A stretch of DNA of 64,000 nt from an uncultured archaeon. GTDB taxonomy: Archaea; Halobacteriota; Archaeoglobi; Archaeoglobales; Archaeoglobaceae. This document shows, piece after piece, positions 1 to 64,000 of the stretch; the first letter of the stretch is position 1; the number at the start of each line of letters is the position of its first letter. The notes under the pieces are model-generated. The model saw only the letters and a list, made by a program, of their open reading frames with translations. It did no database searches and was not told the origin of the DNA. Location of the stretch: NCBI GenBank assembly GCA_964478605.1, contig CAYZIW010000006.1, positions 1,002 through 65,001 of the forward strand. The letters run 5' to 3'. Both the position numbers and the translations under genes were made by a program.

Positions 1-1000
1 TCACCCCCTGACTCCTCCAATCAGTGCTCTACCCCACCGCCAACCTCCGGGCAGGTCATACTGCGGTATGTCTCGGAGGGAACCAGCTATCCCCGGTCTC
101 GATTGGACTTTCACCCCTAGACGGGGGTCAGAGGAGCGATTTGCACATCAACACCCCTGCGGGCCTCCACGGCGCTTTCGCACCGCTTCACCCTACCCCC
201 GCCTAGATCGACCGGCTTCGGGTCGTACCCGAGCGACTATAGGGCGAGCACACCCTGCCCCTCGCATAGCTGCGGGCTTTCGGTTTCCCTTCGGCTTCGG
301 GCTTTGAACCCTTAGCCTTGCCGCTCGGATACACTCCCTGGCCCGTTCTTCAAAACGTACGCAGTGACTCCGGTATACTCCGCCTCGTACTCATGCCTCG
401 CGGCATTTTCCTTCGGCGGAGTTACCTTTCGAGCCACTACTCACTATCCCCGGCCGATTTCAGGCTCTTTTCACCCCCCTCTCGGGGTTCTTTTCAGCTT
501 TCGGTCACCCTACTATTGCGCTATCGGACTCGGGACGTATTTAGCCTTGGAGGTTGATGACCCCCAGCTTCCCGCGAGAATTCCAACCCGCGGTACTCAG
601 GATACCCCACCTTGTAACCAGCAAGCTTACGCCTACGGGGCTTTCACCCTCTACGGCGGGCCGTTCCAGGCCACTTCGGCTTCGCCTGCTGGCATTAGGC
701 AGGGTCCTGCTACTCCACATCCACCTTCCCTTACGGGAAGGTGTTCGGTTTGGGCTATGCCGCTTTCGGTCGCCCCTACTAACGGCATCTCGTTTGATTT
801 CTTTTCCTGCGGGTACTCAGATGCTTCCTTTCCCCGCGTTCCCGCTCCTTACGGAGCGTCCCCGAAGGGACAGGATTGCCCATTCGGGTATCCCGGGTTC
901 TAAGGCTCCTTGCGCCTCCCCCGGGCTTTTCGCAGCTTGGCACGCCCTTCGTCGGCGCCCGAGCCAAGCCATCCACCGGCCGGGATATTCGCCGGAAAAG
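1..1000 (-). rRNA. rrl: 23S rRNA, 5' portion (partial, continues past the window start; 5' end approximate)
   Basis: GC-rich block. Reverse complement of ~905-985 reads CCCGGCCGGTGGATGGCTTGGCTCGGGCGCCGACGAAGGGCGTGCCAAGCTGCGAAAAGCCCGGGGGAGGCGCAAGGAGCC, the conserved 5' domain of archaeal 23S. It lies downstream of 16S and tRNA-Ala on the same strand. Confidence 0.85.
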
Positions 1001-1103
1001 CCGATCCCGGTTTGCATCTGGGGACAGACCTCTACACGGCTTCATATGCCCGAAGGCATCAACCCTTCCCCGACGACTTTCATCGCCGGGTGCACGAGAT
1101 AAC

Positions 1104-1175
1104 TGGACTCGGCGGGATTCGAACCCGCGGCCTTCGCCTCGCGAAGGCGACGCTCTACCGCTGAGCTACGAGCCC
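1104..1175 (-). tRNA. tRNA-Ala, anticodon CGC as read, in the 16S-23S spacer
   Basis: Reverse complement is GGGCTCGTAGCTCAGCGGTAGAGCGTCGCCTTCGCGAGGCGAAGGCCGCGGGTTCGAATCCCGCCGAGTCCA. It folds as a cloverleaf with the G3:U70 alanine identity pair, anticodon loop TTCGCGA and T-loop TTCGAAT. No CCA is encoded. Confidence 0.9.
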
Positions 1176-1177
1176 AC

Positions 1178-1210
1178 GGGCTTGTCAGTATATAGGCCCG
1201 GCAGGCGAGG
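1178..1210 (-). repeat. 3' arm of the 16S rRNA processing stem (bulge-helix-bulge motif)
   Basis: 1178-1190 is the exact reverse complement of 2750-2762. 1198-1210 pairs with 2730-2742 with one G-U. The interior folds as a 3-nt bulge, a 4-bp helix (AGGU/GCCU) and a 3-nt bulge. Confidence 0.8.
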
Positions 1211-1221
1211 CTGGATCTTTA

Positions 1222-2705
<1,484 letters not shown>

Positions 2706-2729
2706 TGGCGGGGACAAGGTGAATACGTC

Positions 2730-2762
2730 CCTCACCTGCCGGTTTACCTTACTGACAAGCCC
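2730..2762 (-). repeat. 5' arm of the 16S rRNA processing stem (bulge-helix-bulge motif)
   Basis: Complementary to 1178-1210 as described for the 3' arm. Confidence 0.8.
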
Positions 2763-2902
2763 CACATCAGACCGCAAATACTTGCGGTCCTCCCTACTAT
2801 ACCGCGATTGGGAACCCTACCCTTCACTTTGGGGCATGCGCCCCAACCATCTGGGTCCTTGCTGGGCCCGCGGTTCTTGGCAACATGATATTAGTTTTCT
2901 GA

Positions 2903-2936
2903 GTTTATAAGGCTTTTGCCCGAGCCTTTTATACTT
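2903..2936 (-). promoter_or_regulatory. Candidate tandem TATA boxes of the rRNA operon promoter
   Basis: The minus strand reads AAGTATAAAAGG (2925-2936) and CCTTATAAAC (2903-2912), about 170-230 nt upstream of the 16S 5' end. No transcript data. Confidence 0.4.
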
Positions 2937-3015
2937 GAACTCATTTGGGGATCTTTAAAACCCCCATCGTGTAAAGAAGCATAACCAAACTGTATTTAAG
3001 CCTTGTGCTAGGGAA

Positions 3016-3357
3016 TTATTTGATTTCGATAATATCTAACACCTCTATAGGAATTCTTTGCATCCTTTTCCCTATCTCAAGCTTGGCTATCCTAACTGCA
3101 TGCTCTTTACTCTTTGCGTTAAATACTTTCATTTCCAAAACTAGCCCAACCAAAGCAATGTTTGACACCATGAAGGCAGACTTAAGAACGCTTCCACACT
3201 TCGGACATTCAACATCTCCAACGTCTATCTTCACAAAATTTAAGTCTGGACTTAGCTTTTTTCCGGCTTCAGCTACAGCTATATTCATTGCATCGTTTAC
3301 ACTTTTTGCATTCTTTACGATCCAAGCTGCTTGAAGGACAACTAAATAGTCTGGCAT
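3016..3357 (-). CDS. Small conserved archaeal protein, UPF0212/DUF555-like
   Basis: 113-aa ORF with a CPKCG zinc-knuckle and an EMKVFNAKS block that I recall from the UPF0212 family. Family assignment is from memory. Confidence 0.55.
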   Translation of the reverse strand: MPDYLVVLQAAWIVKNAKSVNDAMNIAVAEAGKKLSPDLNFVKIDVGDVECPKCGSVLKSAFMVSNIALVGLVLEMKVFNAKSKEHAVRIAKLEIGKRMQRIPIEVLDIIEIK

Positions 3358-3526
3358 CGTAGTAAGATGTTGTTAGAACTTTAAAGTTTAGCGTCGCAGA
3401 AACGAAAATAAATATCACTATTATTTATGTAAAATTCCAAAAATGCTTATAAAGTTTTTCTTCAGCGATCTTCGATCTCGAACAGACTAAAAAGAAAAAA
3501 TTAAATACGTTAAAGTCAGCAAACTC

Positions 3527-4717
3527 ATGATGTCGGAAAATGTAGCCGTTATTGGTGTCGGGCACTCAAAGTTTGGCACCCGTAAAGATGTAAACATGGC
3601 AGAACTTGCTTGGGAGTCTATAAAACCCGCACTTGAAACTTCAGGCGTAGAACAAAAAGATATAGACTTTTTTGTAGTGGGTTACGCTGGTTTGGGTGGT
3701 AGTGAAGCGGCAATGCCCTCTGTAATTGCCGAATACGCTGAGCTATCTCCCAAAGGATCGATGCGAGTCGAAGCTGCTTGCGCTACAGGAAACGCTGCTA
3801 TAAGAGTGGGTTATACAGCAATCAAAGCAGGAATAGCAGACTTAGTTCTGGTAGTTGGGATTGAAAAAATGCAGGAATCTCCAAACCCAACCGTAATAGA
3901 ACTAATAGGAAGGTTTGGCAGTTACTTCTGGGAGTTCGAGAACTTTGGGCTGACTTTTCCAGGTTATTATGCTCTACATGGTACGGCTTACATGATGAAG
4001 TACGGTGCGACGGAGGAGGATTTTGCAAGAGTAGCGGTTAAAAATCACTACTATGGTGCCAAAAACCCCTACGCACAGTTCCAGAAAGAGATAACCATAG
4101 AAACTGTACTTAAGAGCCCCTACATTGCTTGGCCATTTAAATTGTTCGACTGCTCCCCAATAACCGATGGATCAGCAGCAGTTGTTTTGGCAAGCGAAGA
4201 AAAAGTAAAAGAGCTTGGAATAGACGAAAAAATATGGATCCTCGGTCAGGGTACGGGAACCGGTACAGCTAATTTAAGCAAGAGAGAGAGCTTTACTTCA
4301 CTCGCATCTGCAAGATATGCTGCAGAGATGGCTTACAAGATGGCAAAAATAGACATAGATGATCCAACAAAGTACCTCGATGGAGCGAACGTTCACGATT
4401 GCTTCACAGCTCCAGAGATAATTGCATACGAAGATCTCCGTTTTTGCAAGCCTGGAGAAGGGTACAAGCTGATAAGGGAGGAACAGACCTACATAGGTGG
4501 AAAGATCCCAGTCAACGTTGATGGTGGTTTGAAGGCAAAAGGGCACCCCATTGGTGCTACGGGTGTAAGTCAGGCTGTTGAGGCTTACAAACAGCTACTT
4601 CAGAAAGCAGAACCTGGGAGACAAGCGGATATAAAGAAAGGAAGATGGTTAGCACACAACATCGGAGGGACTGGACATTTCGCATACGTTACGATCTATG
4701 GTCTAGAAAAGAGGTGA
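3527..4717 (+). CDS. Thiolase (acetyl-CoA C-acyltransferase, archaeal SCP-x-like type)
   Basis: 396 aa. Catalytic Cys context EAACATGNAA and C-terminal NIGGTGH. The stop overlaps the next start (TGATG). Confidence 0.85.
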   Translation: MMSENVAVIGVGHSKFGTRKDVNMAELAWESIKPALETSGVEQKDIDFFVVGYAGLGGSEAAMPSVIAEYAELSPKGSMRVEAACATGNAAIRVGYTAIKAGIADLVLVVGIEKMQESPNPTVIELIGRFGSYFWEFENFGLTFPGYYALHGTAYMMKYGATEEDFARVAVKNHYYGAKNPYAQFQKEITIETVLKSPYIAWPFKLFDCSPITDGSAAVVLASEEKVKELGIDEKIWILGQGTGTGTANLSKRESFTSLASARYAAEMAYKMAKIDIDDPTKYLDGANVHDCFTAPEIIAYEDLRFCKPGEGYKLIREEQTYIGGKIPVNVDGGLKAKGHPIGATGVSQAVEAYKQLLQKAEPGRQADIKKGRWLAHNIGGTGHFAYVTIYGLEKR

Positions 4718-5220
4718 TGGTAATGGAGAAGATGTTTGAACAGCTTAAGAAGAATATGGAAGAGTTCGGTTTCCCTGTGCTTCCTGATGAAAAAACCGGC
4801 GAATTACAGTGGATAGACGTCAGAGAGCTAAAAATTCGTTACATCATCTCGATAAACAACATAAAGCCATTTTTCGATGGCTTAAGAAATGGAAAACTAA
4901 TAACAACGAAATGCAAAAAATGTGGAGAACTTTACTTCCCACCGCAGAAGGATTGTCCAAAATGTAAGATATCAGATATGGAGTGGGTGGAGATTAAAAG
5001 AGAAGGAACCCTGGAAACTCTTACAGTAATATTCGTTAAACCTCCGTCCTTTGGGGTCTATGATCCATATACCGTTGCGATTGCAAAGCTAGATGATGGG
5101 CCAAGGATACTTGCATGGCTTAAGGGAGATCCAAGACAGGTTAGACCCGGGCAGAGGGTTAGAGTTGAAGTTTCAAGACGTAAAGAAGGTTATTTAATGT
5201 ACGAGTTGGTTCCAATTTAA
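4717..5220 (+). CDS. DUF35 OB-fold/zinc-ribbon protein (thiolase partner)
   Basis: Zinc ribbon CKKCGELYFPPQKDCPKC followed by an OB-fold-like C-terminus. Start taken at the MVMEKMF ATG at 4717 rather than the track's 4645. Confidence 0.8.
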   Translation: MVMEKMFEQLKKNMEEFGFPVLPDEKTGELQWIDVRELKIRYIISINNIKPFFDGLRNGKLITTKCKKCGELYFPPQKDCPKCKISDMEWVEIKREGTLETLTVIFVKPPSFGVYDPYTVAIAKLDDGPRILAWLKGDPRQVRPGQRVRVEVSRRKEGYLMYELVPI

Positions 5221-5237
5221 TTTTTTGGGTGGTATAT

Positions 5238-7214
5238 ATGGTGAAGATATCTAAGATAGCTGTTCTTGGTGCTGGAGCGATGGGACATGGGATTGCCCAA
5301 GTTTGTGCAGCAGCCGGATACAACGTCTGGGTTAGAGACATACAGCAGGAATTTTTAGATAGAGGTAAAGCCGCAATTGAGAAGAACTTATTAAAGGCTG
5401 TAGAAAAAAAGAAGCTAACAGAAGAAAAAGCCAAGGAAATCTTAAGTAGAATTAAATTCACCTTGAATTTAGAGGAGACAATAAGGGATGCCGACTTAGT
5501 TATTGAAGCAGTTCCAGAGGTTATGGATATAAAGAAACAAGTGTTCAGCGAAGTTAAAAAGTACGCAAAGCCAGAATGTATTTTCGCTTCAAACACGTCT
5601 GGTTTAAGTATAACAGAACTCGGAAATTCGACAGACAGACCAGAAAAATTTGTAGGTTTACATTTCTTCAACCCAGTTCCAGTGATGCAGCTCGTTGAAG
5701 TTATAAGAGGTGAAAAGACTAGCGATGAAGTTGTTAAAATCTGTGTAGAATTCGTCAAGAGTATTGGAAAAACACCGGTAGTCGTTAAAAAAGATGTTCC
5801 TGGCTTTATCGTGAACAGAATTCTCGTTCCTTATCTTACTTTAGCTATTCATGACGTAGATAAAGGCATTGCGAAGCCAGAAGAGATAGATGCAACTTTT
5901 GTATATAAATTTGGGTTCCCTATGGGGCCTATAGAACTTTCAGACTTCGTAGGGTTAGACATACTCTACTTCGCTGGTCAGCAGTGGAGTCTTGTACCTA
6001 CTGCAGAGTCTTTAAAGAAGAAATTCAACGCAAAAGAACTTGGAATGAAGACGGGCAAGGGTTACTACGATTGGAGCGCTGGAAGACCGCAGATACCTAA
6101 GGAACTTGCTGGAAGATACGATGCTTTGAGATTGATAGCTCCAATGGTTAATATAGCCGCCGAGTTGATAGAGATGGGCGTTGCAGATGCAAAAGAGATA
6201 GACACTGCAATGAAACTCGGAACAAACATGCCAAAGGGACCTTGCGAATTTGGGGATGAATTCGGATTGGATGTCGTAATAGAAAAACTCAGTGGTTTGT
6301 ACAAAGAATACAGTTTCAAAATTTTAAAGCCAGTCGAACTTCTGCAAAAGATGTTAAAGGAAAACAAGCTAGGTAAAAAAGTTGGAGAGGGATTTTATAA
6401 ATACGCTCAACAGCAGGAGTTCAGAAACATAATAGTAGAAAAAGATGCAAAAACCAAGATAGCCAAAATAATAATAAATGTTCCGCAAAAACTAAACGCT
6501 CTGTCACTTGAAACCCTAGATGAGCTATTTGAAGCTTTCAGAAAACTTGAAAAGGATGAAGATGTTCGAGTTGTTGTAGTTACCGGTGCCGGAGATAAAG
6601 CATTCTCTGCTGGATTTGATCTTCAAACCGCCATGCAAGATCCAAACGCTTTAGCTCCTGCAAATTCTATGATGATCGCTGCTAAAGGAGAATGGGTATT
6701 TACACAAATAGAAAGGTTTCCAAAACCTGTTATTGCAGCAATTAATGGGTATGCATTTGGCGGAGGTTGCGAGCTTGCACTGGCTTGTGATTTCAGAATA
6801 ATGAAGAAAGGTGCAAAAATTGGCCTTACAGAGCTGAGTTTAGCATTAATACCCGGATGGGGTGGTACACAGAGGTTACCGAAGCTAATCGGGATGACAA
6901 AGGCAAAGGAGATGATAATGCTCGCAAAACGTATAGATGCGGAAGAGGCTGAAAAGATTGGTCTTATAAATAAAGCAGTTGATCCGGACAAATTCGAGGA
7001 AGAAGTGATGAATCTTGCGAAACAACTTGCTGAGATGGCTCCAGTAAGCTTAAGGGTTGCAAAATATGCTATAAACTTCGGATATTCTCTACCACCTGAG
7101 ATAGGACTAGTTATTGAGGCGGGAATGTTCGCCGTGGCGACGTCAACACAAGATGTGGTGGAGGGAATAAATGCATTCTTCCAGAAGAGAAAACCCGAGT
7201 TTAAAGGTAGGTAA
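5238..7214 (+). CDS. Fused 3-hydroxyacyl-CoA dehydrogenase (N-terminal) / enoyl-CoA hydratase (C-terminal)
   Basis: N-terminal Rossmann motif VLGAGAMGHGIA plus an HBD core. C-terminal crotonase motifs GAGDKAFSAGFDL and GYAFGGGCELALACD. ATG at 5238 is preceded by GGGTGG; the track's GTG at 5229 is also possible. Confidence 0.9.
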   Translation: MVKISKIAVLGAGAMGHGIAQVCAAAGYNVWVRDIQQEFLDRGKAAIEKNLLKAVEKKKLTEEKAKEILSRIKFTLNLEETIRDADLVIEAVPEVMDIKKQVFSEVKKYAKPECIFASNTSGLSITELGNSTDRPEKFVGLHFFNPVPVMQLVEVIRGEKTSDEVVKICVEFVKSIGKTPVVVKKDVPGFIVNRILVPYLTLAIHDVDKGIAKPEEIDATFVYKFGFPMGPIELSDFVGLDILYFAGQQWSLVPTAESLKKKFNAKELGMKTGKGYYDWSAGRPQIPKELAGRYDALRLIAPMVNIAAELIEMGVADAKEIDTAMKLGTNMPKGPCEFGDEFGLDVVIEKLSGLYKEYSFKILKPVELLQKMLKENKLGKKVGEGFYKYAQQQEFRNIIVEKDAKTKIAKIIINVPQKLNALSLETLDELFEAFRKLEKDEDVRVVVVTGAGDKAFSAGFDLQTAMQDPNALAPANSMMIAAKGEWVFTQIERFPKPVIAAINGYAFGGGCELALACDFRIMKKGAKIGLTELSLALIPGWGGTQRLPKLIGMTKAKEMIMLAKRIDAEEAEKIGLINKAVDPDKFEEEVMNLAKQLAEMAPVSLRVAKYAINFGYSLPPEIGLVIEAGMFAVATSTQDVVEGINAFFQKRKPEFKGR

Positions 7215-7269
7215 ATTTCCTAAAATTTTTTAACCCTAAAAGTAAGCTAAGCAGCGAGGTGATTGTTGA

Positions 7270-8013
7270 ATGAAAATAATAGTTTTGGCGAAACATGCGC
7301 CGGATACAGAGTCAGAAATTAAAATACGACCCGATGGAAAAAGCTACGACACCTCTGGCCTTGTGTTTGATATCAACGACTGGGACAGGTATGCTGTTGA
7401 GGAGGCGATAAGGATAAAAGAATCTAAGGGAGGAGAGGTCGTTGTTGTCGGCGTAGGATCGAACTGCGACGATACGCTAAGAAAATGCCTTGCGATGGGG
7501 GCAGATAGAGCAATAAAGATCCCCGTGGATACGGGGCTTGATGCATATCAAACGGCAGAAGTTATTAAGAAGGCGATAGAGAGTGAAAAATTCGATATGA
7601 TCTTTGCAGGTTTGATGAGCCAGGATCTAAACAATTCTCTTGTTGGAGTACTGCTAGCTGGGATGCTGAACCTACCTGTTGCCACAGCAGTAACAAGCTT
7701 AGAGATCCAAGATGGCAAGGTTGTTGTTGCAAGGGAGCTTGAGGGCGGTTACAAAGAGCAGGTTGAGCTACCTATACCATGCGTTCTAACGATACAGAGC
7801 GGTATAAACGAACCAAGATACGTATCAGTTATGGGTATAAAGAAGGCAAAGTCAAAGGAGGTAAAGGAGGTCAAAGTTGCACCAACGATGTCTACTCTAG
7901 AAGTCGAAAAGATGTATCTACCACCAGTTAAGAAAGCCGAGATGATAACTGGAGATGCATCTCAGATCGCTACAAAGATTGTTGCTATTCTTAAGGATAG
8001 GGGGTTGATATAA
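7270..8013 (+). CDS. etfB: Electron transfer flavoprotein, beta subunit
   Basis: 247 aa. N-terminus MKIIVLAKHAPDTES and overall EtfB pattern. Immediately followed by etfA. Confidence 0.85.
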   Translation: MKIIVLAKHAPDTESEIKIRPDGKSYDTSGLVFDINDWDRYAVEEAIRIKESKGGEVVVVGVGSNCDDTLRKCLAMGADRAIKIPVDTGLDAYQTAEVIKKAIESEKFDMIFAGLMSQDLNNSLVGVLLAGMLNLPVATAVTSLEIQDGKVVVARELEGGYKEQVELPIPCVLTIQSGINEPRYVSVMGIKKAKSKEVKEVKVAPTMSTLEVEKMYLPPVKKAEMITGDASQIATKIVAILKDRGLI

Positions 8014-8964
8014 ATGAGGGTGTTTTGTGTTGCCGAACACAGGTTTGGAGTACTAAATCCTCTAAGCGTTGAGTTATTAAACCTTGCAAATAAGATGAAA
8101 GGCAGTGGCACAAGTGAGGCAGTAGTTATAGGAAAAGATGTCGGAAAATTCGCTCAGGAACTTGCAAAGTACGCTAACAAAGTGTGGGTTATAGAAGATG
8201 CGGCCTTGGAAAACTATAATCCAGAACTTTACATAGATGTACTGCTGCAGTTGTTCAACAAAGAAAAACCCGATGCGGTTCTAATAGGTAGCACAGCTGA
8301 GGGAAATGAACTCGCTCCATTACTTGCTGTGAGGATGAACGCTCCCGTGGTAACCGATGTCGTTGGGGTAAATGCAAGCGATGGGTTGAAAGTATCAAGG
8401 TACCTCTTCCAAGGGAAACTGATGGCTGACTTAAAGATAAAATCAAAACCTTGCGTGCTAACTATAAGACAGGGCGTATTTAAAGAGGGTGTAGAGGTAA
8501 AAGGAGAAGTCGTAAAAACAAACATAAAACCCTCAAAGACCCCTGCTAGGAAGTTCGTTAAATACATAGAACCGGAAGTTGGAGAAGTAGATATAGCTCA
8601 GGCACCGATAATAGTTGCGGTTGGTAGAGGTATAGAGGATGCAGCAAACATACCGCTTGCAGAGGAGCTTGCAAAACTGCTTGGTGGTGTGGTTGCTGGA
8701 AGCAGGCCTGTAATCGATAACGGCTGGCTACCAAAAGATAGACAGGTGGGTATCTCAGGTAAGACGGTTAAACCGAAGCTCTACTTAGCCTTAGGTATAA
8801 GTGGTGCCTTCCAGCATGTAATGGGTATGAAGGATAGTGAACTGATCATCGCGGTGAACAAAGATCCAGAAGCACCCATATTTGGCGTAGCTCATTACGG
8901 TGTAGTAGGGGACATATTTGAAGTTGTTCCAGAACTTATTGAAAAATTGAAGGCGAAAGGCTAA
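8014..8964 (+). CDS. etfA: Electron transfer flavoprotein, alpha subunit
   Basis: 316 aa. C-terminal FAD motif LGISGAFQHVMGMKDSELIIAVNKDPEAPIF. Confidence 0.85.
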   Translation: MRVFCVAEHRFGVLNPLSVELLNLANKMKGSGTSEAVVIGKDVGKFAQELAKYANKVWVIEDAALENYNPELYIDVLLQLFNKEKPDAVLIGSTAEGNELAPLLAVRMNAPVVTDVVGVNASDGLKVSRYLFQGKLMADLKIKSKPCVLTIRQGVFKEGVEVKGEVVKTNIKPSKTPARKFVKYIEPEVGEVDIAQAPIIVAVGRGIEDAANIPLAEELAKLLGGVVAGSRPVIDNGWLPKDRQVGISGKTVKPKLYLALGISGAFQHVMGMKDSELIIAVNKDPEAPIFGVAHYGVVGDIFEVVPELIEKLKAKG

Positions 8965-9030
8965 TTTTTAACTTTTTTTATTTATATTCCGAACAGAAAC
9001 ATTTATCTTTCCCATCTGGTCGTTATTTTT

Positions 9031-9555
9031 ATGGCTCGAAAACCGGCAAGAATGTGGAGGAGGCTTGAAAGACCTTATACTAGAGTTGAATATATAGATG
9101 GTGCACCGGGGCCAAGGATAAGGATGTTCGATATGGGTAACACATCTGCAGATTTTCCCGTTATGCTCACCTTGGTAGCAACAGAGGCTGTGCAAATTAG
9201 AGATAACGCTCTAGAATCAGCAAGAGTCATGGCAAACAAATACATAGCAAAGATGGTAGGCAGTACCAACTACAAGTTCAAAGTTAGAGTTTACCCACAC
9301 CATGTGCTGAGAGAACATAAAATGGCTGTTGGTGCTGGAGCTGACAGAGTTTCGCAGGGAATGAGGAGAGCATTTGGTAAACCAGTTGGGAGAGCTGTAC
9401 AAGCAAAGCCTGGTATGAAACTGATGTCTGTCTGGGTAAAACCGGAGCACTATGAACATGCGAAGGAATGTCTTAGAAGGGCTGCCATGAAGCTACCAAC
9501 TCCGACAAGGATCATAATCGAGAAAGGTAGTGAACTGCTGAAAGGAAAAGTTTAA
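9031..9555 (+). CDS. rpl10e: 50S ribosomal protein L10e (uL16)
   Basis: 174 aa. MARKPARMWRRLERPYTRVEYIDGAPGPRIRMFDMGN is typical of archaeal L10e. Confidence 0.9.
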   Translation: MARKPARMWRRLERPYTRVEYIDGAPGPRIRMFDMGNTSADFPVMLTLVATEAVQIRDNALESARVMANKYIAKMVGSTNYKFKVRVYPHHVLREHKMAVGAGADRVSQGMRRAFGKPVGRAVQAKPGMKLMSVWVKPEHYEHAKECLRRAAMKLPTPTRIIIEKGSELLKGKV

Positions 9556-9574
9556 AACATTTTTATAGTTTTAG

Positions 9575-10207
9575 ATGATTGTATTACTCGAAAAACCTTT
9601 AGAACTCGCCAAAGAGAGGCAGATAGTGGTTTACTTAAACGGTGAGAAGAGATACTTCGAGTGCACGCCTTCTGATTTAGAAGACCTCATTGTGGGACAT
9701 CTTATATCTGAAGGCCTTGTAGAAGATCATAGGTCGATAAAGATAGAACAGAAATCCCCCGAGACTTTCTACGTGGAGTTCCAAGCTAGATATAAAGAGC
9801 AAAAAACAAAGTTGATTGCAAAGAAAAAATTCTCTGTTGAAGAGCTTAGAAGATACCTCAATTTACTTGATATTGAAGAATATAAGAAGACACACGGCTA
9901 CCATGTCGCTGCTGTGATTGGCGAAAAATTACATTTAAGATATGACGTTGGGAGGCACAATGCAGTAGAAAAGGCAATAGGATCCGCGTATCTTAACAAC
10001 GAGGATCCGGAAGGTTGTTTTTTAGTTCTAAGCGGAAGGATCACTACAAGCATTACAAAGAAGTGCTTCAATGCTAAAATTCCACTGATTGTCTCGAAGG
10101 CAGCGATCGTAGATTCAGCTGTAGAGTTTTGCGAGAAAAAAGGCCTGTCTGCAGTATCTTTCTTATCGAACGTTGCTGTAATCGGAAGCGCGATAGAAAT
10201 AGTGTAA
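9575..10207 (+). CDS. FdhD-like protein (short form lacking the Cys pair)
   Basis: 210 aa with the FdhD signature DVGRHNAVEKAIG. No CxxC anywhere in the ORF. Confidence 0.65.
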   Translation: MIVLLEKPLELAKERQIVVYLNGEKRYFECTPSDLEDLIVGHLISEGLVEDHRSIKIEQKSPETFYVEFQARYKEQKTKLIAKKKFSVEELRRYLNLLDIEEYKKTHGYHVAAVIGEKLHLRYDVGRHNAVEKAIGSAYLNNEDPEGCFLVLSGRITTSITKKCFNAKIPLIVSKAAIVDSAVEFCEKKGLSAVSFLSNVAVIGSAIEIV

Positions 10208-10214
10208 AAAATTT

Positions 10215-12635
10215 TTATCCATAGCCAGCGAACGGTTTTGCTGCAATCTTCGCTTTTTCTGAACGTAATCTCTCCTCGAAACGTTCATAGAAGCTGAGCA
10301 TAGATTCACTAACGCTTGGCTTGACTTTCTTCATTGCCTCAAGGAAATGCTTCATCTCTACCTTTTCTACGTTCAGATTCTCCCTCATTGCAAGCATTAC
10401 TGCTTCTCTGCATATAGCCTCAATATCTGCACCAACATAGCCTTCTGTCATCTCGGAAAGTTCTTCTAGATCAACGTCCTCGCTTAAAGGCATGTTCCTC
10501 GTGTGGATCTTGAATATTGCCAGCCTACTCTTCTTGTCGGGAGGTCTTACATAAACCAATCTATCGAATCTTCCAGGCCTGAGTAGCGCTGGGTCTAGTA
10601 TGTCTGGTCTGTTTGTAGCTCCAATGACTATAACCCCTTGCAGTTCTTCAAGCCCATCCATCTCTGTCAGAAGCTGATTTAGTACTCTTTCAACAGCCCT
10701 ACTACCTTCTTCTAGTCCTCTAAACTGTGCTATTGCATCTATCTCGTCAAAAAAGATTATACATGGCGCCACTTGTCGAGCTTTCCTGAATATCTTTCTT
10801 ACAGCCTTCTCACTCTCTCCAAGCCATTTGCTTAACAACTCGCCACCTTTAACGCTTATAAAGTTTGCATTAGTTTCATTTGCAACGGCTTTCGCTATAA
10901 GTGTTTTACCAGTCCCCGGAGGACCAAAAAGAAGGATGCCTTTAGGAGGCCTTATCCCAAATTTCTTGAACTTCTCCGGATACTTTAAAGGCCACTCTAC
11001 AGCTTCTATGACTTCTCTCTTAACATCTTCGAGCCCACCTATATCGCTCCATCTTACCTTCGGAACCTCTACGAGCACTTCTCTCATAGCAGACGGTTCT
11101 ATCTCCTTTAAAGCTTCCATAAAGTCCTCCCAAGTCACTCTCATTGATTCTATAACATCTAGTGGAATTTCATCCGCCGTTAGATCTATCTGGGGTAGGT
11201 ACCTCCTTAAAGCCTTCATTGCAGCCTCTTTGCATAAAGCCTCGATATCTGCTCCAACAAAGCCGTGTGTTTGATCTGCAAGGTACCTCAACATCGCTTT
11301 AACTATGAAACTTTCAAGTTCAGGAATCATCTCTGGCTTCATCAAGTTGTTTATTATTGTTTTAACCTCTTCCTCCTTTTCTGCAGCTTTAACTTCGCCA
11401 TAAACGAATTTTAGATTGTCAAGTATCGTAGGTTCCTCAACATTCTTCATCATTTGCTCAAGGGCATCGAGAACGAACTCTCTGCTGTACTTCGGCTCTA
11501 CAGGCATGTTCCTTGTGTGGATCTGAAAGATCTCGAATCTACCTTCTCTGTCTGGGACACCAATCTCTATCTCTCTATCAAATCTACCCGGCCTTCTTAA
11601 GGCTGGATCTACGGCATCAGGTCTGTTCGTAGCACCAATAACTATTACTTGCCCTCTAGCCTCTAAGCCATCCATCAGGGTTAAAAGCTGAGCTACGACT
11701 CTCCTTTCAACTTCTCCAGTTACTTCTTCCCTCTTAGGAGCTATGGAGTCTATCTCATCTATGAATATTATCGAAGGTGCATTCTCCTTAGCCTCCTCAA
11801 ATATCTCCCTCAACCTCTGCTCACTCTCTCCATAGAACTTGCTCATTATCTCTGGCCCACTTATGGGAATGAAGTGAGCGTTAACTTCATTTGCAACGGC
11901 TTTCGCTATAAGTGTTTTACCAGTCCCCGGAGGACCGTAAAGGAGGACGCCTTTTGGTGGCTCAATTCCAAGGCGTTGGAAAAGTTCGGGATATCTTAGA
12001 GGTAATTCTATTACTTCCCTGACCTTCTGGAGTTCTTCCTTAAGACCACCAATGTCCTCATAAGTCACTCCAGCCTTACCTAACCTTTCAAATCCTTTAA
12101 CTGGTCTATCTCTGTATATGACCTTCGTACCTTCGTCTATAACAACAGCTCCCTTAGGTTCAGTCTTAACAGCAACAAATACGATCGCCTGATTTTGATT
12201 CATGTAACTTCCAAATCCAGAGAACGCCGGAGCACCAACTAAAGGAACCAGATCTCCCTCTAAAACCGGTCTTTTTAGTAGTTGCTGCTTTAGATATTCT
12301 CCTACGTCGACTCCATATATCTTCAACTCCATCTTTTTAAGTGGAGCCAAAACGACTACTTTTGCCGATACATAGTCTACTTTTCTAACCTTAACCAAAT
12401 CTCCAACACCAACACCAGCGTTTTCTCTAGTAAATTTGTCGATTCTTATAACATTCTTTCCCCAATCTCTTTTTGGTGATCTCCAGACTTTCGCTACAGT
12501 CTTTCTCTTACCTTCAATCTCTACTATATCTCCTAGAGAGATCTGAAGCTTCATCATTGATTCAGGATCAAGTCTAACAATCCCTCTACCCGAGTCACTC
12601 GGATAAGCTTGATTGACCTTTAATGTCAACTCCAT
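10215..12635 (-). CDS. cdc48: Cdc48/VCP-like AAA+ ATPase
   Basis: Two AAA modules, each with [17 protein letters not shown] and DEID. N-terminal Cdc48 domain. Start chosen at MELTLKV (12635), not the track's 12713. A helical insertion of about 65 aa sits in D1 between HTRNMP and THGFVGAD. Confidence 0.9.
10875..10925. repeat. 51-nt exact direct repeat, copy 1 (Cdc48 D2 Walker A)
   Basis: ttcatttgcaacggctttcgctataagtgttttaccagtccccggaggacc is identical to 11887-11937. Confidence 0.9.
11887..11937. repeat. 51-nt exact direct repeat, copy 2 (Cdc48 D1 Walker A)
   Basis: Identical to 10875-10925, synonymous positions included. Confidence 0.9.
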
Positions 12636-12688
12636 CTCATCACCTAAAGTATTTTTATTTTGGAGCAAAAAAGACTTGTGGTGATACG

Positions 12689-13843
12689 ATGAAGATAGCG
12701 ATATTCGATGCATTCAATGGAGCAAGCGGAAACATGATCTTGGCATCTTTGCTGGGAATCTCGCTCAGTGAAGAGGATTTGCGGAGAATCATAAAATCCT
12801 TGGGCTTGAAAATAGATTTTGAAATTAAAAAAGTTGAAAAAAAAGGGATCCAAGCGAACTACATAGATGTAAAAGAGGAGATCGTTGAAAGAGATTTTGA
12901 GGAGGTAGTAAAGATCCTGAAGTCTTCCGATCTAGATGATGCAGTAAAGAAGGACTCAATAAACATATTTTCAATGCTATTTAACGCTGAAAAAAATATC
13001 CATGGAGACTGCAGTTTTCACGAAGTCGGTAGTGATGATGCTATATTTGACGTGGTTTCTGCTGTGTCGGGAATAAGAAGGTTGATACTAGATGGTTACA
13101 GATTTTACGCTACAACAATTAGGGTCGGTAGTGGTTTTACGAGTTTCTCTCACGGCAAGTATCCAGTACCGGCCCCAGCAACCTTGGAGGTCCTTAAAAA
13201 TTCAGAACTTGAGATCTGCTTTGGGGGAGATCTAGAGTTGCTAACACCTACAGGGGCATCTATTTTAAGCTATTACTGCAAAAAATTGCCAAAAATCCCA
13301 TTTATGGTAAAAAATGTTTCTTACGGGGCAGGAAAATATGAAACCGAAGTTCCAAATGTTTTAAGGCTTATATTGGGTGAGACTACACAAGCAGATTCAA
13401 TAGTACTTCTCGAGACTAACATCGACGATGTAAGCGGGGAATTTATTGGCTATGCCGCTGAAAATTTACGTAAGCTTTCCGGAGTTCTTGATGTCTGGAT
13501 CGTCCCAGCTTATGGCAAAAAATCTCGACCAGTTTTCGAGATAAAAGTAATAACAAAAGAGAGCTTTGCTGAAGAAGTTGCAAAAAAATTGATGGAACTA
13601 ACGGGAACACTTGGAGTAAGATTGATCTCCATAAATCACAGAATAGTTGCTGAAAGAGAGATTAAAACTGCAAAGATCAACTTCAAAGGTAGAAACTACG
13701 AAGTTCGTTACAAGATCTCGCCAACAAGATGTAAATTGGAATTTGATGATATATGTAAGATAGCCGAGGAGACGAATACTCCAATCTTTGAGGTGTATAG
13801 AATACTGACAAAAGAGGTGTACGATGCTGATCCAGAGCGGTAG
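12689..13843 (+). CDS. larC: LarC-family nickel insertion protein (DUF111)
   Basis: N-terminus [23 protein letters not shown] is typical of DUF111/LarC. Start taken at the ATG at 12689 rather than the track's 12623. Confidence 0.75.
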
Positions 13844-14477
13844 TAGATGTATAGATTCTCTTCTTGGTGGAGGGGTTGAAAGCGGAACTATAACTCAATT
13901 CTATGGCCCAAGTGGTACAGGAAAAACAACCGTATGTTTGATGCTAGCTAAAAATGCAGCTTTAAATTACAAGGTTGCATACATCGATACCGAAGGCCTA
14001 TCTGCAGAAAGAGTTAAACAGATATTCGGTAGTAAAGAACTTTTCGCAAATGTGTTCGTTTACGATGTTTTCGATTTCAGACAGCAAAGTTCAGCAATAA
14101 AGGATGCTGAAAAATTATGCAAGGATGAAAATATAAAACTGATAATCGTGGACAGCTTCACAGCTTTATATAGAAGCGAGCTTGAAGATGAAAAACAGCT
14201 AAAGATAAAACGTATCCTTACCCAACAACTCACTTTTCTTCTTGGCTTAGCAAGGAAGTACGATGTTGCGGTGGTTATAACGAATCAGATGTTTACAGAT
14301 GTAAAAACCGGGGAGGAAAAACCTTTAGGAGGAACAAGTGTAGATCACCTATCTAAGGTTATAATATCTCTAGAAAGGCACGGAAACAAAAGGTTAGCGA
14401 GACTAATAAAGCATAGATGGCTGCCCGAGGGCATCAGCTGCGAGTTTTCGATTACAAATAGAGGGATAGAACCTTAA
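13824..14477 (+). CDS. radB: DNA repair and recombination protein RadB
   Basis: 217 aa, short RecA-family protein. Contains [24 protein letters not shown] and the Walker B motif LIIVDS. Confidence 0.85.
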
Positions 14478-14836
14478 AGTAGCGGCAAATTGCCAGTCAC
14501 TTTATCTATCTTGTTTTCCTCATCCGGCCCAATAACTATAGCCGTTACAGTGCCGGGCGGGATCTCTGTAAGCCCAGCATCAACCACGATATCTGTCTTC
14601 AACCCTAAAGATTCGGCCTTCCTTTTTAAAGATAGAAGATCTTCCAGCGACTTAACCTTAACAACGATCTTTTTTTGTCCTTCTCGAAGCCATCTTTCTC
14701 TGATATCTTCTCTAGCCTTCAAGAATCCTAAAATCGCAGCATGTGCAACTTGAACTGCTAATTTGCCTTTAGACAAATTCAAATCTTCTCTTACTACAAT
14801 TACCTGTTTCAATTCAATATTCTTCCCCAAAACCAT
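14474..14836 (-). CDS. pth2: Peptidyl-tRNA hydrolase, archaeal type
   Basis: 120 aa. Contains [12 protein letters not shown] and [21 protein letters not shown]. Confidence 0.85.
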
Positions 14837-15119
14837 AACTTTTCAGCTCTTGAATGCTAACGGGTTTTGATTTTTCCTCAATCCACTTTTTACCTACTTC
14901 CAAAGCTGCATTTTCGTCGAAATCTGAAACTACGATCTTATCGAGTTCAACCTTCTGGATACAATCTTTTGGAATTCCTATGAAATCTGCCCCAACCTTT
15001 ACAATTAAGTAGTTTTTGTAAATATCTATGCTCTCCCCGAAGCTTTTTCCGTTTTTAAAGACGAATTTACATATCAAATCCATGATGAAAGTTTTCTTCA
15101 GCTTAAAAAGATTTGCCAA
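14814..15119 (-). CDS. Hypothetical small protein
   Basis: 101-aa ORF overlapping the pth2 start by 23 nt. No motif I can name. An internal start at MDLICKF is possible. Confidence 0.4.
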
Positions 15120-15164
15120 GATGCATGCGGTAGAGTTATATACTCAGCCTTAATGCTCAAAAAC

Positions 15165-15320
15165 ATGGCGAGGTTCCCAGAAGCTGAGGCAAGATTGTTC
15201 AACGTTAAAATATGCATGAGATGCAACGCTCGAAACCCAATGAAAGCAGAAGTTTGCAGGAAATGTGGATATAGAGGACTCAGACCCAAATCTAAAGAAC
15301 GAAAGGGTAAGGGCAAGTAA
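15165..15320 (+). CDS. rpl40e: 50S ribosomal protein L40e
   Basis: Not in the track (51 aa). My translation is [51 protein letters not shown], with the CxxC...CxxC zinc ribbon typical of L40e. Confidence 0.85.
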
Positions 15321-15420
15321 CTTCAAAATTTTTAAGTTTCAACCTTTTTCAAAAAAGTTGCAGCATGAAAATAAAAACTTTTAAACCTAAATTTTAAATT
15401 AATTCCAACGCTCTCTCAGA

Positions 15421-15681
15421 TCACTTGGGGCTTTCTTTATATGCATTCAAAACCGCATTCACTATTTTTTCTCTTGCTTCCTTACTTGTCGGGTGGAAAA
15501 CATCCTGGAAATTGCCATCCTTTCCCTTCTTTCCAGGCATACTTACCCAAAGACCCTTCTCTCCTTCCATAACTTTTATTCCCTTCACAACAAACTCGTT
15601 GTCCAAACTCACAGATGCATATGCCTTTACAGCCCCTTTCCCACTCACCTTGTATATTCTCACTTCTGTAATTTCCGCCAA
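15421..15681 (-). CDS. spoVG: SpoVG-family protein
   Basis: 86 aa. ITEVRIYKVSGKGAVKAYASVSLDNEFVVKGIKVMEGEKGLWVSMP matches the SpoVG core. TTG start is preceded by AAAGGAGGAGGA. Confidence 0.75.
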   Translation of the reverse strand: MAEITEVRIYKVSGKGAVKAYASVSLDNEFVVKGIKVMEGEKGLWVSMPGKKGKDGNFQDVFHPTSKEAREKIVNAVLNAYKESPK

Positions 15682-15784
15682 ATCTAATCCTCCTCCTTTT
15701 TAGATTTTTCAGCCTTTGGCCTAGCGAATATTTAAGCCTTTCTAAACATCGAAAATTGAAAATATTGAATTTAAAAATAAAATT

Positions 15785-15857
15785 TAGCCCCGCGGGGATT
15801 CGAACCCCGGTCGCGGGCTCCAAAGGCCCGCATGATTGACCGCTACACCACGGGGCT
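15785..15857 (-). tRNA. tRNA-Gln (anticodon TTG)
   Basis: Reverse complement is AGCCCCGTGGTGTAGCGGTCAATCATGCGGGCCTTTGGAGCCCGCGACCGGGGTTCGAATCCCCGCGGGGCTA. Anticodon loop is CTTTGGA. It is a GC-rich island in AT-rich DNA. Confidence 0.9.
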
Positions 15858-15914
15858 GACAATTAATTTTGCAACCATCTGTTAAAAAACTTAGCGCAAA
15901 ATTTTTTCTTATGA

Positions 15915-16757
15915 ATGAACACAAACTTTATGCTCTATCTTGGCCTCATAGGTTATCCGGTAAAGCACTCTGTATCTCCAGCAATGCATAATGCTGCTTT
16001 AAAAAAAGCTGGAATCGATGCTGTCTACTTAGCGTTCGAGGTCAGACCAGATCAGCTAGAGGACGCGATAAAAGGTGCAAAAGCCCTCGGTTTTCTTGGA
16101 CTTAACGTGACCTTGCCTTACAAAGAGGAGGTGCTGAAGTTTGTTAAAGCTGTCGGAGATGCTTCAAAGATAAACGCCGCCAACACTTTAGATTTGAGAA
16201 ATATGCTCGGCTACAATACTGACGTTTTCGGAGTGGAGGAGGCTTTCAAGAACGCTGGTGTTGTTGTAGAGGAGAAGAGAGCTCTTGTAGTTGGAAGTGG
16301 CGGAGCCGGTAAAGCTTGTGCTTATGCTCTACTAAAGAATGGTGCAGAGGTAATTTTAACAAATAGGACTGTGCAGAGAGGGATAGAAACAGCAGAAATT
16401 CTAAGAAGATACGGTTTTTGTATATTTCATCCCTACGAAAAGCTCGAAGAACTTGAGGGAAAGCTAGACATAATTGTAAACGCTACAACACTCGGCATGG
16501 TGGGATTTGAAAACAAAATTCCCGTACCTGAGAGTATTCTAAAAGATGCCGTTGTCTTCGATACAATCTATAACCCAATTGAAACTCCTCTTATCTCTTT
16601 GGCAAGAAAGATGGGGTGTAAAGTGATCAGTGGAGTTGAAATGCTTGTATACCAAGGCGCAAAGGCATTTGAAATTTGGACTGGTTTAAAGCCGGATGTG
16701 GATTTAATGCGTGAAGTGGCAATCAAGTCGATTACAAAAAGTTATAAAACTCTCTGA
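15915..16757 (+). CDS. aroE: Shikimate dehydrogenase
   Basis: 280 aa. Contains GLIGYPVKHSVSPAMHNAA, NVTLPYKE and GSGGAGKA. Confidence 0.85.
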   Translation: MNTNFMLYLGLIGYPVKHSVSPAMHNAALKKAGIDAVYLAFEVRPDQLEDAIKGAKALGFLGLNVTLPYKEEVLKFVKAVGDASKINAANTLDLRNMLGYNTDVFGVEEAFKNAGVVVEEKRALVVGSGGAGKACAYALLKNGAEVILTNRTVQRGIETAEILRRYGFCIFHPYEKLEELEGKLDIIVNATTLGMVGFENKIPVPESILKDAVVFDTIYNPIETPLISLARKMGCKVISGVEMLVYQGAKAFEIWTGLKPDVDLMREVAIKSITKSYKTL

Positions 16758-16769
16758 AATTCTTAACTT

Positions 16770-17681
16770 ATGTACGATTACGATGTAATAATCATCGGTG
16801 CTGGCCCTGCCGGCTGCAGTGCTGCTCTGTACTCAGCAAGGTATGGACTCAAAACAGCATTTTTTGAAGCTTTAGAACCGGTATCTCAACTATCACTGGC
16901 TGCAAAAATAGAAAACTACCCAGGATATGAGGGGAGTGGAATAGAGTTACTGGATAAAATGAAAGAACAGGCAATTAGAGCTGGAGCAGAGTGGAAGTTC
17001 GAAAAAGTTGAAAAAATAAGAAAAGAGGGAGAAGTTTTTGTGGTCGTATCTGAGAACGGAGAATACAAGTCGAAGTCGATAATAATCGCAACAGGTGGAA
17101 AACATAGAGAAGCGGGAATAGACGGTGAAAGATCCTTTCTTGGTAAAGGTGTAAGTTACTGCGCTACATGCGATGGCAGGTTCTTTGTTGGTAAGAACGT
17201 AGTGGTTTTTGGAAGTGGGAAGGAAGCTTTAGAAGATGCGATATACCTACATGATATAGGCTGCAAAGTGGTTTTAGTAGCAAGAACAAACGATCTGAGA
17301 GCTGAAAAAGCGTTGATAGATGAGATAAAAAAAAGAGATATCAAAGTTCTCACAGCGACGAACGTTAAGAGGATCGTTGGAACTGAAAAAGTAGAGAAAT
17401 TGATTTTATATGATAGAAAAACCAAAGCGGAGTTCGAGATCTCTGCAGACGGTATATTCATTGTGCTGGGAATTAGACCTGCAACAGACATAGTATCTGA
17501 CATCGGAGTTGAAAGAGATAGTTTTGGATACATAAAAGTTGACAAAGAGCAGAAGACCAATATCCCAGGAGTTTTTGCTGCCGGAGATTGCTGCGATAAT
17601 CCACTAAAACAGGTCATCACTGCATGCGGAGATGGTGCTCTGGCAGCTTATTCGGCATACAGATACCTTAATAAAGCTTGA
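16770..17681 (+). CDS. trxB: Thioredoxin reductase
   Basis: 303 aa. Contains IIIGAGPAG, redox centre CATCDG and FAAGDC. Confidence 0.85.
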   Translation: MYDYDVIIIGAGPAGCSAALYSARYGLKTAFFEALEPVSQLSLAAKIENYPGYEGSGIELLDKMKEQAIRAGAEWKFEKVEKIRKEGEVFVVVSENGEYKSKSIIIATGGKHREAGIDGERSFLGKGVSYCATCDGRFFVGKNVVVFGSGKEALEDAIYLHDIGCKVVLVARTNDLRAEKALIDEIKKRDIKVLTATNVKRIVGTEKVEKLILYDRKTKAEFEISADGIFIVLGIRPATDIVSDIGVERDSFGYIKVDKEQKTNIPGVFAAGDCCDNPLKQVITACGDGALAAYSAYRYLNKA

Positions 17682-18594
17682 TTATTTTTTCGTAGAGCTT
17701 GTAAAGTTCTTCCGCAACATCGAAAAGTTTATCAGCATCTTTTAGCTTTTCTACCCACCTATTAGGAACTTCAAAACCAGCTGAACCTTTTAAAGATCCG
17801 CTAATAGCTGCTATCGAGTCTGTATCCCCTCCACAGTTTGCTGCAAGCTTTACCGATTCCTCAAAGTTTCTTCCAGCAAAAAAACAATAAAAAGCCATAG
17901 GAACGGAATCGAAAGAAGAAATGGAATTACCAATCTTTCCAACCGCAAAATCTACGTCTCTATCTGAGATTTCATAAGCATATTCAATTTTTTCTGCTAC
18001 AAGCGGATCGTATCCAATGGCCCTTTTACTTACCTCCTCCACCAACTCATCTAAGCTGAATCCACGAAGATTACAAGCTACTGCAACAGCTACTGCAACA
18101 GCTGCTCCAATGGCGGAATAATTTCTGTGTGTTACTATCGCAGAAAGCTCGGCATATTTTTCTACTAGATCCAAACTGAAACTGTAGACCAAACCTACAG
18201 GAGTTACCCTCATTGCAGCTCCGCAAGTATCACTATCAACCCCAGATTTGCTCCAAGGGATTCCGTTGATCAGATTATAAATAGCCCTTCTCGTTGTAGG
18301 ACCAACTCTTTTACTTGTCGTCTCAAAGAACCATCTTTTCAGCCTATTGGCAAAATCTTCGGGATCGAAATAAATTGTGTTCAATATAGATTCTGCAAGT
18401 ACAAGCATCTGTTCTGTATCGTCGGTCCATTCCCCAGCCTTGAGATCTCCGTATGGAGAGGGGAGATAATCTTCTATGCATCCATATATGTTTTTTATCT
18501 GTTCTCTGCTCATACCCTCAGCAGGCATTCCGAGAGCATCACCTACAGCCAAGCCAACGATCGAGTTTCTGAACTTTTTAAGTATCGTCGACAC
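17668..18594 (-). CDS. ADP-ribosylglycohydrolase family protein
   Basis: 308 aa. N-terminal GLAVGDALGMPAEG, and TDDTEQ and GGDTDSIAAI metal-site motifs. Confidence 0.8.
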   Translation of the reverse strand: MSTILKKFRNSIVGLAVGDALGMPAEGMSREQIKNIYGCIEDYLPSPYGDLKAGEWTDDTEQMLVLAESILNTIYFDPEDFANRLKRWFFETTSKRVGPTTRRAIYNLINGIPWSKSGVDSDTCGAAMRVTPVGLVYSFSLDLVEKYAELSAIVTHRNYSAIGAAVAVAVAVACNLRGFSLDELVEEVSKRAIGYDPLVAEKIEYAYEISDRDVDFAVGKIGNSISSFDSVPMAFYCFFAGRNFEESVKLAANCGGDTDSIAAISGSLKGSAGFEVPNRWVEKLKDADKLFDVAEELYKLYEKIIKLY

Positions 18595-18643
18595 TGCATG
18601 AATAGATCGATTAGTTTTTAAAAATTTACACCGCTAGTAAACT

Positions 18644-19636
18644 ATGAAGGTAGTTTTGCTCGCAGGTGGATATGCCACAAGACTTTGGCCGATAACAAAA
18701 AACAGAGCAAAACCACTGCTACCCTTAGGTAGGCAAAAGATAATAGACTTCGTGTATGAAAAAGCCAAAGGATTTGGAGAAATTTTAATCTCCACAAACA
18801 AAAGGTTTGAAGATGATTTTAAAAACTGGGCTAAGGAGAAAGATGTCAAGATTGTAGCAGAGAACACAAGAAGCGAAGAAGAGAAACTTGGTGCAGTAAG
18901 GGCTCTTGCCTACGTTACAGAAGATATCGAAGATGATGTATTTGTAATCGCCGCCGATAATGTATTCGATTTCGATTTAGAAAAGATGGTAAATCTCTTC
19001 AAAAAAAGTCGTGAAGTTGTAGTTGCACTCTACGATGTTGGTGATTTAGAATTAGCTAAAAGATATGGTGTAGCAGAGGTTAGCGGAGAGAAAATTGTAA
19101 ATTTTGAAGAGAAACCTCCGCATCCGAAATCCTCACTTATAGGTGTTGCAATATATTTATTACCTGAAGATACTCTCAGCGATCTTCGAGAGTACGTTGA
19201 AAGTAACAGAAAAAAGGATAACCTTGGGGACTTTATTGCCTACCTCTGTAAGAGAAGAGATGTACTTGCTTGTACTTTTAATGGAAACTGGTACGATATT
19301 GGAACTCCAGACTCATACCTAGAAGCTCTGAAAACCTACATGAGCAACTACATAGCAAAAGATGTTGAAATCAGCAAGGCTTCGAAGATAATTGAGCCAG
19401 TAGTGATAGAAAGTGGAGTGAAGATAAGTGGAAGATCAATAATTGGGCCATACACATACATAGCGTCCAATTGTGTTATAGAATCGTGCGATATAAGCGA
19501 GAGCGTTATTTTTGAGAGAAATGTAATGAGCAGAACCAAACTCTTAAGATGTTTGGTTGATGATGCATGCGAAATAAGAAATATAGAACTTAGCAGTTCA
19601 ATAATAGGTGGACACGCTAAGATTCAGAGAGGATGA
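18644..19636 (+). CDS. Sugar-phosphate nucleotidyltransferase with C-terminal left-handed beta-helix
   Basis: 330 aa. Contains MKVVLLAGGYATRLWPITKNRAKPLLPLG and a hexapeptide-repeat-like C-terminus. Confidence 0.75.
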   Translation: MKVVLLAGGYATRLWPITKNRAKPLLPLGRQKIIDFVYEKAKGFGEILISTNKRFEDDFKNWAKEKDVKIVAENTRSEEEKLGAVRALAYVTEDIEDDVFVIAADNVFDFDLEKMVNLFKKSREVVVALYDVGDLELAKRYGVAEVSGEKIVNFEEKPPHPKSSLIGVAIYLLPEDTLSDLREYVESNRKKDNLGDFIAYLCKRRDVLACTFNGNWYDIGTPDSYLEALKTYMSNYIAKDVEISKASKIIEPVVIESGVKISGRSIIGPYTYIASNCVIESCDISESVIFERNVMSRTKLLRCLVDDACEIRNIELSSSIIGGHAKIQRG

Positions 19637-21267
19637 GAGCGGCAATACTTGATGGCTATGTTGATGAACCCTCCTGCTTGGGAGTTCCTCCTTACTTAGC
19701 CCCATATCCGAGATACGTATATGGAATGTTAAAATCCCTTAAAGTCCAGCCAGAATACTTAACAATAGACCAATTGAGGGAAGACCCAAGAATTAGAGGA
19801 AAGCTGAAAGATTACGACATCTTAATAATAATCGGCGGAATTGCCGTTCCTGGAAAATACATTGGAGGTAATCCACTAGAAAAGAAGGAAATTTTTTCGC
19901 TGAACTTGGCGAAAAACAACATCCTAGCTGGTCCACTTGTTGTTGAGCTTACGAAAAAAGAGCTCGAACTTCTTAAAGATGTAAACATCCAACCTCTAAA
20001 GTTTCCATTCGAAAAAGAACTTTTTGATCTTCTTTGTAGAATTTTGAATTGCAGAGCTAATTTCGATGTAGACAAGTTCTCATACTTGGGGGCTGAGGTT
20101 GTAAAGCAACATCCAGATTTTCCAAATCTAATATGCGAGATCGAAACATACAGAGGATGCTACTGGGGGAGATGTTCGTTTTGCATCGAAAGATTTCAAG
20201 GTTTTTGGATGAGAGATGCAGAGAACGTTGTAAAAGAGATCAGCCTTCTTTACGAAAACGGAGTAAGGTACTTCCGTCTGGGTAGGCAAACAGACTTCTA
20301 CACGTATTTAGCAGATTTTAGCAAGGAGGTGCCAAAACCGAATCCTGAGGCAATCAAAAACTTCCATAGAGCAATATGGGAAAAATGTCCTAAAATAAAA
20401 ACGCTCCATCTTGACAACGTAAACCCAAAGACAATTGCAGAGTATCCTGAAGAGGCGAAAGAGATTACAAAAACGATCGTTTTGTACCAAACACCAGGAA
20501 ACGTGGCTGCTATGGGTTTAGAGAGTGCAGATGAAAATGTGATTAAGAAGAACTCGCTTTGTGCAGATGTTGAAGAAGTGCTGAAGGCCATCGAACTCGT
20601 AAACCGATACGGTGCAGGTACAGGCTACAATGGCCTACCCTACTTTCTGCCTGGGATAAATTTTGTTATTGGGCTAAGGGGAGAATCGAAAGAGACTTTT
20701 GAAAAAAATATAGAATTTTTAAAATATTTAGTGGAAAAAAATCTACTCGTAAGAAGGATAAACTTAAGGCAAGTAAAGATATTTCCCAACACTCCGATGG
20801 AGAAAGTCGGCTATTCAATTTTGAAAAGACACAAAAACTACTTTAGATACTTCAAAAAAGTTGTTAGAGAAGAGATCGACCATGAAATGCTAAAGAAGGT
20901 CGTGCCAAAAAATAGAAAACTTACGGATTTAAGGGTTGAGATAAGTGGAGACATCAGCTACGCAAGACAGCTCGCTACTTACCCCTTACTCGTTGGTGTC
21001 ATAGGTAAACATGAAAAAGATTCGTTTATTGACGCTAGAGTTGTGGATTACGGTTACAGAAGTTTAACGGCTGTAAAAGTGCCTTTAGACCCAAACAAAG
21101 CAAGTTTTGAGGAACTTAAAGCTCTATTCGGAGAAAAAGCAAAAGAAATCCTGCTAAGTCGTCCATACAGAGATTTAGAGAGTATAAAAGAAATTGTCGG
21201 AAATGAAGCTGAGCTATTTTTTGAGTACTCAAGCGAATATGATTCAAATGTAAATAAAAAAAATTAG
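19633..21267 (+). CDS. Radical SAM protein with N-terminal extension
   Basis: 544 aa. Cluster motif GCYWGRCSFC (CX4CX2C as read, 20158-20184). Start overlaps the upstream stop by 4 nt. Confidence 0.65.
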   Translation: MRAAILDGYVDEPSCLGVPPYLAPYPRYVYGMLKSLKVQPEYLTIDQLREDPRIRGKLKDYDILIIIGGIAVPGKYIGGNPLEKKEIFSLNLAKNNILAGPLVVELTKKELELLKDVNIQPLKFPFEKELFDLLCRILNCRANFDVDKFSYLGAEVVKQHPDFPNLICEIETYRGCYWGRCSFCIERFQGFWMRDAENVVKEISLLYENGVRYFRLGRQTDFYTYLADFSKEVPKPNPEAIKNFHRAIWEKCPKIKTLHLDNVNPKTIAEYPEEAKEITKTIVLYQTPGNVAAMGLESADENVIKKNSLCADVEEVLKAIELVNRYGAGTGYNGLPYFLPGINFVIGLRGESKETFEKNIEFLKYLVEKNLLVRRINLRQVKIFPNTPMEKVGYSILKRHKNYFRYFKKVVREEIDHEMLKKVVPKNRKLTDLRVEISGDISYARQLATYPLLVGVIGKHEKDSFIDARVVDYGYRSLTAVKVPLDPNKASFEELKALFGEKAKEILLSRPYRDLESIKEIVGNEAELFFEYSSEYDSNVNKKN

Positions 21268-21307
21268 AAATGGAAAAAGATTTAAGGAGAAAGTCCGTGC
21301 AGATAAT

Positions 21308-22528
21308 ATGAACGTATTTGAGAAGTTTCTCGCTTCCTCTCCCATATTTAAAAATCGGGATGTACTGAGGCATAGTTATACTCCGGAGAACTTACCTCAT
21401 AGAGGAGAACAAATTGAGCAGTTAGCAATCCTTCTCTCCCCAGCTTTGAAGGGTGGATTACCGTCAAACATATTCATATACGGCAAAACCGGAACTGGAA
21501 AGACGGCTACCGTGAAATTTGTAACAAACCAGTTGATCGAATTTAGTAAAAAACTAAGTTCAAATGTTTCTGTGCACTACATAAACTGTGAAATTATAGA
21601 TACTGCTTATAGAGTTCTTGCAAGCATAGCTAAGGGCTTGGGTAAGAACATCCCAATGACCGGCTGGCCTACAGATCAAGTTTATGAAGAAGTCTGCAAG
21701 ACAATAGATGAGTCCAACACAAAACTTATAATAGTGCTTGATGAAATAGACAAACTGGCCAAAAAAGCTGAAGAAGCTTTATACAGTCTGACAAGGATTA
21801 ATTCAGATTTAAAGAAAGCGAAAGTTAGCCTGATAGGCATTACAAATAACTTGAAGTTCAAAAGTTTTTTGGATGCCAGAGTTATAAGTGCTTTAAGTGA
21901 AGAAGAGCTAGTTTTTCCTCCATACAACGCTGAACAACTTGAAGATATCCTAAGACAAAGAGCTGAACTTGCGTTCAACAAAGGTGTGATTGAAGATGGG
22001 GTGATTGAGCTCTGTGCAGCTATAGCTGCACAGGAACATGGAGATGCCAGAAAAGCACTGGATCTTCTAAGAGTGAGTGCAGAGATCGCAGAAAGGGAAG
22101 GAGCAAGTAAGGTTAAAGTAGACCACGTTAAGATGGCAATTAAAAAAATTGAGGCAGATTACGTGGCAGAAACTGTCAAAACTCTTCCAATACACACAAA
22201 AATTCTACTTTACGGAATGATACTGTTATCAGAAAACCAGGATAAATTCACAACTGGAGAAATATACCTGATCTACAGAAAACTCTGTAGTAAAATAAGC
22301 ATAACTCCGCTAACGCAAAGAAGGATAAGCGACCTCATTTCTGAACTCGACATGCTGGGAATCGTGAACTCCGTAGTAATCTCTAAAGGTAGATACGGAA
22401 GAACGAGAGAGGTAAATATTGAAGCCGATTTGAGTTCGATAAAAACGGTTTTAGATGAGGACTACCGACTTAAGGAACTTAAGAACTACGAAAACGAACT
22501 CAAAAGACTTGTTAAACTTTTGGTTTAG
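21308..22528 (+). CDS. cdc6: Orc1/Cdc6 replication initiator
   Basis: 406 aa. Walker A IYGKTGTGKT, Walker B VLDEID, and a C-terminal winged helix. Confidence 0.9.
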   Translation: MNVFEKFLASSPIFKNRDVLRHSYTPENLPHRGEQIEQLAILLSPALKGGLPSNIFIYGKTGTGKTATVKFVTNQLIEFSKKLSSNVSVHYINCEIIDTAYRVLASIAKGLGKNIPMTGWPTDQVYEEVCKTIDESNTKLIIVLDEIDKLAKKAEEALYSLTRINSDLKKAKVSLIGITNNLKFKSFLDARVISALSEEELVFPPYNAEQLEDILRQRAELAFNKGVIEDGVIELCAAIAAQEHGDARKALDLLRVSAEIAEREGASKVKVDHVKMAIKKIEADYVAETVKTLPIHTKILLYGMILLSENQDKFTTGEIYLIYRKLCSKISITPLTQRRISDLISELDMLGIVNSVVISKGRYGRTREVNIEADLSSIKTVLDEDYRLKELKNYENELKRLVKLLV

Positions 22529-23423
22529 GAGATTTCTATTAAAAAGGTTGAGTTGTCAAAATTTTCGACTGATATATTTCCCCTATAACTTTCCACAAGC
22601 TTTTTTTACTATGTAAAGTCCCAATTCCTCTCCACCGGTTGTTGTACTCTTTTCGAACAGCCTTTCCCTAACTTCTTCTGGAATTCCCAAACCGTCATCT
22701 TTCAAGTGGATAATTTCGTCTTTTTCCTCGACGGATATTTCGACCTTTCTAGCCTTACCATGCTTGACGGAGTTACTAATCAGGTTATCAAAATACTATA
22801 AACTCCATCGTTCGCTAAGATTTTAGCATCTCCCTTCACAACAACTTCAACGTCGTGACTTTTGGCAACCTTTTCTATGATCTCTTATAAGCTTTATAAT
22901 CTTATGTTTTCTTCCATAACTCTATATTCAACTGCCTCCCTAATTTTTTCATAGCCTTCTCCCCATCTTCATCTGCTATTTCAAGGTAAGAATATCAACA
23001 TGCTGTTCAGGAAAATTAAATAATCTTCTAGCGATTCTATTCTACTCTGCAATTCTATCCTATCAGAAACATCCGTGTAGGCTATTACACAGTACTTTTC
23101 ACCGTCTAGCTCTAAATACACTTCGTTCTAGCTTCAATCCATACGTAACCTTTATTGGACCTTAACCTCACAAGCAAAGGCGGATCGGGATTTTTAATTT
23201 TTTGAACAAAATCTTTACGATCCAATCGACGATTTTGTTAACGTCTTCAGGATGGTAGTAAATTAGGAGATTGGTAGGATCTTTCATGAGTTCCTCGACG
23301 AAAGATGAATCAAAACCTGACCACTCTACAATAACTTTGTTTAAGTATACGATCCTACCCCTCTGAATTTATTACTACAACCGCTGCTGGAAGCGCATCA
23401 ACGATGGTCTTCCAGTCTATCAT
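22525..23423 (-). pseudogene. Decayed PAS-domain sensor histidine kinase
   Basis: No ORF of 60 aa or more in any frame across about 900 bp. Manual minus-strand translation recovers MIDWKTIVDALPAAVVVINSEG*, (G)RIVYLNKVIVEWSGF...YYHPED, RLRSNKGYVWIEA, LELDGEKYCVIAYTDVSDRIELQ, the N-box DNLISNSVKHG, and DDGLGIPEEVRERLFEK...GLYIVKK. These pieces are spread over all three frames and include in-frame TAA stops. Confidence 0.8.
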
Positions 23424-23477
23424 CGGCCTAGCCTAAAAAAACCGGATATAAGCATTTCTAAATTTAAAAATTGACGG

Positions 23478-24155
23478 TCATTGTATCTTGAACTCTTTAT
23501 CATGAACCCACACTTCAAATTCATCGAAAACTTCCTTTTTCCAGATTGGAAGTTCCGATTTCATACTCTCAACAGCCTCTATTAATGCACCCCAGAGATC
23601 ATCTCTATGCTTGCCCATCACAGCTATGTATACTATGTCTTCCTTAGCTTCAAGTACACCAGTTTTGTGGTAGATTTTTACCTTTACACCAAACTTCTGC
23701 CAAATTTTATCTTCGATATCCCTTATAGCTCTTTCAAGCACCTCTTCATAAGCCTCGTACTCCATCTTTTTCACAAATTTACCTTCAGAAACTTTTCTAA
23801 CGAATCCTACGAAAATTCCGATAGCTCCGCAATAATCTGAGAACCCATCATTTTTTAGCTTGTTGATTATCGATTTCAAACTCTCTAAATTCTTTGCCTT
23901 TTCTAGATCTTCTATTTTTTTGACCTTTTTAGTCTCTATTCCAATCTCAGCACCATCGAAGCCTATTAAAGCGGCATATTTAAATCCGAGATCGCATAGA
24001 AATTCAAGAAAGTTTTTTAGTTCAAACAAGGGAATTCGAATCCTCAAATTGTCTGAAATTATCTCACACTCTCCATCATCCTTCCAAATCTCGACAAATT
24101 TTCCATCGAGCTTAGATTTTAGTTCCTTCCAGTTCTCCGGTATGAAGATCTTCAT
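23478..24155 (-). CDS. MoaE-domain protein with an N-terminal extension of about 100 aa
   Basis: The C-terminal half carries MoaE-like blocks GAIGIFVGFVR, MEYEAY, VMGKHRDD and LPIWKKE. The N-terminal domain is unassigned. Confidence 0.6.
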   Translation of the reverse strand: MKIFIPENWKELKSKLDGKFVEIWKDDGECEIISDNLRIRIPLFELKNFLEFLCDLGFKYAALIGFDGAEIGIETKKVKKIEDLEKAKNLESLKSIINKLKNDGFSDYCGAIGIFVGFVRKVSEGKFVKKMEYEAYEEVLERAIRDIEDKIWQKFGVKVKIYHKTGVLEAKEDIVYIAVMGKHRDDLWGALIEAVESMKSELPIWKKEVFDEFEVWVHDKEFKIQ

Positions 24156-24679
24156 TCAATGCACCCCTTCTCTTTTAGAAAATCAATACCACATACTCTG
24201 TTTGTAGTATGGAGACGTATATCAACTCTTTTTCCGTCAACGATTAACTCAACAAAACTACCAATAGATAAACGCGGGAAAGTCGGGCTTCCAGGAGATA
24301 GCAATTTTATTCCCTTCGCATTGTTCAGCACAAATCTGTGAACATGACCAAATATCATAAAATCCACCCCAAGCTCCATGGCTTTGTATCCAACATCGTG
24401 AAACTCATTCGTAAAATTTCCTTTATGTATAAGGCCAAATTTTAAGTTTTCTAGGTTGAAGATCCTCTCTTCGGGCAACTCTTCCCTGATCTTAACTTCA
24501 TCGGAATCTCCTGCAACTGCTATCAGCTCATATTCAGCGAACTTTTTATAAACTTCGTAACTTTCGAAATCTCCAGTATGTATCACTAAATCTGCGCTCT
24601 CGAGCATTTGAAGCAATTTTTCTGGAATTAAAAACTTTTCAAGATGGGTGTCTCCAAGCACTAAAGCTCTTATCATCAA
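24152..24679 (-). CDS. Metallophosphoesterase (YfcE/MJ0936-like)
   Basis: 175 aa. Contains LGDTH, GDFES and FGHVHR. Overlaps the downstream gene by 4 nt. Confidence 0.8.
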   Translation of the reverse strand: MMIRALVLGDTHLEKFLIPEKLLQMLESADLVIHTGDFESYEVYKKFAEYELIAVAGDSDEVKIREELPEERIFNLENLKFGLIHKGNFTNEFHDVGYKAMELGVDFMIFGHVHRFVLNNAKGIKLLSPGSPTFPRLSIGSFVELIVDGKRVDIRLHTTNRVCGIDFLKEKGCIE

Positions 24680-24728
24680 ATTTTTTTTTCAGAAAGGCTT
24701 AAAAAATTATTCCCCAATACTTAGCTCA

Positions 24729-25370
24729 ATGCTAAATCTAAGTCACTTAACTAGCTACCTTACATGCCCAAGGCTCAGCTATTATAGAATCAGAAACAAA
24801 GAAGACTCTTTCACAGAGCTACAAGCTGTAAGAGAGGCATACATAAGTCTTAGAAGAGGTTTCGACCTTAATTGGGCTGAAAAAAGAATTAAAATTTTAC
24901 ACAACTTTGATGCAGAGGTCTTCAAGAAGGCCGTTGATAAGATGATATTCAACAAGAGAGCCCTCGATGAGTTGAGGGCAATAGACTGGGATGTCTCAGT
25001 TAGATCAGAAAAGTTTGGAATTTCGTTCACCATTGATGAACTCGTAGAGAAGGATGCCATTGCTCCACTTTACGTAGCTTTAAAAGCTCCAGAGAGGGAT
25101 GTGTGGTTTAAGGATGCTATTAAAATTGCTGCTGCATGTATCTGCTGCAACTACAGTTTCGGATTTGTTTACTACGCATACTCTGGAGAATTGAGAATCT
25201 GCACGGTTAACTTTGGTTTGAAAAGATCTTTTTTAAAGCTACTCGAGAGGGTTAAAATGTTAGAAAACGGATTTCTTCCGGAAAAGAAAGAGGGAGAATA
25301 CTGCAAAATTTGCAAATACAAAGAGATCTGCAGCTCTCAGCCTGAAACTTTTGCATCAAAATTTTTATAA
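24729..25370 (+). CDS. Cas4/RecB-like PD-(D/E)XK nuclease with a 4-Cys cluster (orphan)
   Basis: N-terminal Cys in YLTCPRLSYY plus C-terminal CKICKYKEIC, the DUF83/Cas4 arrangement. Start taken at the ATG at 24729. Confidence 0.65.
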   Translation: MLNLSHLTSYLTCPRLSYYRIRNKEDSFTELQAVREAYISLRRGFDLNWAEKRIKILHNFDAEVFKKAVDKMIFNKRALDELRAIDWDVSVRSEKFGISFTIDELVEKDAIAPLYVALKAPERDVWFKDAIKIAAACICCNYSFGFVYYAYSGELRICTVNFGLKRSFLKLLERVKMLENGFLPEKKEGEYCKICKYKEICSSQPETFASKFL

Positions 25371-25658
25371 TTATTTTACAAAAAATCTTGCGGGTTCAAT
25401 CCATTCACTTCTGCACTTGGGACATTTGCTCGCTTTTATACTCTCAAATTCAAAACCGCATTTTTTACATCTTGGAGGTTGCATCATCAGGGTTTTTCCC
25501 TTATGTTTCAGAACCTTAGCAGCTTTTTTGAGCATCTCGTATATTTCCTTCTCCTTGTTGCTTTCAATTCCGAGGGCATCACATATTTCTCTTGCGTTCA
25601 TTGGTCGCTTCTCCAGTAGAGATATTATCTGCGAAAGCATTGAAGCAGTTGGGATCAA
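25371..25658 (-). CDS. Small HTH plus zinc-ribbon transcriptional regulator
   Basis: 95 aa. N-terminal winged-helix-like segment, and C-terminal CKKCGFEF...CPKC. Confidence 0.6.
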   Translation of the reverse strand: MIPTASMLSQIISLLEKRPMNAREICDALGIESNKEKEIYEMLKKAAKVLKHKGKTLMMQPPRCKKCGFEFESIKASKCPKCRSEWIEPARFFVK

Positions 25659-25728
25659 AGTTTAAAAATTTTTAATTCAGTTATATAATTAAAGTAAATT
25701 ATATAATAAACGTTACAAAATTGCAGAG

Positions 25729-26613
25729 TTAGGACCTCAAATGTATACAATCACCAACAAGAACGGTTTTTCCAGAAACTAAGAGTGCTCCATTCTCGTC
25801 CACATCTTCAGCTATTCCTTCCAAGATCCCTGAAGGAGTATAGATCCTCACTTTCCTGCCTAAAGTTGTGCACAGTTTTCTGTATTCTTCTAAGATCTCT
25901 TTCCAACTTTTCAATTTTAAATTTTTGAATTCTCTAGCTATCCTTACGAAAACCTCGTTTACACTGCAAATTCCGTAATCACAAAGGCTTGCTGCGTTTT
26001 CGTATTTGTTCCTAACATTTACACCTATCCCAACTATGACTACGGGTTCCTCAAAACTACCGGAAAGTTCACAAAGTATTCCACAGATCTTTTTATCTTC
26101 CAAAAGAACATCGTTCGGCCACTTTAATTTTCCACCTATCGCCTTAGCTACAGCGACTCCAGAGATTATCGTGAATCTCTGGACCTCCTGTAAAGCTGAA
26201 GACGGGAAAGTTATACTGAAATAAAGTCCTCCAGGTTCACTCTTCCACTCCCTGCCCATTCTACCTCTCCCAGCTGTTTGCTGCTCGGCAAAAAACAGAG
26301 CAGAACTTTTACCATGTATCCTCGCTCTCTCATTTGTAGAATCGACGCTCTTGTAGTAGAAAACTTCGGAAACTTCCAAGTTTTCAAAACTTGCTTTGGC
26401 TATTGCATACGGATTTGGATCCTTTTCAGAGATAATACAGTATCCAATTCCGGGTTTTGAGGATATTTCAAGATAGTCTCTCATTTTATCTATCTGCTTC
26501 CATACAGCGGTTCTACTGATACCCAATTTCCTTGCAATCTCTTCTCCGCTGGCGTATCCTTCAAGTAGTTCCAGATAAATTAAATAGTCGATCGACCTTT
26601 TAGTCAACTTCAT
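25729..26613 (-). CDS. birA: Biotin--protein ligase with N-terminal HTH (BirA type)
   Basis: 294 aa. HTH segment SGEEIARKLGISRTAVWKQI, and BPL motifs GRGRMGREW and KWPNDV. Confidence 0.85.
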   Translation of the reverse strand: MKLTKRSIDYLIYLELLEGYASGEEIARKLGISRTAVWKQIDKMRDYLEISSKPGIGYCIISEKDPNPYAIAKASFENLEVSEVFYYKSVDSTNERARIHGKSSALFFAEQQTAGRGRMGREWKSEPGGLYFSITFPSSALQEVQRFTIISGVAVAKAIGGKLKWPNDVLLEDKKICGILCELSGSFEEPVVIVGIGVNVRNKYENAASLCDYGICSVNEVFVRIAREFKNLKLKSWKEILEEYRKLCTTLGRKVRIYTPSGILEGIAEDVDENGALLVSGKTVLVGDCIHLRS

Positions 26614-27550
26614 CGAAATGACTCGGATCTATTTTTATTTCGTCCTCAACAACTGTGTATCCAAGCCTCTCTTTGATCACTATATACGCCATCTCTGGAG
26701 TTATTACACCAATCTCAGTAATTATAACATCGATGTAACTTCTTGGTGTAACGTCAAATGCTGGATTCCTAACCTTAACCCCCAAATCCAGTAGATCTTT
26801 TGGAGCCACTTCTTCTGCATTTCTTTCTTCGATCTCTACCAGTTCACCGTACAAGGTCTTAGGACTGAACTTGTAAGTTTCCGCTGCAACCATAAACGGT
26901 TTTCTGGACTCTTTAGCAATCAAAGCAATCTGAGATGTTCCAATTTTGTTTATAAGTGCTCCATTCGCCGTTATCGTGTCAGCTCCAACTAAAACGCAAT
27001 CAACATCATTCATAAAATATCTAACGGCAGAATCCACTATCAAAGTAACCTCAATTCCAAGCTCTCTCAACTGCTTTGCAGTCAACCTTCCTTGCCACCT
27101 TGGACGGGATTCAGTAGCTATCACTTCTATCTTTTTTCCTTTCTCATACGCTTTCTTCAATATCGATACAACTGATGAGGAGTTGCAGTGTGTCATTACA
27201 ACGGATCCATCTCTTATTCTCCTCTCTCCTATTTCCCCTATTATTCTCTGAGCATTCTCAACCCAAGATATAAATTCTTCAGCCTTTCTTATCGCATCCT
27301 GTCTCTTCTCCTCAACACTTTTTCCATTGTACCGCATTATGTAGCTTAGTGCGTTGTAAAGACTGACTGCAGTTGGGCGAGTGTTCAACAAAATTTTTGC
27401 CGCTTCCCTCATTTCATGATCGAAATTTTCGTCACTTGCTGTTTTAGCAAAATTTTTCAAAGTTAAGGCTGCAAACTTCGCTATCCTTGCAGCTCCCCTT
27501 ACTTCCATATTTTTTATCTTTTCAGCAGCCTCTAAAATGCTCCTCATCAC
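26600..27550 (-). CDS. eIF-2B alpha/beta/delta family protein, ribose-1,5-bisphosphate isomerase-like
   Basis: 316 aa. Contains ATESRPRWQG, GADTITANGALINKIGTSQIAL and AAETYKF. Confidence 0.75.
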   Translation of the reverse strand: MMRSILEAAEKIKNMEVRGAARIAKFAALTLKNFAKTASDENFDHEMREAAKILLNTRPTAVSLYNALSYIMRYNGKSVEEKRQDAIRKAEEFISWVENAQRIIGEIGERRIRDGSVVMTHCNSSSVVSILKKAYEKGKKIEVIATESRPRWQGRLTAKQLRELGIEVTLIVDSAVRYFMNDVDCVLVGADTITANGALINKIGTSQIALIAKESRKPFMVAAETYKFSPKTLYGELVEIEERNAEEVAPKDLLDLGVKVRNPAFDVTPRSYIDVIITEIGVITPEMAYIVIKERLGYTVVEDEIKIDPSHFDEVD

Positions 27551-30500
27551 TCTACACCTTCTATCTGTTTTATCTCCTCGTAAAGTTCTCTTAACGAACT
27601 ATAATAGTCTAGCTCCCCTCTCTCAACTAAGTCCATCTTTTCTTCAAGTAAGGCTGTTCTCTGCTCAGAAACGAAATTAGCAAATTTTTTGGCCAAGTAA
27701 TTGTAGACCTCTACTCCAAGGTTTGTAGGGATCAAACGACCGTTCTTTTCCAACACGTATCCCCTTTGGAAAAGTCTATCCAGTATCGTTGCATAAGTTG
27801 ACGGCCTTCCTATGCCCTTCTCTCTCATAAGCTGCACAACCTCTGCTTGAGTGAGTAAAGGAGATTTTGAAACTTTTTTAATCTTTGCTTGAACTCTAAA
27901 TACACCAATTGGAAGCTCCTTTCTTACCCATACAGATTTATACAAATCATAAGCTCTACCGCTTGCAGCCACTATTCTCTCTTCAATGATCGATTTTCCA
28001 TCGTAAACTATCTCATAAACTTTCTTTTTAACCACGAAAGGCTTACATTGCGATGCCATGAATCTCCGAAATATGAGATCGTAGAGAGCCAGATGTCTCC
28101 ATGTCAAATCTTCGATCGCTATAACCCCCTCCTGAACAAGTCTTTGTAGTGTATCTCTATCTATGGCCCTCGTCGGGCGTATACACTCATGTGCACCTTC
28201 TTTCTTCCACTCCCTTGCATGAAAATCGCTGCCCAAATACTCTTTTGCTATTCTAAATCCTACACTGCTTACAGTTGTTGAATCTGTTCTATGGTATGTA
28301 CAAAGTCCAAATTCAAAGAGTTCCTGTGCTATCTCCATAGTCTCCTTTGCTGACATCTTTAAAATTGCGTTGGCATCTTTAAGCAAAGAATCTGTCGTAT
28401 ATGGTGGCAATGGCTCCTTATCTTCCTCTAATTCCATAAAAAGCATAATTTCAATTTCAAACTCTCTCTTATCATGTTCCAAAGCTAAATCGAGCTCTTC
28501 TACAAAAGCTACTGTTTTTTTATTCCTCGATTCATTATATCTCTGGATTATCCACCCAAGGACAGGAGTTTGAGCTCTTCCAGCTGATAAATAAGTCTTT
28601 CCAAAAACTTTCCACAGTTTTTGACTTAATACAAAACCTATCCAGCGATCTTCAATTCTTCTTAAAAGTTGCGCTTTTACCAAGTTCTCATCGATTTCTC
28701 TCAGGTTATTTATAGCTTCTAGGATCGCCGTTCTTGTCACCTCATGAAATTCAGCCCTTTTTATTTCGGCAAATCCAGAGAGAAGATTTTTAAGATCCCA
28801 AGAGATCTTCTCCCCCTCAGTGTCGGGATCCGTTCCGATTATGACCAAACCTACATCGCTAGCAAATTTTCTTAACGCCTGAATTCTACTCTTTGAATCA
28901 TCTATGTCTTCACTTCCACACTTGGGACATTTCTTGCTATTTTCAGTGAACTGGTTTGCACAGTTTCTACATCGCTTTATCGACGCATAAACTGGTACAA
29001 ACTTTCCGTCCACTTCCACTCCATGGAAGCCCCGATCCGTGACCAAATCAGTTATATGACCCAAGCAGGCAGTGATAATTAAAAGATATTTTTCCATTGG
29101 TATCTCGTAGAATATTACTCCATCTACAACTTTAACGCTCGGTTTTCCGAAAAATTTTGAAATCTGTTTCGCTTTAGTCGGACTTTCAACTATGAAGAGT
29201 GCTGGCTTTATTAAATCCTTTTCTCTTATACTAATCCTCCTGCTCTCTTCTAATTCTTGCTTGAGCTTGGCAAAATCCAGCTGATCTAAAGTTTTAAAAT
29301 TTATTTCATAATATTTTGCCCTCTCAACAAATGCTTTAAGGATTTCAGAATCGCTTTCAAGCAAAAAACTCGCACCCTTAGTAACTCCTCCAGAAAACAA
29401 CCTCGAAGTTCTTCCAGAACCTTGGATGTATGTTCTAACATCTGGAAATACTATCTCTCCTCCTCTTACAATAACATCTCTGAAACTGCAGTCTGAAGTC
29501 TCAATCAACTTCTTCAGAACTTCTCTAAGACTTTTCTGAAGTTCCTCATCTCTATCTATTTTTTCCAAATTCCTGATAAATATATCCATTTCTGGCTTTT
29601 CCCTATAAAGAAGTGCAAGTGTCTTTAAGATGCGAGAGCTTGCTGAGTCTATATCTTCTACTCTTAATTTAAAAACGGGGCAGCCGAGGAAGATGGAATA
29701 CTTTATTCTTTCAGGTAGATCGATTCCTCTGACAAGAAGGCCATAGTAGTACGAAGTACCTATTAACACATCCAAATAACCTTCAGCGAATCTTTTAACA
29801 TCTTTACTGTTTCCAGCAACTGCAATCCCAACTTTGAACTTCTTTGAAAGTATTTCGTAAACTTTCCGAGCTTCCTCATTTGATCTTGCATAAACCACTC
29901 CTCCACTCCCGAGATTGTAGATGATTTTCTCCAACATCCCAAAATCCTCTTCTGCAACAAAATCTTCGATGTTCCTAACATTGAAATTTGAGGAACCTAT
30001 GTCGAAGTTTAGAAGTCTTCTAAAAAGTTCTGTAGCTTTTCCTTTCTTTGCTGTCGCAGTAGATACAACTAAAACTCCTTTAGGTTTTCCTTTCCAACCG
30101 TTCTCGTATCTAAGACCTAAAAGTTGAAGGATTTTATAAACGTTCCTCGATGATTTAAGTACAGCATCAACATCGTCAACGAAGATGAAATCAAAAACTC
30201 TTGACTTTATATTCTCAAAGTACCTCGAAAGGAACTGAGTAGTCGTAGCAATAATACTAAAATCCCCACAGTTCGAGAAAAATCCCTCTTTCTCTTCCTG
30301 CTTTAGACCTCCATGGTAATACCCTACTGAAATCTTTCCGGTTTTATTAAAACTCACCTCTAATCCCACTCTTTCAGCATATCTTTTAAGATTTTCGATA
30401 CACTGGAGTACAAGAAGTGACGTCGGGAAGATCAGGTAGCTTTTTTTACCTTTCGTTGCTAGAAAAAGCGCTACAGCTATACCAAAGGAAGTTTTTCCAA

Positions 30501-30741
30501 CACCCGTAGGAGATGTCGTTGCAAAACTCTCGCCTCTTAAGATCCTCCTAGCCCACATTTTTTGGATGTCTCTCGGCTTTCCAATACATTTCTCAAAGAA
30601 CAAAAGAAATTCTTTTAGTGTATCGTCCGAGTAAGCTTCAGAAATTCTTCTACTAGTATTATCACACAAGTTCTCCTGAATCTCTTTACTTGAAAGATCC
30701 TTTCCACAAAGGGGACAAAGATCAGTATATAGTACATCCAT
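27547..30741 (-). CDS. rgy: Reverse gyrase
   Basis: N-terminal zinc finger CPLCG, helicase motifs SPTGVGKTSFG and VDDVD, an internal zinc ribbon CRNCANQF...CPKCG, TOPRIM motif VESPTKAKQI, and active-site block CTYHRTDS. Start chosen at MDVLYTDLCPLCG; the track's TTG at 30780 is possible. Confidence 0.95.
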   Translation of the reverse strand: MDVLYTDLCPLCGKDLSSKEIQENLCDNTSRRISEAYSDDTLKEFLLFFEKCIGKPRDIQKMWARRILRGESFATTSPTGVGKTSFGIAVALFLATKGKKSYLIFPTSLLVLQCIENLKRYAERVGLEVSFNKTGKISVGYYHGGLKQEEKEGFFSNCGDFSIIATTTQFLSRYFENIKSRVFDFIFVDDVDAVLKSSRNVYKILQLLGLRYENGWKGKPKGVLVVSTATAKKGKATELFRRLLNFDIGSSNFNVRNIEDFVAEEDFGMLEKIIYNLGSGGVVYARSNEEARKVYEILSKKFKVGIAVAGNSKDVKRFAEGYLDVLIGTSYYYGLLVRGIDLPERIKYSIFLGCPVFKLRVEDIDSASSRILKTLALLYREKPEMDIFIRNLEKIDRDEELQKSLREVLKKLIETSDCSFRDVIVRGGEIVFPDVRTYIQGSGRTSRLFSGGVTKGASFLLESDSEILKAFVERAKYYEINFKTLDQLDFAKLKQELEESRRISIREKDLIKPALFIVESPTKAKQISKFFGKPSVKVVDGVIFYEIPMEKYLLIITACLGHITDLVTDRGFHGVEVDGKFVPVYASIKRCRNCANQFTENSKKCPKCGSEDIDDSKSRIQALRKFASDVGLVIIGTDPDTEGEKISWDLKNLLSGFAEIKRAEFHEVTRTAILEAINNLREIDENLVKAQLLRRIEDRWIGFVLSQKLWKVFGKTYLSAGRAQTPVLGWIIQRYNESRNKKTVAFVEELDLALEHDKREFEIEIMLFMELEEDKEPLPPYTTDSLLKDANAILKMSAKETMEIAQELFEFGLCTYHRTDSTTVSSVGFRIAKEYLGSDFHAREWKKEGAHECIRPTRAIDRDTLQRLVQEGVIAIEDLTWRHLALYDLIFRRFMASQCKPFVVKKKVYEIVYDGKSIIEERIVAASGRAYDLYKSVWVRKELPIGVFRVQAKIKKVSKSPLLTQAEVVQLMREKGIGRPSTYATILDRLFQRGYVLEKNGRLIPTNLGVEVYNYLAKKFANFVSEQRTALLEEKMDLVERGELDYYSSLRELYEEIKQIEGVE

Positions 30742-30833
30742 AATCGACCTTGCACTTGCAAATAATAAATTTACTTTCAAATACCTGCAGAAAGGCAGTA
30801 GTGATTCTATTTAGTTATATTTATTATATTTAG

Positions 30834-31295
30834 TTATTTAGTAAGTTTGGTCTTAAAAATATCTCTCACAATATTGTAGATATCTTCAGCTATCTTTTCA
30901 ATGTTCATCTCCAACTCATGCGAAATTACCTCTGAAACCGTATAGGGGTTTTTTACTCCTATCCCCAATATCAAAATTTTTGGTCGAGATAGATTCAGGG
31001 CTCTTATAAACTGAATCGCTCCTGAAATTCCCGCGTAATGTGAAAAATTCTGAAGTTTTGTTATTTCTTCTACTTTTTCTATTAAAAAGACTTTTCCAAC
31101 CTCTCCTAGGATGCTGTCCACTATTAAAACGATCTCTTTGTCTAAAAATTGATCTATCAGTGCATAACCACTTCCTTCGAAAAATTTAACTTCAAAACCA
31201 TCAGATTCGAGTCTATCTTTAAGCTTTTCACCGACGATTAGGGCTATTTTATCGTCAGAATAGATTGGGTTTCCTAAAAATAAAATCGATATCAT
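30834..31295 (-). CDS. [NiFe] hydrogenase maturation endopeptidase
   Basis: 153 aa. Contains ILFLGNPIYSDDKIA. Immediately downstream of the large subunit gene. Confidence 0.75.
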   Translation of the reverse strand: MISILFLGNPIYSDDKIALIVGEKLKDRLESDGFEVKFFEGSGYALIDQFLDKEIVLIVDSILGEVGKVFLIEKVEEITKLQNFSHYAGISGAIQFIRALNLSRPKILILGIGVKNPYTVSEVISHELEMNIEKIAEDIYNIVRDIFKTKLTK

Positions 31296-31299
31296 AAAA

Positions 31300-32754
31300 T
31301 TAGTTTATAATATTTAGTAACTCACCTTGCGTGTTGTATACGTATATAGGCAACGCTGATGCTGACAAGTTGTGCGTTCCACATGCGTTGCATGGATCGT
31401 AAGCTCTGAAAGCCATCTCGACCATGTTTAGCAGTGCATCGTTTACGATTCCACCCTTTATCAGACTTTTTGCAGCTTTTTCTATAGATAGCGAGATCCT
31501 TCCAATGTTGTGCTGTGTAGCTACCAAAAGGTTCGCCTTTCTGATCACACCCCTTTCATCCGTTTCGTAGTGATGAATAAGTGTACCCCTAGGAGCCTCA
31601 ACAACCCCTATACCCACGTCAGGTGTTGAAGATGGTAAATTTCTTACATTTTGTTCAAGTATATCTGGATCCTTCGAAATTTCAGCTATGCGTTCAGCAG
31701 CATATATCATCTCTATAATTCTAGCCCAATGCATTGCTAAGGTTTGATGTGCTGGTTTGCCCAAGAAACCAAACATCTCCTCGAAAGCTTCTTGAGCAAT
31801 CGGTGTCGCTAGGCTATCTGCAACGTTTAGCCTTGCAAGTGGAGCCACAGCATAAATTCCGCTCTCTAAACCATCAGAAAATCCCCTCCAGCCAACTTTT
31901 CTCAGATAAGGGAACGTCATATAGCTCCAAGGCTCCACGTGTTCGGCTATGTGATCCAAATAATCCCTAGCATCAAATTTTGCAAATTCCCTGCCTTCAG
32001 GATCTACCACTCGAATTTTTCCATCGTAGAAGTTCAAACGATTTTTTTCATCAACTAAACCCATGTAGTAGGTTCTATGGGTGTAAGATTCACTTTTTAT
32101 CAGCCCGAGATATTTCTCATTTTTCAAAACAATTTCCTTGAAAATTTTAAGAGTAAACTGCGTGAATTCCAAGGCCTGCTCGCTTAAAACTTTCAGTTCT
32201 TTTACAATTTCCTCGTTTAGGGGCTTGGATACCCCTCCAGGCAATCCAAAAACCGGATGAATGGTCTTACCACCTATTTTTTCCATCATCTGTCTTATAC
32301 TCTTCCTCATTCCAATTATCTTTAACCCTACATTTTTTCCGACCCTCTTTATAACACCTGCTATGTTCCTCTCCTCCTTTGGAGCATCCATGCCAACGAT
32401 AAAATCCGGACCTGCAAGTACGTAGAAATGCAAGGCATGGTCTTCAAGAATAAACAGGTTGTAGAAGAGTTCACGAATCTTTTTTGCTGCAATTGGTGGA
32501 TCGACATTGTAAAGATCATCCAAAGCCTTTACAGAGGCCATATGATGTGCTGTCGGGCATACACCACATATTCTGGACGTTATTTGTGGCATATCCTCAG
32601 CATGTCTACCCTCAGCAAATTTCTCAAAACCTCTAAGCTCAGGTATCTGGAAAAAGGCTTTTACACAATTTCCAGCGTCATCGAGAACTATAACAATCTT
32701 TCCGTGACCTTCCAAACGAGTTATAGGATCTATAACCACTTTCTTGTCACTCAT
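31300..32754 (-). CDS. mvhA: [NiFe] hydrogenase large subunit, Mvh/Vhu type (group 3c-like)
   Basis: 484 aa. Contains ITRLEGHG, the N-terminal Ni-site motif RICGVCPTAHH, and the C-terminal DPCNACGTH followed by a cleavable tail. Confidence 0.9.
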   Translation of the reverse strand: MSDKKVVIDPITRLEGHGKIVIVLDDAGNCVKAFFQIPELRGFEKFAEGRHAEDMPQITSRICGVCPTAHHMASVKALDDLYNVDPPIAAKKIRELFYNLFILEDHALHFYVLAGPDFIVGMDAPKEERNIAGVIKRVGKNVGLKIIGMRKSIRQMMEKIGGKTIHPVFGLPGGVSKPLNEEIVKELKVLSEQALEFTQFTLKIFKEIVLKNEKYLGLIKSESYTHRTYYMGLVDEKNRLNFYDGKIRVVDPEGREFAKFDARDYLDHIAEHVEPWSYMTFPYLRKVGWRGFSDGLESGIYAVAPLARLNVADSLATPIAQEAFEEMFGFLGKPAHQTLAMHWARIIEMIYAAERIAEISKDPDILEQNVRNLPSSTPDVGIGVVEAPRGTLIHHYETDERGVIRKANLLVATQHNIGRISLSIEKAAKSLIKGGIVNDALLNMVEMAFRAYDPCNACGTHNLSASALPIYVYNTQGELLNIIN

Positions 32755-33785
32755 AACTCCACCATCTCCTTAACTAGTTTCGAAATCTCCAATCCTGCTT
32801 TATGACGAAGTTTTGAAGCCGGCAAGGTATACCTGTATATCACTCCAACCCAGTCGGGAATTTTATCGTAAGCCTTTCTAATTTCTTCTTCTTGCATCGG
32901 GGAATAATCAAGTATACTCCCTAGGTAAGAGATCGCCTTGCCACCATAATCCACTATACCTTCAAGAATGCCAAAACAACCCGTACAGGGCATGTTCGAT
33001 CTTATGCATAAGGCCTTACAACCTCCTCGAGTAACCGGACCCATACAAATGAACCCTTGTGCAAGGAGACACTTATTCGGCTCCGGTGTTATTTTATCAA
33101 CCCTCTTAAACTCTTTAATAAGCAATTTTTCTGGCTTCGTTTCGTTTAGTGGACATTCATCGCATAAAGACTTCCGCAATGCTCCTATTACTGCACCCCT
33201 TGGAGGTAAAGGATCAGCAAGCAAAGCTTGCAAAGCATTCCAGAAAACATCTGGAGTTGGTGGGCAGCCAGGGATGTAGTAATCGACGTCTACCACCTTA
33301 TCAAGTGGTTGCAAAACAGGAAGAGGCTCCGTTAACTCCAACTCAAATTTCATATTTACCTCGGGAATGCTTACTACTGTCTTTTTAGCTGGCAAAAACT
33401 CTCTTGGATTATCGATCGTTGGCACCTCTAAATACTTCCTCTCTAAAATCTCATCTAAGGCATATAAGTTTGCTAAACCCGGAATTCCTCCCCAAGCAGA
33501 ACATGCTCCATAAGCTACAACAATTTTAGATTTTCTTCTGAGCAACTTTACCATTTCTTCATGCTCTTTCAACCTTATTCCGCCATTTATGAATGTCACA
33601 GCGATAGACTTATCTGGAAGTTTTTCAACGTCTTCTTTCTTGAAATCCATTGCTACAGGGCAAAAAACTATTTCTACTGTTTCAAATAGGTCTAAAAGCC
33701 TTTCTGCTAAATCTACGAGAGACTCTTCACATCCTCCACATGAAGCACACCAATACCAAGCGACTTTTGGTTTTTCTGCCATCAA
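32751..33785 (-). CDS. mvhG: [NiFe] hydrogenase small subunit, Mvh type
   Basis: 344 aa. N-terminal WCASCGGCEES plus multiple distal Fe-S cysteine clusters. 4-nt overlaps on both sides. Confidence 0.85.
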   Translation of the reverse strand: MMAEKPKVAWYWCASCGGCEESLVDLAERLLDLFETVEIVFCPVAMDFKKEDVEKLPDKSIAVTFINGGIRLKEHEEMVKLLRRKSKIVVAYGACSAWGGIPGLANLYALDEILERKYLEVPTIDNPREFLPAKKTVVSIPEVNMKFELELTEPLPVLQPLDKVVDVDYYIPGCPPTPDVFWNALQALLADPLPPRGAVIGALRKSLCDECPLNETKPEKLLIKEFKRVDKITPEPNKCLLAQGFICMGPVTRGGCKALCIRSNMPCTGCFGILEGIVDYGGKAISYLGSILDYSPMQEEEIRKAYDKIPDWVGVIYRYTLPASKLRHKAGLEISKLVKEMVEL

Positions 33786-34213
33786 TCCACCTCCAATTTT
33801 GGTTTCAAAGCTCCAATTCTTTTCAAATCGCTTACCATTTCTTTAACAACCTGAACCCACTTGCTCGCTTCAGCAGCAGAGATCCACTCTAGTCTAAAAC
33901 GTTCTTTTTCTATTCCGAAGGATTCTAAAATTCTTTTGAGAAGTTCAAACCGCCTGTAAGCTTTATAGTTCCCTTCAATGTAGTGGCAGTCAGCTGGTGG
34001 ATGACAACCCGCGACTATTACTCCGTCTGCACCATCTGCAAAAGCTTCAAGAACAAACTGTGGGTCCACCCTACCAGAACACATAACCCTTATAACTCTT
34101 ACATTTGGTGGATAAGAAAGCCTACTAGTACCGGCTAAATCAATTGCTGCGTAAGTACACCAGTTACAAGCAAAAACTATTATCTTGGGTTCAAAATCAA
34201 CCATAACCTTCAC
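33782..34213 (-). CDS. mvhD: MvhD/FlpD-like [2Fe-2S] subunit
   Basis: 143 aa. Contains IIVFACNWCTYAA, VMCSGRVDP and VAGCHPPADCHY. Confidence 0.9.
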   Translation of the reverse strand: MKVMVDFEPKIIVFACNWCTYAAIDLAGTSRLSYPPNVRVIRVMCSGRVDPQFVLEAFADGADGVIVAGCHPPADCHYIEGNYKAYRRFELLKRILESFGIEKERFRLEWISAAEASKWVQVVKEMVSDLKRIGALKPKLEVD

Positions 34214-36161
34214 CTCTAAAAGCAGCTACAGTTTGGGCTAAAAGCTGAACATCTTTGAAGCCTAGGTGTTGCATAGCTCCACTTGGACAGGCAGCGTTAC
34301 AGGTTCCGCATCCCATGCATAGCGCCTTTTCAACTTTTGCAATTCTATCTCCATTGATACTTCTTATTGAAATAGCAGAATAAGGACATACAGCCACACA
34401 AATCGCACAGCCGCTGCACTTCTCCTCGTTGACTTGAGCAATCATGGGCTCTATAGTGATCTTTCCTTTTGAGAGTAAAGACATAGCTTTTGCAGCTGCT
34501 GCCGAGCCCATCCTTATACTTTCAAGTATATTTTTTGGACCCGTTATGCATCCCGCTAGGAATATGCCCTTTGTTGGTGCTTCAACTGGAGCTAGCTTTA
34601 AATGCGCTTCTCTAACAAAACCTTCTCCACCACAGCTGACTCTTGTAACAGCGATCAGTTCTTCTATATCTCTTGGTGGAAGCATACCAATAGAAAGAAC
34701 GATTGCTTCAACAGGAATTCTTATCTCTTGCTGAATAGTGTACTCAAAAACGTCGATAAAAAGTCCTTCAGGAGATATAGTTATTTTAGGTGTTTTTTCC
34801 TCAAATTTTATAAAATTAATCAATTTTTTGCCAGCCTCCTCATAAAGCGATTCATCGCTGCCGTAGGTCATTATATCTTTGTAGATTATATAAACGTTCA
34901 TTTCGGGGTACTTTTCCTTTATTTTTATAGCACTGTTTATCGCTGTCGTGCAGCACATTCTTGAGCAATAACTTTTTGCTCCCGGAGTTGTACCTCTTGA
35001 ACCAACGCATTGAATAAAAGCAAGACTTTTAGGGACCTTATTGCCTATTATCAACTCTCCTTTCGTTGGACTTTCCGGATCAAGAAGTCTTTCAAGCTGA
35101 AGTAGAGTTATTATGTTTGGACTCAACCCATATCCGTATTCTCCCTTGAACGGTCTATACGGATCATAACCTGTTGCGATTATTACGGCTCCAACTTTCA
35201 ATTCAACGATTTTTGCCTCCTCCTTTAAGTTTATCGCTTTATATCTACAAACCTTTTCACATTCTCCGCATTTTACGCAAACCCTGTAATCTACAGCATA
35301 GTAGGGAGGATATGCGTTCTTGAATGGCATAAATATTGCTTTTCTTCTATCCAACCCGAAGTTGTATTCATTTGAAACCTCAATCGGACAAACTTCTTCA
35401 CATTCCCCACAGCTTGTACATCTACTGTTTACAAACCTTGGATTCAACTTTATCTTCGCTAAATAATTTCCTACAAATCCAGTAAGTTGTATAAGTTCAG
35501 CACTTGTGAAAACCTGTATCCTTGGGCAGTCTTTAATTTTTTCTATCATCTTGCTTACAACTTCTGCTCCTTTTGTTTTAGGGTCTATATAGCCTATAAG
35601 TGCCGCTTTTCCACCTATTGTCGGGCTTTTTTCAACAACATAAACATCGAAGCCGTAATTTGCAAGTTCTAGTGCAGCTCTTATCCCAGCAACTCCTCCA
35701 CCTAAGACTAAAACGCTCTTCTTTGCTTCAACTTCGAGCTCTTCCAACGGTTCTAAATATCTTGCCTTAGCTACAGCCATTCTAACAATTTCCATTGCTT
35801 TTTCTGTCGCTTTTTCTTTTTCATGATGCACCCAAGAGCAGTGCTCCCTTATGTTCGCCATCTCCAAAAGATACTTGTTGAGTCCAGCCTCACTAACTGC
35901 TGTTCTAAATGTTATCTCATGTAGAGCTGGAGAACAGGAGGCAACAACTATCCTATTAAGGTTTTGATTTTTTATGTCCTCTTTTATAAGATCTTGCCCT
36001 GGTTCTGAACACATGAAAACGTAGTCCCTCGCAACTACAACGCCTGGAAGCGTTTTTGCATATTCAGCAACTTTCTTCACATCTACAACTCCAGCGATGT
36101 TGAATCCACAGTGACACACATAAACGCCGATTCGAACCTCATCCATTGAAAACACCTCCAT
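34197..36161 (-). CDS. hdrA: Heterodisulfide reductase subunit A
   Basis: 654 aa. N-terminal VYVCHCGFNIAG domain, FAD motif VLGGGVAGIRAALELA, inserted ferredoxin, and C-terminal CSGCAICVAVCP / CMGCGTCNAACP. Confidence 0.9.
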   Translation of the reverse strand: MEVFSMDEVRIGVYVCHCGFNIAGVVDVKKVAEYAKTLPGVVVARDYVFMCSEPGQDLIKEDIKNQNLNRIVVASCSPALHEITFRTAVSEAGLNKYLLEMANIREHCSWVHHEKEKATEKAMEIVRMAVAKARYLEPLEELEVEAKKSVLVLGGGVAGIRAALELANYGFDVYVVEKSPTIGGKAALIGYIDPKTKGAEVVSKMIEKIKDCPRIQVFTSAELIQLTGFVGNYLAKIKLNPRFVNSRCTSCGECEEVCPIEVSNEYNFGLDRRKAIFMPFKNAYPPYYAVDYRVCVKCGECEKVCRYKAINLKEEAKIVELKVGAVIIATGYDPYRPFKGEYGYGLSPNIITLLQLERLLDPESPTKGELIIGNKVPKSLAFIQCVGSRGTTPGAKSYCSRMCCTTAINSAIKIKEKYPEMNVYIIYKDIMTYGSDESLYEEAGKKLINFIKFEEKTPKITISPEGLFIDVFEYTIQQEIRIPVEAIVLSIGMLPPRDIEELIAVTRVSCGGEGFVREAHLKLAPVEAPTKGIFLAGCITGPKNILESIRMGSAAAAKAMSLLSKGKITIEPMIAQVNEEKCSGCAICVAVCPYSAISIRSINGDRIAKVEKALCMGCGTCNAACPSGAMQHLGFKDVQLLAQTVAAFRGEGYG

Positions 36162-37497
36162 TTGCTAGCACTCTTATTTCTCCAGCCATAGAACGTTTCG
36201 CTATAAGTGCCGCCCTTGCAGCTGCTGCGCTGGCTTCAGTTACAGAATCCGGAATGTCCTTAGCTCCTGCTACCGCTCCAACTACAAAAATTCCTTCAAC
36301 TGTTGTGGATACGGGGTCGAGATATGGATCCTTTAGTTTCACAAATCCATCGCTGGTTAATTCAACTGGTAGAGGTAACTTCGAATTCGGTGTTATAGCT
36401 ACGGAAAGTACGACCATATCGTACTCTTCAACTCTTAAATAGCTCTCAGCAGTGTCTTCATAAACAACCCTGAGATTCTTCGTCTCAGCTATTTCTTCAA
36501 TTCTTACTACTTTCCCACGAACATACCTTACACCAAACTCTCTTTTTGCCCTTTCCAAGAACTCGTTGAAACCTTTACCAAAAGCTCTGATGTCCATGTA
36601 GTAAACAGTGCACTGGACTTCAGGCAAATGTTCCTTAGCCAAAATTGCTTGTTTCGTAGCAGCCATACAACAGTATGCCGAACAGTAATGGTTAAATCTA
36701 ACATCTCTCGATCCAACACACTGTATCCATGCAATCTTCCTTGGATGCTTGCCGTCTGATCTCCTTAAAATCTCCCCACCACTCGGTCCAGTTGCTGATA
36801 CTAGTCTTTCGAACTCAAGGTTTGTATAGAGGTTCTGATAAACTCCATAACCGTATTCGGGAATGTTCTTAGCGTCGTAAAGCTCCATACCTGTTGCAAC
36901 GATTATTGCAGCAACTTTTAATTCTACGACTTCAGGTTTCTGTTCGTATTCAATTGCTTTAGTCGGACAATGCCTTTCACAAACACCGCATAAAATTTTA
37001 CCTTCCTTTTTAGCCTTTTCCGGCGGATTCAATCGCATACAGTATCTAGCATCTATTACTGCCTTTTTTGGAACTGCTTGTGGGAACATGATATATATTG
37101 CTCTTCTATTTGATAATCCCAAGTTGTATTCATCTGGAACGTTCTTTACGGGACATTTCTGAGTACAGATTCCGCAACCATTACACTTTGTCCAGTCAAC
37201 ATATGTGGGTCTTTTAAGCACTCTAACCACAAAATTACCGGCTCTTCCTGTAACATCCTCGATCTCCGAGTTCATTAAAAGTTTTATATTAGGATATCTC
37301 AAAACTGCGGCCATCTTAGGGGCTAGAATACATGAAGCACAATCGAGAGTTGGAAAAGTCTTGTCAAGGTAAGCCATTTTTCCTCCTATGCTTGGAGCTT
37401 TTTCGACTAGAAAAACCTCTATTCCTTGCTCAGCTAAGTCCAAAGCTGCCTGAATTCCAGCAACTCCTCCCCCTACAACCAAAACACTTCCATTCAT
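36139..37497 (-). CDS. HdrA-like/QmoA-like FAD oxidoreductase lacking the HdrA N- and C-terminal domains
   Basis: 452 aa. Contains VVGGGVAGIQAALDLAEQG, DCASCILAP, and the inserted CNGCGICTQKCP and CGVCERHCP. Confidence 0.8.
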   Translation of the reverse strand: MNGSVLVVGGGVAGIQAALDLAEQGIEVFLVEKAPSIGGKMAYLDKTFPTLDCASCILAPKMAAVLRYPNIKLLMNSEIEDVTGRAGNFVVRVLKRPTYVDWTKCNGCGICTQKCPVKNVPDEYNLGLSNRRAIYIMFPQAVPKKAVIDARYCMRLNPPEKAKKEGKILCGVCERHCPTKAIEYEQKPEVVELKVAAIIVATGMELYDAKNIPEYGYGVYQNLYTNLEFERLVSATGPSGGEILRRSDGKHPRKIAWIQCVGSRDVRFNHYCSAYCCMAATKQAILAKEHLPEVQCTVYYMDIRAFGKGFNEFLERAKREFGVRYVRGKVVRIEEIAETKNLRVVYEDTAESYLRVEEYDMVVLSVAITPNSKLPLPVELTSDGFVKLKDPYLDPVSTTVEGIFVVGAVAGAKDIPDSVTEASAAAARAALIAKRSMAGEIRVLANGGVFNG

Positions 37498-37498
37498 A

Positions 37499-38617
37499 TT
37501 ATCCCTCTTTAAAAAATCCCTTTCTTGCGGCTATATAGTAAGCCAAAACCTTGTACAACCAGTGGTTGTGTTTACCGAACGGAACTTCTAGAAGAAGGAT
37601 TGGAACTATTAGGCTTAGAACTACGATGTAGAGGATATACGAAAAATAGTAGTATGAAATATCGTTAAGAATCAGAATTGCAAGATACAATAGAGCTACT
37701 GGAAAGAAAACTATTAAGGACATCCAATCTGTTGAATGTGTAAACTTCTTGTAATACCAATGAGTCTTTTGCCTTACAAACAGTCTCTTCATTAGTGGTG
37801 AAGAAAAACCATAAAGCAGTGAAATTGCTGCTAAATACCCAAAAATTTTTAAGATCGTTCCATATGGGTAAATGAAAAAGTATGATGGCAAAAAAAGATA
37901 GAAAAGTAGTACCAAAGTGTATAATCCAAGCCCTAAAAGTATAAAAACGTGCTCAATTATTCTTTCCCGCTTTTCTGGAACCCTAAGGGCATCCCTCTCC
38001 ACATCTATAAAAAATTTTGTAAGTTTTATAATTGCCATTAAAAAACCGACCTTATAGTCTTTACCACCTCCAAAAGCCCTATATGCTCTTTTCGCGCTTA
38101 AAAATAATACCAAAGAAGCAAATAATGCGGAAAAAGCGATTGGATAGCTCAAATCTTTAACTGCAAAAAATTCTGTGCTGATATAATCTGCTAATGAACG
38201 CCAATAGTAGAAATAGTAGAAAGAAAGAGAAATTGCGAAAACTACGAAATGTAGAAACAGTTTTTTGAGTAAGCCTGTCTTATTCCACCACCTAGAGACA
38301 CCAAAAGGATCGAAAAATCCGCTTTGGTACCTTCTTATCGCTGCCAGTACTTCAGAGGGGCTTGCACCACGGGGACAGCTATCAGTACAATCTCCGTGGA
38401 GATTACAAGTCCATGGAGTTATATCTCCCAATATTTTCTCATTTAAACCGATCTGTGTATATCTTATAGCTCTTCTGAAGCTTACATCGATCGATTCAGT
38501 AATTGGACAAACTGCCGTACAAGAACCACATTGATAACATTCTAAAAGACTTTTTCCTCCCATTTTTATTATCTCTTCTGCAATCTTTGGATTTGCAAAC
38601 AATACACTATTTAACAT
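37499..38617 (-). CDS. QmoC-like fusion: HdrC-like 2x[4Fe-4S] domain plus a NarI/HdrE-like membrane domain
   Basis: 372 aa. N-terminal CYQCGSCTAVCP and CNLHGDCTDSCP, then multiple hydrophobic helices, ending in VPFGKHNHWLYK. That end resembles the PF(S/T/G)(K/R)xxH helix-5 motif of NarI-family cytochrome b. Confidence 0.7.
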   Translation of the reverse strand: MLNSVLFANPKIAEEIIKMGGKSLLECYQCGSCTAVCPITESIDVSFRRAIRYTQIGLNEKILGDITPWTCNLHGDCTDSCPRGASPSEVLAAIRRYQSGFFDPFGVSRWWNKTGLLKKLFLHFVVFAISLSFYYFYYWRSLADYISTEFFAVKDLSYPIAFSALFASLVLFLSAKRAYRAFGGGKDYKVGFLMAIIKLTKFFIDVERDALRVPEKRERIIEHVFILLGLGLYTLVLLFYLFLPSYFFIYPYGTILKIFGYLAAISLLYGFSSPLMKRLFVRQKTHWYYKKFTHSTDWMSLIVFFPVALLYLAILILNDISYYYFSYILYIVVLSLIVPILLLEVPFGKHNHWLYKVLAYYIAARKGFFKEG

Positions 38618-38745
38618 TATAAACCCCCCAAACTGTTATAATTTCCAATTTTTGTTGATAATTTTTGTCGCTACAAATATTTAAAATTTTTGCTCGTGAT
38701 AGCAAATGTGTGAAAACTTTAAAAATTTTTGGAGATTTAGACAAT

Positions 38746-39867
38746 ATGCAATCCGCTCTGAAGTTCATAGTCCTCATGGGAATTGTCAGCCTTCTCGGAG
38801 ATACTGTTTACGAAGGTGCGAGAGGTGTAATAGGTACTTACCTAGCTACACTCGGAGCAACAGCCTTTTATGTTGGAATCCTCGTAGGTTTAGGAGAGCT
38901 TATCGGCTACAGCTTAAGAATGGCTTTTGGATATCTCTCAGATAAAACACGAGCCTACTGGCTTTTCACATTCCTAGGTTATGCGTTGATTTTATCTATC
39001 CCTCTAATCTCGTTCTTCGATGAAATCGGCATAGTTAGTGTTTTAATACTTGCCGAAAGGATTGGAAAGGGAATTAGATCTCCACCAAGAGATACTCTCA
39101 TCTCTCTAGCATCTAAAAAATTTGGTAGGGGTATTTCTTTTGGACTACATGAAGCTCTAGACCAAATAGGTGCTTTAATCGGACCATTTATCTTTTTCGT
39201 GGTTTTATATTTAGGTTTCGGTTATAAAACTGGCTTCGCAATCCTTTTCATTCCAGCAATTCTTATGCTAGCATTTTTATATCTAGCTCGGATTAACTAT
39301 CCCGAAGTTGAAACCTCAACTGGAGTTGAAAAAGCAAAACTGGATAAAAATTTCTGGTATTATCTCTTATTCACAATACTCTCTACCGCAGGCCTAGCTA
39401 ATTTTCAGCTGATCGCTTACCATCTTAAGCTAAATTCCATTTTCTCAGATGAGATAATACCTGTGCTCTATTCAGCGGCGATGGGTGTTGATGCTATATC
39501 TGCTCTAATTTCTGGCAAATTTTACGACAGGTCAGGGTTAAAAACTCTACTCTTATTACCAATTTTGACATTTTTGTCAGTTTTTTTAGCCTTTGGTCAT
39601 TTTCCAATTGTCGGAATACTTTTCTTTGGATTAGTAATGGGTATGCAGGAATCTGTTATACGTGCTGCAGTTGCAGATATCGTTAAAGCTGAAAAAAGAG
39701 CTACAGCTTATGGGATATTTCATAGCGGGGTTGGTTTTGGTTTCTTTATTGGTGGCGCTCTTGTAGGGTATCTTTATGAGACTTCAATAGATCTCGTTCT
39801 CTTATACTCGCTAATTATCGAATTGATCGCAGCAGCATTTTTGGTGAAATTGCTGAGGAATTTTTAA
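38746..39867 (+). CDS. MFS-type transporter
   Basis: About 373 aa and largely hydrophobic, with about 10-12 predicted helices by eye. Start taken at MQSALKF (38746). Confidence 0.6.
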   Translation: MQSALKFIVLMGIVSLLGDTVYEGARGVIGTYLATLGATAFYVGILVGLGELIGYSLRMAFGYLSDKTRAYWLFTFLGYALILSIPLISFFDEIGIVSVLILAERIGKGIRSPPRDTLISLASKKFGRGISFGLHEALDQIGALIGPFIFFVVLYLGFGYKTGFAILFIPAILMLAFLYLARINYPEVETSTGVEKAKLDKNFWYYLLFTILSTAGLANFQLIAYHLKLNSIFSDEIIPVLYSAAMGVDAISALISGKFYDRSGLKTLLLLPILTFLSVFLAFGHFPIVGILFFGLVMGMQESVIRAAVADIVKAEKRATAYGIFHSGVGFGFFIGGALVGYLYETSIDLVLLYSLIIELIAAAFLVKLLRNF

Positions 39868-39998
39868 CTTTTAAAAGCAGATCTAAACCTTTTCTAACTT
39901 GCAATGTAGTGGATCGGCAAGGAGAAAATATTAAAGTTCCCAAAGCGTAAAGCATAAATATTGCTTACGGCTACAGTCAAAGGCTTGGAGGTGGTAAC

Positions 39999-41726
39999 TT
40001 GAAAAAAGATCTGATCCGAATTCAAGGCGTTTCGAAGAAATTTGATTCTGATTATGTTCTTAAAGACATCAATCTGACGATAAAAGAAGGAGAAGCTTTG
40101 GGAATTATTGGTCTAAGCGGTAGCGGTAAATCTGTCCTCATTCATATAATAAGAGGTTATAAGGAATACAAACCAACTGAAGGTAAGGTGATATACAACG
40201 TAGCTCTGTGCAAAAACTGCTACTGGGTAGATGTTCCAAGCAAGGCAGGTCAAAATTGTCTAAGATGTGATGGAAAGCTGGAAGAATGTGAAGTGGACAT
40301 ATGGGAGCTCGAAGATAAAGAACTTGCCGCTGCAATTAGAAAAAGAGTTGGTATAATGCTTCAAAGAACCTTCGCCCTCTACAGTGAGCAATCTGCTTTA
40401 GAGAACGTTATGGAAGCTATAAGCAGTGCAGGATTAGATGGGTTTAGTTTTGGAGCTACTAGAAGGGTTGAAATGCTAAGTAGAACTGCATACACGAACG
40501 ATGTAATTAACAAGGCCGTAGAATACCTTAAAGCTGTAAATCTTAGCCACAGAATGATGACACCCGCAAGAGATCTCAGTGGTGGTGAAAAACAGAGAGT
40601 GATACTTGCGAGACAGTTAGCGATTGAACCCATAGTACTGCTTGCCGATGAACCAACAGGTACGCTTGATCCTGAAAACACAAGGGTCATATTAAATGCT
40701 CTCAAAAAATACATAAAGGACCAAGGTCGAACGCTTGTTCTTACATCTCACATCCCTCAAATAATCGAAAAACTTTCCGATAGAGTCGTCTGGCTTGACC
40801 ATGGCAAAGTTGTTGCTGAAGGTGATCCTAAAAGCATAATTAAAAAATTCTTAGAACAAGTATCTAAAGAAGAGGTAAAAACTGAAATTGCTGTAGAGCA
40901 GGAGATACTAAAACTTAAAGACGTGAAGAAGTACTACTACTCGGTAAGCAGGGGAGTTGTTAAGGCAGTTGATGGTGTTACGCTTGAGGTAAAAGAGGGA
41001 GAAATATTTGGGATCCTTGGACCAAGTGGTTCTGGAAAAACAACGCTTTCAAGAATAATCGCTGGAATAATTCCTCCAACGAACGGGGAGGTTTACATTA
41101 GAATAGGCGACGATTGGGTAGACATGAGAGCACCAGGACTAACAGGAAAAGGTAGAGCCACACCTTATATAGGTATCTTACATCAAGAATATGGATTGTT
41201 TCCGTTTAGATCTGTACTAGAGAACCTTACAGACTCAATAAGCTTGGATTTTCCAGCAGAGTTTGCAAGAATGAGAGCTATAGATGTTCTTATGGGTGTT
41301 GGATTTCCCAGAGAAGAAGCTGAGAAGATCCTGGAGAGAACTCCAGATGAGTTGAGTGAAGGTCAGAGGCATAGGGTCGCTTTAGCCCAAGTTATGATAA
41401 GAGAACCAAGACTACTACTGCTGGACGAACCTTCCGGCACCATGGACCCAATAACGAAAATAGAAGTTGCAAAGACGCTTAACAAGATAAGAGAAGAAAC
41501 GAAAGCAACGATAGTTGTTATCTCCCACGACATGGAATTCACACGCCTTGTTTGTGATAGGGTAGCTTTAATGCTTGACGGCAAAATTAGACTCATGGGT
41601 TCAGCAAACGAGGTGATAGAATCGCTTGAAAAACTTGAGTTGAAGATTTCAGAAATTGGAGAAATTGTAGTGAGGAAGGAAGAAGAAGGAATGATAAGTA
41701 AAACCGACACAAGTTGTGGTGTTTAA
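39999..41726 (+). CDS. atwA: Methyl-coenzyme M reductase system component A2 (double ABC ATPase)
   Basis: 575 aa. Two ABC cassettes (GLSGSGKS...LSGGEKQR...LLADEPT and GPSGSGKT...LSEGQRHR...LLLDEPS), with the Cys-rich insert CKNCYW...CLRCDG in cassette 1. TTG start follows GGAGGTGG. Confidence 0.8.
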   Translation: MKKDLIRIQGVSKKFDSDYVLKDINLTIKEGEALGIIGLSGSGKSVLIHIIRGYKEYKPTEGKVIYNVALCKNCYWVDVPSKAGQNCLRCDGKLEECEVDIWELEDKELAAAIRKRVGIMLQRTFALYSEQSALENVMEAISSAGLDGFSFGATRRVEMLSRTAYTNDVINKAVEYLKAVNLSHRMMTPARDLSGGEKQRVILARQLAIEPIVLLADEPTGTLDPENTRVILNALKKYIKDQGRTLVLTSHIPQIIEKLSDRVVWLDHGKVVAEGDPKSIIKKFLEQVSKEEVKTEIAVEQEILKLKDVKKYYYSVSRGVVKAVDGVTLEVKEGEIFGILGPSGSGKTTLSRIIAGIIPPTNGEVYIRIGDDWVDMRAPGLTGKGRATPYIGILHQEYGLFPFRSVLENLTDSISLDFPAEFARMRAIDVLMGVGFPREEAEKILERTPDELSEGQRHRVALAQVMIREPRLLLLDEPSGTMDPITKIEVAKTLNKIREETKATIVVISHDMEFTRLVCDRVALMLDGKIRLMGSANEVIESLEKLELKISEIGEIVVRKEEEGMISKTDTSCGV

Positions 41727-42247
41727 GTTTTTTTACTCTTAAGAGCAGCAATTCTCAAAGCATTCTCCAAATCGCTTTTTGGGATTATTGTTACTATTGG
41801 TATCCTCAGTATTTTTTCCAAGATTGGGCTCAATATTGGCGCACAGACTATAGCTTTTGCACCATCTCTCTCAGCTCTAATTGCAGAAACTATAGCTTCA
41901 TCGAAGGAATTCGCTGGATATTCTTTAACGTTTATCTTTCTACCATCGACTTCTAGCTCATAGCTCAAAAGCTGATTCAAAGCTACCCTAGAAGCTACAA
42001 CAGCGATAAAATCCTCTTCAGACTCCAAAAACTTAAATATTGTATTCAGTATTTTCCTTAGAGTGCTCAAATTCGGTTCTCTCTTTGCTGAAATTATTTT
42101 ATAGAGAGTACTTAGGGGAATTCCAGCCTCGATCGCAAAATCCTTTAGGTTCATACCCAATTCCTTTTTGATTACTTCCTCAAGCTTCTCACCGAAGTTT
42201 TCTGCATGGAGGAGGGAGAGTACAACCTCAGCGTAATTCTTTCTCAT
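41723..42247 (-). CDS. HTH (XRE-like) transcriptional regulator with an uncharacterised C-terminal domain
   Basis: 174 aa. Contains LKDFAIEAGIPLSTLYKIISAKREPNLSTLRKI. The 3' end overlaps the atwA stop by 4 nt in convergent orientation. Confidence 0.55.
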   Translation of the reverse strand: MRKNYAEVVLSLLHAENFGEKLEEVIKKELGMNLKDFAIEAGIPLSTLYKIISAKREPNLSTLRKILNTIFKFLESEEDFIAVVASRVALNQLLSYELEVDGRKINVKEYPANSFDEAIVSAIRAERDGAKAIVCAPILSPILEKILRIPIVTIIPKSDLENALRIAALKSKKT

Positions 42248-42347
42248 AATTTCCTCTAAGGATAAAAGTGTTTAAAAAACTTCCTCTTTGTACCAACAAA
42301 ATGTAATCTTAGGAAAGTTTTATAAAGCGATGGTGTAAGCAGAGGAT

Positions 42348-43370
42348 ATGAAGAGGTGGATACTGATTTCTCTAGTAGTTTTTACAGCCTGTTTAGCTTT
42401 CTGCATAAGCGAGGAGCAAAAGGTCAAAGAGATAAGAGTCAGCTACCAGCCAAGCTGGCACCACGCAGCCCTTTTTGTAATAATAGAAAAAGGATGGGAT
42501 GAAAAAATTCTTGGTGCTAAGATAGTAACAAGCCCACCGTTTGCGTCTGGGCCACCACAGATGGAAGCCTTTGCATCAGGGCAGCACGATATTGCCTACG
42601 TTGGTGCAGCTCCGCCTTTGTCACTACTTTCTAGAGGTTTCGATGCTAAGATAGTGGCGGTTGCAAATACTGAAGGTTCAGCAATCATTGCAAGGCAGGA
42701 TACAGTCTACGACGGTCCAAAATCCCTTGAAGGAAAGTCGATAATGACATACCAGCCCGGATCAATTCAACATACAGTTCTTATGAAGTGGCTTAAAGAT
42801 AACAACGTCGATATCTCAAAGGTAGATATAAAATATGGTGGTCCAGCAGAGATAAGAGAAGCATTGAGAGCTAAAGCTGTAGACTTCGGCTTCGCTCCAG
42901 ACCCTACACCTTTGGTCGCAGAGATCGAGGGCTATGGAAAGATCGTAGCAGGATCTTCGGATCTCTCTCCAAATCATCCATGCTGCGTTGTTTTGATGAG
43001 TGGAAAGTTCATCAGAGAGAACGAAGAGCTTGCTGCAAAGTTCTTAGCTCTGCATATAATTGCAAGTGAGTACGCAAAAGATCCGAAAAACAAAGAAGAG
43101 ATGAAGCAAATTTTAATAAAGTGGCTCGGAATTAACGAAGCTGTAGCTGAAAAATTCCCTGGAACAACGAATCTACAAACAGATCCTAGAGACAAAAACT
43201 GGCAGAACGGATTAAACCTGCTCTGCGAAGCACAGTATGACTTGGGGCTGACAAAAGATAGCAAAGGAAATCCGATTAAATTAAAAGCTGAAGAGATCGT
43301 TGATGTTAAGCTCTACGAAAAAGCTTTAAGCATGGTGCCGAAAATAAAAAGTGAGCTGGGGTTGAAATGA
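42348..43370 (+). CDS. ABC transporter substrate-binding protein, NitT/TauT (NMT1/SsuA-like) family
   Basis: 340 aa. N-terminal signal/anchor followed by an SsuA-like pattern (IRVSYQPSWHHAA, DIAYVGAAP). Confidence 0.7.
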   Translation: MKRWILISLVVFTACLAFCISEEQKVKEIRVSYQPSWHHAALFVIIEKGWDEKILGAKIVTSPPFASGPPQMEAFASGQHDIAYVGAAPPLSLLSRGFDAKIVAVANTEGSAIIARQDTVYDGPKSLEGKSIMTYQPGSIQHTVLMKWLKDNNVDISKVDIKYGGPAEIREALRAKAVDFGFAPDPTPLVAEIEGYGKIVAGSSDLSPNHPCCVVLMSGKFIRENEELAAKFLALHIIASEYAKDPKNKEEMKQILIKWLGINEAVAEKFPGTTNLQTDPRDKNWQNGLNLLCEAQYDLGLTKDSKGNPIKLKAEEIVDVKLYEKALSMVPKIKSELGLK

Positions 43371-44149
43371 ACTTGAAAAATTTAGTAATATTTATTTTTT
43401 CGATTGGAAGTTTTTTTGCCGTTTGGGAGATTTATTACTGGGTTTTTATAAATAATCCTTTTATTCTTGCTCCACCTTCTAAGGTTATCCCTACATTTTA
43501 TGATCTGCTCGCTGGTAACATTCAGGGCTTTTATATGCCTCTAGATGCCATATACAGTCTGTATCATTACTTTCTTGGCTTTACAGTGGCTGTTGCAGTT
43601 GGATTTAGTGTGGGGTTAATTGCGGGATGGTACAAAAGGGTAGAAAGGTTCCTATATCCAATAATCGAGCTTATCAGACCGATACCACCGATAGCCTGGA
43701 TACCGATTTCAATACTGCTTCTCAAACTTACTCACACAGCAGCAGCGTTCATAATTTTCATAGGATCCGTATTTCCAATACTTTTAAACACCATCTACGG
43801 TGTGTCTTCCATCGAAAAGAAATACATCGAAGCTGCCTTAACACTTGGTGCAACAAAGACAAAAGATATTTTTATAAAGGTAATAATCCCTGCATCGATG
43901 CCAGCTTTCCTTACAGGTTTAAGAGTTGGCTCAGGAGTTGCTTGGATGTGCGTTGTTGCTGCAGAACTTTTTGGAGTATCCCATTATGGCTTGGGTTACA
44001 AGATCGAGCTTGGCAGACTCTACCACTCCCCAGACATCGTAATATCTTACATGCTCGCTATTGGCATAGTGGGGCTGGTGTTGGATAGAGTTTACAGAAC
44101 TTTGGAGGCATCCATCGTAAAGTGGAGAAGGGGGTATCTAATTGAGTGA
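43367..44149 (+). CDS. ABC transporter permease, NitT/TauT family
   Basis: 260 aa. BPD-transporter EAA loop region EAALTLGATKTKDIFIKVIIPASMP. Confidence 0.8.
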   Translation: MNLKNLVIFIFSIGSFFAVWEIYYWVFINNPFILAPPSKVIPTFYDLLAGNIQGFYMPLDAIYSLYHYFLGFTVAVAVGFSVGLIAGWYKRVERFLYPIIELIRPIPPIAWIPISILLLKLTHTAAAFIIFIGSVFPILLNTIYGVSSIEKKYIEAALTLGATKTKDIFIKVIIPASMPAFLTGLRVGSGVAWMCVVAAELFGVSHYGLGYKIELGRLYHSPDIVISYMLAIGIVGLVLDRVYRTLEASIVKWRRGYLIE

Positions 44150-44882
44150 GAACTTTCTTACGATAGTAAACCTGAGCAAGTGGTATGGAAACAGAAGTAT
44201 TCACGTACTGGATAATATAAACCTCGATGTTTTCAGAGGTGAATTTGTAAGTCTTCTTGGCCCAAGTGGATGTGGTAAAACCACACTACTCAGAATCATT
44301 GCCGGGCTTGAAAAGCAAGATAGTGGAGAGGTTAGACTAAAAGGAGAGCAGATAGTTGGGCCAGGACAGGATAGAGTGATGGTATTCCAAGATTATGCTC
44401 TTTTCCCCTGGCGTACTGTACTAGGAAATATCCTCTTCGGACTGGAGGTTAGAAAGATAAAGAAAGATGAAGCTTTAAAAATAGCGCAGAATTATATAAA
44501 ACTCGTAAATCTTGAGGGATTCGAGAATTCATACCCTCACGAGCTCTCTGGGGGTATGAAACAAAGAGTAGCTTTGGCAAGAGCATTAGTTTGTGATCCT
44601 GAAATACTCCTGATGGATGAACCGCTCGCTGCGCTCGATGCACAAACCAGAAACATGATGCAGAGTGAACTTGTAAGGATCTGGAGCGCAACGAAAAAAA
44701 CGATAATATATGTAACACACAGCATTGAGGAGGCAGTTTATCTCTCAGATAGAGTCGTCATTTTTACGCCAAGGCCAGCAAAGGTCAAAAAAATCGTGAA
44801 TGTGAACATTCCAAGACCAAGAGACAGGTTTTCAAGAGAATTTGTGGAATTAAGGGCAAAGATTTACGAACAACTTCACTAA
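44142..44882 (+). CDS. ABC transporter ATPase, NitT/TauT family
   Basis: 246 aa. Contains GPSGCGKTT, VFQDYALFPW, LSGGMKQR and LLMDEP. TTG start. Confidence 0.85.
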   Translation: MSENFLTIVNLSKWYGNRSIHVLDNINLDVFRGEFVSLLGPSGCGKTTLLRIIAGLEKQDSGEVRLKGEQIVGPGQDRVMVFQDYALFPWRTVLGNILFGLEVRKIKKDEALKIAQNYIKLVNLEGFENSYPHELSGGMKQRVALARALVCDPEILLMDEPLAALDAQTRNMMQSELVRIWSATKKTIIYVTHSIEEAVYLSDRVVIFTPRPAKVKKIVNVNIPRPRDRFSREFVELRAKIYEQLH

Positions 44883-44911
44883 AAATTTTAAGCCCAAGGC
44901 GAAATTTAGTT

Positions 44912-46297
44912 ATGCGCCCGCTAAAATACTGCACAGCACTTGTAGTGGATATGACTCATGGAGGCGTAGTTATATGTGAGGAGTTGTTGAAAAGAGGCTG
45001 TAAAGTACTTGCATTCGATAATCACAGAACTCTGAAGTTTTATGATGTAGAAAAGCTCAAAAGATGGGGTGTCGAAGTTTACGATGATGAAAATAAGATA
45101 AAAATCGATGATGTTGATGTTATAATTGTACAACATGCAGATCCAAACTTAAATCTTTTTAATAAAGCTATTGAACTTGGAATTCCAATAATAAGCCATG
45201 CAAGAGCTGCGGGGATAATCATTTCCGAATTAAAGGGTTCAACCAATGTCATCGAGATTACAGGAACTAACGGAAAAACTACCGTCGCAAACATGCTTGC
45301 GAAAATTCTCTGCGATGCAAACTTTAACGTCTTGATCCATGACAGCTTAAAAACAAGAATAATTTCGAACTCAGAAGAAAAAACCCTCGCCGAAGGTCTC
45401 AGCATAACACCTGCAAACACGATTAAAGCTTTCAGGATGGCTGAAAATTACGATTTTGACTTTGCGATCTTTGAAATATCCCTCGGTGGAACGGGAGCTG
45501 CCGATGTTGGAATTGTAACTGGTATCTACGAAAATTACAGAGCATCCTTCTTCAGGAACGCGTTCAACAGCAAACTCCAGATGGTCTACAACATGAAAGA
45601 TGGGATCCTTATCCTTAACGGAGATAACAAGATTTCAAGAAGGTTTTTTAATGTATTCTTCGGCACTTCAAACATTTACGGAATTAAAGAGGGAAGAGAG
45701 CTTAAAGTTAAGAGATTAGGCGAAAAAGTAGATTGTGTTGCCGATGCTTTGAAAACATGCAGCGGAAAAGATTTGAGCTGTGAATTCTCTTTCAAACTTG
45801 ATAAAACGCTTTTTGGAAGTTTTCAAATACTAAACGCACTCGGAGCTATTGCAGGTGCTTTATCTGTAGACTTAGAACCAGAAAATGCTGTAAAATCTAT
45901 AGAAAAATTCAAAGGAGTGAAGGGGAGGGCGATAGCAGAATACAAAAAGATGGGCGTAGTGGTTGATTGTTCAAACAGAGGTATAAATGTTCCAGCGATA
46001 GTCTCAGCTTTAGATGAAGCGATAGCCCTGAAAAAACAGGGACGCTTTGATGGGGTGATAGTTGCGATATCTGGATCAGAAAGGGCTGCATGTGAAATAA
46101 TAGACGTTAATAGGTTATCAAACGAATTAAAAAGCAGAGAAATAGATTTCGTTGCTCTTTCAGGAGTTTTAGGGAAAAAACTTGCACAGCAGGGTGTTAG
46201 AGGGGAGATTTTTGAGAAGATAGTTGAAAAAGAACTTGAAAAACTTTCAGCAAGCTTTAATAATCCTATTGTCCTCATCTTCAGCAATGAAGCTTAA
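44912..46297 (+). CDS. cfbE: Coenzyme F430 synthetase (Mur-ligase family)
   Basis: 461 aa. Mur ligase P-loop ITGTNGKTT. Directly upstream of cfbD and cfbB. Confidence 0.75.
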   Translation: MRPLKYCTALVVDMTHGGVVICEELLKRGCKVLAFDNHRTLKFYDVEKLKRWGVEVYDDENKIKIDDVDVIIVQHADPNLNLFNKAIELGIPIISHARAAGIIISELKGSTNVIEITGTNGKTTVANMLAKILCDANFNVLIHDSLKTRIISNSEEKTLAEGLSITPANTIKAFRMAENYDFDFAIFEISLGGTGAADVGIVTGIYENYRASFFRNAFNSKLQMVYNMKDGILILNGDNKISRRFFNVFFGTSNIYGIKEGRELKVKRLGEKVDCVADALKTCSGKDLSCEFSFKLDKTLFGSFQILNALGAIAGALSVDLEPENAVKSIEKFKGVKGRAIAEYKKMGVVVDCSNRGINVPAIVSALDEAIALKKQGRFDGVIVAISGSERAACEIIDVNRLSNELKSREIDFVALSGVLGKKLAQQGVRGEIFEKIVEKELEKLSASFNNPIVLIFSNEA

Positions 46298-47369
46298 AAG
46301 TCTGCCCTATGCAGTTCATCCACGACCTAATCCAATAGCAGCGGCACTTTATACGCTCAGAGACCTGAACTGCAGACATATAATACTCCACGGCCCAGCA
46401 GGTTGCAACTTCAGAGCTTTAAGACTTCTCGAAAAAGATGGGGTGAAGATGTTTACGACTTCCCTAAGCGATCTCGACGTAATATTGGGTGGAAAAAGGA
46501 AGCTGATAGAGGTACTTGAAGCCGTATACAGCGACTTCAAGCCAGAGCTAATAGGAGTCGTCGGTACTTGCTGCACAACTATAATCGGCGAAGACATTGA
46601 AAGCGAGATCTCTGAGGTAAAGATACCTTCAAAAATAATTGCTGTGAACATCTCCGGCTGTGGAGATAACACGGAAGGAGCTATAAGAGTGCTTGAAGCT
46701 GCCCTTAAGCTTGGAATAATAGACAAAGATGAATTCAGGAGGCAGGTTGAGATGCTGAGATTTGCAACGAAAGTTGAGAAGGAGTTCGGTGTAGCAATTC
46801 CTGGCTATTTACCGCCATCTCCTGGAGATGATGCAAACTTGGTTGCAAAAGAGATTGTTGAAAGGCTTAAAGAGGGGATAGTTGTTATACTGAATGCCAA
46901 AAAAGAAACCGCTTACCTCTACTCAGATGTGATCCTCGCTGTAAACGAGGCAAAGAAGAAAGCTGGTGGAGAATTTAAAGTTATCGCAAACTTGCTAGAA
47001 AACAAAGGACTTCCGAAAGTTAGAGAAGATGCAAGGAACATACTAAAAGAGCTAAGAGAGAATGAAATTGAAATCGAAAAGTTTAGCGGCTCTCTTGATG
47101 AATACGCTTACTCTGCTCAAATTTCGTTGAAGATTGCTGAAGATTTAGGCTTCTCTTCTGTTTTAGTCCTTGGAATCCCTCAAGCCATAAAGCCTGAAAA
47201 GTTCAATTATTCAGTTGGCGTGTCTTCAGGGGAAAGAACAATGACTCGCCTGCGGGATTTAGGATACTCAAGAGTGGTTAACGAGGAGTCTGCACATGTA
47301 AATGTCCTTGGAAGTAAGAAAATCGTAAGATCCCAGCTTGGAGATGCAATAAGAAGAGTGGTGACATGA
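46287..47369 (+). CDS. cfbD: Ni-sirohydrochlorin a,c-diamide reductive cyclase, NifD/NflD-like subunit
   Basis: About 360 aa. Nitrogenase component-1-like fold signature ILHGPAGCNF...GTCCTT. Start taken at MKLKSLPY (46287), an 11-nt overlap with cfbE. Confidence 0.7.
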   Translation: MKLKSLPYAVHPRPNPIAAALYTLRDLNCRHIILHGPAGCNFRALRLLEKDGVKMFTTSLSDLDVILGGKRKLIEVLEAVYSDFKPELIGVVGTCCTTIIGEDIESEISEVKIPSKIIAVNISGCGDNTEGAIRVLEAALKLGIIDKDEFRRQVEMLRFATKVEKEFGVAIPGYLPPSPGDDANLVAKEIVERLKEGIVVILNAKKETAYLYSDVILAVNEAKKKAGGEFKVIANLLENKGLPKVREDARNILKELRENEIEIEKFSGSLDEYAYSAQISLKIAEDLGFSSVLVLGIPQAIKPEKFNYSVGVSSGERTMTRLRDLGYSRVVNEESAHVNVLGSKKIVRSQLGDAIRRVVT

Positions 47370-48727
47370 TACCAAGGATAGTAGTAGCAGCTGCTAATAG
47401 TGGCAGCGGAAAAACGATGATAACCTGTGGAATAGCGAGGGCTTTAAAGAATAGAGGTTACACTGTCCAGACCTTTAAGGTTGGACCAGACTTTATAGAT
47501 CCAAAATATCACAGCCTAGCGTCTGGAAGATACTGTGCAAATCTGGACTCCTGGCTCATGGATGAAGGAACGATACTAAAGGACTTCAGCTATTACTGCA
47601 GCGATGCAGACATTGCAATTATCGAAGGGGTTAGGAGTCTTTACGATTCTTCAGACCCGCTAAGCACAAAAGGAAGTACATATTCGGTTGCAAAAATTTT
47701 AAAAGCTCCAATAATCCTTACGATAGACGTTCGCGGACTTAACATGGGTGCAGCAGCGATTGTAAAGGGTTTCAAAACGCTTTTCGATGCAGATATCAGG
47801 GGGGTTATACTGAACTCATCCAGGGGGGAGAAACACGAGTTGAAAGTCAAGAAGGCAATTGAAGAGCTCACCGGCATAGAAGTTTTAGGTGCAATCCCAA
47901 GAAAAAAAGAACTTGAAATTGAAATGCGCCATCTTGGGCTTGTTACGGTAGAGGAACTAGAAAAAAGTGCTGAAGAAAAAATAAAAATCTGGGCGGAAGT
48001 TGTTGAAGAGCGAATTGATCTGGATAAGATCGTCAAAATCGCAGAATCTGCAGAAAAGATAAGTACAACCAGTAGAGAGAGGGAAGAGATTCCAGGAGAG
48101 ATAGAGATAGCTATAGCATATGATAAAGCTTTCAACTTCTACTACGCCCAAAATCTTGATCTGCTTAGAAATTTAGGCGCTAAGATTCACATTTTTAGTC
48201 CGTTGCAGAAATTTGAGGATTTTGAACAAATTAGTGGAGTAATAATTGGCGGAGGTTATCCTGAACTTTACGCTTGCGAATTCAACGAAAGAACGATGGA
48301 GCTTTTAAGGGAAAAAATTGAAGATGAGTGCCCGGTATATGCGGAATGTGGCGGCTTGATGTACCTCTGCAAGAATTTAATAAATAAAAATGAAAAATTT
48401 CGGGGTGTTGGTGTTATAGATGCGGATGCCATATTTGATACATCGAGAAGGTACCTCGGATATGTAAGGGGATCTTGCATACGAGAAAACATTTTGTTTG
48501 GGGTAAAAGACAAGATTCAGGGCCACGAATTCCACTATTCATACCTCGAAATCCAAGAAGATGTGAAGTACGCTTACAGGCTCGAAAGAGGTTACGGAAT
48601 AGACGGTGAGCACGATGGAATTTTGGTCCATAGTACACTTGCATCCTACATCCACCTTCTCTTCTCCGGCCAAGAGAAGTCTTTGAAAAAATTTTTGGAG
48701 AATGCGGCCAAATACAGCAAGAGGTAA
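47366..48727 (+). CDS. cfbB: Ni-sirohydrochlorin a,c-diamide synthase (CbiA/CobB family amidotransferase)
   Basis: 453 aa. Contains ANSGSGKTMITCGIARAL, FKVGPDFIDPKYH and the GATase motif AECGGLMYL. Assigned to F430 rather than cobalamin by context only. Confidence 0.75.
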   Translation: MIPRIVVAAANSGSGKTMITCGIARALKNRGYTVQTFKVGPDFIDPKYHSLASGRYCANLDSWLMDEGTILKDFSYYCSDADIAIIEGVRSLYDSSDPLSTKGSTYSVAKILKAPIILTIDVRGLNMGAAAIVKGFKTLFDADIRGVILNSSRGEKHELKVKKAIEELTGIEVLGAIPRKKELEIEMRHLGLVTVEELEKSAEEKIKIWAEVVEERIDLDKIVKIAESAEKISTTSREREEIPGEIEIAIAYDKAFNFYYAQNLDLLRNLGAKIHIFSPLQKFEDFEQISGVIIGGGYPELYACEFNERTMELLREKIEDECPVYAECGGLMYLCKNLINKNEKFRGVGVIDADAIFDTSRRYLGYVRGSCIRENILFGVKDKIQGHEFHYSYLEIQEDVKYAYRLERGYGIDGEHDGILVHSTLASYIHLLFSGQEKSLKKFLENAAKYSKR

Positions 48728-48794
48728 CTCTTTAAAAATTAAACGTTTTTGATTTCTCGTAAAAACTTTTAAATCGTTTTCAAAAATTCGATCA

Positions 48795-49739
48795 ATGGCT
48801 GAAATAGATCTGGGCAGAGTTGTAAGTGAACTCAGAAACTGGCCTGGATTGACAAGGAAAAGATTTGCTGGAAAACTGGCGGAACTCGTAGATGACTTTT
48901 TTGGAGAAGATGCAGGCTATTTTAGCTTAGGGGATACAGAGGTCGTTTTTACTGTAGATGGGATATGGCATAAAGTTTTGGAACAGGATCTTTACTGGGG
49001 TGGTTTTATTTCCATCCTCGTCAACGTTCACGATGTCTATGCGATGGGAGCAAGAGCTGTATATGCTGTTAATGTGATATCCGTAAGGGACGAGAGTCGC
49101 TTGGAGGAGATAAAGAGAGGAATGCTTGATGCAGCAAAGAAATATGGAGTTAGAATCGTAAAAGGCCATGTACATCCAGACGCACCATTTGATTCCGTAG
49201 AAGTAGCGATGATAGGTTTTGCAAAGAGGGGTTGCCTAATAAAGTCGAACAAAGCAAAAAACGGAGATAAGATAATTGTAGCGATCGATACCGATGGTAA
49301 ACCACATGAAAAGTTCATTTACAACTTCGATTCAACAAAGAAGGATGCAGAGGTGCTAAGAAAACAACTCAATTCTATGGTTCTATTAGCTGAAGAAAAA
49401 CTTGTAAACGCAGGAAAAGACTTAAGCAATGCCGGAATTGTGGGCACTATAGCTATGATGCTCGAAGTCAGTGGAAAGGGAGGATTTGTAGATTTAGAAA
49501 GGATTCCAAAGCCTGAAGACGTTGATTTGATCCAGTGGTTGAAAAGCTACCCAGGTTGTGGCTTCTGTGTCACTACACAGTATCCTGAAAAAGTGGTATC
49601 CATATTCGAATCCCATGGACTTGAAGCAAATGTCGTAGGTTCTGTCGATTCTTCTAAGGTATTCAAAATCGGATATGCAAGTTCGATTCAAACCTTCTTC
49701 GATTTTAACAGAGAGAGCGTTCTGGGATTAAGGTATTAA
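48795..49739 (+). CDS. PurM/AIR-synthase-related protein, methanogenesis marker 2-like
   Basis: 314 aa. PurM-superfamily pattern GEDAGYF...NVHDVYAMGA. Sits next to the cfb genes. Marker-2 identity is inferred. Confidence 0.5.
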   Translation: MAEIDLGRVVSELRNWPGLTRKRFAGKLAELVDDFFGEDAGYFSLGDTEVVFTVDGIWHKVLEQDLYWGGFISILVNVHDVYAMGARAVYAVNVISVRDESRLEEIKRGMLDAAKKYGVRIVKGHVHPDAPFDSVEVAMIGFAKRGCLIKSNKAKNGDKIIVAIDTDGKPHEKFIYNFDSTKKDAEVLRKQLNSMVLLAEEKLVNAGKDLSNAGIVGTIAMMLEVSGKGGFVDLERIPKPEDVDLIQWLKSYPGCGFCVTTQYPEKVVSIFESHGLEANVVGSVDSSKVFKIGYASSIQTFFDFNRESVLGLRY

Positions 49740-49838
49740 ACCTGTTCTTTTTATAGTTCAGCATCAGCTGCTAGACCTTTTCTAAAAATAAACATCATGA
49801 TTGATAGCGCAATATTTAAATAATTTGAGTAAACAACA

Positions 49839-51197
49839 ATGAATATGAAAAAGTTGTTGGCTTTAGGTGCACTACTTCTGCTTTCGGTAGCCCTGCTTGG
49901 ATGTGCTCAACCAGAAAAGCAGCCATCGAAACCTCTTGTAATCTGTGCACTCTTTGATCCGCGAGTTCCTGTTTTTAAAGCCGATGCCGAAGCGATAAGA
50001 CTTGCAGTTGAGGAGATAAACGCAAAAGGCGGTATAATGGGTAGACAACTTACATATATCCACGAAGACACCCAAAGAAAAGTAGACATTGCAGTAACAG
50101 CCTACAGAAGTGCTGTTCTTGAAAAAGGTTGCTCCATTGTATTTGTCGAAGGAGTTTCAGAGGAGGTTATGGCAATAATCGAAGAAGGTGCTAAAATTTA
50201 CCCCACGAATCCACATATCGTAATATCTTCACAAGCTGGAGTTGAGACTACTTTCAAAGTGATAGAGAACTATGACAAGTACAAGTTCTACTTTAGAAAT
50301 CTACCACCAGACCCCAACTTGAACTACGAAGTTGCTAGATGGTTCTTTGATATTGCTAAGAACGTTGTCGGCGCTAAGAAAGTTGCGTTACTGCTTGAAG
50401 ACGCCGCATGGACAAAATGTGCCAGAGAAGGATGCGTATACGAGAGTAAGTTTGGAAAGTTCGAGAGCAAGGCAATGAAAGACTGGGTGAAAGATGAGTA
50501 TGGTTTAGAAGTCGTCTACGTTGCTCACATAGCTGTTGGTGAGTCTAATTTCCTACCGATGCTTGAAACCGCTGCGAAGAATGGTGCAGAGTACATATTT
50601 GTATTATCAAGCTGGTACACAAATACTGTCACCCTTACTAAACAATGGGCAGCATCTGCAGCAAGAGATATACCGCTAGCATTCTTCGGAGGTCCGGCAC
50701 AGTGGATAAGATCGTGGAACCTCACTGGAGGGGATAATCTGGGAACAATAGCTATGATCTACGATTACGATGCTCTACCGCCAATAAGTCCTCTAACGCA
50801 AAACTTGATAAAGAAGATGCACGAACTTGGGCTTTCAGTGGATACATCTGTCAGCTACTACTACTCGGAGGTTTACAGAATAAAAGAGGCTATGGAGAAG
50901 GCAAAAACCACTGAAAATATAGATGCTGTAATAAAAGCCTTGGAAGAGCTCAACTTCACCAACCACGCAACAATAGTTCCAAAGTTCAATTACTTCGGCT
51001 ACAGAAATGCCAACTTCCACTCTTACACTGGAGGTCCAACGCTGAATGCTCAGATCCAATGCAACGGTACACCTGCATATATTATGAGGCCGGAGGTTAT
51101 ACTTGAAGCTGGTTTCCCTAAACCAGTTGCTGATGCTATGAACCCAGCAGCCTACAAACCGCCGGCAGAGCTAAGAAAGATATGTGGAAAAACTTGA
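49839..51197 (+). CDS. ABC substrate-binding lipoprotein, branched-chain amino acid (LivK-like) family
   Basis: 452 aa. Signal peptide with lipobox LLGC, and a type I periplasmic-binding-protein pattern. Confidence 0.7.
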   Translation: MNMKKLLALGALLLLSVALLGCAQPEKQPSKPLVICALFDPRVPVFKADAEAIRLAVEEINAKGGIMGRQLTYIHEDTQRKVDIAVTAYRSAVLEKGCSIVFVEGVSEEVMAIIEEGAKIYPTNPHIVISSQAGVETTFKVIENYDKYKFYFRNLPPDPNLNYEVARWFFDIAKNVVGAKKVALLLEDAAWTKCAREGCVYESKFGKFESKAMKDWVKDEYGLEVVYVAHIAVGESNFLPMLETAAKNGAEYIFVLSSWYTNTVTLTKQWAASAARDIPLAFFGGPAQWIRSWNLTGGDNLGTIAMIYDYDALPPISPLTQNLIKKMHELGLSVDTSVSYYYSEVYRIKEAMEKAKTTENIDAVIKALEELNFTNHATIVPKFNYFGYRNANFHSYTGGPTLNAQIQCNGTPAYIMRPEVILEAGFPKPVADAMNPAAYKPPAELRKICGKT

Positions 51198-51224
51198 AAT
51201 ATTTTTATTTTTTATGGTGATGAA

Positions 51225-52097
51225 ATGTTTGATGTGTTGAGTTTGGTGTTAGTGTACACTTTCGTGTTTGGATCGCTATACCTTGGAATGGCTTTAGGTT
51301 TTACAATAATAAGCGGTGTGCTTAGAATATTCCACTTGGCCTATGGAGCATTGTTTCTTATAACCGCCTACGGAACTTGGTTCTTCTGGAAAGATGCTGG
51401 AATGCAGTTTGAATTAGCTATCTTCATGTCTTTCGTGCTAGTTGCCATTTTTGCAATAATTGTCTATCGATTTGTTATGAAACCATTCATAGAACTGGAA
51501 GACTACTTGCTTGCTGCTCTGATATCTGTCTTCATAATTGTCGAAGAGGTCATAAACTACCTTTATCCAGAAGTTGTGGGAGTTTATCTACCAACTGCAA
51601 TAGTTAAAGAAACCGTAAAAGTTGGAGCTGCAAACGTACCAGGTCAGCTCCTCATAACGGCTTTTGTGTCGATAGCCATGGTGGTTATCTACTTAATATT
51701 CTTTGTTAAGACAAAGCAAGGCTTGATAATGAGAGCCATAAGCCAGGACATCTTTGCATCGAAGCTCGTCGGCGTCAACTTTGACAGGATGTACGCCATC
51801 GCAATGATAGTAGCCTCAATTCCACCGGGGGTTATTATATTGCTCATAAGTCCGGTTTGGGCACTTAATCCTTTTATAGGTTGGTCTTTGTTTACCTACG
51901 CAATATTAGTTACAGTTCTTGGTGGACTTGGAAATCTAAAAGGCTCCATAATGGCTGCATACATTATAGGATTCATACATGCAGTTGTAGGTTTTGCAAT
52001 AGATCCAAGAATGATGCTTCTAACATCGCTAATTGTTGTTATCCTTGTTTTAAGTTTCCGTCCAAAAGGTTTAGCGAGGGCTGAGACGATATGGTGA
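51225..52097 (+). CDS. ABC permease, LivH-like
   Basis: 290 aa, hydrophobic, with the LivH-type pattern LGGLGNLKGS. Confidence 0.8.
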   Translation: MFDVLSLVLVYTFVFGSLYLGMALGFTIISGVLRIFHLAYGALFLITAYGTWFFWKDAGMQFELAIFMSFVLVAIFAIIVYRFVMKPFIELEDYLLAALISVFIIVEEVINYLYPEVVGVYLPTAIVKETVKVGAANVPGQLLITAFVSIAMVVIYLIFFVKTKQGLIMRAISQDIFASKLVGVNFDRMYAIAMIVASIPPGVIILLISPVWALNPFIGWSLFTYAILVTVLGGLGNLKGSIMAAYIIGFIHAVVGFAIDPRMMLLTSLIVVILVLSFRPKGLARAETIW

Positions 52098-53167
52098 TGG
52101 ATATAAAGTTCGAACCTCGAAGAGGTAGACTGGTCATTCACGCCTTTGGGAGAAAGTACGACTGGATAATAGAACCAAGATATTGGAGAAATCCATTTAT
52201 AGGCTTTTTGATCTGGCTATCTCTGCCTTTAATCGTTACTTTGGCCGCATCCCTTATGAATCTCAAACCTGTTGCGTTGATATCCACTCTGATATTTGCA
52301 AACATTCTAATAATCGTCAGCATACCCCTCGTTCTGCAGATCGTAGGTACTGGCAGAGTGAACTTTGGTCCGCACTTCTTTGTTGCATTGGGTGGCTATA
52401 CAGCAGCTCTGTTAAGTAAAAATTTCGGTATAAGTCCAATTTTAACACTTCCAGTGTCCTTCATAGTTGGTCTGTTGATAGGGCTAGCTTTGAGTCCGAT
52501 AACCATCATTTCGAGGGGAGTGTACTTTGTTTTAATAACCCTCCTACTACCCTTTATACTTGCCGAACTTGCTTACTGGAGATCTGACATATTTGGCGCA
52601 GAAACCGGGATTCCGGGTGTGGAGGTTATGGTCCACACAGGAAATTTTATGAACGATCTAGTAATATACTTCTACATCTCATTTCTGATCGGATTTTTGT
52701 ACCTTCTAATCGTAGATAGAGTTCTTCGATCTCGCTATGGTTTCCTCATGGGCGTGATAAACGAAGATGAAGATGTCGCCGCAGCCTATGGAATAGATGT
52801 AAACAAGATAAAAGTGATAGTGTTTACATTTACTAGTGGTGCAATGGCAGTCGCTGGATGGTTTTTGGCTCATTATCAGGGTTCATTTACTGGACCAGCA
52901 TGGCTAACTCCAGCTTTCCTCATACTAGTGCTACTAACAACGACCCTCGGTGGAAAGGGGGCTATATATGGCGTGGTTATAAGTGGATACGTTATAGCCA
53001 TGCTTAGAGAAGTTACGAGAACAACCTTCGGAGAACTTTCAACTGTAGCTTTATTCCTGATACTGTTGATTTTACTCTATCTGCTCAGAGAAGGCTTCTG
53101 GGGACTTTACAGAAAAAGAAGGTACAGAGAATACGAGCCAAGTATACGGATAAGGAGGAAAACGTGA
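52091..53167 (+). CDS. ABC permease, LivM-like
   Basis: 358 aa, hydrophobic, with LGGKGAIYG. Confidence 0.8.
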   Translation: MVMDIKFEPRRGRLVIHAFGRKYDWIIEPRYWRNPFIGFLIWLSLPLIVTLAASLMNLKPVALISTLIFANILIIVSIPLVLQIVGTGRVNFGPHFFVALGGYTAALLSKNFGISPILTLPVSFIVGLLIGLALSPITIISRGVYFVLITLLLPFILAELAYWRSDIFGAETGIPGVEVMVHTGNFMNDLVIYFYISFLIGFLYLLIVDRVLRSRYGFLMGVINEDEDVAAAYGIDVNKIKVIVFTFTSGAMAVAGWFLAHYQGSFTGPAWLTPAFLILVLLTTTLGGKGAIYGVVISGYVIAMLREVTRTTFGELSTVALFLILLILLYLLREGFWGLYRKRRYREYEPSIRIRRKT

Positions 53168-53176
53168 GGTGATGAT

Positions 53177-53905
53177 GTGCTTAAAGTCTCACGCCTTACA
53201 AAGAGGTTTGGAGGAATAATCGCTGTAAATGATGTAAGCTTCGAAGTTAAAAAGGGGGAGATTGTCGGACTTATCGGCCCAAACGGTGCTGGAAAGAGCA
53301 CGCTGATCAACTTGATTTCCGGATTCTACATGCCTGACAAGGGATCGATTGAATTTAACGGAAAAGATATAACAGCAAGTAAAATGCACGAAAGGGCAAA
53401 AATGGGAATTGCAAGGACCTTCCAGAATCCCAGACTTGTTTCAAACATGACTGCACTTATGAATGTAATCTACGCTGTTCTGGGTAGCGAAAGAGGTAAA
53501 AAGATCTCCTTGGTAGAGGCTTACGGTGAAGCAATGTATTACTTAGATCTTTTTGGTTTGCTGAAAAAAAGAGATATAATTGTGAGTGATCTTCCTATCT
53601 ACGAGCTTAGACTTTTAGAACTTGCAAGGGCCTTAGCTTTGCAACCAAAACTTCTACTTATTGATGAAGCAATGGCTGGCCTGAATCCCGCTGAAGCTGA
53701 GAGTGTTTCAAGGCTAATAAATCGAATAAGAGAGGAATTCGATCTAACCATAATCTGGGTTGAGCATGTCCTTAAAATTTTGATGAAATCGGTTGAAAGA
53801 ATAATAGTGATGCACTACGGTAAGCTTTTAGCGGACGGTTTTCCGGAAGAGGTTGTGAAAAAGCCGGAGGTTGTTGAAGCCTATGTAGGAGAGGAGAAAG
53901 TATGA
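53177..53905 (+). CDS. ABC ATPase, LivG-like
   Basis: 242 aa. Contains GPNGAGKST, FQNPRL, and LLLIDEAMAGLNP. Confidence 0.85.
   Translation: MLKVSRLTKRFGGIIAVNDVSFEVKKGEIVGLIGPNGAGKSTLINLISGFYMPDKGSIEFNGKDITASKMHERAKMGIARTFQNPRLVSNMTALMNVIYAVLGSERGKKISLVEAYGEAMYYLDLFGLLKKRDIIVSDLPIYELRLLELARALALQPKLLLIDEAMAGLNPAEAESVSRLINRIREEFDLTIIWVEHVLKILMKSVERIIVMHYGKLLADGFPEEVVKKPEVVEAYVGEEKV
53241..53302. repeat. 62-nt direct repeat, copy 1 (LivG-like Walker A region)
   Basis: tcgaagttaaaaagggggagattgtcggacttatcggcccaaacggtgctggaaagagcacg matches 53966-54027 with one mismatch. Confidence 0.9.
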
Positions 53906-54609
53906 TAAAAGTGGAAGATCTTGAAGTCTGGTACGGCAAGATTTTAGCTGTATCTGGAGTATCTATCGAAGTTAAAAAGGGGGAGATTGTTGGACTTATC
54001 GGCCCAAACGGTGCTGGAAAGAGCACGATCGTAAATTCGATAATAGGTGTTGTTAAACCGAAAAAAGGAAAGATAGAGATGAACGGCGAAAGACTTGAAA
54101 ATTTGCCGACGCATGAGATAATAAAGAGAGGAGTAACAATAGCTCCCGAAGGTAGAAAGCTATTTCCTTTCCTAACCGTTGAAGAGAACCTTATGATTGG
54201 TGCCATAAACGGTGAAGCTTGGAAAAAAAGAAAAGACGTACTTGAGATGATCTATTCAAGATTCCCCAGACTTAAAGAGAGAAAAGCTCAGCTTGCTGGA
54301 ACGTTGAGTGGTGGAGAGCAGCAGATGTTGACGATAGCAAGAGCTTTGATGTCCTCACCAAAACTACTGTTAGTAGATGAGCCTAGCTTAGGATTAGCCC
54401 CAAAGATAGCCTTAGAGGTATATAAACTACTAAAATCGCTCAGAGATGAGAGTGGAATAACAATTTTACTTGCAGATCAAAACGCACGGAGAGTTCTTGA
54501 AATTAGCGATAGAGCATATATAGTAGAGAACGGTAGAATTGTAATACAAGGCGTTAGCGAGGAGCTTTTAGGTGATAAAAACGTGAGGAGGGTGTATTTG
54601 GGGCTATGA
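53902..54609 (+). CDS. ABC ATPase, LivF-like
   Basis: 235 aa. Contains GPNGAGKST, LSGGEQQM and LLLVDEPSLGLAP. Confidence 0.85.
   Translation: MIKVEDLEVWYGKILAVSGVSIEVKKGEIVGLIGPNGAGKSTIVNSIIGVVKPKKGKIEMNGERLENLPTHEIIKRGVTIAPEGRKLFPFLTVEENLMIGAINGEAWKKRKDVLEMIYSRFPRLKERKAQLAGTLSGGEQQMLTIARALMSSPKLLLVDEPSLGLAPKIALEVYKLLKSLRDESGITILLADQNARRVLEISDRAYIVENGRIVIQGVSEELLGDKNVRRVYLGL
53966..54027. repeat. 62-nt direct repeat, copy 2 (LivF-like Walker A region)
   Basis: 61 of 62 positions identical to 53241-53302. Confidence 0.9.
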
Positions 54610-55896
54610 CGGACTATTTCAGCTTTATAGAATCTATTATTAAAAATGGTGAAAAAAGAGATGAACCTTTGAAGGGTTTGAAAGTCGTAGAGGTTACTCA
54701 CTTCATTTTTGGTCCAAACGTGGGAAGAATTCTGGCTCAGTTCGGTGCAGAAGTTGTAAAGGATTGGGGCAGTTTTTGGAAGGTTTTACAAAAAGTGCAA
54801 CCTCGTGTATGGAATAGTAAATGCAAACAAGTACTTCATAGCCGCAGATGCCAGAAACGCAAAGGCTAGAGAAATAATTTTTGAACTTGTTCGCCGCGCT
54901 GATGTTTTTATTGAAAACCTCAGAGCTGGACTAGCAGATGCCATGGGTATAGGTTACTTACAAGTTCGAAAAGTCAATCCGAAGATAATTTATCTTAGCT
55001 GTTCAGGATACGGCCAGTACGGGCCACTAAGTAAAGCTCCAAGCTTTGACGTTGCTGCACAGGGTGTTTCATCAGTCGCCTTAAAAACAGGATGGGAGGA
55101 TGTGGATGAATTCTACAAACTCCCAGACTACTTTGGAGACTATCTTCCTTCCATGATAGCCGTTTTTGCAGTGCTTTCTGCACTTTACTACAGAGAAAAA
55201 ACAGGAAAAGGACAGTATATAGATGTATCACAAACAGAATGTCTATTAAGGTTCCTGTACGATTTAACCTACTACAGCCTAACGGGAGAAGAAATAGGAA
55301 AAACAGGAAACATCGATCCAACTGCAAGTCCTTCGGGGATTTTCAAAACTTCCGATGGTAAGTTCGTTGCAATTGCAGTACTAACTGAAAAGCAGTTCAA
55401 AGCGCTTGCAGAATTGATTGAAGGACTTGAAAACGAAGACAGACTAAAAAAAGAAAGAATACTTGAACTAAATGAAAAAGTAGAAAAGTGGGTCGCAAAT
55501 CATAGCCTAGAAGAACTACTCGAAATAGCAAAGAAAAAAAGTATTCCGATCTCTCCCGTTCTAAACGATGTTGAAATATTTGAAGATCCATGGAGGTGGG
55601 AAAGGGGAAGCATTGTAAAGGTTAAAGATAGGCTCATCGGTGAAGTGCCTGCTCCAGGTCCTTTCGCAATTATGAGTGCAACTCCCGGAAAGATTAAGTG
55701 GATATCAAGACCGGTAGGTTACCATAATAGACTAATATTAAAAAAGTGGCTTGGGCTAAGCGATGAAGAGATCGAAAAGCTGGAGAAAGAGGGGGTGATT
55801 GGATACTGGGACGAAATGCCTGGAATGGCCCCACCACCAACTTGGAAAGAAGATGAGGATCCTGTTTTTAAGGGTGAGAAGGATGAGCAGGGATGA
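54606..55896 (+). pseudogene. Family III CoA-transferase (CaiB/BaiF/Frc-like), split by an apparent +1 frameshift
   Basis: The N-terminal piece (LKGLKVVEVTHFIFGPNVGRILAQFGAEVVK) is in frame 0 and stops at 54869. The rest (NANKYFIAAD...ADVFIENLRAGLADAMGIGY...SCSGYGQYGP) is in frame +1, which is open from 54760. T5 and A5 runs lie in the overlap. Confidence 0.7.
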
Positions 55897-57097
55897 AATC
55901 CTGAAAAATCTTTTTATGGAAGATGAAAAACCCCTTGCCCTGCAAGATGTAAAGGTCGTGGAAATCTGCGGTGAAAACTTTGCAGCTGCAATAGCTGGAT
56001 CTTTACTTGCTGAAGTCGGTGCAAAAGTTACCAGAATTGAATTTGACGATGAAGCGAAAGATTTAACCCCCTTTGGTGTTAAAGTTGAAGATCTCGGCAT
56101 CCCTTACCTTGTTGAAACGCGAAACAAGGAGATAATCAGATACGACGAAAAAGTCAGAGAAATTGTATCTTCAGCAGATATAGTAATAGATGGTATGCCT
56201 CCCGGCTATCTTGAAGATCTAGGAATGGGCTATAGACAGCTATCTGAACTCAATCCAAGAATTATTTATGTTGCCATATCCCCTTTTGGACATTTTACCT
56301 CAAAAGCTAAGGAATTCAAAAACGTACCGGATTCAGATCTGACAGCTCAAGCTTACAACGGATATCCTACATTGATAGGTAACCCCTACCTCACAGAAAA
56401 GCATTCTTATCCTTTAAAAGCCGGAATTTGGGCAGCTTGGACGATGGCAGGTGTTAATGCTGCAGTTGCAGCCCTTATAGCACTTATTGAGAGATCGAAA
56501 AGTGGCAAGGGGCAGTTTATAGACATTGCAACCAACGATGCACTCGTAGTTATCAATGCGTTTCCAATAATAATTGGTTTTCTGTTCAACAAACCGAGGG
56601 GTAGGTTCGGTACTGTGGATTATATACTTTACCCGTTCGGCTATTACAGGGTCAAAGATGGATACATTGCACTTGCAACACCAACAGATGCAGATTTCAG
56701 AGCTTTGTTGAAGATAATAAAGAGATGGGACCTAGAACCAGACTGGAAGTTCTCCTTAGATAGGATCTCAGATGACCTCGAAAGAATAAAAATTTTGGAT
56801 GAGGAGCTGAACAAAACTCTGAGAAAGTTTACAACTGAAGAACTCATCAGAGCTGCAAGAAGGGCGAGAAGAGTAAAAATGCTGGGCAAACTCGTAGGAA
56901 GATTTTTAGGAGAGCCTGTGATAGTCAAACTTAACACGCTGAAAGAGGTGCTCGAAGAGGAGCACTGGAGAACAAGAAAGGCTTTCTTAACTGTAAGAGT
57001 CAATGAAAAAGAAATTTTAATCCCCAATGCTCCAATAAAAATGTCCGAGACTCCGGCTAGGATTATTAAAATTCTGAACAGAGAGGTTAAAACCTAA
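55883..57097 (+). CDS. Family III CoA-transferase, intact paralogue
   Basis: About 404 aa. Contains LQDVKVVEICGENFAAAIAGSLLAEVGAKVTRIE, ADIVIDGMPPGYLEDLGMGY and ISPFGHF. Start taken at MSRDEIL (55883). Confidence 0.8.
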   Translation: MSRDEILKNLFMEDEKPLALQDVKVVEICGENFAAAIAGSLLAEVGAKVTRIEFDDEAKDLTPFGVKVEDLGIPYLVETRNKEIIRYDEKVREIVSSADIVIDGMPPGYLEDLGMGYRQLSELNPRIIYVAISPFGHFTSKAKEFKNVPDSDLTAQAYNGYPTLIGNPYLTEKHSYPLKAGIWAAWTMAGVNAAVAALIALIERSKSGKGQFIDIATNDALVVINAFPIIIGFLFNKPRGRFGTVDYILYPFGYYRVKDGYIALATPTDADFRALLKIIKRWDLEPDWKFSLDRISDDLERIKILDEELNKTLRKFTTEELIRAARRARRVKMLGKLVGRFLGEPVIVKLNTLKEVLEEEHWRTRKAFLTVRVNEKEILIPNAPIKMSETPARIIKILNREVKT

Positions 57098-57114
57098 AGT
57101 CCAGATGAAATTAG

Positions 57115-57140
57115 AAAAAACGTTTTTATTTTCACTTTTT
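57115..57140 (+). terminator. Candidate terminator after the CoA-transferase genes
   Basis: Perfect palindrome AAAAACGTTTTT (57116-57127) followed by the oligo-T tracts ATTTTCACTTTTT. Confidence 0.35.
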
Positions 57141-57451
57141 GACCCGTTCGATGTTTCTAAGTTAGTGCTAATAATATAAAAAAAATTTATTAATTCTTAT
57201 ATATTTATATTTTTGAAACGAATTAAATCTACGACAAAGATAATTGAAGCGATCTAAGAAGACTGAATTTTCAAACCTTTCGAGAAAGACCAATTTAAAC
57301 GAGGAAAAGAAGTAAAAGGTATAGCAGTGTAGTCAGAAAAAGCAAATGAAGTAGTTAGGAGATTTAAGATAATATGTTCTTTTACCTAAATACAGCTTAT
57401 CAACACATTTTGAGACCAAAAGTTTATTAACCAGTTTTCTAAAAATTAAAC

Positions 57452-57847
57452 ATGGCAATAGTTGTTGCTCTGGATAAGAGATCGCTAAGAACTGAGAGGG
57501 TTTTGGAGTTTGCACTTAAAGAGGCAAAGCTTAGAAGTGAAAAGTTGCTCTTTGTGCATTCTTTGTTTGGAAAAGAAAAGACGAAAGCTGAAGAAGTGAT
57601 CGAGGGTGAGAAACTGCTTGAATGGGCAGCTGAGCAGGCTAAGAAAGAAGGTATCGAATTTGAAAAACATTTACTTATAAGGGGCAAAGAACCGGCTGAA
57701 GACGTAATAGAATTCGCAAACGATGTTGCAGCGAGCATGATAATTATAGGTGTCAGAAAAAGGCGTCCGACTGGAAAAGTACTTTTTGGGAGTGTTGCAC
57801 AAGAGATAATACTAAACGCAGCCCAGCCAGTTGTATGTATAAAATAG
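57452..57847 (+). CDS. Universal stress protein (UspA family)
   Basis: 131 aa. Contains IVVALD, MIIIGVRKR and GSVAQEIILNAAQPVVCIK. Confidence 0.8.
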   Translation: MAIVVALDKRSLRTERVLEFALKEAKLRSEKLLFVHSLFGKEKTKAEEVIEGEKLLEWAAEQAKKEGIEFEKHLLIRGKEPAEDVIEFANDVAASMIIIGVRKRRPTGKVLFGSVAQEIILNAAQPVVCIK

Positions 57848-57986
57848 TTCACTAACAATCTGGTGTTATTAGAAACTGTTGATTAAAATCAAAAATGTTA
57901 TCGGAAATTCTCAAAATAAGACTAAGGTGAGCTTAAAAGAATACGTTTTTTCTATAAGCCTGTATGGAGCGTAGTAAAATGGTAAG

Positions 57987-57996
57987 AAATATATAC
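57987..57996 (+). promoter_or_regulatory. Candidate TATA box of the mcr operon
   Basis: AAATATATAC lies about 54 nt upstream of the mcrB ATG. Strong RBS GGAGGTGA at 58035-58042. Confidence 0.35.
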
Positions 57997-58049
57997 CTCT
58001 CCACGTTGCTTTTAATTGGAGTAAGTTTGGATTCGGAGGTGAAGAGATT

Positions 58050-59381
58050 ATGAAGTATAAGGACAAAATAGACCTTTATGACGACAAAGGAAAGTTGGTT
58101 GAATCCGATGTGCCCCTTGAGGCTGTTAGCCCATTGCTGAACCCAGCGATCGAAGAGATTATAAAAATTATACGCAGGTCTGTTGCAGTAAACTTGGCAG
58201 GAATCCAGAAGGCTTTGGAGACCGGTGCTGTAGGTGGCGAAAGATGCATTATCCCTGGAAAATCGTTGAAACTTGATATTGTTGCTAACGCAGGTGCGAT
58301 TGCGGATAGGATAAAGAAGACCTTGGCTGTGACAAAAGATGATGACACAGTGGTGCAGCTCATCGACGGTGGTAAAAACCTGCTTGTACAAGTTCCAACG
58401 ATAAGAATATTAAAGGCTGTAGAATATACAGCTCCGATAACTGCTGTGGCTGCTGCCGTGACTGAAGCTATAATCGACACGTTCAAAGTAAACATGTTTG
58501 ACGCCCCAATGGTTAAAGCGGCTGTTTGGGGAAGGTATCCGCAGTCTATGGACTTGATGGGTGCAAACGTGCAGTCCCTACTTTCAGTTCCACAGCAGAA
58601 TGAAGGTCTAGGATACACTTTAAGAAATGTCCCAGTCTCATACATATCAACGATCACAAGAAGAAACGCTATGAATGCTGCTTCGCTTTCTTCGATATTT
58701 GAACAGACCGCCATGATCGAAATGGGAGATGCAGTTGGTTCCTTTGAAAGACTGCATCTTCTTGGCCTAGCTTATCAGGGCCTCAACGCAAACAACCTCG
58801 TATATGATCTTGTAAAGGAAAATGGAAAGAATGGTTCCGTAGGTACGGTAGTTGCAAGCCTTGTTGAGAGGGCAGTTGAAGATAAGGTTATCAAACCGAA
58901 TGGAAAAGGCCCATCTGGATATGTAACGTACACTACAAGTGATATAGCACTCTGGAACGCTTACGCTGCAGCTGGCTTCCTAGCAGCCGCCATGGTAAAC
59001 TGTGGTGCACAGAGAGCGATGCAGAGCATATCTGCAGTTACAGTATACTACAACGATCTGCTTGAGAGACAGACCGGATTACCATCCGTCGACTTTGGTA
59101 GAGCTCTCGGTTTGGGTGTAGAATTCTCGTTCTTCAGCCACTCCATATACGGTGGTGGAAGCCCAGTCATCTTCCACGGCAACCACATAGTCACAAGACA
59201 CAGCAAAGGATTTGTAGCTCCAGCTATCGCAGCTGCGATCGCTCTTGATGCTGGTACAGTCTATTATAGCCCAGACAGAATAGCTGGAATAATAGGACAA
59301 GTGTTCAGCACAATACCCGTGCTCAGAGAGCCGCTAATACATGTAGCGAAGGCTGCGGGGCAGATAAAGGACAAGGTGTAA
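58050..59381 (+). CDS. mcrB: Methyl-coenzyme M reductase beta subunit
   Basis: 443 aa. First gene of a BDCGA-ordered operon. Contains YDDKGKLVE, and C-terminal FSFFSHSIYGGGSPVIFHGNHIVTRHSKGF, typical of McrB. Confidence 0.9.
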   Translation: MKYKDKIDLYDDKGKLVESDVPLEAVSPLLNPAIEEIIKIIRRSVAVNLAGIQKALETGAVGGERCIIPGKSLKLDIVANAGAIADRIKKTLAVTKDDDTVVQLIDGGKNLLVQVPTIRILKAVEYTAPITAVAAAVTEAIIDTFKVNMFDAPMVKAAVWGRYPQSMDLMGANVQSLLSVPQQNEGLGYTLRNVPVSYISTITRRNAMNAASLSSIFEQTAMIEMGDAVGSFERLHLLGLAYQGLNANNLVYDLVKENGKNGSVGTVVASLVERAVEDKVIKPNGKGPSGYVTYTTSDIALWNAYAAAGFLAAAMVNCGAQRAMQSISAVTVYYNDLLERQTGLPSVDFGRALGLGVEFSFFSHSIYGGGSPVIFHGNHIVTRHSKGFVAPAIAAAIALDAGTVYYSPDRIAGIIGQVFSTIPVLREPLIHVAKAAGQIKDKV

Positions 59382-59385
59382 ATCG

Positions 59386-59772
59386 ATGCTCCCCTCCCTC
59401 AGGGAAGAGATTGAGATATTTCCCTACAGGATAATGGGAGCTAAAACTGTTGAAAGCTTACTTAATGAGATCTCAAATCTTGAAGGAATAGAGGGAGTAT
59501 TCATCCACGGTCCAAGTGTAAAAAGTGATGTTAGAGAGAAGATAGTGGTTAAAGGCGAAGAAGCAGAGCTTCGAGTCGCACCTAGCAGGTTGATAATCAG
59601 AGTTAAAGATGCCGACTTGGTGATGGACAAATTAAAAGCCATCTGTGATCAAATACTTACATACGGCTATTCAATAAGGACAGGCAAGTTCACAAGAGAC
59701 CAGCCAACGCTGCATGATTACAAAGTTCTGTACATAATGCAGCTTAGAGAATCCAGAGAGGATGAAGAATGA
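59386..59772 (+). CDS. mcrD: Methyl-coenzyme M reductase operon protein D
   Basis: 128 aa. Contains IEIFPYRIMGAKTVESLLNEI, IHGP and GKFTRDQPTLHDY, plus position in the operon. Confidence 0.8.
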   Translation: MLPSLREEIEIFPYRIMGAKTVESLLNEISNLEGIEGVFIHGPSVKSDVREKIVVKGEEAELRVAPSRLIIRVKDADLVMDKLKAICDQILTYGYSIRTGKFTRDQPTLHDYKVLYIMQLRESREDEE

Positions 59773-60389
59773 AAATCGGTAGAGAAACACAGTTCGTCGA
59801 CTGTAGAGAAGCAATCGGGATCGGTTTAGGTGGGGGTTTAGCTCAGAGAGGAACGGTCTCTGTAGGCTACTGTGGAAAAAGGCCGTCTGATGTGATCGTT
59901 GTCTCGATGTCTCCATCGACAAGACACGTAACAAAGCCAGTGTGTGAGATAACAGCAGGTTTAAGAAGAGAAGGCATAAATGCGAGTGTTCTTGTACTTA
60001 ACGCAGGCTCGAGTGCACCTCCGGGCGCTTCAGCATCGAAGGGAGGTTACGGATCACACTTTGGGTTAAAAATTGAAGAAATAGATAGAATAGCAAAACA
60101 TAAGCTCTGTGTTATCCACCTAGGTAATGTAAAACATCACGTCGTTGCTAAGGCCAAGGCTATACTTAGATATGTACCGATAAAAGGCGTTATCGTTTGT
60201 CAGTGCCCTCTGACATTTGAAGATCTAGTTAAAGCTGGCGTAAAAACGAGAGTCGCAAGTCCCGAAAATCCTGAAACCCTGGGGGAGGTAGTAGAGATAG
60301 TAACAGATGTTGTACGCGGGCAGAATTGCCCGCCGGAGAAAATAGATGAGATTTGTGAGAAAGTGAAGAGGCATATTAATTGGGGGTGA
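59769..60389 (+). CDS. mcrC: Methyl-coenzyme M reductase operon protein C
   Basis: 206 aa. Position between mcrD and mcrG. Contains IGLGGGLAQRG and VVSMSPSTRHVTKPVCEIT. Confidence 0.8.
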   Translation: MKIGRETQFVDCREAIGIGLGGGLAQRGTVSVGYCGKRPSDVIVVSMSPSTRHVTKPVCEITAGLRREGINASVLVLNAGSSAPPGASASKGGYGSHFGLKIEEIDRIAKHKLCVIHLGNVKHHVVAKAKAILRYVPIKGVIVCQCPLTFEDLVKAGVKTRVASPENPETLGEVVEIVTDVVRGQNCPPEKIDEICEKVKRHINWG

Positions 60390-60395
60390 AAATGT

Positions 60396-61190
60396 ATGGC
60401 TGATATAAAAGTTAAGGGAGGGAAGTACAAGCCCGCATATCCCGGGCAAACGATCGTAGCTGAAAATAGAAGGAAATACCTAGATCCGAACTACGAGCTT
60501 AGAAAGCTTAGATCGATTTCCGACGAAGACGTAGTCAGATTGCTCGGCCATAGAGTTCCGGGCGAAGCGTACAAATCCGTTCATCCACCACTTGAAGAGC
60601 TTGGCGAACCGCCATGCCCGATTAGAGAGTTAGTCGAACCTACACCTGGTGCTAAGGCGGGAGATAGAATCAGATACATTCAGTTCACAGACTCAGTCTA
60701 CTTCGCTCCACTGGCACCGTACGTAAGAAGTTGGATGGCTTTCTGGAGATACAGAGGTGTTGATCCTGGCACCCTCTCTGGCAGAGCTCCACTTGAAATG
60801 AGAGAGCGCGATTTAGAGCTTGTTGCAAAAGAGTTGCTTGAAACTGAGGTGTTTGATCCAGCAAGGGTTGGAGTCAGAGGAGCCACAGTACATGGCCACT
60901 CGCTAAGATTGGATGAGAATGGACTGATGTTCGATGCTCTCAGAAGATACGTATTCGACAAAGAGAAGGGAGAGGTCGTATACGTAAAGGACCAGGTCGG
61001 AGTACCTCTTGAGACCCCAGTGAGAGTTGGAAAACCACTGCCGGAGGAGGAGTTAAAGAAGTTAACGACGATCTATAGAGTGGATGGTGTATCAACGAGG
61101 AACGATCCTGAACTGCTCAACTGGGTAAAGAGGATTCACTTGCTTAGAACTTATGCCGGATTTAAGTTGAATATGGCTGAAAATATGTGA
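60396..61190 (+). CDS. mcrG: Methyl-coenzyme M reductase gamma subunit
   Basis: 264 aa. Contains [59 protein letters not shown] and TTIYRVDG. Confidence 0.95.
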
Positions 61191-61200
61191 GGTGGTTTAG

Positions 61201-62868
61201 ATGGCTGATAAGAAGTTGTTTATTGATGCTTTGAAGAGGAAATTTAAGGAGGAGCCAACAGATAAATATACAAAGTTCTACATCTACGATGGTTGGAAGC
61301 AGTCTGCAAGAAAGAGAGAATTCGTAGAATGGGCACAGAAGATTGCCAAAGAAAGGGGAATTCCTGCATATAATCCTGAAATGCATCTCGGTGGAATCCC
61401 CGTTGGGCAGAGAGTTTTGATGCCCTACAAGATCTCAGGCACTGATGTATACTGCGAAGGCGATGATCTACATTATATAAACAACGCTGCAATGCAGCAG
61501 GCTTGGGATGATATAAGAAGGACCGTCATCGTTGGTCTAGATGCTCCGCATGCATTGCTTGAAAAGAGGTTGGGCAAAGAAGTAACTCCCGAAACGATAA
61601 ACGAGTACCTTGAGGTTCTCAACCATGCGTTGCCAGGTGGTGCAGTAGTTCAGGAGCACATGGTTGAAATTCACCCAGCACTTGTTGCAGATTCCTATGT
61701 TAAGGTCTTCACAGGCAACGATGAGCTTGCAGACCAGATAGATAAGAGGTTCCTTATAGATATAAACAAACAATTCCCACCGGAGCAGGCTGAAGCTTTA
61801 AAGAAGGCCATTGGCAAATCACTATATCAAGTAACAAAGGTTCCGATAATCGTTGGCAGAGCAGCAGATGGTGGTACTATTTCAAGATGGTCTGCGATGC
61901 AGATAAGCATGGCGATGATCGCATCCTACAAGCTGATGGCTGGTGAAGCTGCAATCGCTGAGTTCGCGTTTGCAGCAAAGCATGCCGAAGTAATTCAGAT
62001 GGCAACCCTTACACCCTGGAGAAGGGCGAGAGGCCCGAATGAACCTGGTGGATTGCCGTTTGGCTACCTAGCAGATATAGTCCAGACAAACAGAAAATAC
62101 CCGGATGACCCCGTTAAAGTCGCCCTTGAAACGCTTGCCATTGGTTCAGTGATCTTTGACCAGCTCTGGTTTGGAATTTACATGTCTGGTGGAGTGGGAT
62201 TCACTCAGTATGCAACGGCCGTTTACACAGATGACATCCTCGACGACTTCTGCTACTACATTGCAGACTATGTAAAGAAGAAATATGGTGGATTCGCAAA
62301 GGCTCCAAGGACGATGGATACCGTGCTTGATGTCGCAACCGAAGCAACCCTCTATGGACTTGAGCAGTACGAAAGATTCCCAGCACTTATGGAGACCCAC
62401 TTTGGTGGATCTCAGAGAGCATCAGTCCTTGCAGCAGCATCTGGCGTTGGAGCAGCTATTGCTACTGGAGATGCTCAAGCTGGCGTCAACGGCTGGTATC
62501 TATCAATGATCTTGCATAAGGAGCACATGGGCAGACTTGGCTTCTACGGCTACGATGCCCAAGATCAGATGGGTGCATCAAACAGCTTCTCATACAGAAG
62601 CGACGAGGGCTTGCCACTGGAGCTTAGAGGACCGAACTATCCAAACTACGCGATGAACGTTGGCCACACTGGCGAATATGCGGGCATAGTTGCTGGTGCT
62701 CACGCAGCTTGCAGGCATGCATGGTGCGTGAATCCAATAGTGAAGGTTGCATTTGCAGACCCATCGCTGAAGTTCGACTGGACAGAGCCAAGAAAGATGA
62801 TTGCAAAGGGTGCACTGAGAGAATTCATGCCAGACGGCGAGAGAGATGCGGTAATTCCGCCACACTAA
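61201..62868 (+). CDS. mcrA: Methyl-coenzyme M reductase alpha subunit (canonical methane type)
   Basis: 555 aa. Contains AAKHAEV...[64 protein letters not shown] and [15 protein letters not shown]. Confidence 0.95.
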
Positions 62869-62887
62869 ATTTTTTACACTTTTTTAA

Positions 62888-63352
62888 ATGGAATCGTCTC
62901 AACTTCTTGAAGTCCTGAAAAGCGAAGCTAGACAAATATCCATCCAAGATTTTGCAATTGCTCGTCGAGAACTTTTTGAAGATTTTAAGTACGTTCCAGA
63001 ACCTTACAAAAGCTATTGGATCAAAAAAATGCTTGAATATTTCCTTTTAAATCTTAAAGAGCTCATTAACACGTACAACGTGTGTCCAGAAGATCTGGAT
63101 GACAAAAAAGTTGGAGAATTTATAAAAAAAATAAATGAAAATTCGAAGCTCGTTGCATTCAAAAAAATTTCTCTCGTAGTGTTACCCTATCTCACATTTA
63201 TAGCTAAAAAACCCATTCACCCCCCAGAAATGATTTTTCTAGGAGGAAAAGAGATTAAAAAGGCCGAAAACAAATACTTTTGTCCTGTAAAAAACAAACA
63301 AATCAATCTCTATTCATTCTGCGAATTTTGCGTTTGTGAAGCGTACGAATAA
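62888..63352 (+). CDS. Small Cys-rich protein, DUF2115/UPF0305-like (methanogen-associated family)
   Basis: 154 aa, starting 19 nt after mcrA on the same strand. Contains KKPIHPPEMIFLGG and YFCPVKNKQ...FCEFCVC, which I recall as UPF0305-like. Family assignment is from memory. Confidence 0.45.
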   Translation: MESSQLLEVLKSEARQISIQDFAIARRELFEDFKYVPEPYKSYWIKKMLEYFLLNLKELINTYNVCPEDLDDKKVGEFIKKINENSKLVAFKKISLVVLPYLTFIAKKPIHPPEMIFLGGKEIKKAENKYFCPVKNKQINLYSFCEFCVCEAYE

Positions 63353-64000
63353 AACCTATCTACGATAGCTACTAACTCTTCATCGCTTAAACCCTCAACA
63401 CCTCTTGAGGGCTCGTTTTTTAGTATTTTTCTGGCAATATCTTTAAAAATCTTTGAATCTTCTTCTTTCATCTGGAAGACTGTCATCCCTTTAACTTCAC
63501 ACTCTCTAAGACTCTTAATGTATGGAATTTCTCCGACGACCTTTGATCCAATAGTGTTCGCAAAAAAATCTACCAGCTTCCTTTCAAGCTCAAAGTTGAA
63601 TTTTGAGTTCAGTATAATTCCTCCTACTGGAGCATTTGCACTCTTTGCTCCTTTGCATATGTTGTTTGCAGCATAAATTGACAGATATTCGCCCGATGTT
63701 ACTATATAAACTTCACTGTTCCTCTTCATTGGCACAACAAAACCCCCACAAACAACATCTCCAGGAACGTCGTAGATAACTATATCTAGATCGTCAAGGA
63801 TTCGAAGCTTGTCCATATATTCAAAAGCTAAGAGTAACCCTCTACCAGCACAACCGACACCTGGCTCTGGACCACCAACTTCAGCACAGATTATGTCAGC
63901 ATAGCCTCTGACAAAACAACTTTTTAAGTCCTCCCCATTTCTTATAGCATCTAGAATAGGTTTGACTCTTCTGTTACCTGTTAGAAGTAAAGTGCTGTCC
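63310..64000 (-). CDS. cfbC: NifH-like ATPase, Ni-sirohydrochlorin a,c-diamide reductive cyclase component (partial, N-terminus off the window)
   Basis: Manual extension upstream of the track's internal Met reads STLLLTGNRRVKPILDAIRNGEDL...CAEVGGPEPGVGCAGRGLLLAFEYMDKL, the NifH switch/cluster motif. The frame is open to the window edge. Confidence 0.8.
   Translation of the reverse strand, partial: DSTLLLTGNRRVKPILDAIRNGEDLKSCFVRGYADIICAEVGGPEPGVGCAGRGLLLAFEYMDKLRILDDLDIVIYDVPGDVVCGGFVVPMKRNSEVYIVTSGEYLSIYAANNICKGAKSANAPVGGIILNSKFNFELERKLVDFFANTIGSKVVGEIPYIKSLRECEVKGMTVFQMKEEDSKIFKDIARKILKNEPSRGVEGLSDEELVAIVDRFYSYASQTQNSQNE

Follow-up and report, generated by a model that had tools for sequence, protein, structure and literature searches.

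A Seven-Gene Operon of an Mcr-Bearing Archaeoglobales Archaeon Probably Encodes a Membrane-Attached Mvh–HdrA Complex with a QmoC-Like Subunit

Results

Organization of the Operon

Within positions 30834-38617 of the analyzed 64-kb stretch of archaeal DNA (hereafter, the window), seven ORFs are encoded on the minus strand, all of them at the places assigned in the initial annotation. In the direction of transcription, they encode an HdrC–QmoC-like fusion, a short HdrA, a full-length (long) HdrA, MvhD, the [NiFe]-hydrogenase subunits MvhG and MvhA, and a hydrogenase maturation endopeptidase. All seven identities were backed by the Pfam, NCBIfam, and PDB searches, and the initial gene names were broadly right. 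The junctions of the maximal ORFs were computed as +1, −23, −17, −4, −4, and +4 nt, in agreement with the tight packing reported initially; the gene calls in the relative L002 (92% identical) suggest true overlaps of 8, 8, 1, and 4 nt. The seven-gene operon was thus confirmed as real.

The operon is preceded by a divergent intergenic region (38618-38745), in which a TATA-like AT-rich box, TTTAAATA (minus strand, 38685-38678), and a putative ribosome-binding site, GGGGGG (minus strand, 8 nt ahead of the first ATG of the operon), were read by eye. The start of the MFS gene beyond this region was placed at approximately 38746 via a 373-aa homolog in L002.

Hydrogenase Module

The large hydrogenase subunit MvhA (31300-32754, minus strand) matched NCBIfam VhuA (E = 5e-126) and Pfam NiFeSe_Hases, and its translation contains the metal-binding motifs RICGVC and DPCNACGTH. 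The C-terminal extension of MvhA is, as predicted from its sequence, the part cut off by the protease. The latter, a member of the HycI/HybD family (30834-31295, minus strand), matched Pfam HycI and scored 48.2 bits against TIGR00072 (cut-off 47.45). The small subunit MvhG (32751-33785, minus strand) was recognized by Pfam Oxidored_q6 and NCBIfam VhuG (E = 3e-64); its N-terminus reads MMAEKPKVAWYWCASCGGC in translation and lacks a twin-arginine signal, hence the subunit is considered cytoplasmic.

MvhD has its own gene in the operon (33782-34213, minus strand), whereas in HdrA2 and QmoB it forms the C-terminal part of a fusion. It matched Pfam FlpD (E = 1e-55) and positions 647-774 of NCBIfam HdrA2 and showed 30% identity to the C-terminal domain of QmoB. 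MvhD is the predicted [2Fe-2S] connector joining the hydrogenase to HdrA.

Two Complementary HdrA Proteins

The short HdrA (36139-37497, minus strand, 452 aa) matched residues 146-567 of 5odc_A (E = 1e-131). It consists of an FAD/thioredoxin-reductase-like core with a [4Fe-4S] cluster and an inserted two-cluster ferredoxin domain, and it is devoid of the N-terminal and C-terminal domains. The protein keeps Cys52/Cys55, the equivalents of Cys194/Cys197 of 5ODC. The long HdrA (34197-36161, minus strand, 654 aa) matched residues 1-651 of 5odc_A (E = 5e-191) and contains the N-terminal cluster domain, the FAD core, and both the inserted and the C-terminal ferredoxin domains. Since the alignment begins at Met6 and the L002 homolog was called as 649 aa, the true start is likely to be Met6 (36146). 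The long protein lacks Cys194/Cys197, with the site reading LIGYIDPKTKGAE, and keeps all other Fe-S ligands. The inserted ferredoxin domains of both HdrAs retain all eight Cys each.

The initial annotation described the 452-aa flavoprotein as QmoA-like, which held for the architecture but not for the sequence. The short HdrA is 49% identical to the 5ODC HdrA and 34% to the QmoA of Desulfotignum; the long one is 47% identical to the 5ODC HdrA over its full length and 24% to QmoB. On these identities, the 452-aa protein was rejected as a true QmoA; it also keeps the second inserted cluster, which QmoA lacks. The proposed likeness to a split QmoB was borne out at the level of architecture, the short HdrA, the long HdrA, and MvhD together mirroring QmoA plus a split QmoB.

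The presence of the N-terminal domain in one protein and of Cys197 in the other was complementary in every recovered copy (11 of 11 long and 13 of 13 short HdrAs examined), which implies an obligate long/short heterodimer. The same pattern is read as the mark of an obligate heterodimer in Chadwick et al. 2022 (PMC9012536).

HdrC–QmoC-Like Membrane Subunit

The first gene of the operon (37499-38617, minus strand) encodes a protein of 372 aa, for which an HdrC-like module welded to a membrane anchor had been suggested. Indeed, residues 1-105 form an HdrC-type domain with two [4Fe-4S] clusters, followed by a six-TM NarI-like domain. The cluster ligands are C27/C30/C33/C37 and C71/H74/C77/C81, with His74 standing where a ligand Cys is expected in the second cluster. 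The fusion matched Pfam Fer4_8 and the HdrC chains in PDB (E = 1e-13), and it aligned over the full length with NCBIfam QmoC NF038018, at 135.9 bits and below the cut-off of 300.

The AF2 model of the fusion (pLDDT 90) contains six TM helices, with the topology derived from secondary structure. In the Foldseek searches, the model matched HdrC (probability 1.0) and NarI (1q16_C, probability 0.94); by sequence and Foldseek searches alike, no solved QmoC or QmoABC structure was found, the matches being to HdrC and NarI. The profile of the membrane domain matched NarI with E = 4e-6. The profile and the model together identify this domain as a homolog of the cytochrome b NarI. The ending PFGKHNHW, noticed initially, is present and aligns with PFSRLIH205 of NarI.

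Predicted Heme Ligands

The alignment of heme ligands proposed with the initial annotation gave a mixed result. His223, His352, and Lys349 were invariant in 63 homologs of the QmoC-like subunit. In the profile alignment, His352 coincides with NarI His205, a ligand of the proximal heme. His223 lies where TM3 begins on the cytoplasmic side. The HMM alignment sets in at residue 57 of NarI; extrapolated beyond this point, it puts His223 at an offset of four residues from His56. His223 and His352 are the likely ligands of a proximal heme, as judged from these alignments.

The position of NarI His187, which binds the distal heme, is occupied by Val333 in the window and by Val, Leu, or Phe in all seven Archaeoglobales versions, whereas all other versions have His. 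At the position of NarI His66, no member of the QmoC family has His. Two of the four conserved His columns of bacterial QmoC are kept (His223 and His352), while Glu207 and Val333 occupy the others. A canonical di-heme QmoC is therefore unsupported, and any heme content or quinone site assigned to the subunit is uncertain. The sequence comparisons nevertheless support the presence of at least one putative heme site, and the invariant His223, His352, and Lys349 in a six-TM NarI-like domain argue for a redox-active heme and against a passive anchor.

Genomic Surroundings and the HdrB Question

No CCG-domain (HdrB/HdrD) protein was found among the 46 annotated ORFs of the window or in the six-frame motif scan of its 64 kb, in line with the initial statement that neither HdrB nor free HdrC is encoded near the operon. 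A CCG gene was likewise found in or beside the cluster in none of the loci examined. The annotated ORFs of the window include no apr or sat genes. The mcrBDCGA genes (58050-62868) place Mcr in the same organism, as had been stated; no mcr was present within ±10 kb of the cluster in any other locus checked. The neighbor genes of the window within ±10 kb of the cluster are shared only by the close relative L006. Other genes of the window include those for beta-oxidation and ETF; a search for origin repeats in the ORF-poor region beside cdc6 gave nothing convincing.

In relatives, the regeneration of CoM-SH and CoB-SH is assigned in the literature to HdrD or HdrDE encoded elsewhere in their genomes. 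The genome of Ca. M. hypatiae is described by Lynes et al. 2024 (PMC10945360) as devoid of HdrB and as highly expressing HdrDE. For the host of the window, the presence of HdrD/HdrDE and of a menaquinone pathway, like the lack of HdrB, is assumed by analogy with what the literature describes for relatives.

Distribution of the Cluster

All seven genes, identically ordered, recur in at least 11 further species-level genomes that span several archaeal phyla; the arrangement is hence not due to chance. Partial copies were present in L010 and L017, where they are cut by contig ends. The gene order was also found in MAGs labeled Thermoproteota and in Ca. Methanodesulfokora, with two tandem QmoC paralogs in some of the Thermoproteota versions. 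Among the Archaeoglobales MAGs, the QmoC-like subunits are 51-92% identical to that of the window and the five other redox subunits 77-97%; the nearest genome, that of MAG JZ_75_SW_bin_109, shows 89.5-97% identity at the protein level throughout the cluster. A 4-kb Logan contig assembled from SRR14424468 was the sole exact match.

No cultured Archaeoglobus or other cultured member of Archaeoglobi appeared among the best 80 of the 178 matches obtained with two clade-specific peptide patterns, and Buessecker et al. 2022 (10.1101/2022.12.01.518715) describe the cluster as absent from cultivated non-methanogenic Archaeoglobi. The synteny in cultured Archaeoglobus is different: A. fulgidus encodes a soluble Mvh:HdlABC and a separate QmoABC. 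On this ground, and from the best 80 matches just described, a routine occurrence of the arrangement there was rejected.

The cluster and its proposed role are already known. Buessecker et al. 2022 and Lynes et al. 2024 report an 'Mvh-Qmo-Hdr' cluster in Ca. Methanoglobus as highly expressed and unaccompanied by HdrB, and propose H2-driven bifurcation to menaquinone and ferredoxin; the homologous cluster of Ca. M. hypatiae was highly co-expressed, at 995-2431 RPKM (Lynes et al. 2024). By the novelty condition set with the initial annotation, the idea of a route from H2 to quinone is therefore not new, both the cluster and this hypothesis having appeared earlier, in work on Ca. Methanoglobus nevadensis and on Ca. 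M. hypatiae.

Discussion

Proposed Mechanism and Its Alternatives

The operon probably encodes a single membrane-attached complex, facing the cytoplasm, which would oxidize H2 and split the electrons at a flavin between menaquinone and ferredoxin. The sequence evidence hence favors the initial reading, in which an H2-oxidizing flavin complex is linked to the membrane quinone pool. The electrons would flow from the [NiFe] site of MvhA through the clusters of MvhG and the [2Fe-2S] cluster of MvhD, then enter the long HdrA at its C-terminal ferredoxin domain and reach FAD. On the high-potential branch, an electron would leave FAD via the core cluster of HdrA, cross the two HdrC-type clusters in the QmoC-like subunit, reach a b heme ligated by His223 and His352, and end on menaquinone. 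On the low-potential branch, the route would lead over the N-terminal cluster of the long HdrA, to which the short HdrA would contribute Cys55 as the missing ligand in trans, and then over an inserted ferredoxin domain to ferredoxin. In net terms, this would be MvhAGD-HdrABC with a quinone-reducing membrane module in place of HdrB and the heterodisulfide. A separate membrane enzyme, HdrDE or HdrD, would draw on the resulting quinol to regenerate CoM-SH and CoB-SH.

This mechanism is favored by the tight coupling of the genes and their order, conserved across phyla, by the complementary HdrA pair, by the HdrC-like N-terminus and the NarI-like membrane domain, and by the absence of a CCG gene from the window. 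Counted against it, on the sequence side, are the missing distal-heme ligand, the His74-for-Cys substitution, and the QmoC equivalog score far under the cut-off. With potentials of −414 mV for H2, −75 mV for menaquinone, and about −500 mV for ferredoxin, the overall reaction is exergonic. The heterodisulfide has a potential of −140 mV, and menaquinol at −75 mV is a poor donor at standard potentials; the step from quinol to heterodisulfide is therefore not obviously favorable.

Bifurcation, predicted as part of this mechanism, is favored because both inserted ferredoxin domains, the ferredoxin-reducing branch, are intact, whereas true QmoB has lost them. Reduction of menaquinone by H2 alone would be strongly exergonic, and bifurcation has never been demonstrated for QmoABC-type complexes, which would suit a non-bifurcating cytoplasmic H2:menaquinone oxidoreductase with the HdrA pair as an electron wire and ferredoxin left unreduced. 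We regard this as unlikely: the FAD core and both inserted ferredoxin domains, with eight Cys each, are kept in both HdrAs, and the N-terminal cluster with its trans ligand is conserved in every copy. Such machinery would be costly without a role, and the same parts are missing from true QmoB, whose ability to bifurcate is doubtful.

The direction of electron flow was also considered. Flavin-based bifurcating enzymes are reversible in principle, and confurcation was proposed for QmoABC (Ramos 2012), so the same complex might work mainly in reverse, confurcating menaquinol and reduced ferredoxin to H2, to shed reductant in methyl-group disproportionation or substrate oxidation, or to serve interspecies H2 transfer. 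Such a role would fit the growth of Ca. M. hypatiae on methylamines with no H2 added, as described in PMC10945360, and the beta-oxidation and ETF genes of the window, which would yield reducing equivalents. It is quite unlikely, however, as the characterized Mvh-type group 3c hydrogenases work in H2 uptake, the production of H2 from menaquinol is strongly uphill and would consume most of the energy of ferredoxin, and the M. nevadensis culture, according to Buessecker et al. 2022, took up H2 while forming methane.

Very unlikely is a QmoC-like subunit acting as a tether or docking module whose HdrC-like clusters pass electrons to a separate CCG protein (HdrD, HdrDE, or DsrK) reducing CoM-S-S-CoB or DsrC: the distal heme ligand is absent from all Archaeoglobales versions with two of the four QmoC His kept, HdrD was proposed to replace HdrB or HdrBC in an Mvh/Hdr complex (Liu 2020, Lynes 2022), and relatives carry several HdrD copies, M. 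hypatiae also having DsrMK and DsrC (PMC10945360), but no CCG gene occurs in or beside the cluster at any locus examined, and the six-TM NarI-like domain with His223, His352, and Lys349 is conserved across 63 homologs.

Within the preferred reading of a quinone-reducing bifurcating complex, a more specific role of the anchor may be envisaged, which we consider doubtful and offer as speculation. The Archaeoglobales anchor could be a derived 'type 2' QmoC paralog, which lost the distal-heme His while acquiring an Fe-S cluster with a His ligand and three His on the cytoplasmic side. It might thereby have become a mono-heme or otherwise rewired cytochrome b, with menaquinone reduced on the cytoplasmic side of the membrane. 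Together with HdrDE oxidizing menaquinol at the outer face, it would form a proton-motive redox loop driven by the bifurcating hydrogenase. If true, this loop would give quinone-containing methanogens a separate mechanism for linking H2 to heterodisulfide reduction, and the clusters of Korarchaeia and other Thermoproteota, which occur together with TACK-type Mcr, would mark a shared or laterally transferred energy-conservation module.

For the entry of H2, this operon is the foremost candidate, as the cultivation papers had already flagged. It bears on how H2 is coupled to the regeneration of CoM-SH and CoB-SH in HdrB-less Mcr-bearing Archaeoglobi, Korarchaeia, and other non-traditional methanogens. 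The predicted HdrA heterodimer, the putative single canonical heme site of the Archaeoglobales anchor, the His-ligated cluster, and the tandem anchors of Thermoproteota sharpen the biochemical tests.

Comparison with Known Systems

MvhA, MvhG, MvhD, and HdrA of the window are homologous to those of MvhAGD-HdrABC (5ODC), the HdrC-type domain is common to both, and the proposed complex would follow the same logic of flavin-based bifurcation. An HdrA with FAD and the Fe-S set is likewise common to both, Cys197 being provided here by the short HdrA, and the HdrA homodimer of 5ODC would be replaced by a long/short heterodimer. MvhAGD-HdrABC has HdrB as the heterodisulfide site and a free HdrC, while the window's operon lacks HdrB and has HdrC fused to a six-TM cytochrome-b-like domain.

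In QmoABC (Desulfotignum L088; Pires 2003, Ramos 2012), the short HdrA-like subunit keeps Cys197, as in the window, and the long one has the N- and C-terminal domains plus MvhD and lacks Cys197, resembling the long HdrA apart from the fusion. QmoC is a fusion of HdrC and cytochrome b, as is the membrane subunit analyzed here. The gene order is C-A-B in the window and A-B-C in qmoABC, with MvhD separate in the former, and the proteins are 34%, 24%, and about 22-25% identical to QmoA, QmoB, and QmoC, respectively. The inserted ferredoxin domain and the core cluster are kept in the window proteins but lost in QmoB, and two of the four His columns of QmoC are absent from the membrane subunit. In Desulfotignum L088, aprBA lies directly upstream of qmoABC, whereas the window's operon has the hydrogenase attached and no apr or sat nearby.

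Mvh:HdlABC of A. fulgidus and A. profundus (AF1372-AF1377) belongs to the same archaeal order, combines Mvh with an HdrA-type flavoprotein, and is thought to bifurcate (Mander 2004, Hocking 2014); it is soluble and contains HdlB and HdlC, whereas the predicted complex of the window lacks a B subunit and carries its C module as part of the membrane protein. The tandem or fused HdrA pairs of ANME-1 and Moorella (groups 3-6 and 12-13) show, in the accessible text of PMC9012536, the same complementarity between adjacent HdrAs, but their partner modules differ, and the ANME clusters described there are not tied to MvhAG and a QmoC-like anchor.

The cluster of Ca. Methanoglobus comprises the same MvhAGD, two HdrAs, and HdrC-QmoC fusion, has the same proposed function (H2 to menaquinone and ferredoxin), and does not differ in kind. 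Its hosts and that of the window are Mcr-bearing Archaeoglobales, and the closest homologs and synteny were found in Archaeoglobales MAGs. To the description of this cluster, our analysis adds the Cys197 complementarity of the HdrAs and their identity as HdrA proper, the NarI alignment with its missing distal-heme His, the presence of His74 in place of a ligand Cys, the tandem QmoC paralogs, and the occurrence outside Archaeoglobi, none of which is mentioned in the accessible portions of Buessecker et al. 2022 and Lynes et al. 2024.

Gene content of the operon

The ORF listing of the window revealed seven consecutive minus-strand ORFs at 30834–38617, which confirmed the operon and the gene lengths of the initial annotation. 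The junctions between the maximal ORFs were +1, −23, −17, −4, −4, and +4 nt; the gene calls of L002, a 92%-identical relative, point to slightly later starts of HdrA, MvhD, and MvhG, with overlaps of 8, 8, and 1 nt. In the divergent intergenic region upstream of the operon (~130 bp), a TATA-like box rich in A and T accompanies a GGGGGG ribosome-binding site; the reverse gyrase gene (27547–30780, same strand) starts 53 nt downstream.

The 372-aa membrane anchor (37499–38617, minus strand) carries an HdrC-type di-cluster domain and aligned along its entire length with the QmoC model (Pfam, NCBIfam), scoring 135.9 bits against the NCBIfam model, under the cut-off of 300. The remaining products, all encoded on the minus strand, are two HdrA homologs of 452 and 654 aa (Pfam, NCBIfam), MvhD (Pfam FlpD, E = 1e-55), a small subunit of the MvhG/VhuG type, a large subunit of the MvhA/VhuA type and, as the last of the seven, the maturation protease (Pfam, NCBIfam for the latter three).

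Complementary HdrA pair

The long HdrA (654 aa) aligned end to end (E = 5e-191) with 5odc_A, the crystallised bifurcating HdrA of the methanogen MvhAGD–HdrABC complex, and retained all the Fe–S ligands but Cys194/Cys197 (5odc_A numbering), with LIGYIDPKTKGAE at that site. The short HdrA (452 aa) aligned only to 5odc_A residues 146–567, a span that takes in the FAD core plus the inserted ferredoxin domain; it retained the LDKTFPTLDCASCIL motif. In the solved HdrA structure, the N-terminal [4Fe-4S] cluster of one protomer is ligated by Cys197 of the other. Chadwick et al. 2022 (PMC9012536) take tandem HdrAs with complementary loss of Cys197 and the N-terminal domain to indicate obligate heterodimers. 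Such complementarity was found in the window pair and in all other copies extracted from related loci (10/10 long, in a set that leaves out L015, and 12/12 short). The Mvh–HdrA complex would be asymmetric: electrons from MvhD would have a single entry port, through the lone C-terminal ferredoxin domain, and just one low-potential branch would be complete. Neither the complementarity nor the asymmetry is mentioned in the accessible parts of the Methanoglobus papers (Buessecker et al. 2022; Lynes et al. 2024).

Membrane anchor and its predicted heme site

The AlphaFold2 model of the anchor (63 homologs, pLDDT 90) consists of an HdrC-like domain followed by six TM helices. In Foldseek, HdrC was the match for the N-terminal domain (probability 1.0) and NarI for the membrane part (1q16_C; probability 0.94; target TM-score 0.50), and a profile restricted to the membrane domain matched E. 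coli NarI with E = 4e-6. In the profile alignment the anchor motif PFGKHNH352 corresponds to NarI PFSRLIH205, the proximal-heme ligand, and Val333 occupies the position of NarI His187, a distal-heme ligand. Bacterial QmoC proteins have four conserved His columns (query positions 207, 223, 333, and 352). The heme-b link proposed in the initial annotation was thus upheld in part: His223 and His352, invariant in 63/63 homologs, are kept, but positions 207 and 333 have lost the His. This pattern gives good support to one cytoplasmic-face heme site but not to a canonical di-heme QmoC. Position 333 is Val, Leu, or Phe in 7/7 Archaeoglobales versions; all Thermoproteota, Korarchaeia, and Geothermarchaeota versions have His there.

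The second Fe–S motif of the anchor, CxxHxxCxxxCP (C71, H74, C77, C81-P), includes His74 (codon at about 38396–38398), which takes the place of a ligand Cys in all type 2 anchors (defined below); type 1 anchors, bacterial QmoC, and methanogen HdrC have the Cys. The substitution points to a cluster that has a His ligand or is altered in some other way. Further clade-specific conserved His residues at 286, 294, and 350 are all predicted on the cytoplasmic side.

Distribution of the cluster and anchor paralogs

The scan of GTDB species genomes, with counts made among the best 80 of 178 matches, detected the identical seven-gene order in at least five Archaeoglobales-type MAGs (L006–L009 and L014), of which L006, L008, L009, and L014 carry the label Archaeoglobales or Archaeoglobaceae. 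For L007 and L010 the label is only "uncultured archaeon", and both group by identity with these MAGs; the L010 copy is truncated after MvhD. The same order occurs in at least four MAGs with a Nitrososphaeria, Nitrososphaerota, or Thermoprotei label (L011–L013 and L015), in L016 (just "uncultured archaeon" by label), which groups with them by its cluster, and in Ca. Methanodesulfokora washburnensis (L031). The Geothermarchaeota MAG (L017) has a partial cluster, within which the contig ends. Across the lineages carrying the cluster, the five redox subunits besides the anchor show 62–87% identity, the anchor 31–53%, and the protease 36–56%.

The Thermoproteota versions L011–L013, L016/L085, and L087 encode two tandem anchor paralogs, 35–37% identical to one another, with overlapping genes (8841–10004 and 10001–11131 in L085; 7552–8694 and 8691–9818 in L087). 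The upstream gene (type 1) has all-Cys clusters and the distal-heme His333, like the single copy of L015, L017, and L031. The downstream gene (type 2), with His74, Glu207, His286, His294, and His350, matches the Archaeoglobales form, the only type present in Archaeoglobales.

A more distant but similar layout, comprising a QmoC-like gene, HdrA-like genes, MvhD, and sometimes MvhGA, was found in Acidobacteriota, Gemmatimonadota, and Aminicenantes. In these loci (L018–L084) the QmoC-like protein is about 28% identical to the window anchor, and the HdrA-like region is interrupted by a 1.4–6 kb insertion before the long HdrA and MvhD, some with MvhG/MvhA (e.g., L058 10001–18740, L026 6447–15985, L025 10001–20766). 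They look like a bacterial counterpart of the window architecture.

Host and genomic neighbourhood

The archaeal rRNA operon (16S, tRNA-Ala, and the start of 23S; 1–2705) has 61% GC compared with about 40% for the remainder of the window, and since reverse gyrase is also encoded, the DNA comes from a hyperthermophilic archaeon. The closest homologs are in Archaeoglobales MAGs; JZ_75_SW_bin_109 has the same cluster and flanking genes at 89.5–98% protein identity. As the initial annotation stated, no HdrB lies near the operon: the 46 annotated ORFs of the window include no CCG-domain protein (HdrB/HdrD), and a six-frame scan gave no CCG motif.

The gene group 39999–48727, adjoining the operon, begins with an ABC ATPase of two domains that may represent component A2 of Mcr activation. 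Genes resembling Mur ligase, nitrogenase, and CobB/CbiA come next, and past mcrBDCGA (58050–62868) there is one resembling NifH (63310–63816); by their Pfam domains these four look like cfbE, cfbD, cfbB, and cfbC of F430 biosynthesis. This neighbourhood is kept in JZ_75_SW_bin_109.

Elsewhere in the window, this Mcr-bearing archaeon has a beta-oxidation and ETF module (3527–8964) made up of a thiolase, a ChsH2-type OB-fold protein, a fused 3-hydroxyacyl-CoA dehydrogenase/enoyl-CoA hydratase, and ETF beta/alpha. A pair of ORFs for family III CoA-transferases, with a 98-nt overlap, lies just upstream of the mcr operon (54805–57097); the first matches profile positions 55–365 only, which leaves its start or integrity in doubt. 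In 21308–23477, a cdc6/orc1 gene precedes about 950 bp with few ORFs, a possible replication origin; a search for repeats there gave a single weak inverted repeat of 14 nt and no direct repeats of the ORB type. The maximal ORF of a LarC-type nickel-insertion protein (12623–13843; Pfam Ni_insertion, E = 3e-105) overlaps the start of a divergent Cdc48-type AAA ATPase gene.

Proposed mechanism and alternatives

We consider it probable that the operon encodes a flavin-based bifurcating complex that oxidises H2, is attached to the membrane, and faces the cytoplasm. The gene content, the ligand inventory, and the conservation are observed, and the remaining steps of the scheme are inferred from them. 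Electrons would pass from MvhAG via MvhD and the long HdrA's C-terminal ferredoxin domain to FAD. The high-potential branch would run through the HdrC-like clusters and the His223/His352 heme to menaquinone, the low-potential one through the N-terminal cluster and the inserted ferredoxin domain to ferredoxin, and the quinol would be consumed by an HdrDE or HdrD whose gene lies elsewhere. The last step is a weak point: at standard potentials, menaquinol (−75 mV) donates electrons poorly to the heterodisulfide (−140 mV).

Three alternatives appear unlikely, to a similar degree. One is an H2:quinone oxidoreductase that does not bifurcate, against which the retained ferredoxin branch favours true bifurcation. 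Another is the same complex working in reverse, as a confurcating H2 producer, and the third is the delivery of electrons from the anchor to a separate CCG protein.

Comparison with known systems

The operon is real, well conserved, and biologically interesting, and the initial annotation read it correctly. Both the cluster and the functional idea have been published for Ca. Methanoglobus, so the idea is sound but, by the refuting condition set in the initial annotation, not new. According to Buessecker et al. (bioRxiv 10.1101/2022.12.01.518715), the cluster is present in Ca. Methanoglobus, is missing from cultivated non-methanogenic Archaeoglobi, and was speculated to shuttle electrons among H2, ferredoxin, and menaquinone; they group the Methanoglobus Mcr with those of Korarchaeota, Nezhaarchaeota, and Verstraetearchaeota. 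We suggest that the operon may share this history. Lynes et al. 2024 (PMC10945360) report expression of the Ca. M. hypatiae cluster at 995–2431 RPKM in a genome without HdrB and with a highly expressed fused HdrDE, and propose that electrons from H2 are bifurcated to menaquinone and ferredoxin. MvhADG and HdrA without HdrB were noted earlier in Ca. Methanomixophus (Liu et al. 2020). What remains new are three sequence details, namely the conserved signature of an HdrA heterodimer, a distal-heme ligand lost in a lineage-specific manner, and the occurrence in further phyla, with tandem anchor paralogs, which refine the published picture and do not alter it.

Unlike the window operon, cultured A. 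fulgidus has a soluble Mvh:HdlABC and a separate QmoABC. QmoA and QmoB for comparison were taken from the Desulfotignum aprBA-qmoABC locus. QmoA, short and with Cys197, follows the domain logic of the short HdrA, and QmoB, with N- and C-terminal domains and a fused MvhD but no Cys197, that of the long one. The earlier view of a QmoA-like flavoprotein and of HdrA plus MvhD as a split QmoB therefore holds for architecture but not for sequence: the short HdrA is 34% identical to QmoA versus 49% to methanogen HdrA, and the long HdrA 24% to QmoB versus 47%. QmoB also lacks the inserted ferredoxin domain and most core-cluster ligands, both kept in the long HdrA. Because of the shared domain logic and the higher identity to HdrA, the window system is Qmo-like in architecture yet made of HdrA proper.

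Follow-up and report, generated by a model that had tools for sequence, protein, structure and literature searches.

A conserved Mcr, coenzyme F430 and Mcr-activation gene block in Archaeoglobaceae, probably acquired long ago from a Korarchaeia-like donor

Positions 39999–64000 of the window, by which we mean the whole 64-kb stretch of DNA analyzed, hold an Mcr toolkit cluster on the chromosome of a hot-spring archaeon of apparent Archaeoglobaceae affiliation. The neighborhood is co-directional and brings together the enzyme itself (mcrBGA), genes for assembly and activation (mcrC, mcrD and atwA) and four of the five F430 genes (cfbB, cfbC, cfbD and cfbE). Profile scans of this interval confirmed its gene content, with every gene named in a preliminary description found in its place; that list had overlooked the HTH_3 regulator gene. 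The features are as follows, with scores as NCBIfam bits against the curated cut-off unless Pfam is given.

39999–41726, plus strand: atwA, Mcr activation component A2, a double ABC ATPase (TIGR03269, 747 against 517)
41723–42247, minus strand: HTH regulator of the XRE type that ends in a small alpha/beta domain (Pfam HTH_3, E = 1.8e-7)
42348–44882, plus strand: SsuA/NitT/TauT-family ABC importer, comprising binding protein, permease and ATPase (SsuA_fam, 134 against 163.5; SaoP-/SaoA-like)
44912–46297, plus strand: cfbE, coenzyme F430 synthase, Mur-ligase-like (NF033197, 239 against 250)
46224–47369 (maximal ORF), plus strand: cfbD (TIGR03282, 394 against 268)
47366–48727, plus strand: cfbB, Ni-sirohydrochlorin a,c-diamide synthase, CbiA/CobB family (NF033195, 492 against 560; cobB model, 474 against 261)
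48795–49739, plus strand: AIR-synthase-related (AIRS) protein resembling methanogenesis marker 2 (TIGR03267, 313 against 365; Pfam AIRS and AIRS_C)
49839–57847, plus strand: inserted segment with the next four features
49839–54609, plus strand: Liv-type ABC importer
54606–55896, plus strand: family III CoA-transferase, frame-split (54606–54869 and 54805–55896)
55799–57097, plus strand: second family III CoA-transferase
57452–57847, plus strand: Usp
58050–62868, plus strand: mcrBDCGA, canonical methane-type methyl-coenzyme M reductase operon, with profile matches for all five genes (McrB 639 against 516, McrD 90.5 against 100, McrC 258 against 213.5, McrG 398 against 172, McrA 995 against 768)
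62888–63352, plus strand: DUF2115 protein (Pfam PF09888, E = 6e-37)
63310–64000, minus strand: cfbC, NifH-like ATP-dependent reductase of the reductive cyclase, its N terminus past the window end

Several Cfb-type proteins, McrD and the marker-2-like protein score just under their cut-offs in the window, and the Korarchaeal CfbC, CfbA and marker-2 homologues also score below theirs. The cfbB assignment draws on context and family membership. In CfbD the profile match begins at residue 32, and the true start of the gene probably lies about 90 nt downstream of the maximal-ORF start. The full-length CfbC, present on locus L001, has 271 residues; the model that fits it best is F430_CfbC, at 284 bits against 402. 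As previously described, cfbC is convergent with the mcr operon and lies apart from cfbD, and cfbA falls outside the window: no CbiX/cfbA was found among the ORFs scanned in its 64 kb. The window likewise contains no mmp genes, whether beside atwA or elsewhere. Both family III CoA-transferases that had been reported are present, one of them being split over two reading frames.

The L10e, Orc1, AtwA and McrA proteins of the window are at least 90% identical to proteins named Archaeoglobales or Archaeoglobaceae archaeon. By these depositor-given names the host looks like a member of the Archaeoglobaceae, in keeping with the Archaeoglobi-type host proposed earlier. The contig that carries the cluster is a core chromosomal one and also holds an rRNA operon, orc1/cdc6 and reverse gyrase.

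To place the cluster among other archaea, we compared 80 McrA-centered loci from GTDB species representatives, 77 of them from outside the Archaeoglobaceae and 49 of those 77 with more than 5 kb on each side of mcrA. Within the fetched flanks, cfb genes lie near mcr in one of the 77 (L092) and neither cfbC nor DUF2115 does so in any, which bears out the view that the consolidation is unusual; DUF2115 was not found beside mcr in any sampled lineage outside the family. The closest mcr loci are those of Mcr-encoding Archaeoglobaceae, namely the Ca. Methanomixophus/WYZ-LMO MAGs, Ca. Methanoglobus nevadensis and Ca. M. hypatiae (PMC7380581, PMC10945360). The preliminary description had called for a comparison of synteny, and a second, sister lineage of the family carries the atwA-to-cfbC block in identical order (atwA, HTH, SsuA-type ABC, cfbEDB, AIRS, mcr, DUF2115, cfbC) with both flanks different. 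Synteny of the block is conserved across two diverged lineages of the family that carry Mcr. They share the mcrBDCGA arrangement, McrA proteins 94–96% identical, a Korarchaeal/TACK affinity of Mcr and a hot-spring setting, whereas the block proteins of the sister lineage are 63–74% identical to those of the window (AtwA 70%, Cfb proteins 63–73%, CfbE 63%) and genome GC is about 48% there against about 40% in the window lineage. The 3′ ends of DUF2115 and cfbC overlap by 43 nt, in a position and to an extent identical in the sister lineage, where DUF2115 is 49–50% identical. We found cfb or atwA linkage unmentioned in the searchable literature on Mcr-encoding Archaeoglobaceae.

The two lineages differ in arrangement. 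The 8.3-kb segment of Liv-type importer, CoA-transferase and Usp genes is missing from the AIRS–mcrB interval of 12 sister-lineage loci (L003–L007, L009, L010, L013–L015, L093 and, partly, L008), which marks it as a lineage-specific insertion; it recurs in a second MAG of the window's lineage, in which accession numbers put AIRS next to the Liv binding protein. The AIRS gene is inverted in the window relative to both the sister lineage and a Korarchaeon. Beside atwA, the sister lineage has mmp7-17-15-6/5-3 and mtr, and the window has MFS and Qmo/Hdr/Mvh genes.

Comparison with classical methanogens reveals both likeness and difference. According to section 6.4 of PMC13474568, Methanosarcina barkeri and M. 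acetivorans cluster cbiX-S and cfbBCDE on the chromosome, so that their F430 biosynthesis genes, like those of the window, are clustered and not dispersed; that section makes no mention of linkage to mcr or atwA. The window differs in that cfbA is absent, cfbC stands apart from cfbD and the cfb set is embedded in an mcr neighborhood. M. jannaschii has its cfb genes dispersed. PMC12176620 gives the activation complex of classical methanogens as McrC, Mmp7, Mmp17, Mmp3 and A2; of the classical mmp/atwA activation genes, atwA and mcrC are present in the window. The mmp7-17-15-6/5-3 genes and atwA lie in divergent orientation in the sister lineage and in the Korarchaeon, whereas the atwA of the window has no adjoining mmp genes.

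Every Korarchaeal counterpart that was found is also the best match seen beyond the Archaeoglobaceae, and all of these counterparts lie on one 78-kb contig (Ga0078972_1001766, metagenome 3300005573). NCBI names close McrA and AtwA homologues ‘Candidatus Korarchaeum sp.’, and we infer from PMC7380581 that the contig belongs to Ca. Methanodesulfokores washburnensis. McrA is 83% identical to the Korarchaeal protein, 73–74% to those of Methanomethylicia and, among the fetched loci, at most 71% to those of euryarchaeal methanogens. For AtwA the lead is modest (57% identity and 731 bits, against 48–54% in other lineages and 660 bits for the next match). The remaining Korarchaeal identities are 57% for CfbE, 66% for CfbD, 61% for CfbB, 63% for AIRS, 65–68% for the importer and 56% for CfbC, for which the Korarchaeal identity alone was measured among outside lineages. 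This evidence, which consists of pairwise identities, match ranking and two small neighbor-joining (NJ) trees, sets Mcr, Cfb, AtwA and the importer apart from the placement of the host, in line with published trees for Mcr, McrC, Mmp7 and CfbD (PMC9635834, PMC12176620).

The Korarchaeal genes fall into two sub-clusters about 27 kb apart, unlike the single block of the window. Region A holds an A2-like gene, mcrBDCGA, cfbA, then AIRS and cfbB-D-E; region B holds ycaO-tfuA-cfbC, mmp7-17-15-6/5-3, atwA and the SsuA-type ABC importer. Shared with the Archaeoglobaceae are cfbE-D-B convergent with AIRS (in the sister lineage), mcrBDCGA and atwA followed by the importer, and the sister lineage also shares mmp7-17-15-6/5-3 divergent from atwA. 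Peculiar to the Korarchaeon are cfbA after mcrA, ycaO-tfuA and mmp7 adjoining cfbC, a second, divergent A2-like ATPase before mcrB and a DtxR-like gene after the importer; the HTH regulator and DUF2115 are absent from the Korarchaeal stretches read.

The NitT/TauT-type importer had been taken for an interruption of the cluster, but its neighbors argue otherwise. It adjoins atwA in the Korarchaeon (68/65/67% identity to the window importer) and mcrB in Methanomethylicia and a Bathyarchaeota MAG, so we regard it as a conserved cluster member. An NJ tree of the concatenated importer joins the window and sister lineages to Korarchaeia with 100% bootstrap, to the exclusion of an A. fulgidus-like copy. 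The importer's PDB sequence matches include SsuA. Since ssuABC is described as a methanogen coenzyme M (CoM) transporter (PMC12068725, PMC10658910), we infer that it is most plausibly a candidate coenzyme M importer. Against this substrate, its binding protein scores under the SsuA family cut-off, and an A. fulgidus-like genome that is presumably non-methanogenic has a close homologue adjoining BioY. In seven loci from Thermoproteota or unclassified archaea, the AIRS gene has mcr, atwA or cfb as a neighbor.

The regulator has a different affinity. Its gene is oriented divergently to the importer and shares 4 nt with atwA at its 3′ end; its AlphaFold model (pLDDT 85) retrieved no PDB fold match at E ≤ 0.001. 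Its homologues adjoin an NMT1_2-type ABC importer in every context examined, including one non-methanogen-like genome, and an NJ tree places it with an A. fulgidus-like homologue of 58% identity (bootstrap 90%). This makes the block a mosaic, unless the regulator of the donor went unsampled. It is the one regulator in the cluster; as to the common regulation that the preliminary description had raised as a possibility, a search for a shared operator motif found none.

That the block is a relic of a methanogenic Archaeoglobi ancestor, lost in sulfate reducers, with the Korarchaeal likeness due to reverse transfer or slow evolution, would suit its host-like composition, its occurrence in two diverged lineages and the Archaeoglobus affinity of the regulator. 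MCR-encoding MAGs also cluster apart from mcr-lacking Archaeoglobi, with loss from an ancestral methanogen named as an alternative (PMC10945360), and vertical inheritance of Mtr has been argued (PMC7380581). We consider this unlikely, given the gradient in McrA identity and the single Korarchaeal nearest neighbor shared by AtwA, CfbE/D/B, AIRS and the importer. A lateral origin has been published for Archaeoglobi Mcr (PMC7380581, PMC9635834, PMC10945360) and, in the legend to Extended Data Fig. 9 of PMC12176620, for McrC, Mmp7 and CfbD. The direction of transfer is taken from published trees that nest Archaeoglobi Mcr, McrC, Mmp7 and CfbD inside a Thermoproteota/Proteoarchaeota group (PMC9635834, PMC12176620).

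Genes acquired separately, or already resident, could instead have been gathered within the Archaeoglobaceae by selection for co-expression. The seemingly resident-type regulator, the merging of two Korarchaeal sub-clusters into one order, the DUF2115–mcr linkage confined to Archaeoglobaceae among sampled lineages and the ongoing rearrangement seen in the AIRS inversion and 8.3-kb insertion are all compatible with this. The local orders common to the Korarchaeon (cfbE-D-B/AIRS; mmp7-17-15-6/5-3-atwA-importer; mcrBDCGA) nevertheless make one-at-a-time assembly unlikely, and we hold this explanation to be quite improbable.

Outside mcr, the cluster genes match the flanks in GC and GC3 (GC3 of 0.372 from atwA to AIRS, against 0.360 ± 0.030), whereas mcrABG reach a GC3 of 0.43–0.47 against a flank mean of 0.36. 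The tight consolidation, the sharp edges of synteny at atwA and cfbC, beyond which the two lineages differ, and the raised mcr GC3 might suggest a recent or still mobilizable island, as had been proposed. But mcrABG are likewise raised in the sister lineage, although its genome GC differs by 8 points, and the rise agrees with very high expression: in Ca. Methanoglobus hypatiae the mcr genes rank among the top 2% by expression (PMC10945360). We found no integrase, transposase or recombinase among the scanned ORFs, no tRNA next to the block and no repeats flanking it, and the same order persists in a lineage of 63–74% identity on what is here a core chromosomal contig. The cluster is not an active mobile element, and the island reading is disfavored as very unlikely; flank-like GC3 in the non-mcr genes and the lack of mobility genes and a flanking tRNA point to an old, ameliorated multi-gene acquisition. 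We give almost no credence to an assembly or binning chimera in which an mcr fragment from Thermoproteota was fused to a contig of the Archaeoglobaceae. Both organisms do occur in metagenome 3300005573, but independent assemblies, among them a Logan contig from SRR7754706 and NCBI MAG contigs (144 kb and 43 kb) whose gene numbering matches, reproduce parts of the arrangement, composition is uniform over the junctions and the cluster proteins are only 56–83% identical to Korarchaeal ones.

We therefore favor as likely a chromosomal Mcr toolkit of methanogenic Archaeoglobaceae, acquired by old lateral transfer of several genes from a Korarchaeia-like Thermoproteota donor. The donor's genes would already have been clustered, and one or a few transfers would have brought the block into the ancestor of the Archaeoglobaceae that bear Mcr; with the Korarchaeal sub-clusters about 27 kb apart, there may have been more than one. 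Since then the composition of the block would have come to match the host's, and its arrangement would have changed. In the window lineage, AIRS would have been inverted, the 8.3-kb segment inserted upstream of mcrB, and the mmp7-17-15-6/5-3 and mtr genes, which the sister lineage has next to atwA, would have given way to MFS and Qmo/Hdr/Mvh genes. The clustering probably persists because its parts are co-dependent and partly co-transcribed, the gap between the importer ATPase gene and cfbE being 29 bp. Transfer of Mcr into the Archaeoglobi is already published, and the synteny described here adds a modest detail to it at the level of the whole cluster.

The block of methanogenesis genes running from atwA to cfbC (39999-64000) lies on a core chromosomal piece of ~40% GC from a hyperthermophile-like archaeon; an exact-sequence match places it on an NCBI contig of 68.5 kb. 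Proteins at least 90% identical to the L10e, Orc1, AtwA, AIR-synthase-related (AIRS) and McrA proteins of the 64-kb window are named as Archaeoglobales or Archaeoglobaceae archaeon. ORF and profile searches found every gene that the preliminary description had named at the block, together with an HTH_3 regulator that it had overlooked. Scores are listed against NCBIfam curated cut-offs (score vs cut-off), with Pfam searches run alongside.

39999-41726, atwA (TIGR03269, 747 vs 517; model coverage 1-521 of 530)
41723-42247, minus strand, HTH_3 regulator of 174 aa
42348-44882, SsuA/NitT/TauT-type ABC importer
44912-46297, cfbE (239 vs 250)
46224-47369, cfbD (TIGR03282, 394 vs 268)
47366-48727, cfbB (CfbB model, 492 vs 560; general cobB model passed)
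48795-49739, AIRS/marker-2-like gene (TIGR03267, 313 vs 365)
49839-54609, Liv-type ABC importer
54606-57097, family III CoA-transferases
57452-57847, Usp
58050-62868, mcrBDCGA (McrA, 995 vs 768; McrB, 639 vs 516; McrG, 398 vs 172)
62888-63352, DUF2115 gene
from 63310, past the window end, minus strand, cfbC (284 vs 402 for the full-length 271-aa protein, taken from L001, a Logan contig of SRR7754706 carrying identical genes)

The double ABC ATPase AtwA and the NifD-like catalytic subunit CfbD both lie above their equivalog scores, and McrA, McrB and McrG clear theirs. The mcrD and mcrC genes are placed between mcrB and mcrG, with all B-D-C-G-A gaps being either overlaps or at most 10 bp; McrC scores 258 vs 213.5, and McrD, at 90.5 vs 100, falls under its cut-off, with Pfam MCR_D matching the identical protein. 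For CfbB, CfbC and CfbE, the respective Cfb model is the top-scoring family at scores under the cut-off, and Korarchaeal homologues likewise score under theirs (CfbC, 301 vs 402; CfbA, 113 vs 120; marker-2, 299). The AIRS protein is under the curated score of TIGR03267, yet this is its best family, followed by the sll0787-type AIR-synthase-like family (230 vs 321); "marker-2-like" is its best description. The small CbiX-type nickel chelatase gene cfbA, already said to lie outside the window, was not found in the cluster, the scanned window ORFs or the next 4.6 kb, none of which gave a CbiX-family match. A LarC-family nickel insertion protein is encoded at 12623-13843 (Pfam Ni_insertion, E = 3e-105), some 26 kb away from the genes for F430 synthesis.

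The remainder of the window also carries a beta-oxidation set with EtfBA, ribosomal protein L10e, Cdc48 and Orc1/Cdc6, as well as an mvhADG-hdrA/qmo-like cluster. Its only two tRNAs are at 1104-1175 and 15785-15857.

1-2705, minus strand, 16S-tRNA-23S operon, ~61% GC
27547-30780, reverse gyrase
30834-38617, minus strand, genes for HycI-like protease, mvhA, mvhG, mvhD, hdrA, HdrA2/QmoB-like and QmoC-like proteins

The high GC of the rRNA (~61%, against ~40% for the genome) and the presence of a reverse gyrase gene fit a hyperthermophilic lifestyle. The Mvh/Hdr/Qmo-like genes lie immediately upstream of the Mcr block, with a single MFS gene in between, and this set is similar to what has been proposed as an Mvh-Qmo-Hdr complex in Ca. 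Methanoglobus hypatiae. Counting mtd, just past cfbC on L001, methanogenesis-related genes extend over more than 37 kb in this lineage. Elsewhere, a 950-bp stretch 3' of orc1/cdc6 (22529-23477, in the region 21308-23478; ~37% GC, no ORF of at least 100 aa) is a candidate replication origin; a search of it found no ORB-type repeats, only one 14-nt inverted pair. Directly upstream of orc1/cdc6, a 544-aa protein (19633-21267) matches Radical_SAM weakly (Pfam E = 3e-7) and nothing in NCBIfam at E <= 1e-10.

We queried 80 McrA-centred loci from GTDB species representatives, fetched with up to 10 kb on each side, with the window proteins. Seventy-seven of these loci are from outside Archaeoglobaceae, and for 49 of the 77 each flank of mcrA is longer than 5 kb. 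In the flanking sequence fetched, cfbB, cfbD and cfbE adjoin mcr in a single non-Archaeoglobaceae locus (1/77), cfbC and the DUF2115 gene in none (0/77), and atwA in nine loci, from Methanomethylicia-type genomes, a Nezhaarchaeota MAG and Methanomassiliicoccales-type MAGs. The consolidation of functions that the preliminary description took to be scattered in most methanogens is therefore uncommon at these loci, a statement qualified by the clustering of cfb genes among themselves in Methanosarcina (PMC13474568). The one exception, the MAG "Methanobacteriota archaeon ELA229" (L092 323-4388), carries cfbB-cfbD-cfbE ~2.4 kb upstream of mcrBDCGA, encoding proteins 27-41% identical to those of the window, and looks like an independent cfb-mcr linkage outside Archaeoglobaceae and Korarchaeia.

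The order of the block is repeated in a second Mcr-bearing (sister) lineage of Archaeoglobaceae, sampled through L003-L010, L013-L015 and L093, whose loci have ~48% GC and whose proteins are 94-96% (McrA), 70% (AtwA) and 63-73% (Cfb proteins) identical to those of the window. The sister order is atwA, the HTH gene on the opposite strand, the SsuA-type ABC importer, cfbE-D-B, AIRS, mcrBDCGA, DUF2115 and cfbC, the last convergent with mcr. There are two internal differences: the sister AIRS gene is on the other strand relative to the window, and the 8.3-kb insert of Liv-type ABC, CoA-transferase and Usp genes is absent, leaving an AIRS-mcrB gap of ~215 bp. Since another MAG of the window's own lineage also has this insert (the accession numbers of its AIRS and Liv binding proteins are adjacent), it is a feature of the lineage and not an assembly artefact. 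Attempts to place its right edge by aligning the region upstream of mcrB with the sister and Korarchaeal sequences failed, the sequences being too diverged.

Outside the block, gene content is different in the two lineages at either end. Upstream of atwA, the window has the MFS gene followed by the qmoC-like, hdrA-like and mvh genes, and the sister lineage has mmp3, a fused mmp6/5, mmp15, mmp17 and mmp7 and then mtrEDCBA; downstream of cfbC, the window's lineage has marC and then mtd, and the sister lineage a thiolase and unrelated genes. The conserved unit thus runs exactly from atwA to cfbC. The 325-bp spacer that separates the divergent mmp3 and atwA genes in the sister lineage (L093 9643-9967) is GC-rich with hairpin-like segments such as CCCCGCCCTTCAGAGTAGGGGG and could be a structured RNA or regulatory element, whereas the atwA leader in the window is AT-rich and 131 bp long. 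Downstream of a sister block, a Lactamase_B gene adjoining tRNA-Leu(CAG) (L004 16565-17604) has a GC3 of 0.84 against ~0.51 for its neighbors and may mark a recent insertion there.

Outside Archaeoglobaceae, the best McrA matches are Korarchaeal (82-83% identity), followed by Methanomethylicia (73-74%) and the euryarchaeal methanogens of the fetched loci (at most 71%). In a database-wide search with AtwA, the top hit beyond Archaeoglobaceae was likewise a Korarchaeal protein (731 bits; the runner-up scored 660). One 78-kb Korarchaeal contig (Ga0078972_1001766), from a metagenome (3300005573) that also holds the sister lineage, contains two methanogenesis sub-clusters. The first comprises an A2-like gene, mcrBDCGA, cfbA, four other genes and an AIRS gene convergent with cfbB-cfbD-cfbE; unlike in the window, cfbA directly follows mcrA. 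The second, ~27 kb further, comprises ycaO-tfuA-cfbC and an mmp7-17-15-6/5-3 cluster divergent from atwA, which is followed by an SsuA-type ABC importer. Identities to the window proteins are 76, 45, 76, 76 and 83% for McrB, McrD, McrC, McrG and McrA; 57% for AtwA; 68, 65 and 67% for the importer binding protein, permease and ATPase; 57, 66 and 61% for CfbE, CfbD and CfbB; 63% for AIRS; and 56% for CfbC. Two local orders are common to the Korarchaeon and Archaeoglobaceae: in one, cfbE-D-B and AIRS converge; in the other, the mmp cluster and atwA diverge, with the importer after atwA.

These best matches and shared orders are consistent with the lateral origin of Archaeoglobi Mcr from Thermoproteota proposed previously (PMC7380581, PMC9635834, PMC10945360). 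According to the legend of Extended Data Fig. 9 in PMC12176620, McrC, Mmp7 and CfbD of Archaeoglobi are horizontal acquisitions within a Proteoarchaeota group, and MCR-encoding MAGs cluster separately from Archaeoglobi lacking mcr (PMC10945360). A second, divergent A2-like double ABC ATPase adjoins mcr both on the Korarchaeal contig (L011 5025-6707) and in a Nezhaarchaeota MAG (L022 7762-9468); these proteins are 30-32% identical to AtwA, and canonical AtwA (57% and 49%, respectively) is encoded elsewhere on the same contig. A tblastn hit initially taken as Korarchaeal AtwA (32% identity) was accordingly rejected as this paralogue beside mcrB.

The NitT/TauT-type importer, the Liv-type importer, the CoA-transferases and Usp had all been described as interrupting the cluster. 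All are present, and the description of the NitT/TauT-type importer as an interruption gives way to its being a conserved member of the block. One of the CoA-transferase genes is frame-split (54606-55896) into an 87-aa ORF (54606-54869) covering profile positions 1-31 and an ORF (54805-55896) starting from about position 60, either as a genuine pseudogene or through an assembly frameshift error.

SsuABC-type transporters have been described as the coenzyme M (CoM) uptake system of methanogens, and ssuABC of M. acetivorans confers BES sensitivity and is induced upon CoM starvation (PMC12068725, PMC10658910). By analogy, we infer that the importer of the block may supply CoM. In PDB sequence comparisons, its binding protein weakly resembles SsuA and a "nitrate transport protein." Against a CoM role, this protein scores under the SsuA family cut-off (TIGR01728, 134 vs 163.5), a close homologue of the importer adjoins BioY in an A. 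fulgidus-like genome, and the likeness to the Methanosarcina system falls short of established orthology.

The HTH regulator belongs to a family of ~173-aa proteins widespread in archaea, with members in an A. fulgidus-like genome (58% identity), Methanolobus, Methanomassiliicoccales and ANME-2, and its gene adjoins an NMT1_2-type ABC importer in all contexts examined. Its structure model (pLDDT 85) combines an N-terminal HTH with a small alpha/beta domain; a fold search gave no PDB match at E <= 0.001 and only weak similarity to HTH plus Rossmann-like repressors and the PrpR N-domain. In a neighbor-joining tree, the window regulator joins the A. fulgidus-like copy (90%), and the Korarchaeal cluster, as far as read, has no member of this family, so either the block is mosaic here or the donor's regulator is unsampled. 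The affinity of the regulator prompted the idea that the importer, too, is of a resident Archaeoglobus type. We dropped it because the Korarchaeal importer is closer: in a neighbor-joining tree of the concatenated importer proteins, the window and sister lineage group with the Korarchaeon at 100% bootstrap, and the A. fulgidus-like copy falls outside. In four Methanomethylicia-type loci and one Bathyarchaeota MAG, the same combination of importer and regulator immediately precedes mcrB. An apparent importer-AIRS-mcr link in Methanolobus was rejected, the AIRS protein near that module being of another family (30% identity over 123 aa).

From 42348 to 57097, every gene is co-directional with gaps of at most 100 bp, and the importer and cfbE are separated by 29 bp (window) or 55 bp (sister lineage). 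This arrangement makes co-transcription of the importer with cfbEDB plausible. Two candidate motifs for a cluster-wide operator failed significance, and divergence of the upstream regions precluded footprinting. The palindrome AAAAACGTTTTT, present in three cluster intergenic regions, has 2 window matches where 0.7 are expected, a number that at least equally good shuffles reached in 15 of 100 cases. The motif WTAGGAAW/TTAGGAAA, from the regulator-importer intergenic region, is rarer across the window than expected, has a single occurrence in the intergenic DNA of the cluster and gives no sign of a cluster-wide operator; its position immediately before a TATA-like box in three Archaeoglobaceae makes it a probable promoter (BRE-like) sequence.

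The consolidation had been read as possibly that of a mobilisable unit, and neither composition nor gene content bears this out. GC3 is 0.372 from atwA to AIRS and 0.376 in the 8.3-kb insert, against 0.360 +/- 0.030 in flanking genes, so that the non-mcr cluster genes do not depart from their flanks in this measure; mcrB, mcrG and mcrA alone are higher (0.43-0.47). In the sister lineage (48% GC), the cluster genes follow their own genome (GC3 ~0.51), and mcrB, mcrG and mcrA are again above their neighbors. Because the same rise recurs there and mcr is among the top 2% of transcribed genes in Ca. M. hypatiae (PMC10945360), we attribute it to expression and not to foreign origin. No integrase, recombinase or transposase was detected by Pfam and NCBIfam in the scanned ORFs of the window, L001 and L093 (a sister-lineage locus); no tRNA lies beside the block, L001 and L093 having none; and no convincing flanking repeats were found around the insert (48600-58200). 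The 4.6 kb of flank beyond 64 kb, suggested as a place to look for integrases and cfbA, gave neither among its scanned ORFs. An acquisition that is old, has since ameliorated and preceded the split of the two lineages fits the evidence, and a current island does not. We read the consolidation as the outcome of joint inheritance, and of joint transfer long ago, of genes whose functions depend on one another.

Mcr-bearing Archaeoglobaceae and a Thermoproteota source of their Mcr, McrC, Mmp7 and CfbD are already known. The window and its relatives contribute a gene-level picture, in which the genes for F430 synthesis, A2, a probable CoM importer and a marker-2-like protein move together with mcr between Korarchaeia and Archaeoglobaceae, in local orders common to both. 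Methanomethylicia and a Bathyarchaeota MAG likewise have the importer and the AIRS gene next to mcr. The searchable literature makes no mention of the cluster-level synteny with Korarchaeia or of the importer/AIRS-mcr linkage in Thermoproteota, and we regard these as modest additions to the known picture. It is conceivable, though we consider it unlikely, that the atwA-cfbC block, together with mmp genes as in the sister lineage and the Korarchaeon, constitutes a portable Mcr installation kit that sufficed for a non-methanogenic Archaeoglobaceae ancestor. Were this so, the SsuA-type importer (through CoM supply), the marker-2-like AIRS protein and the DUF2115 protein would be required accessory factors and not bystanders, and the block would offer a concrete, short parts list for heterologous active Mcr. 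The gene-level picture provides a short list of candidate accessory genes for expressing active Mcr in foreign hosts and singles out the marker-2-like AIRS protein and the DUF2115 protein, both uncharacterised, for functional work.
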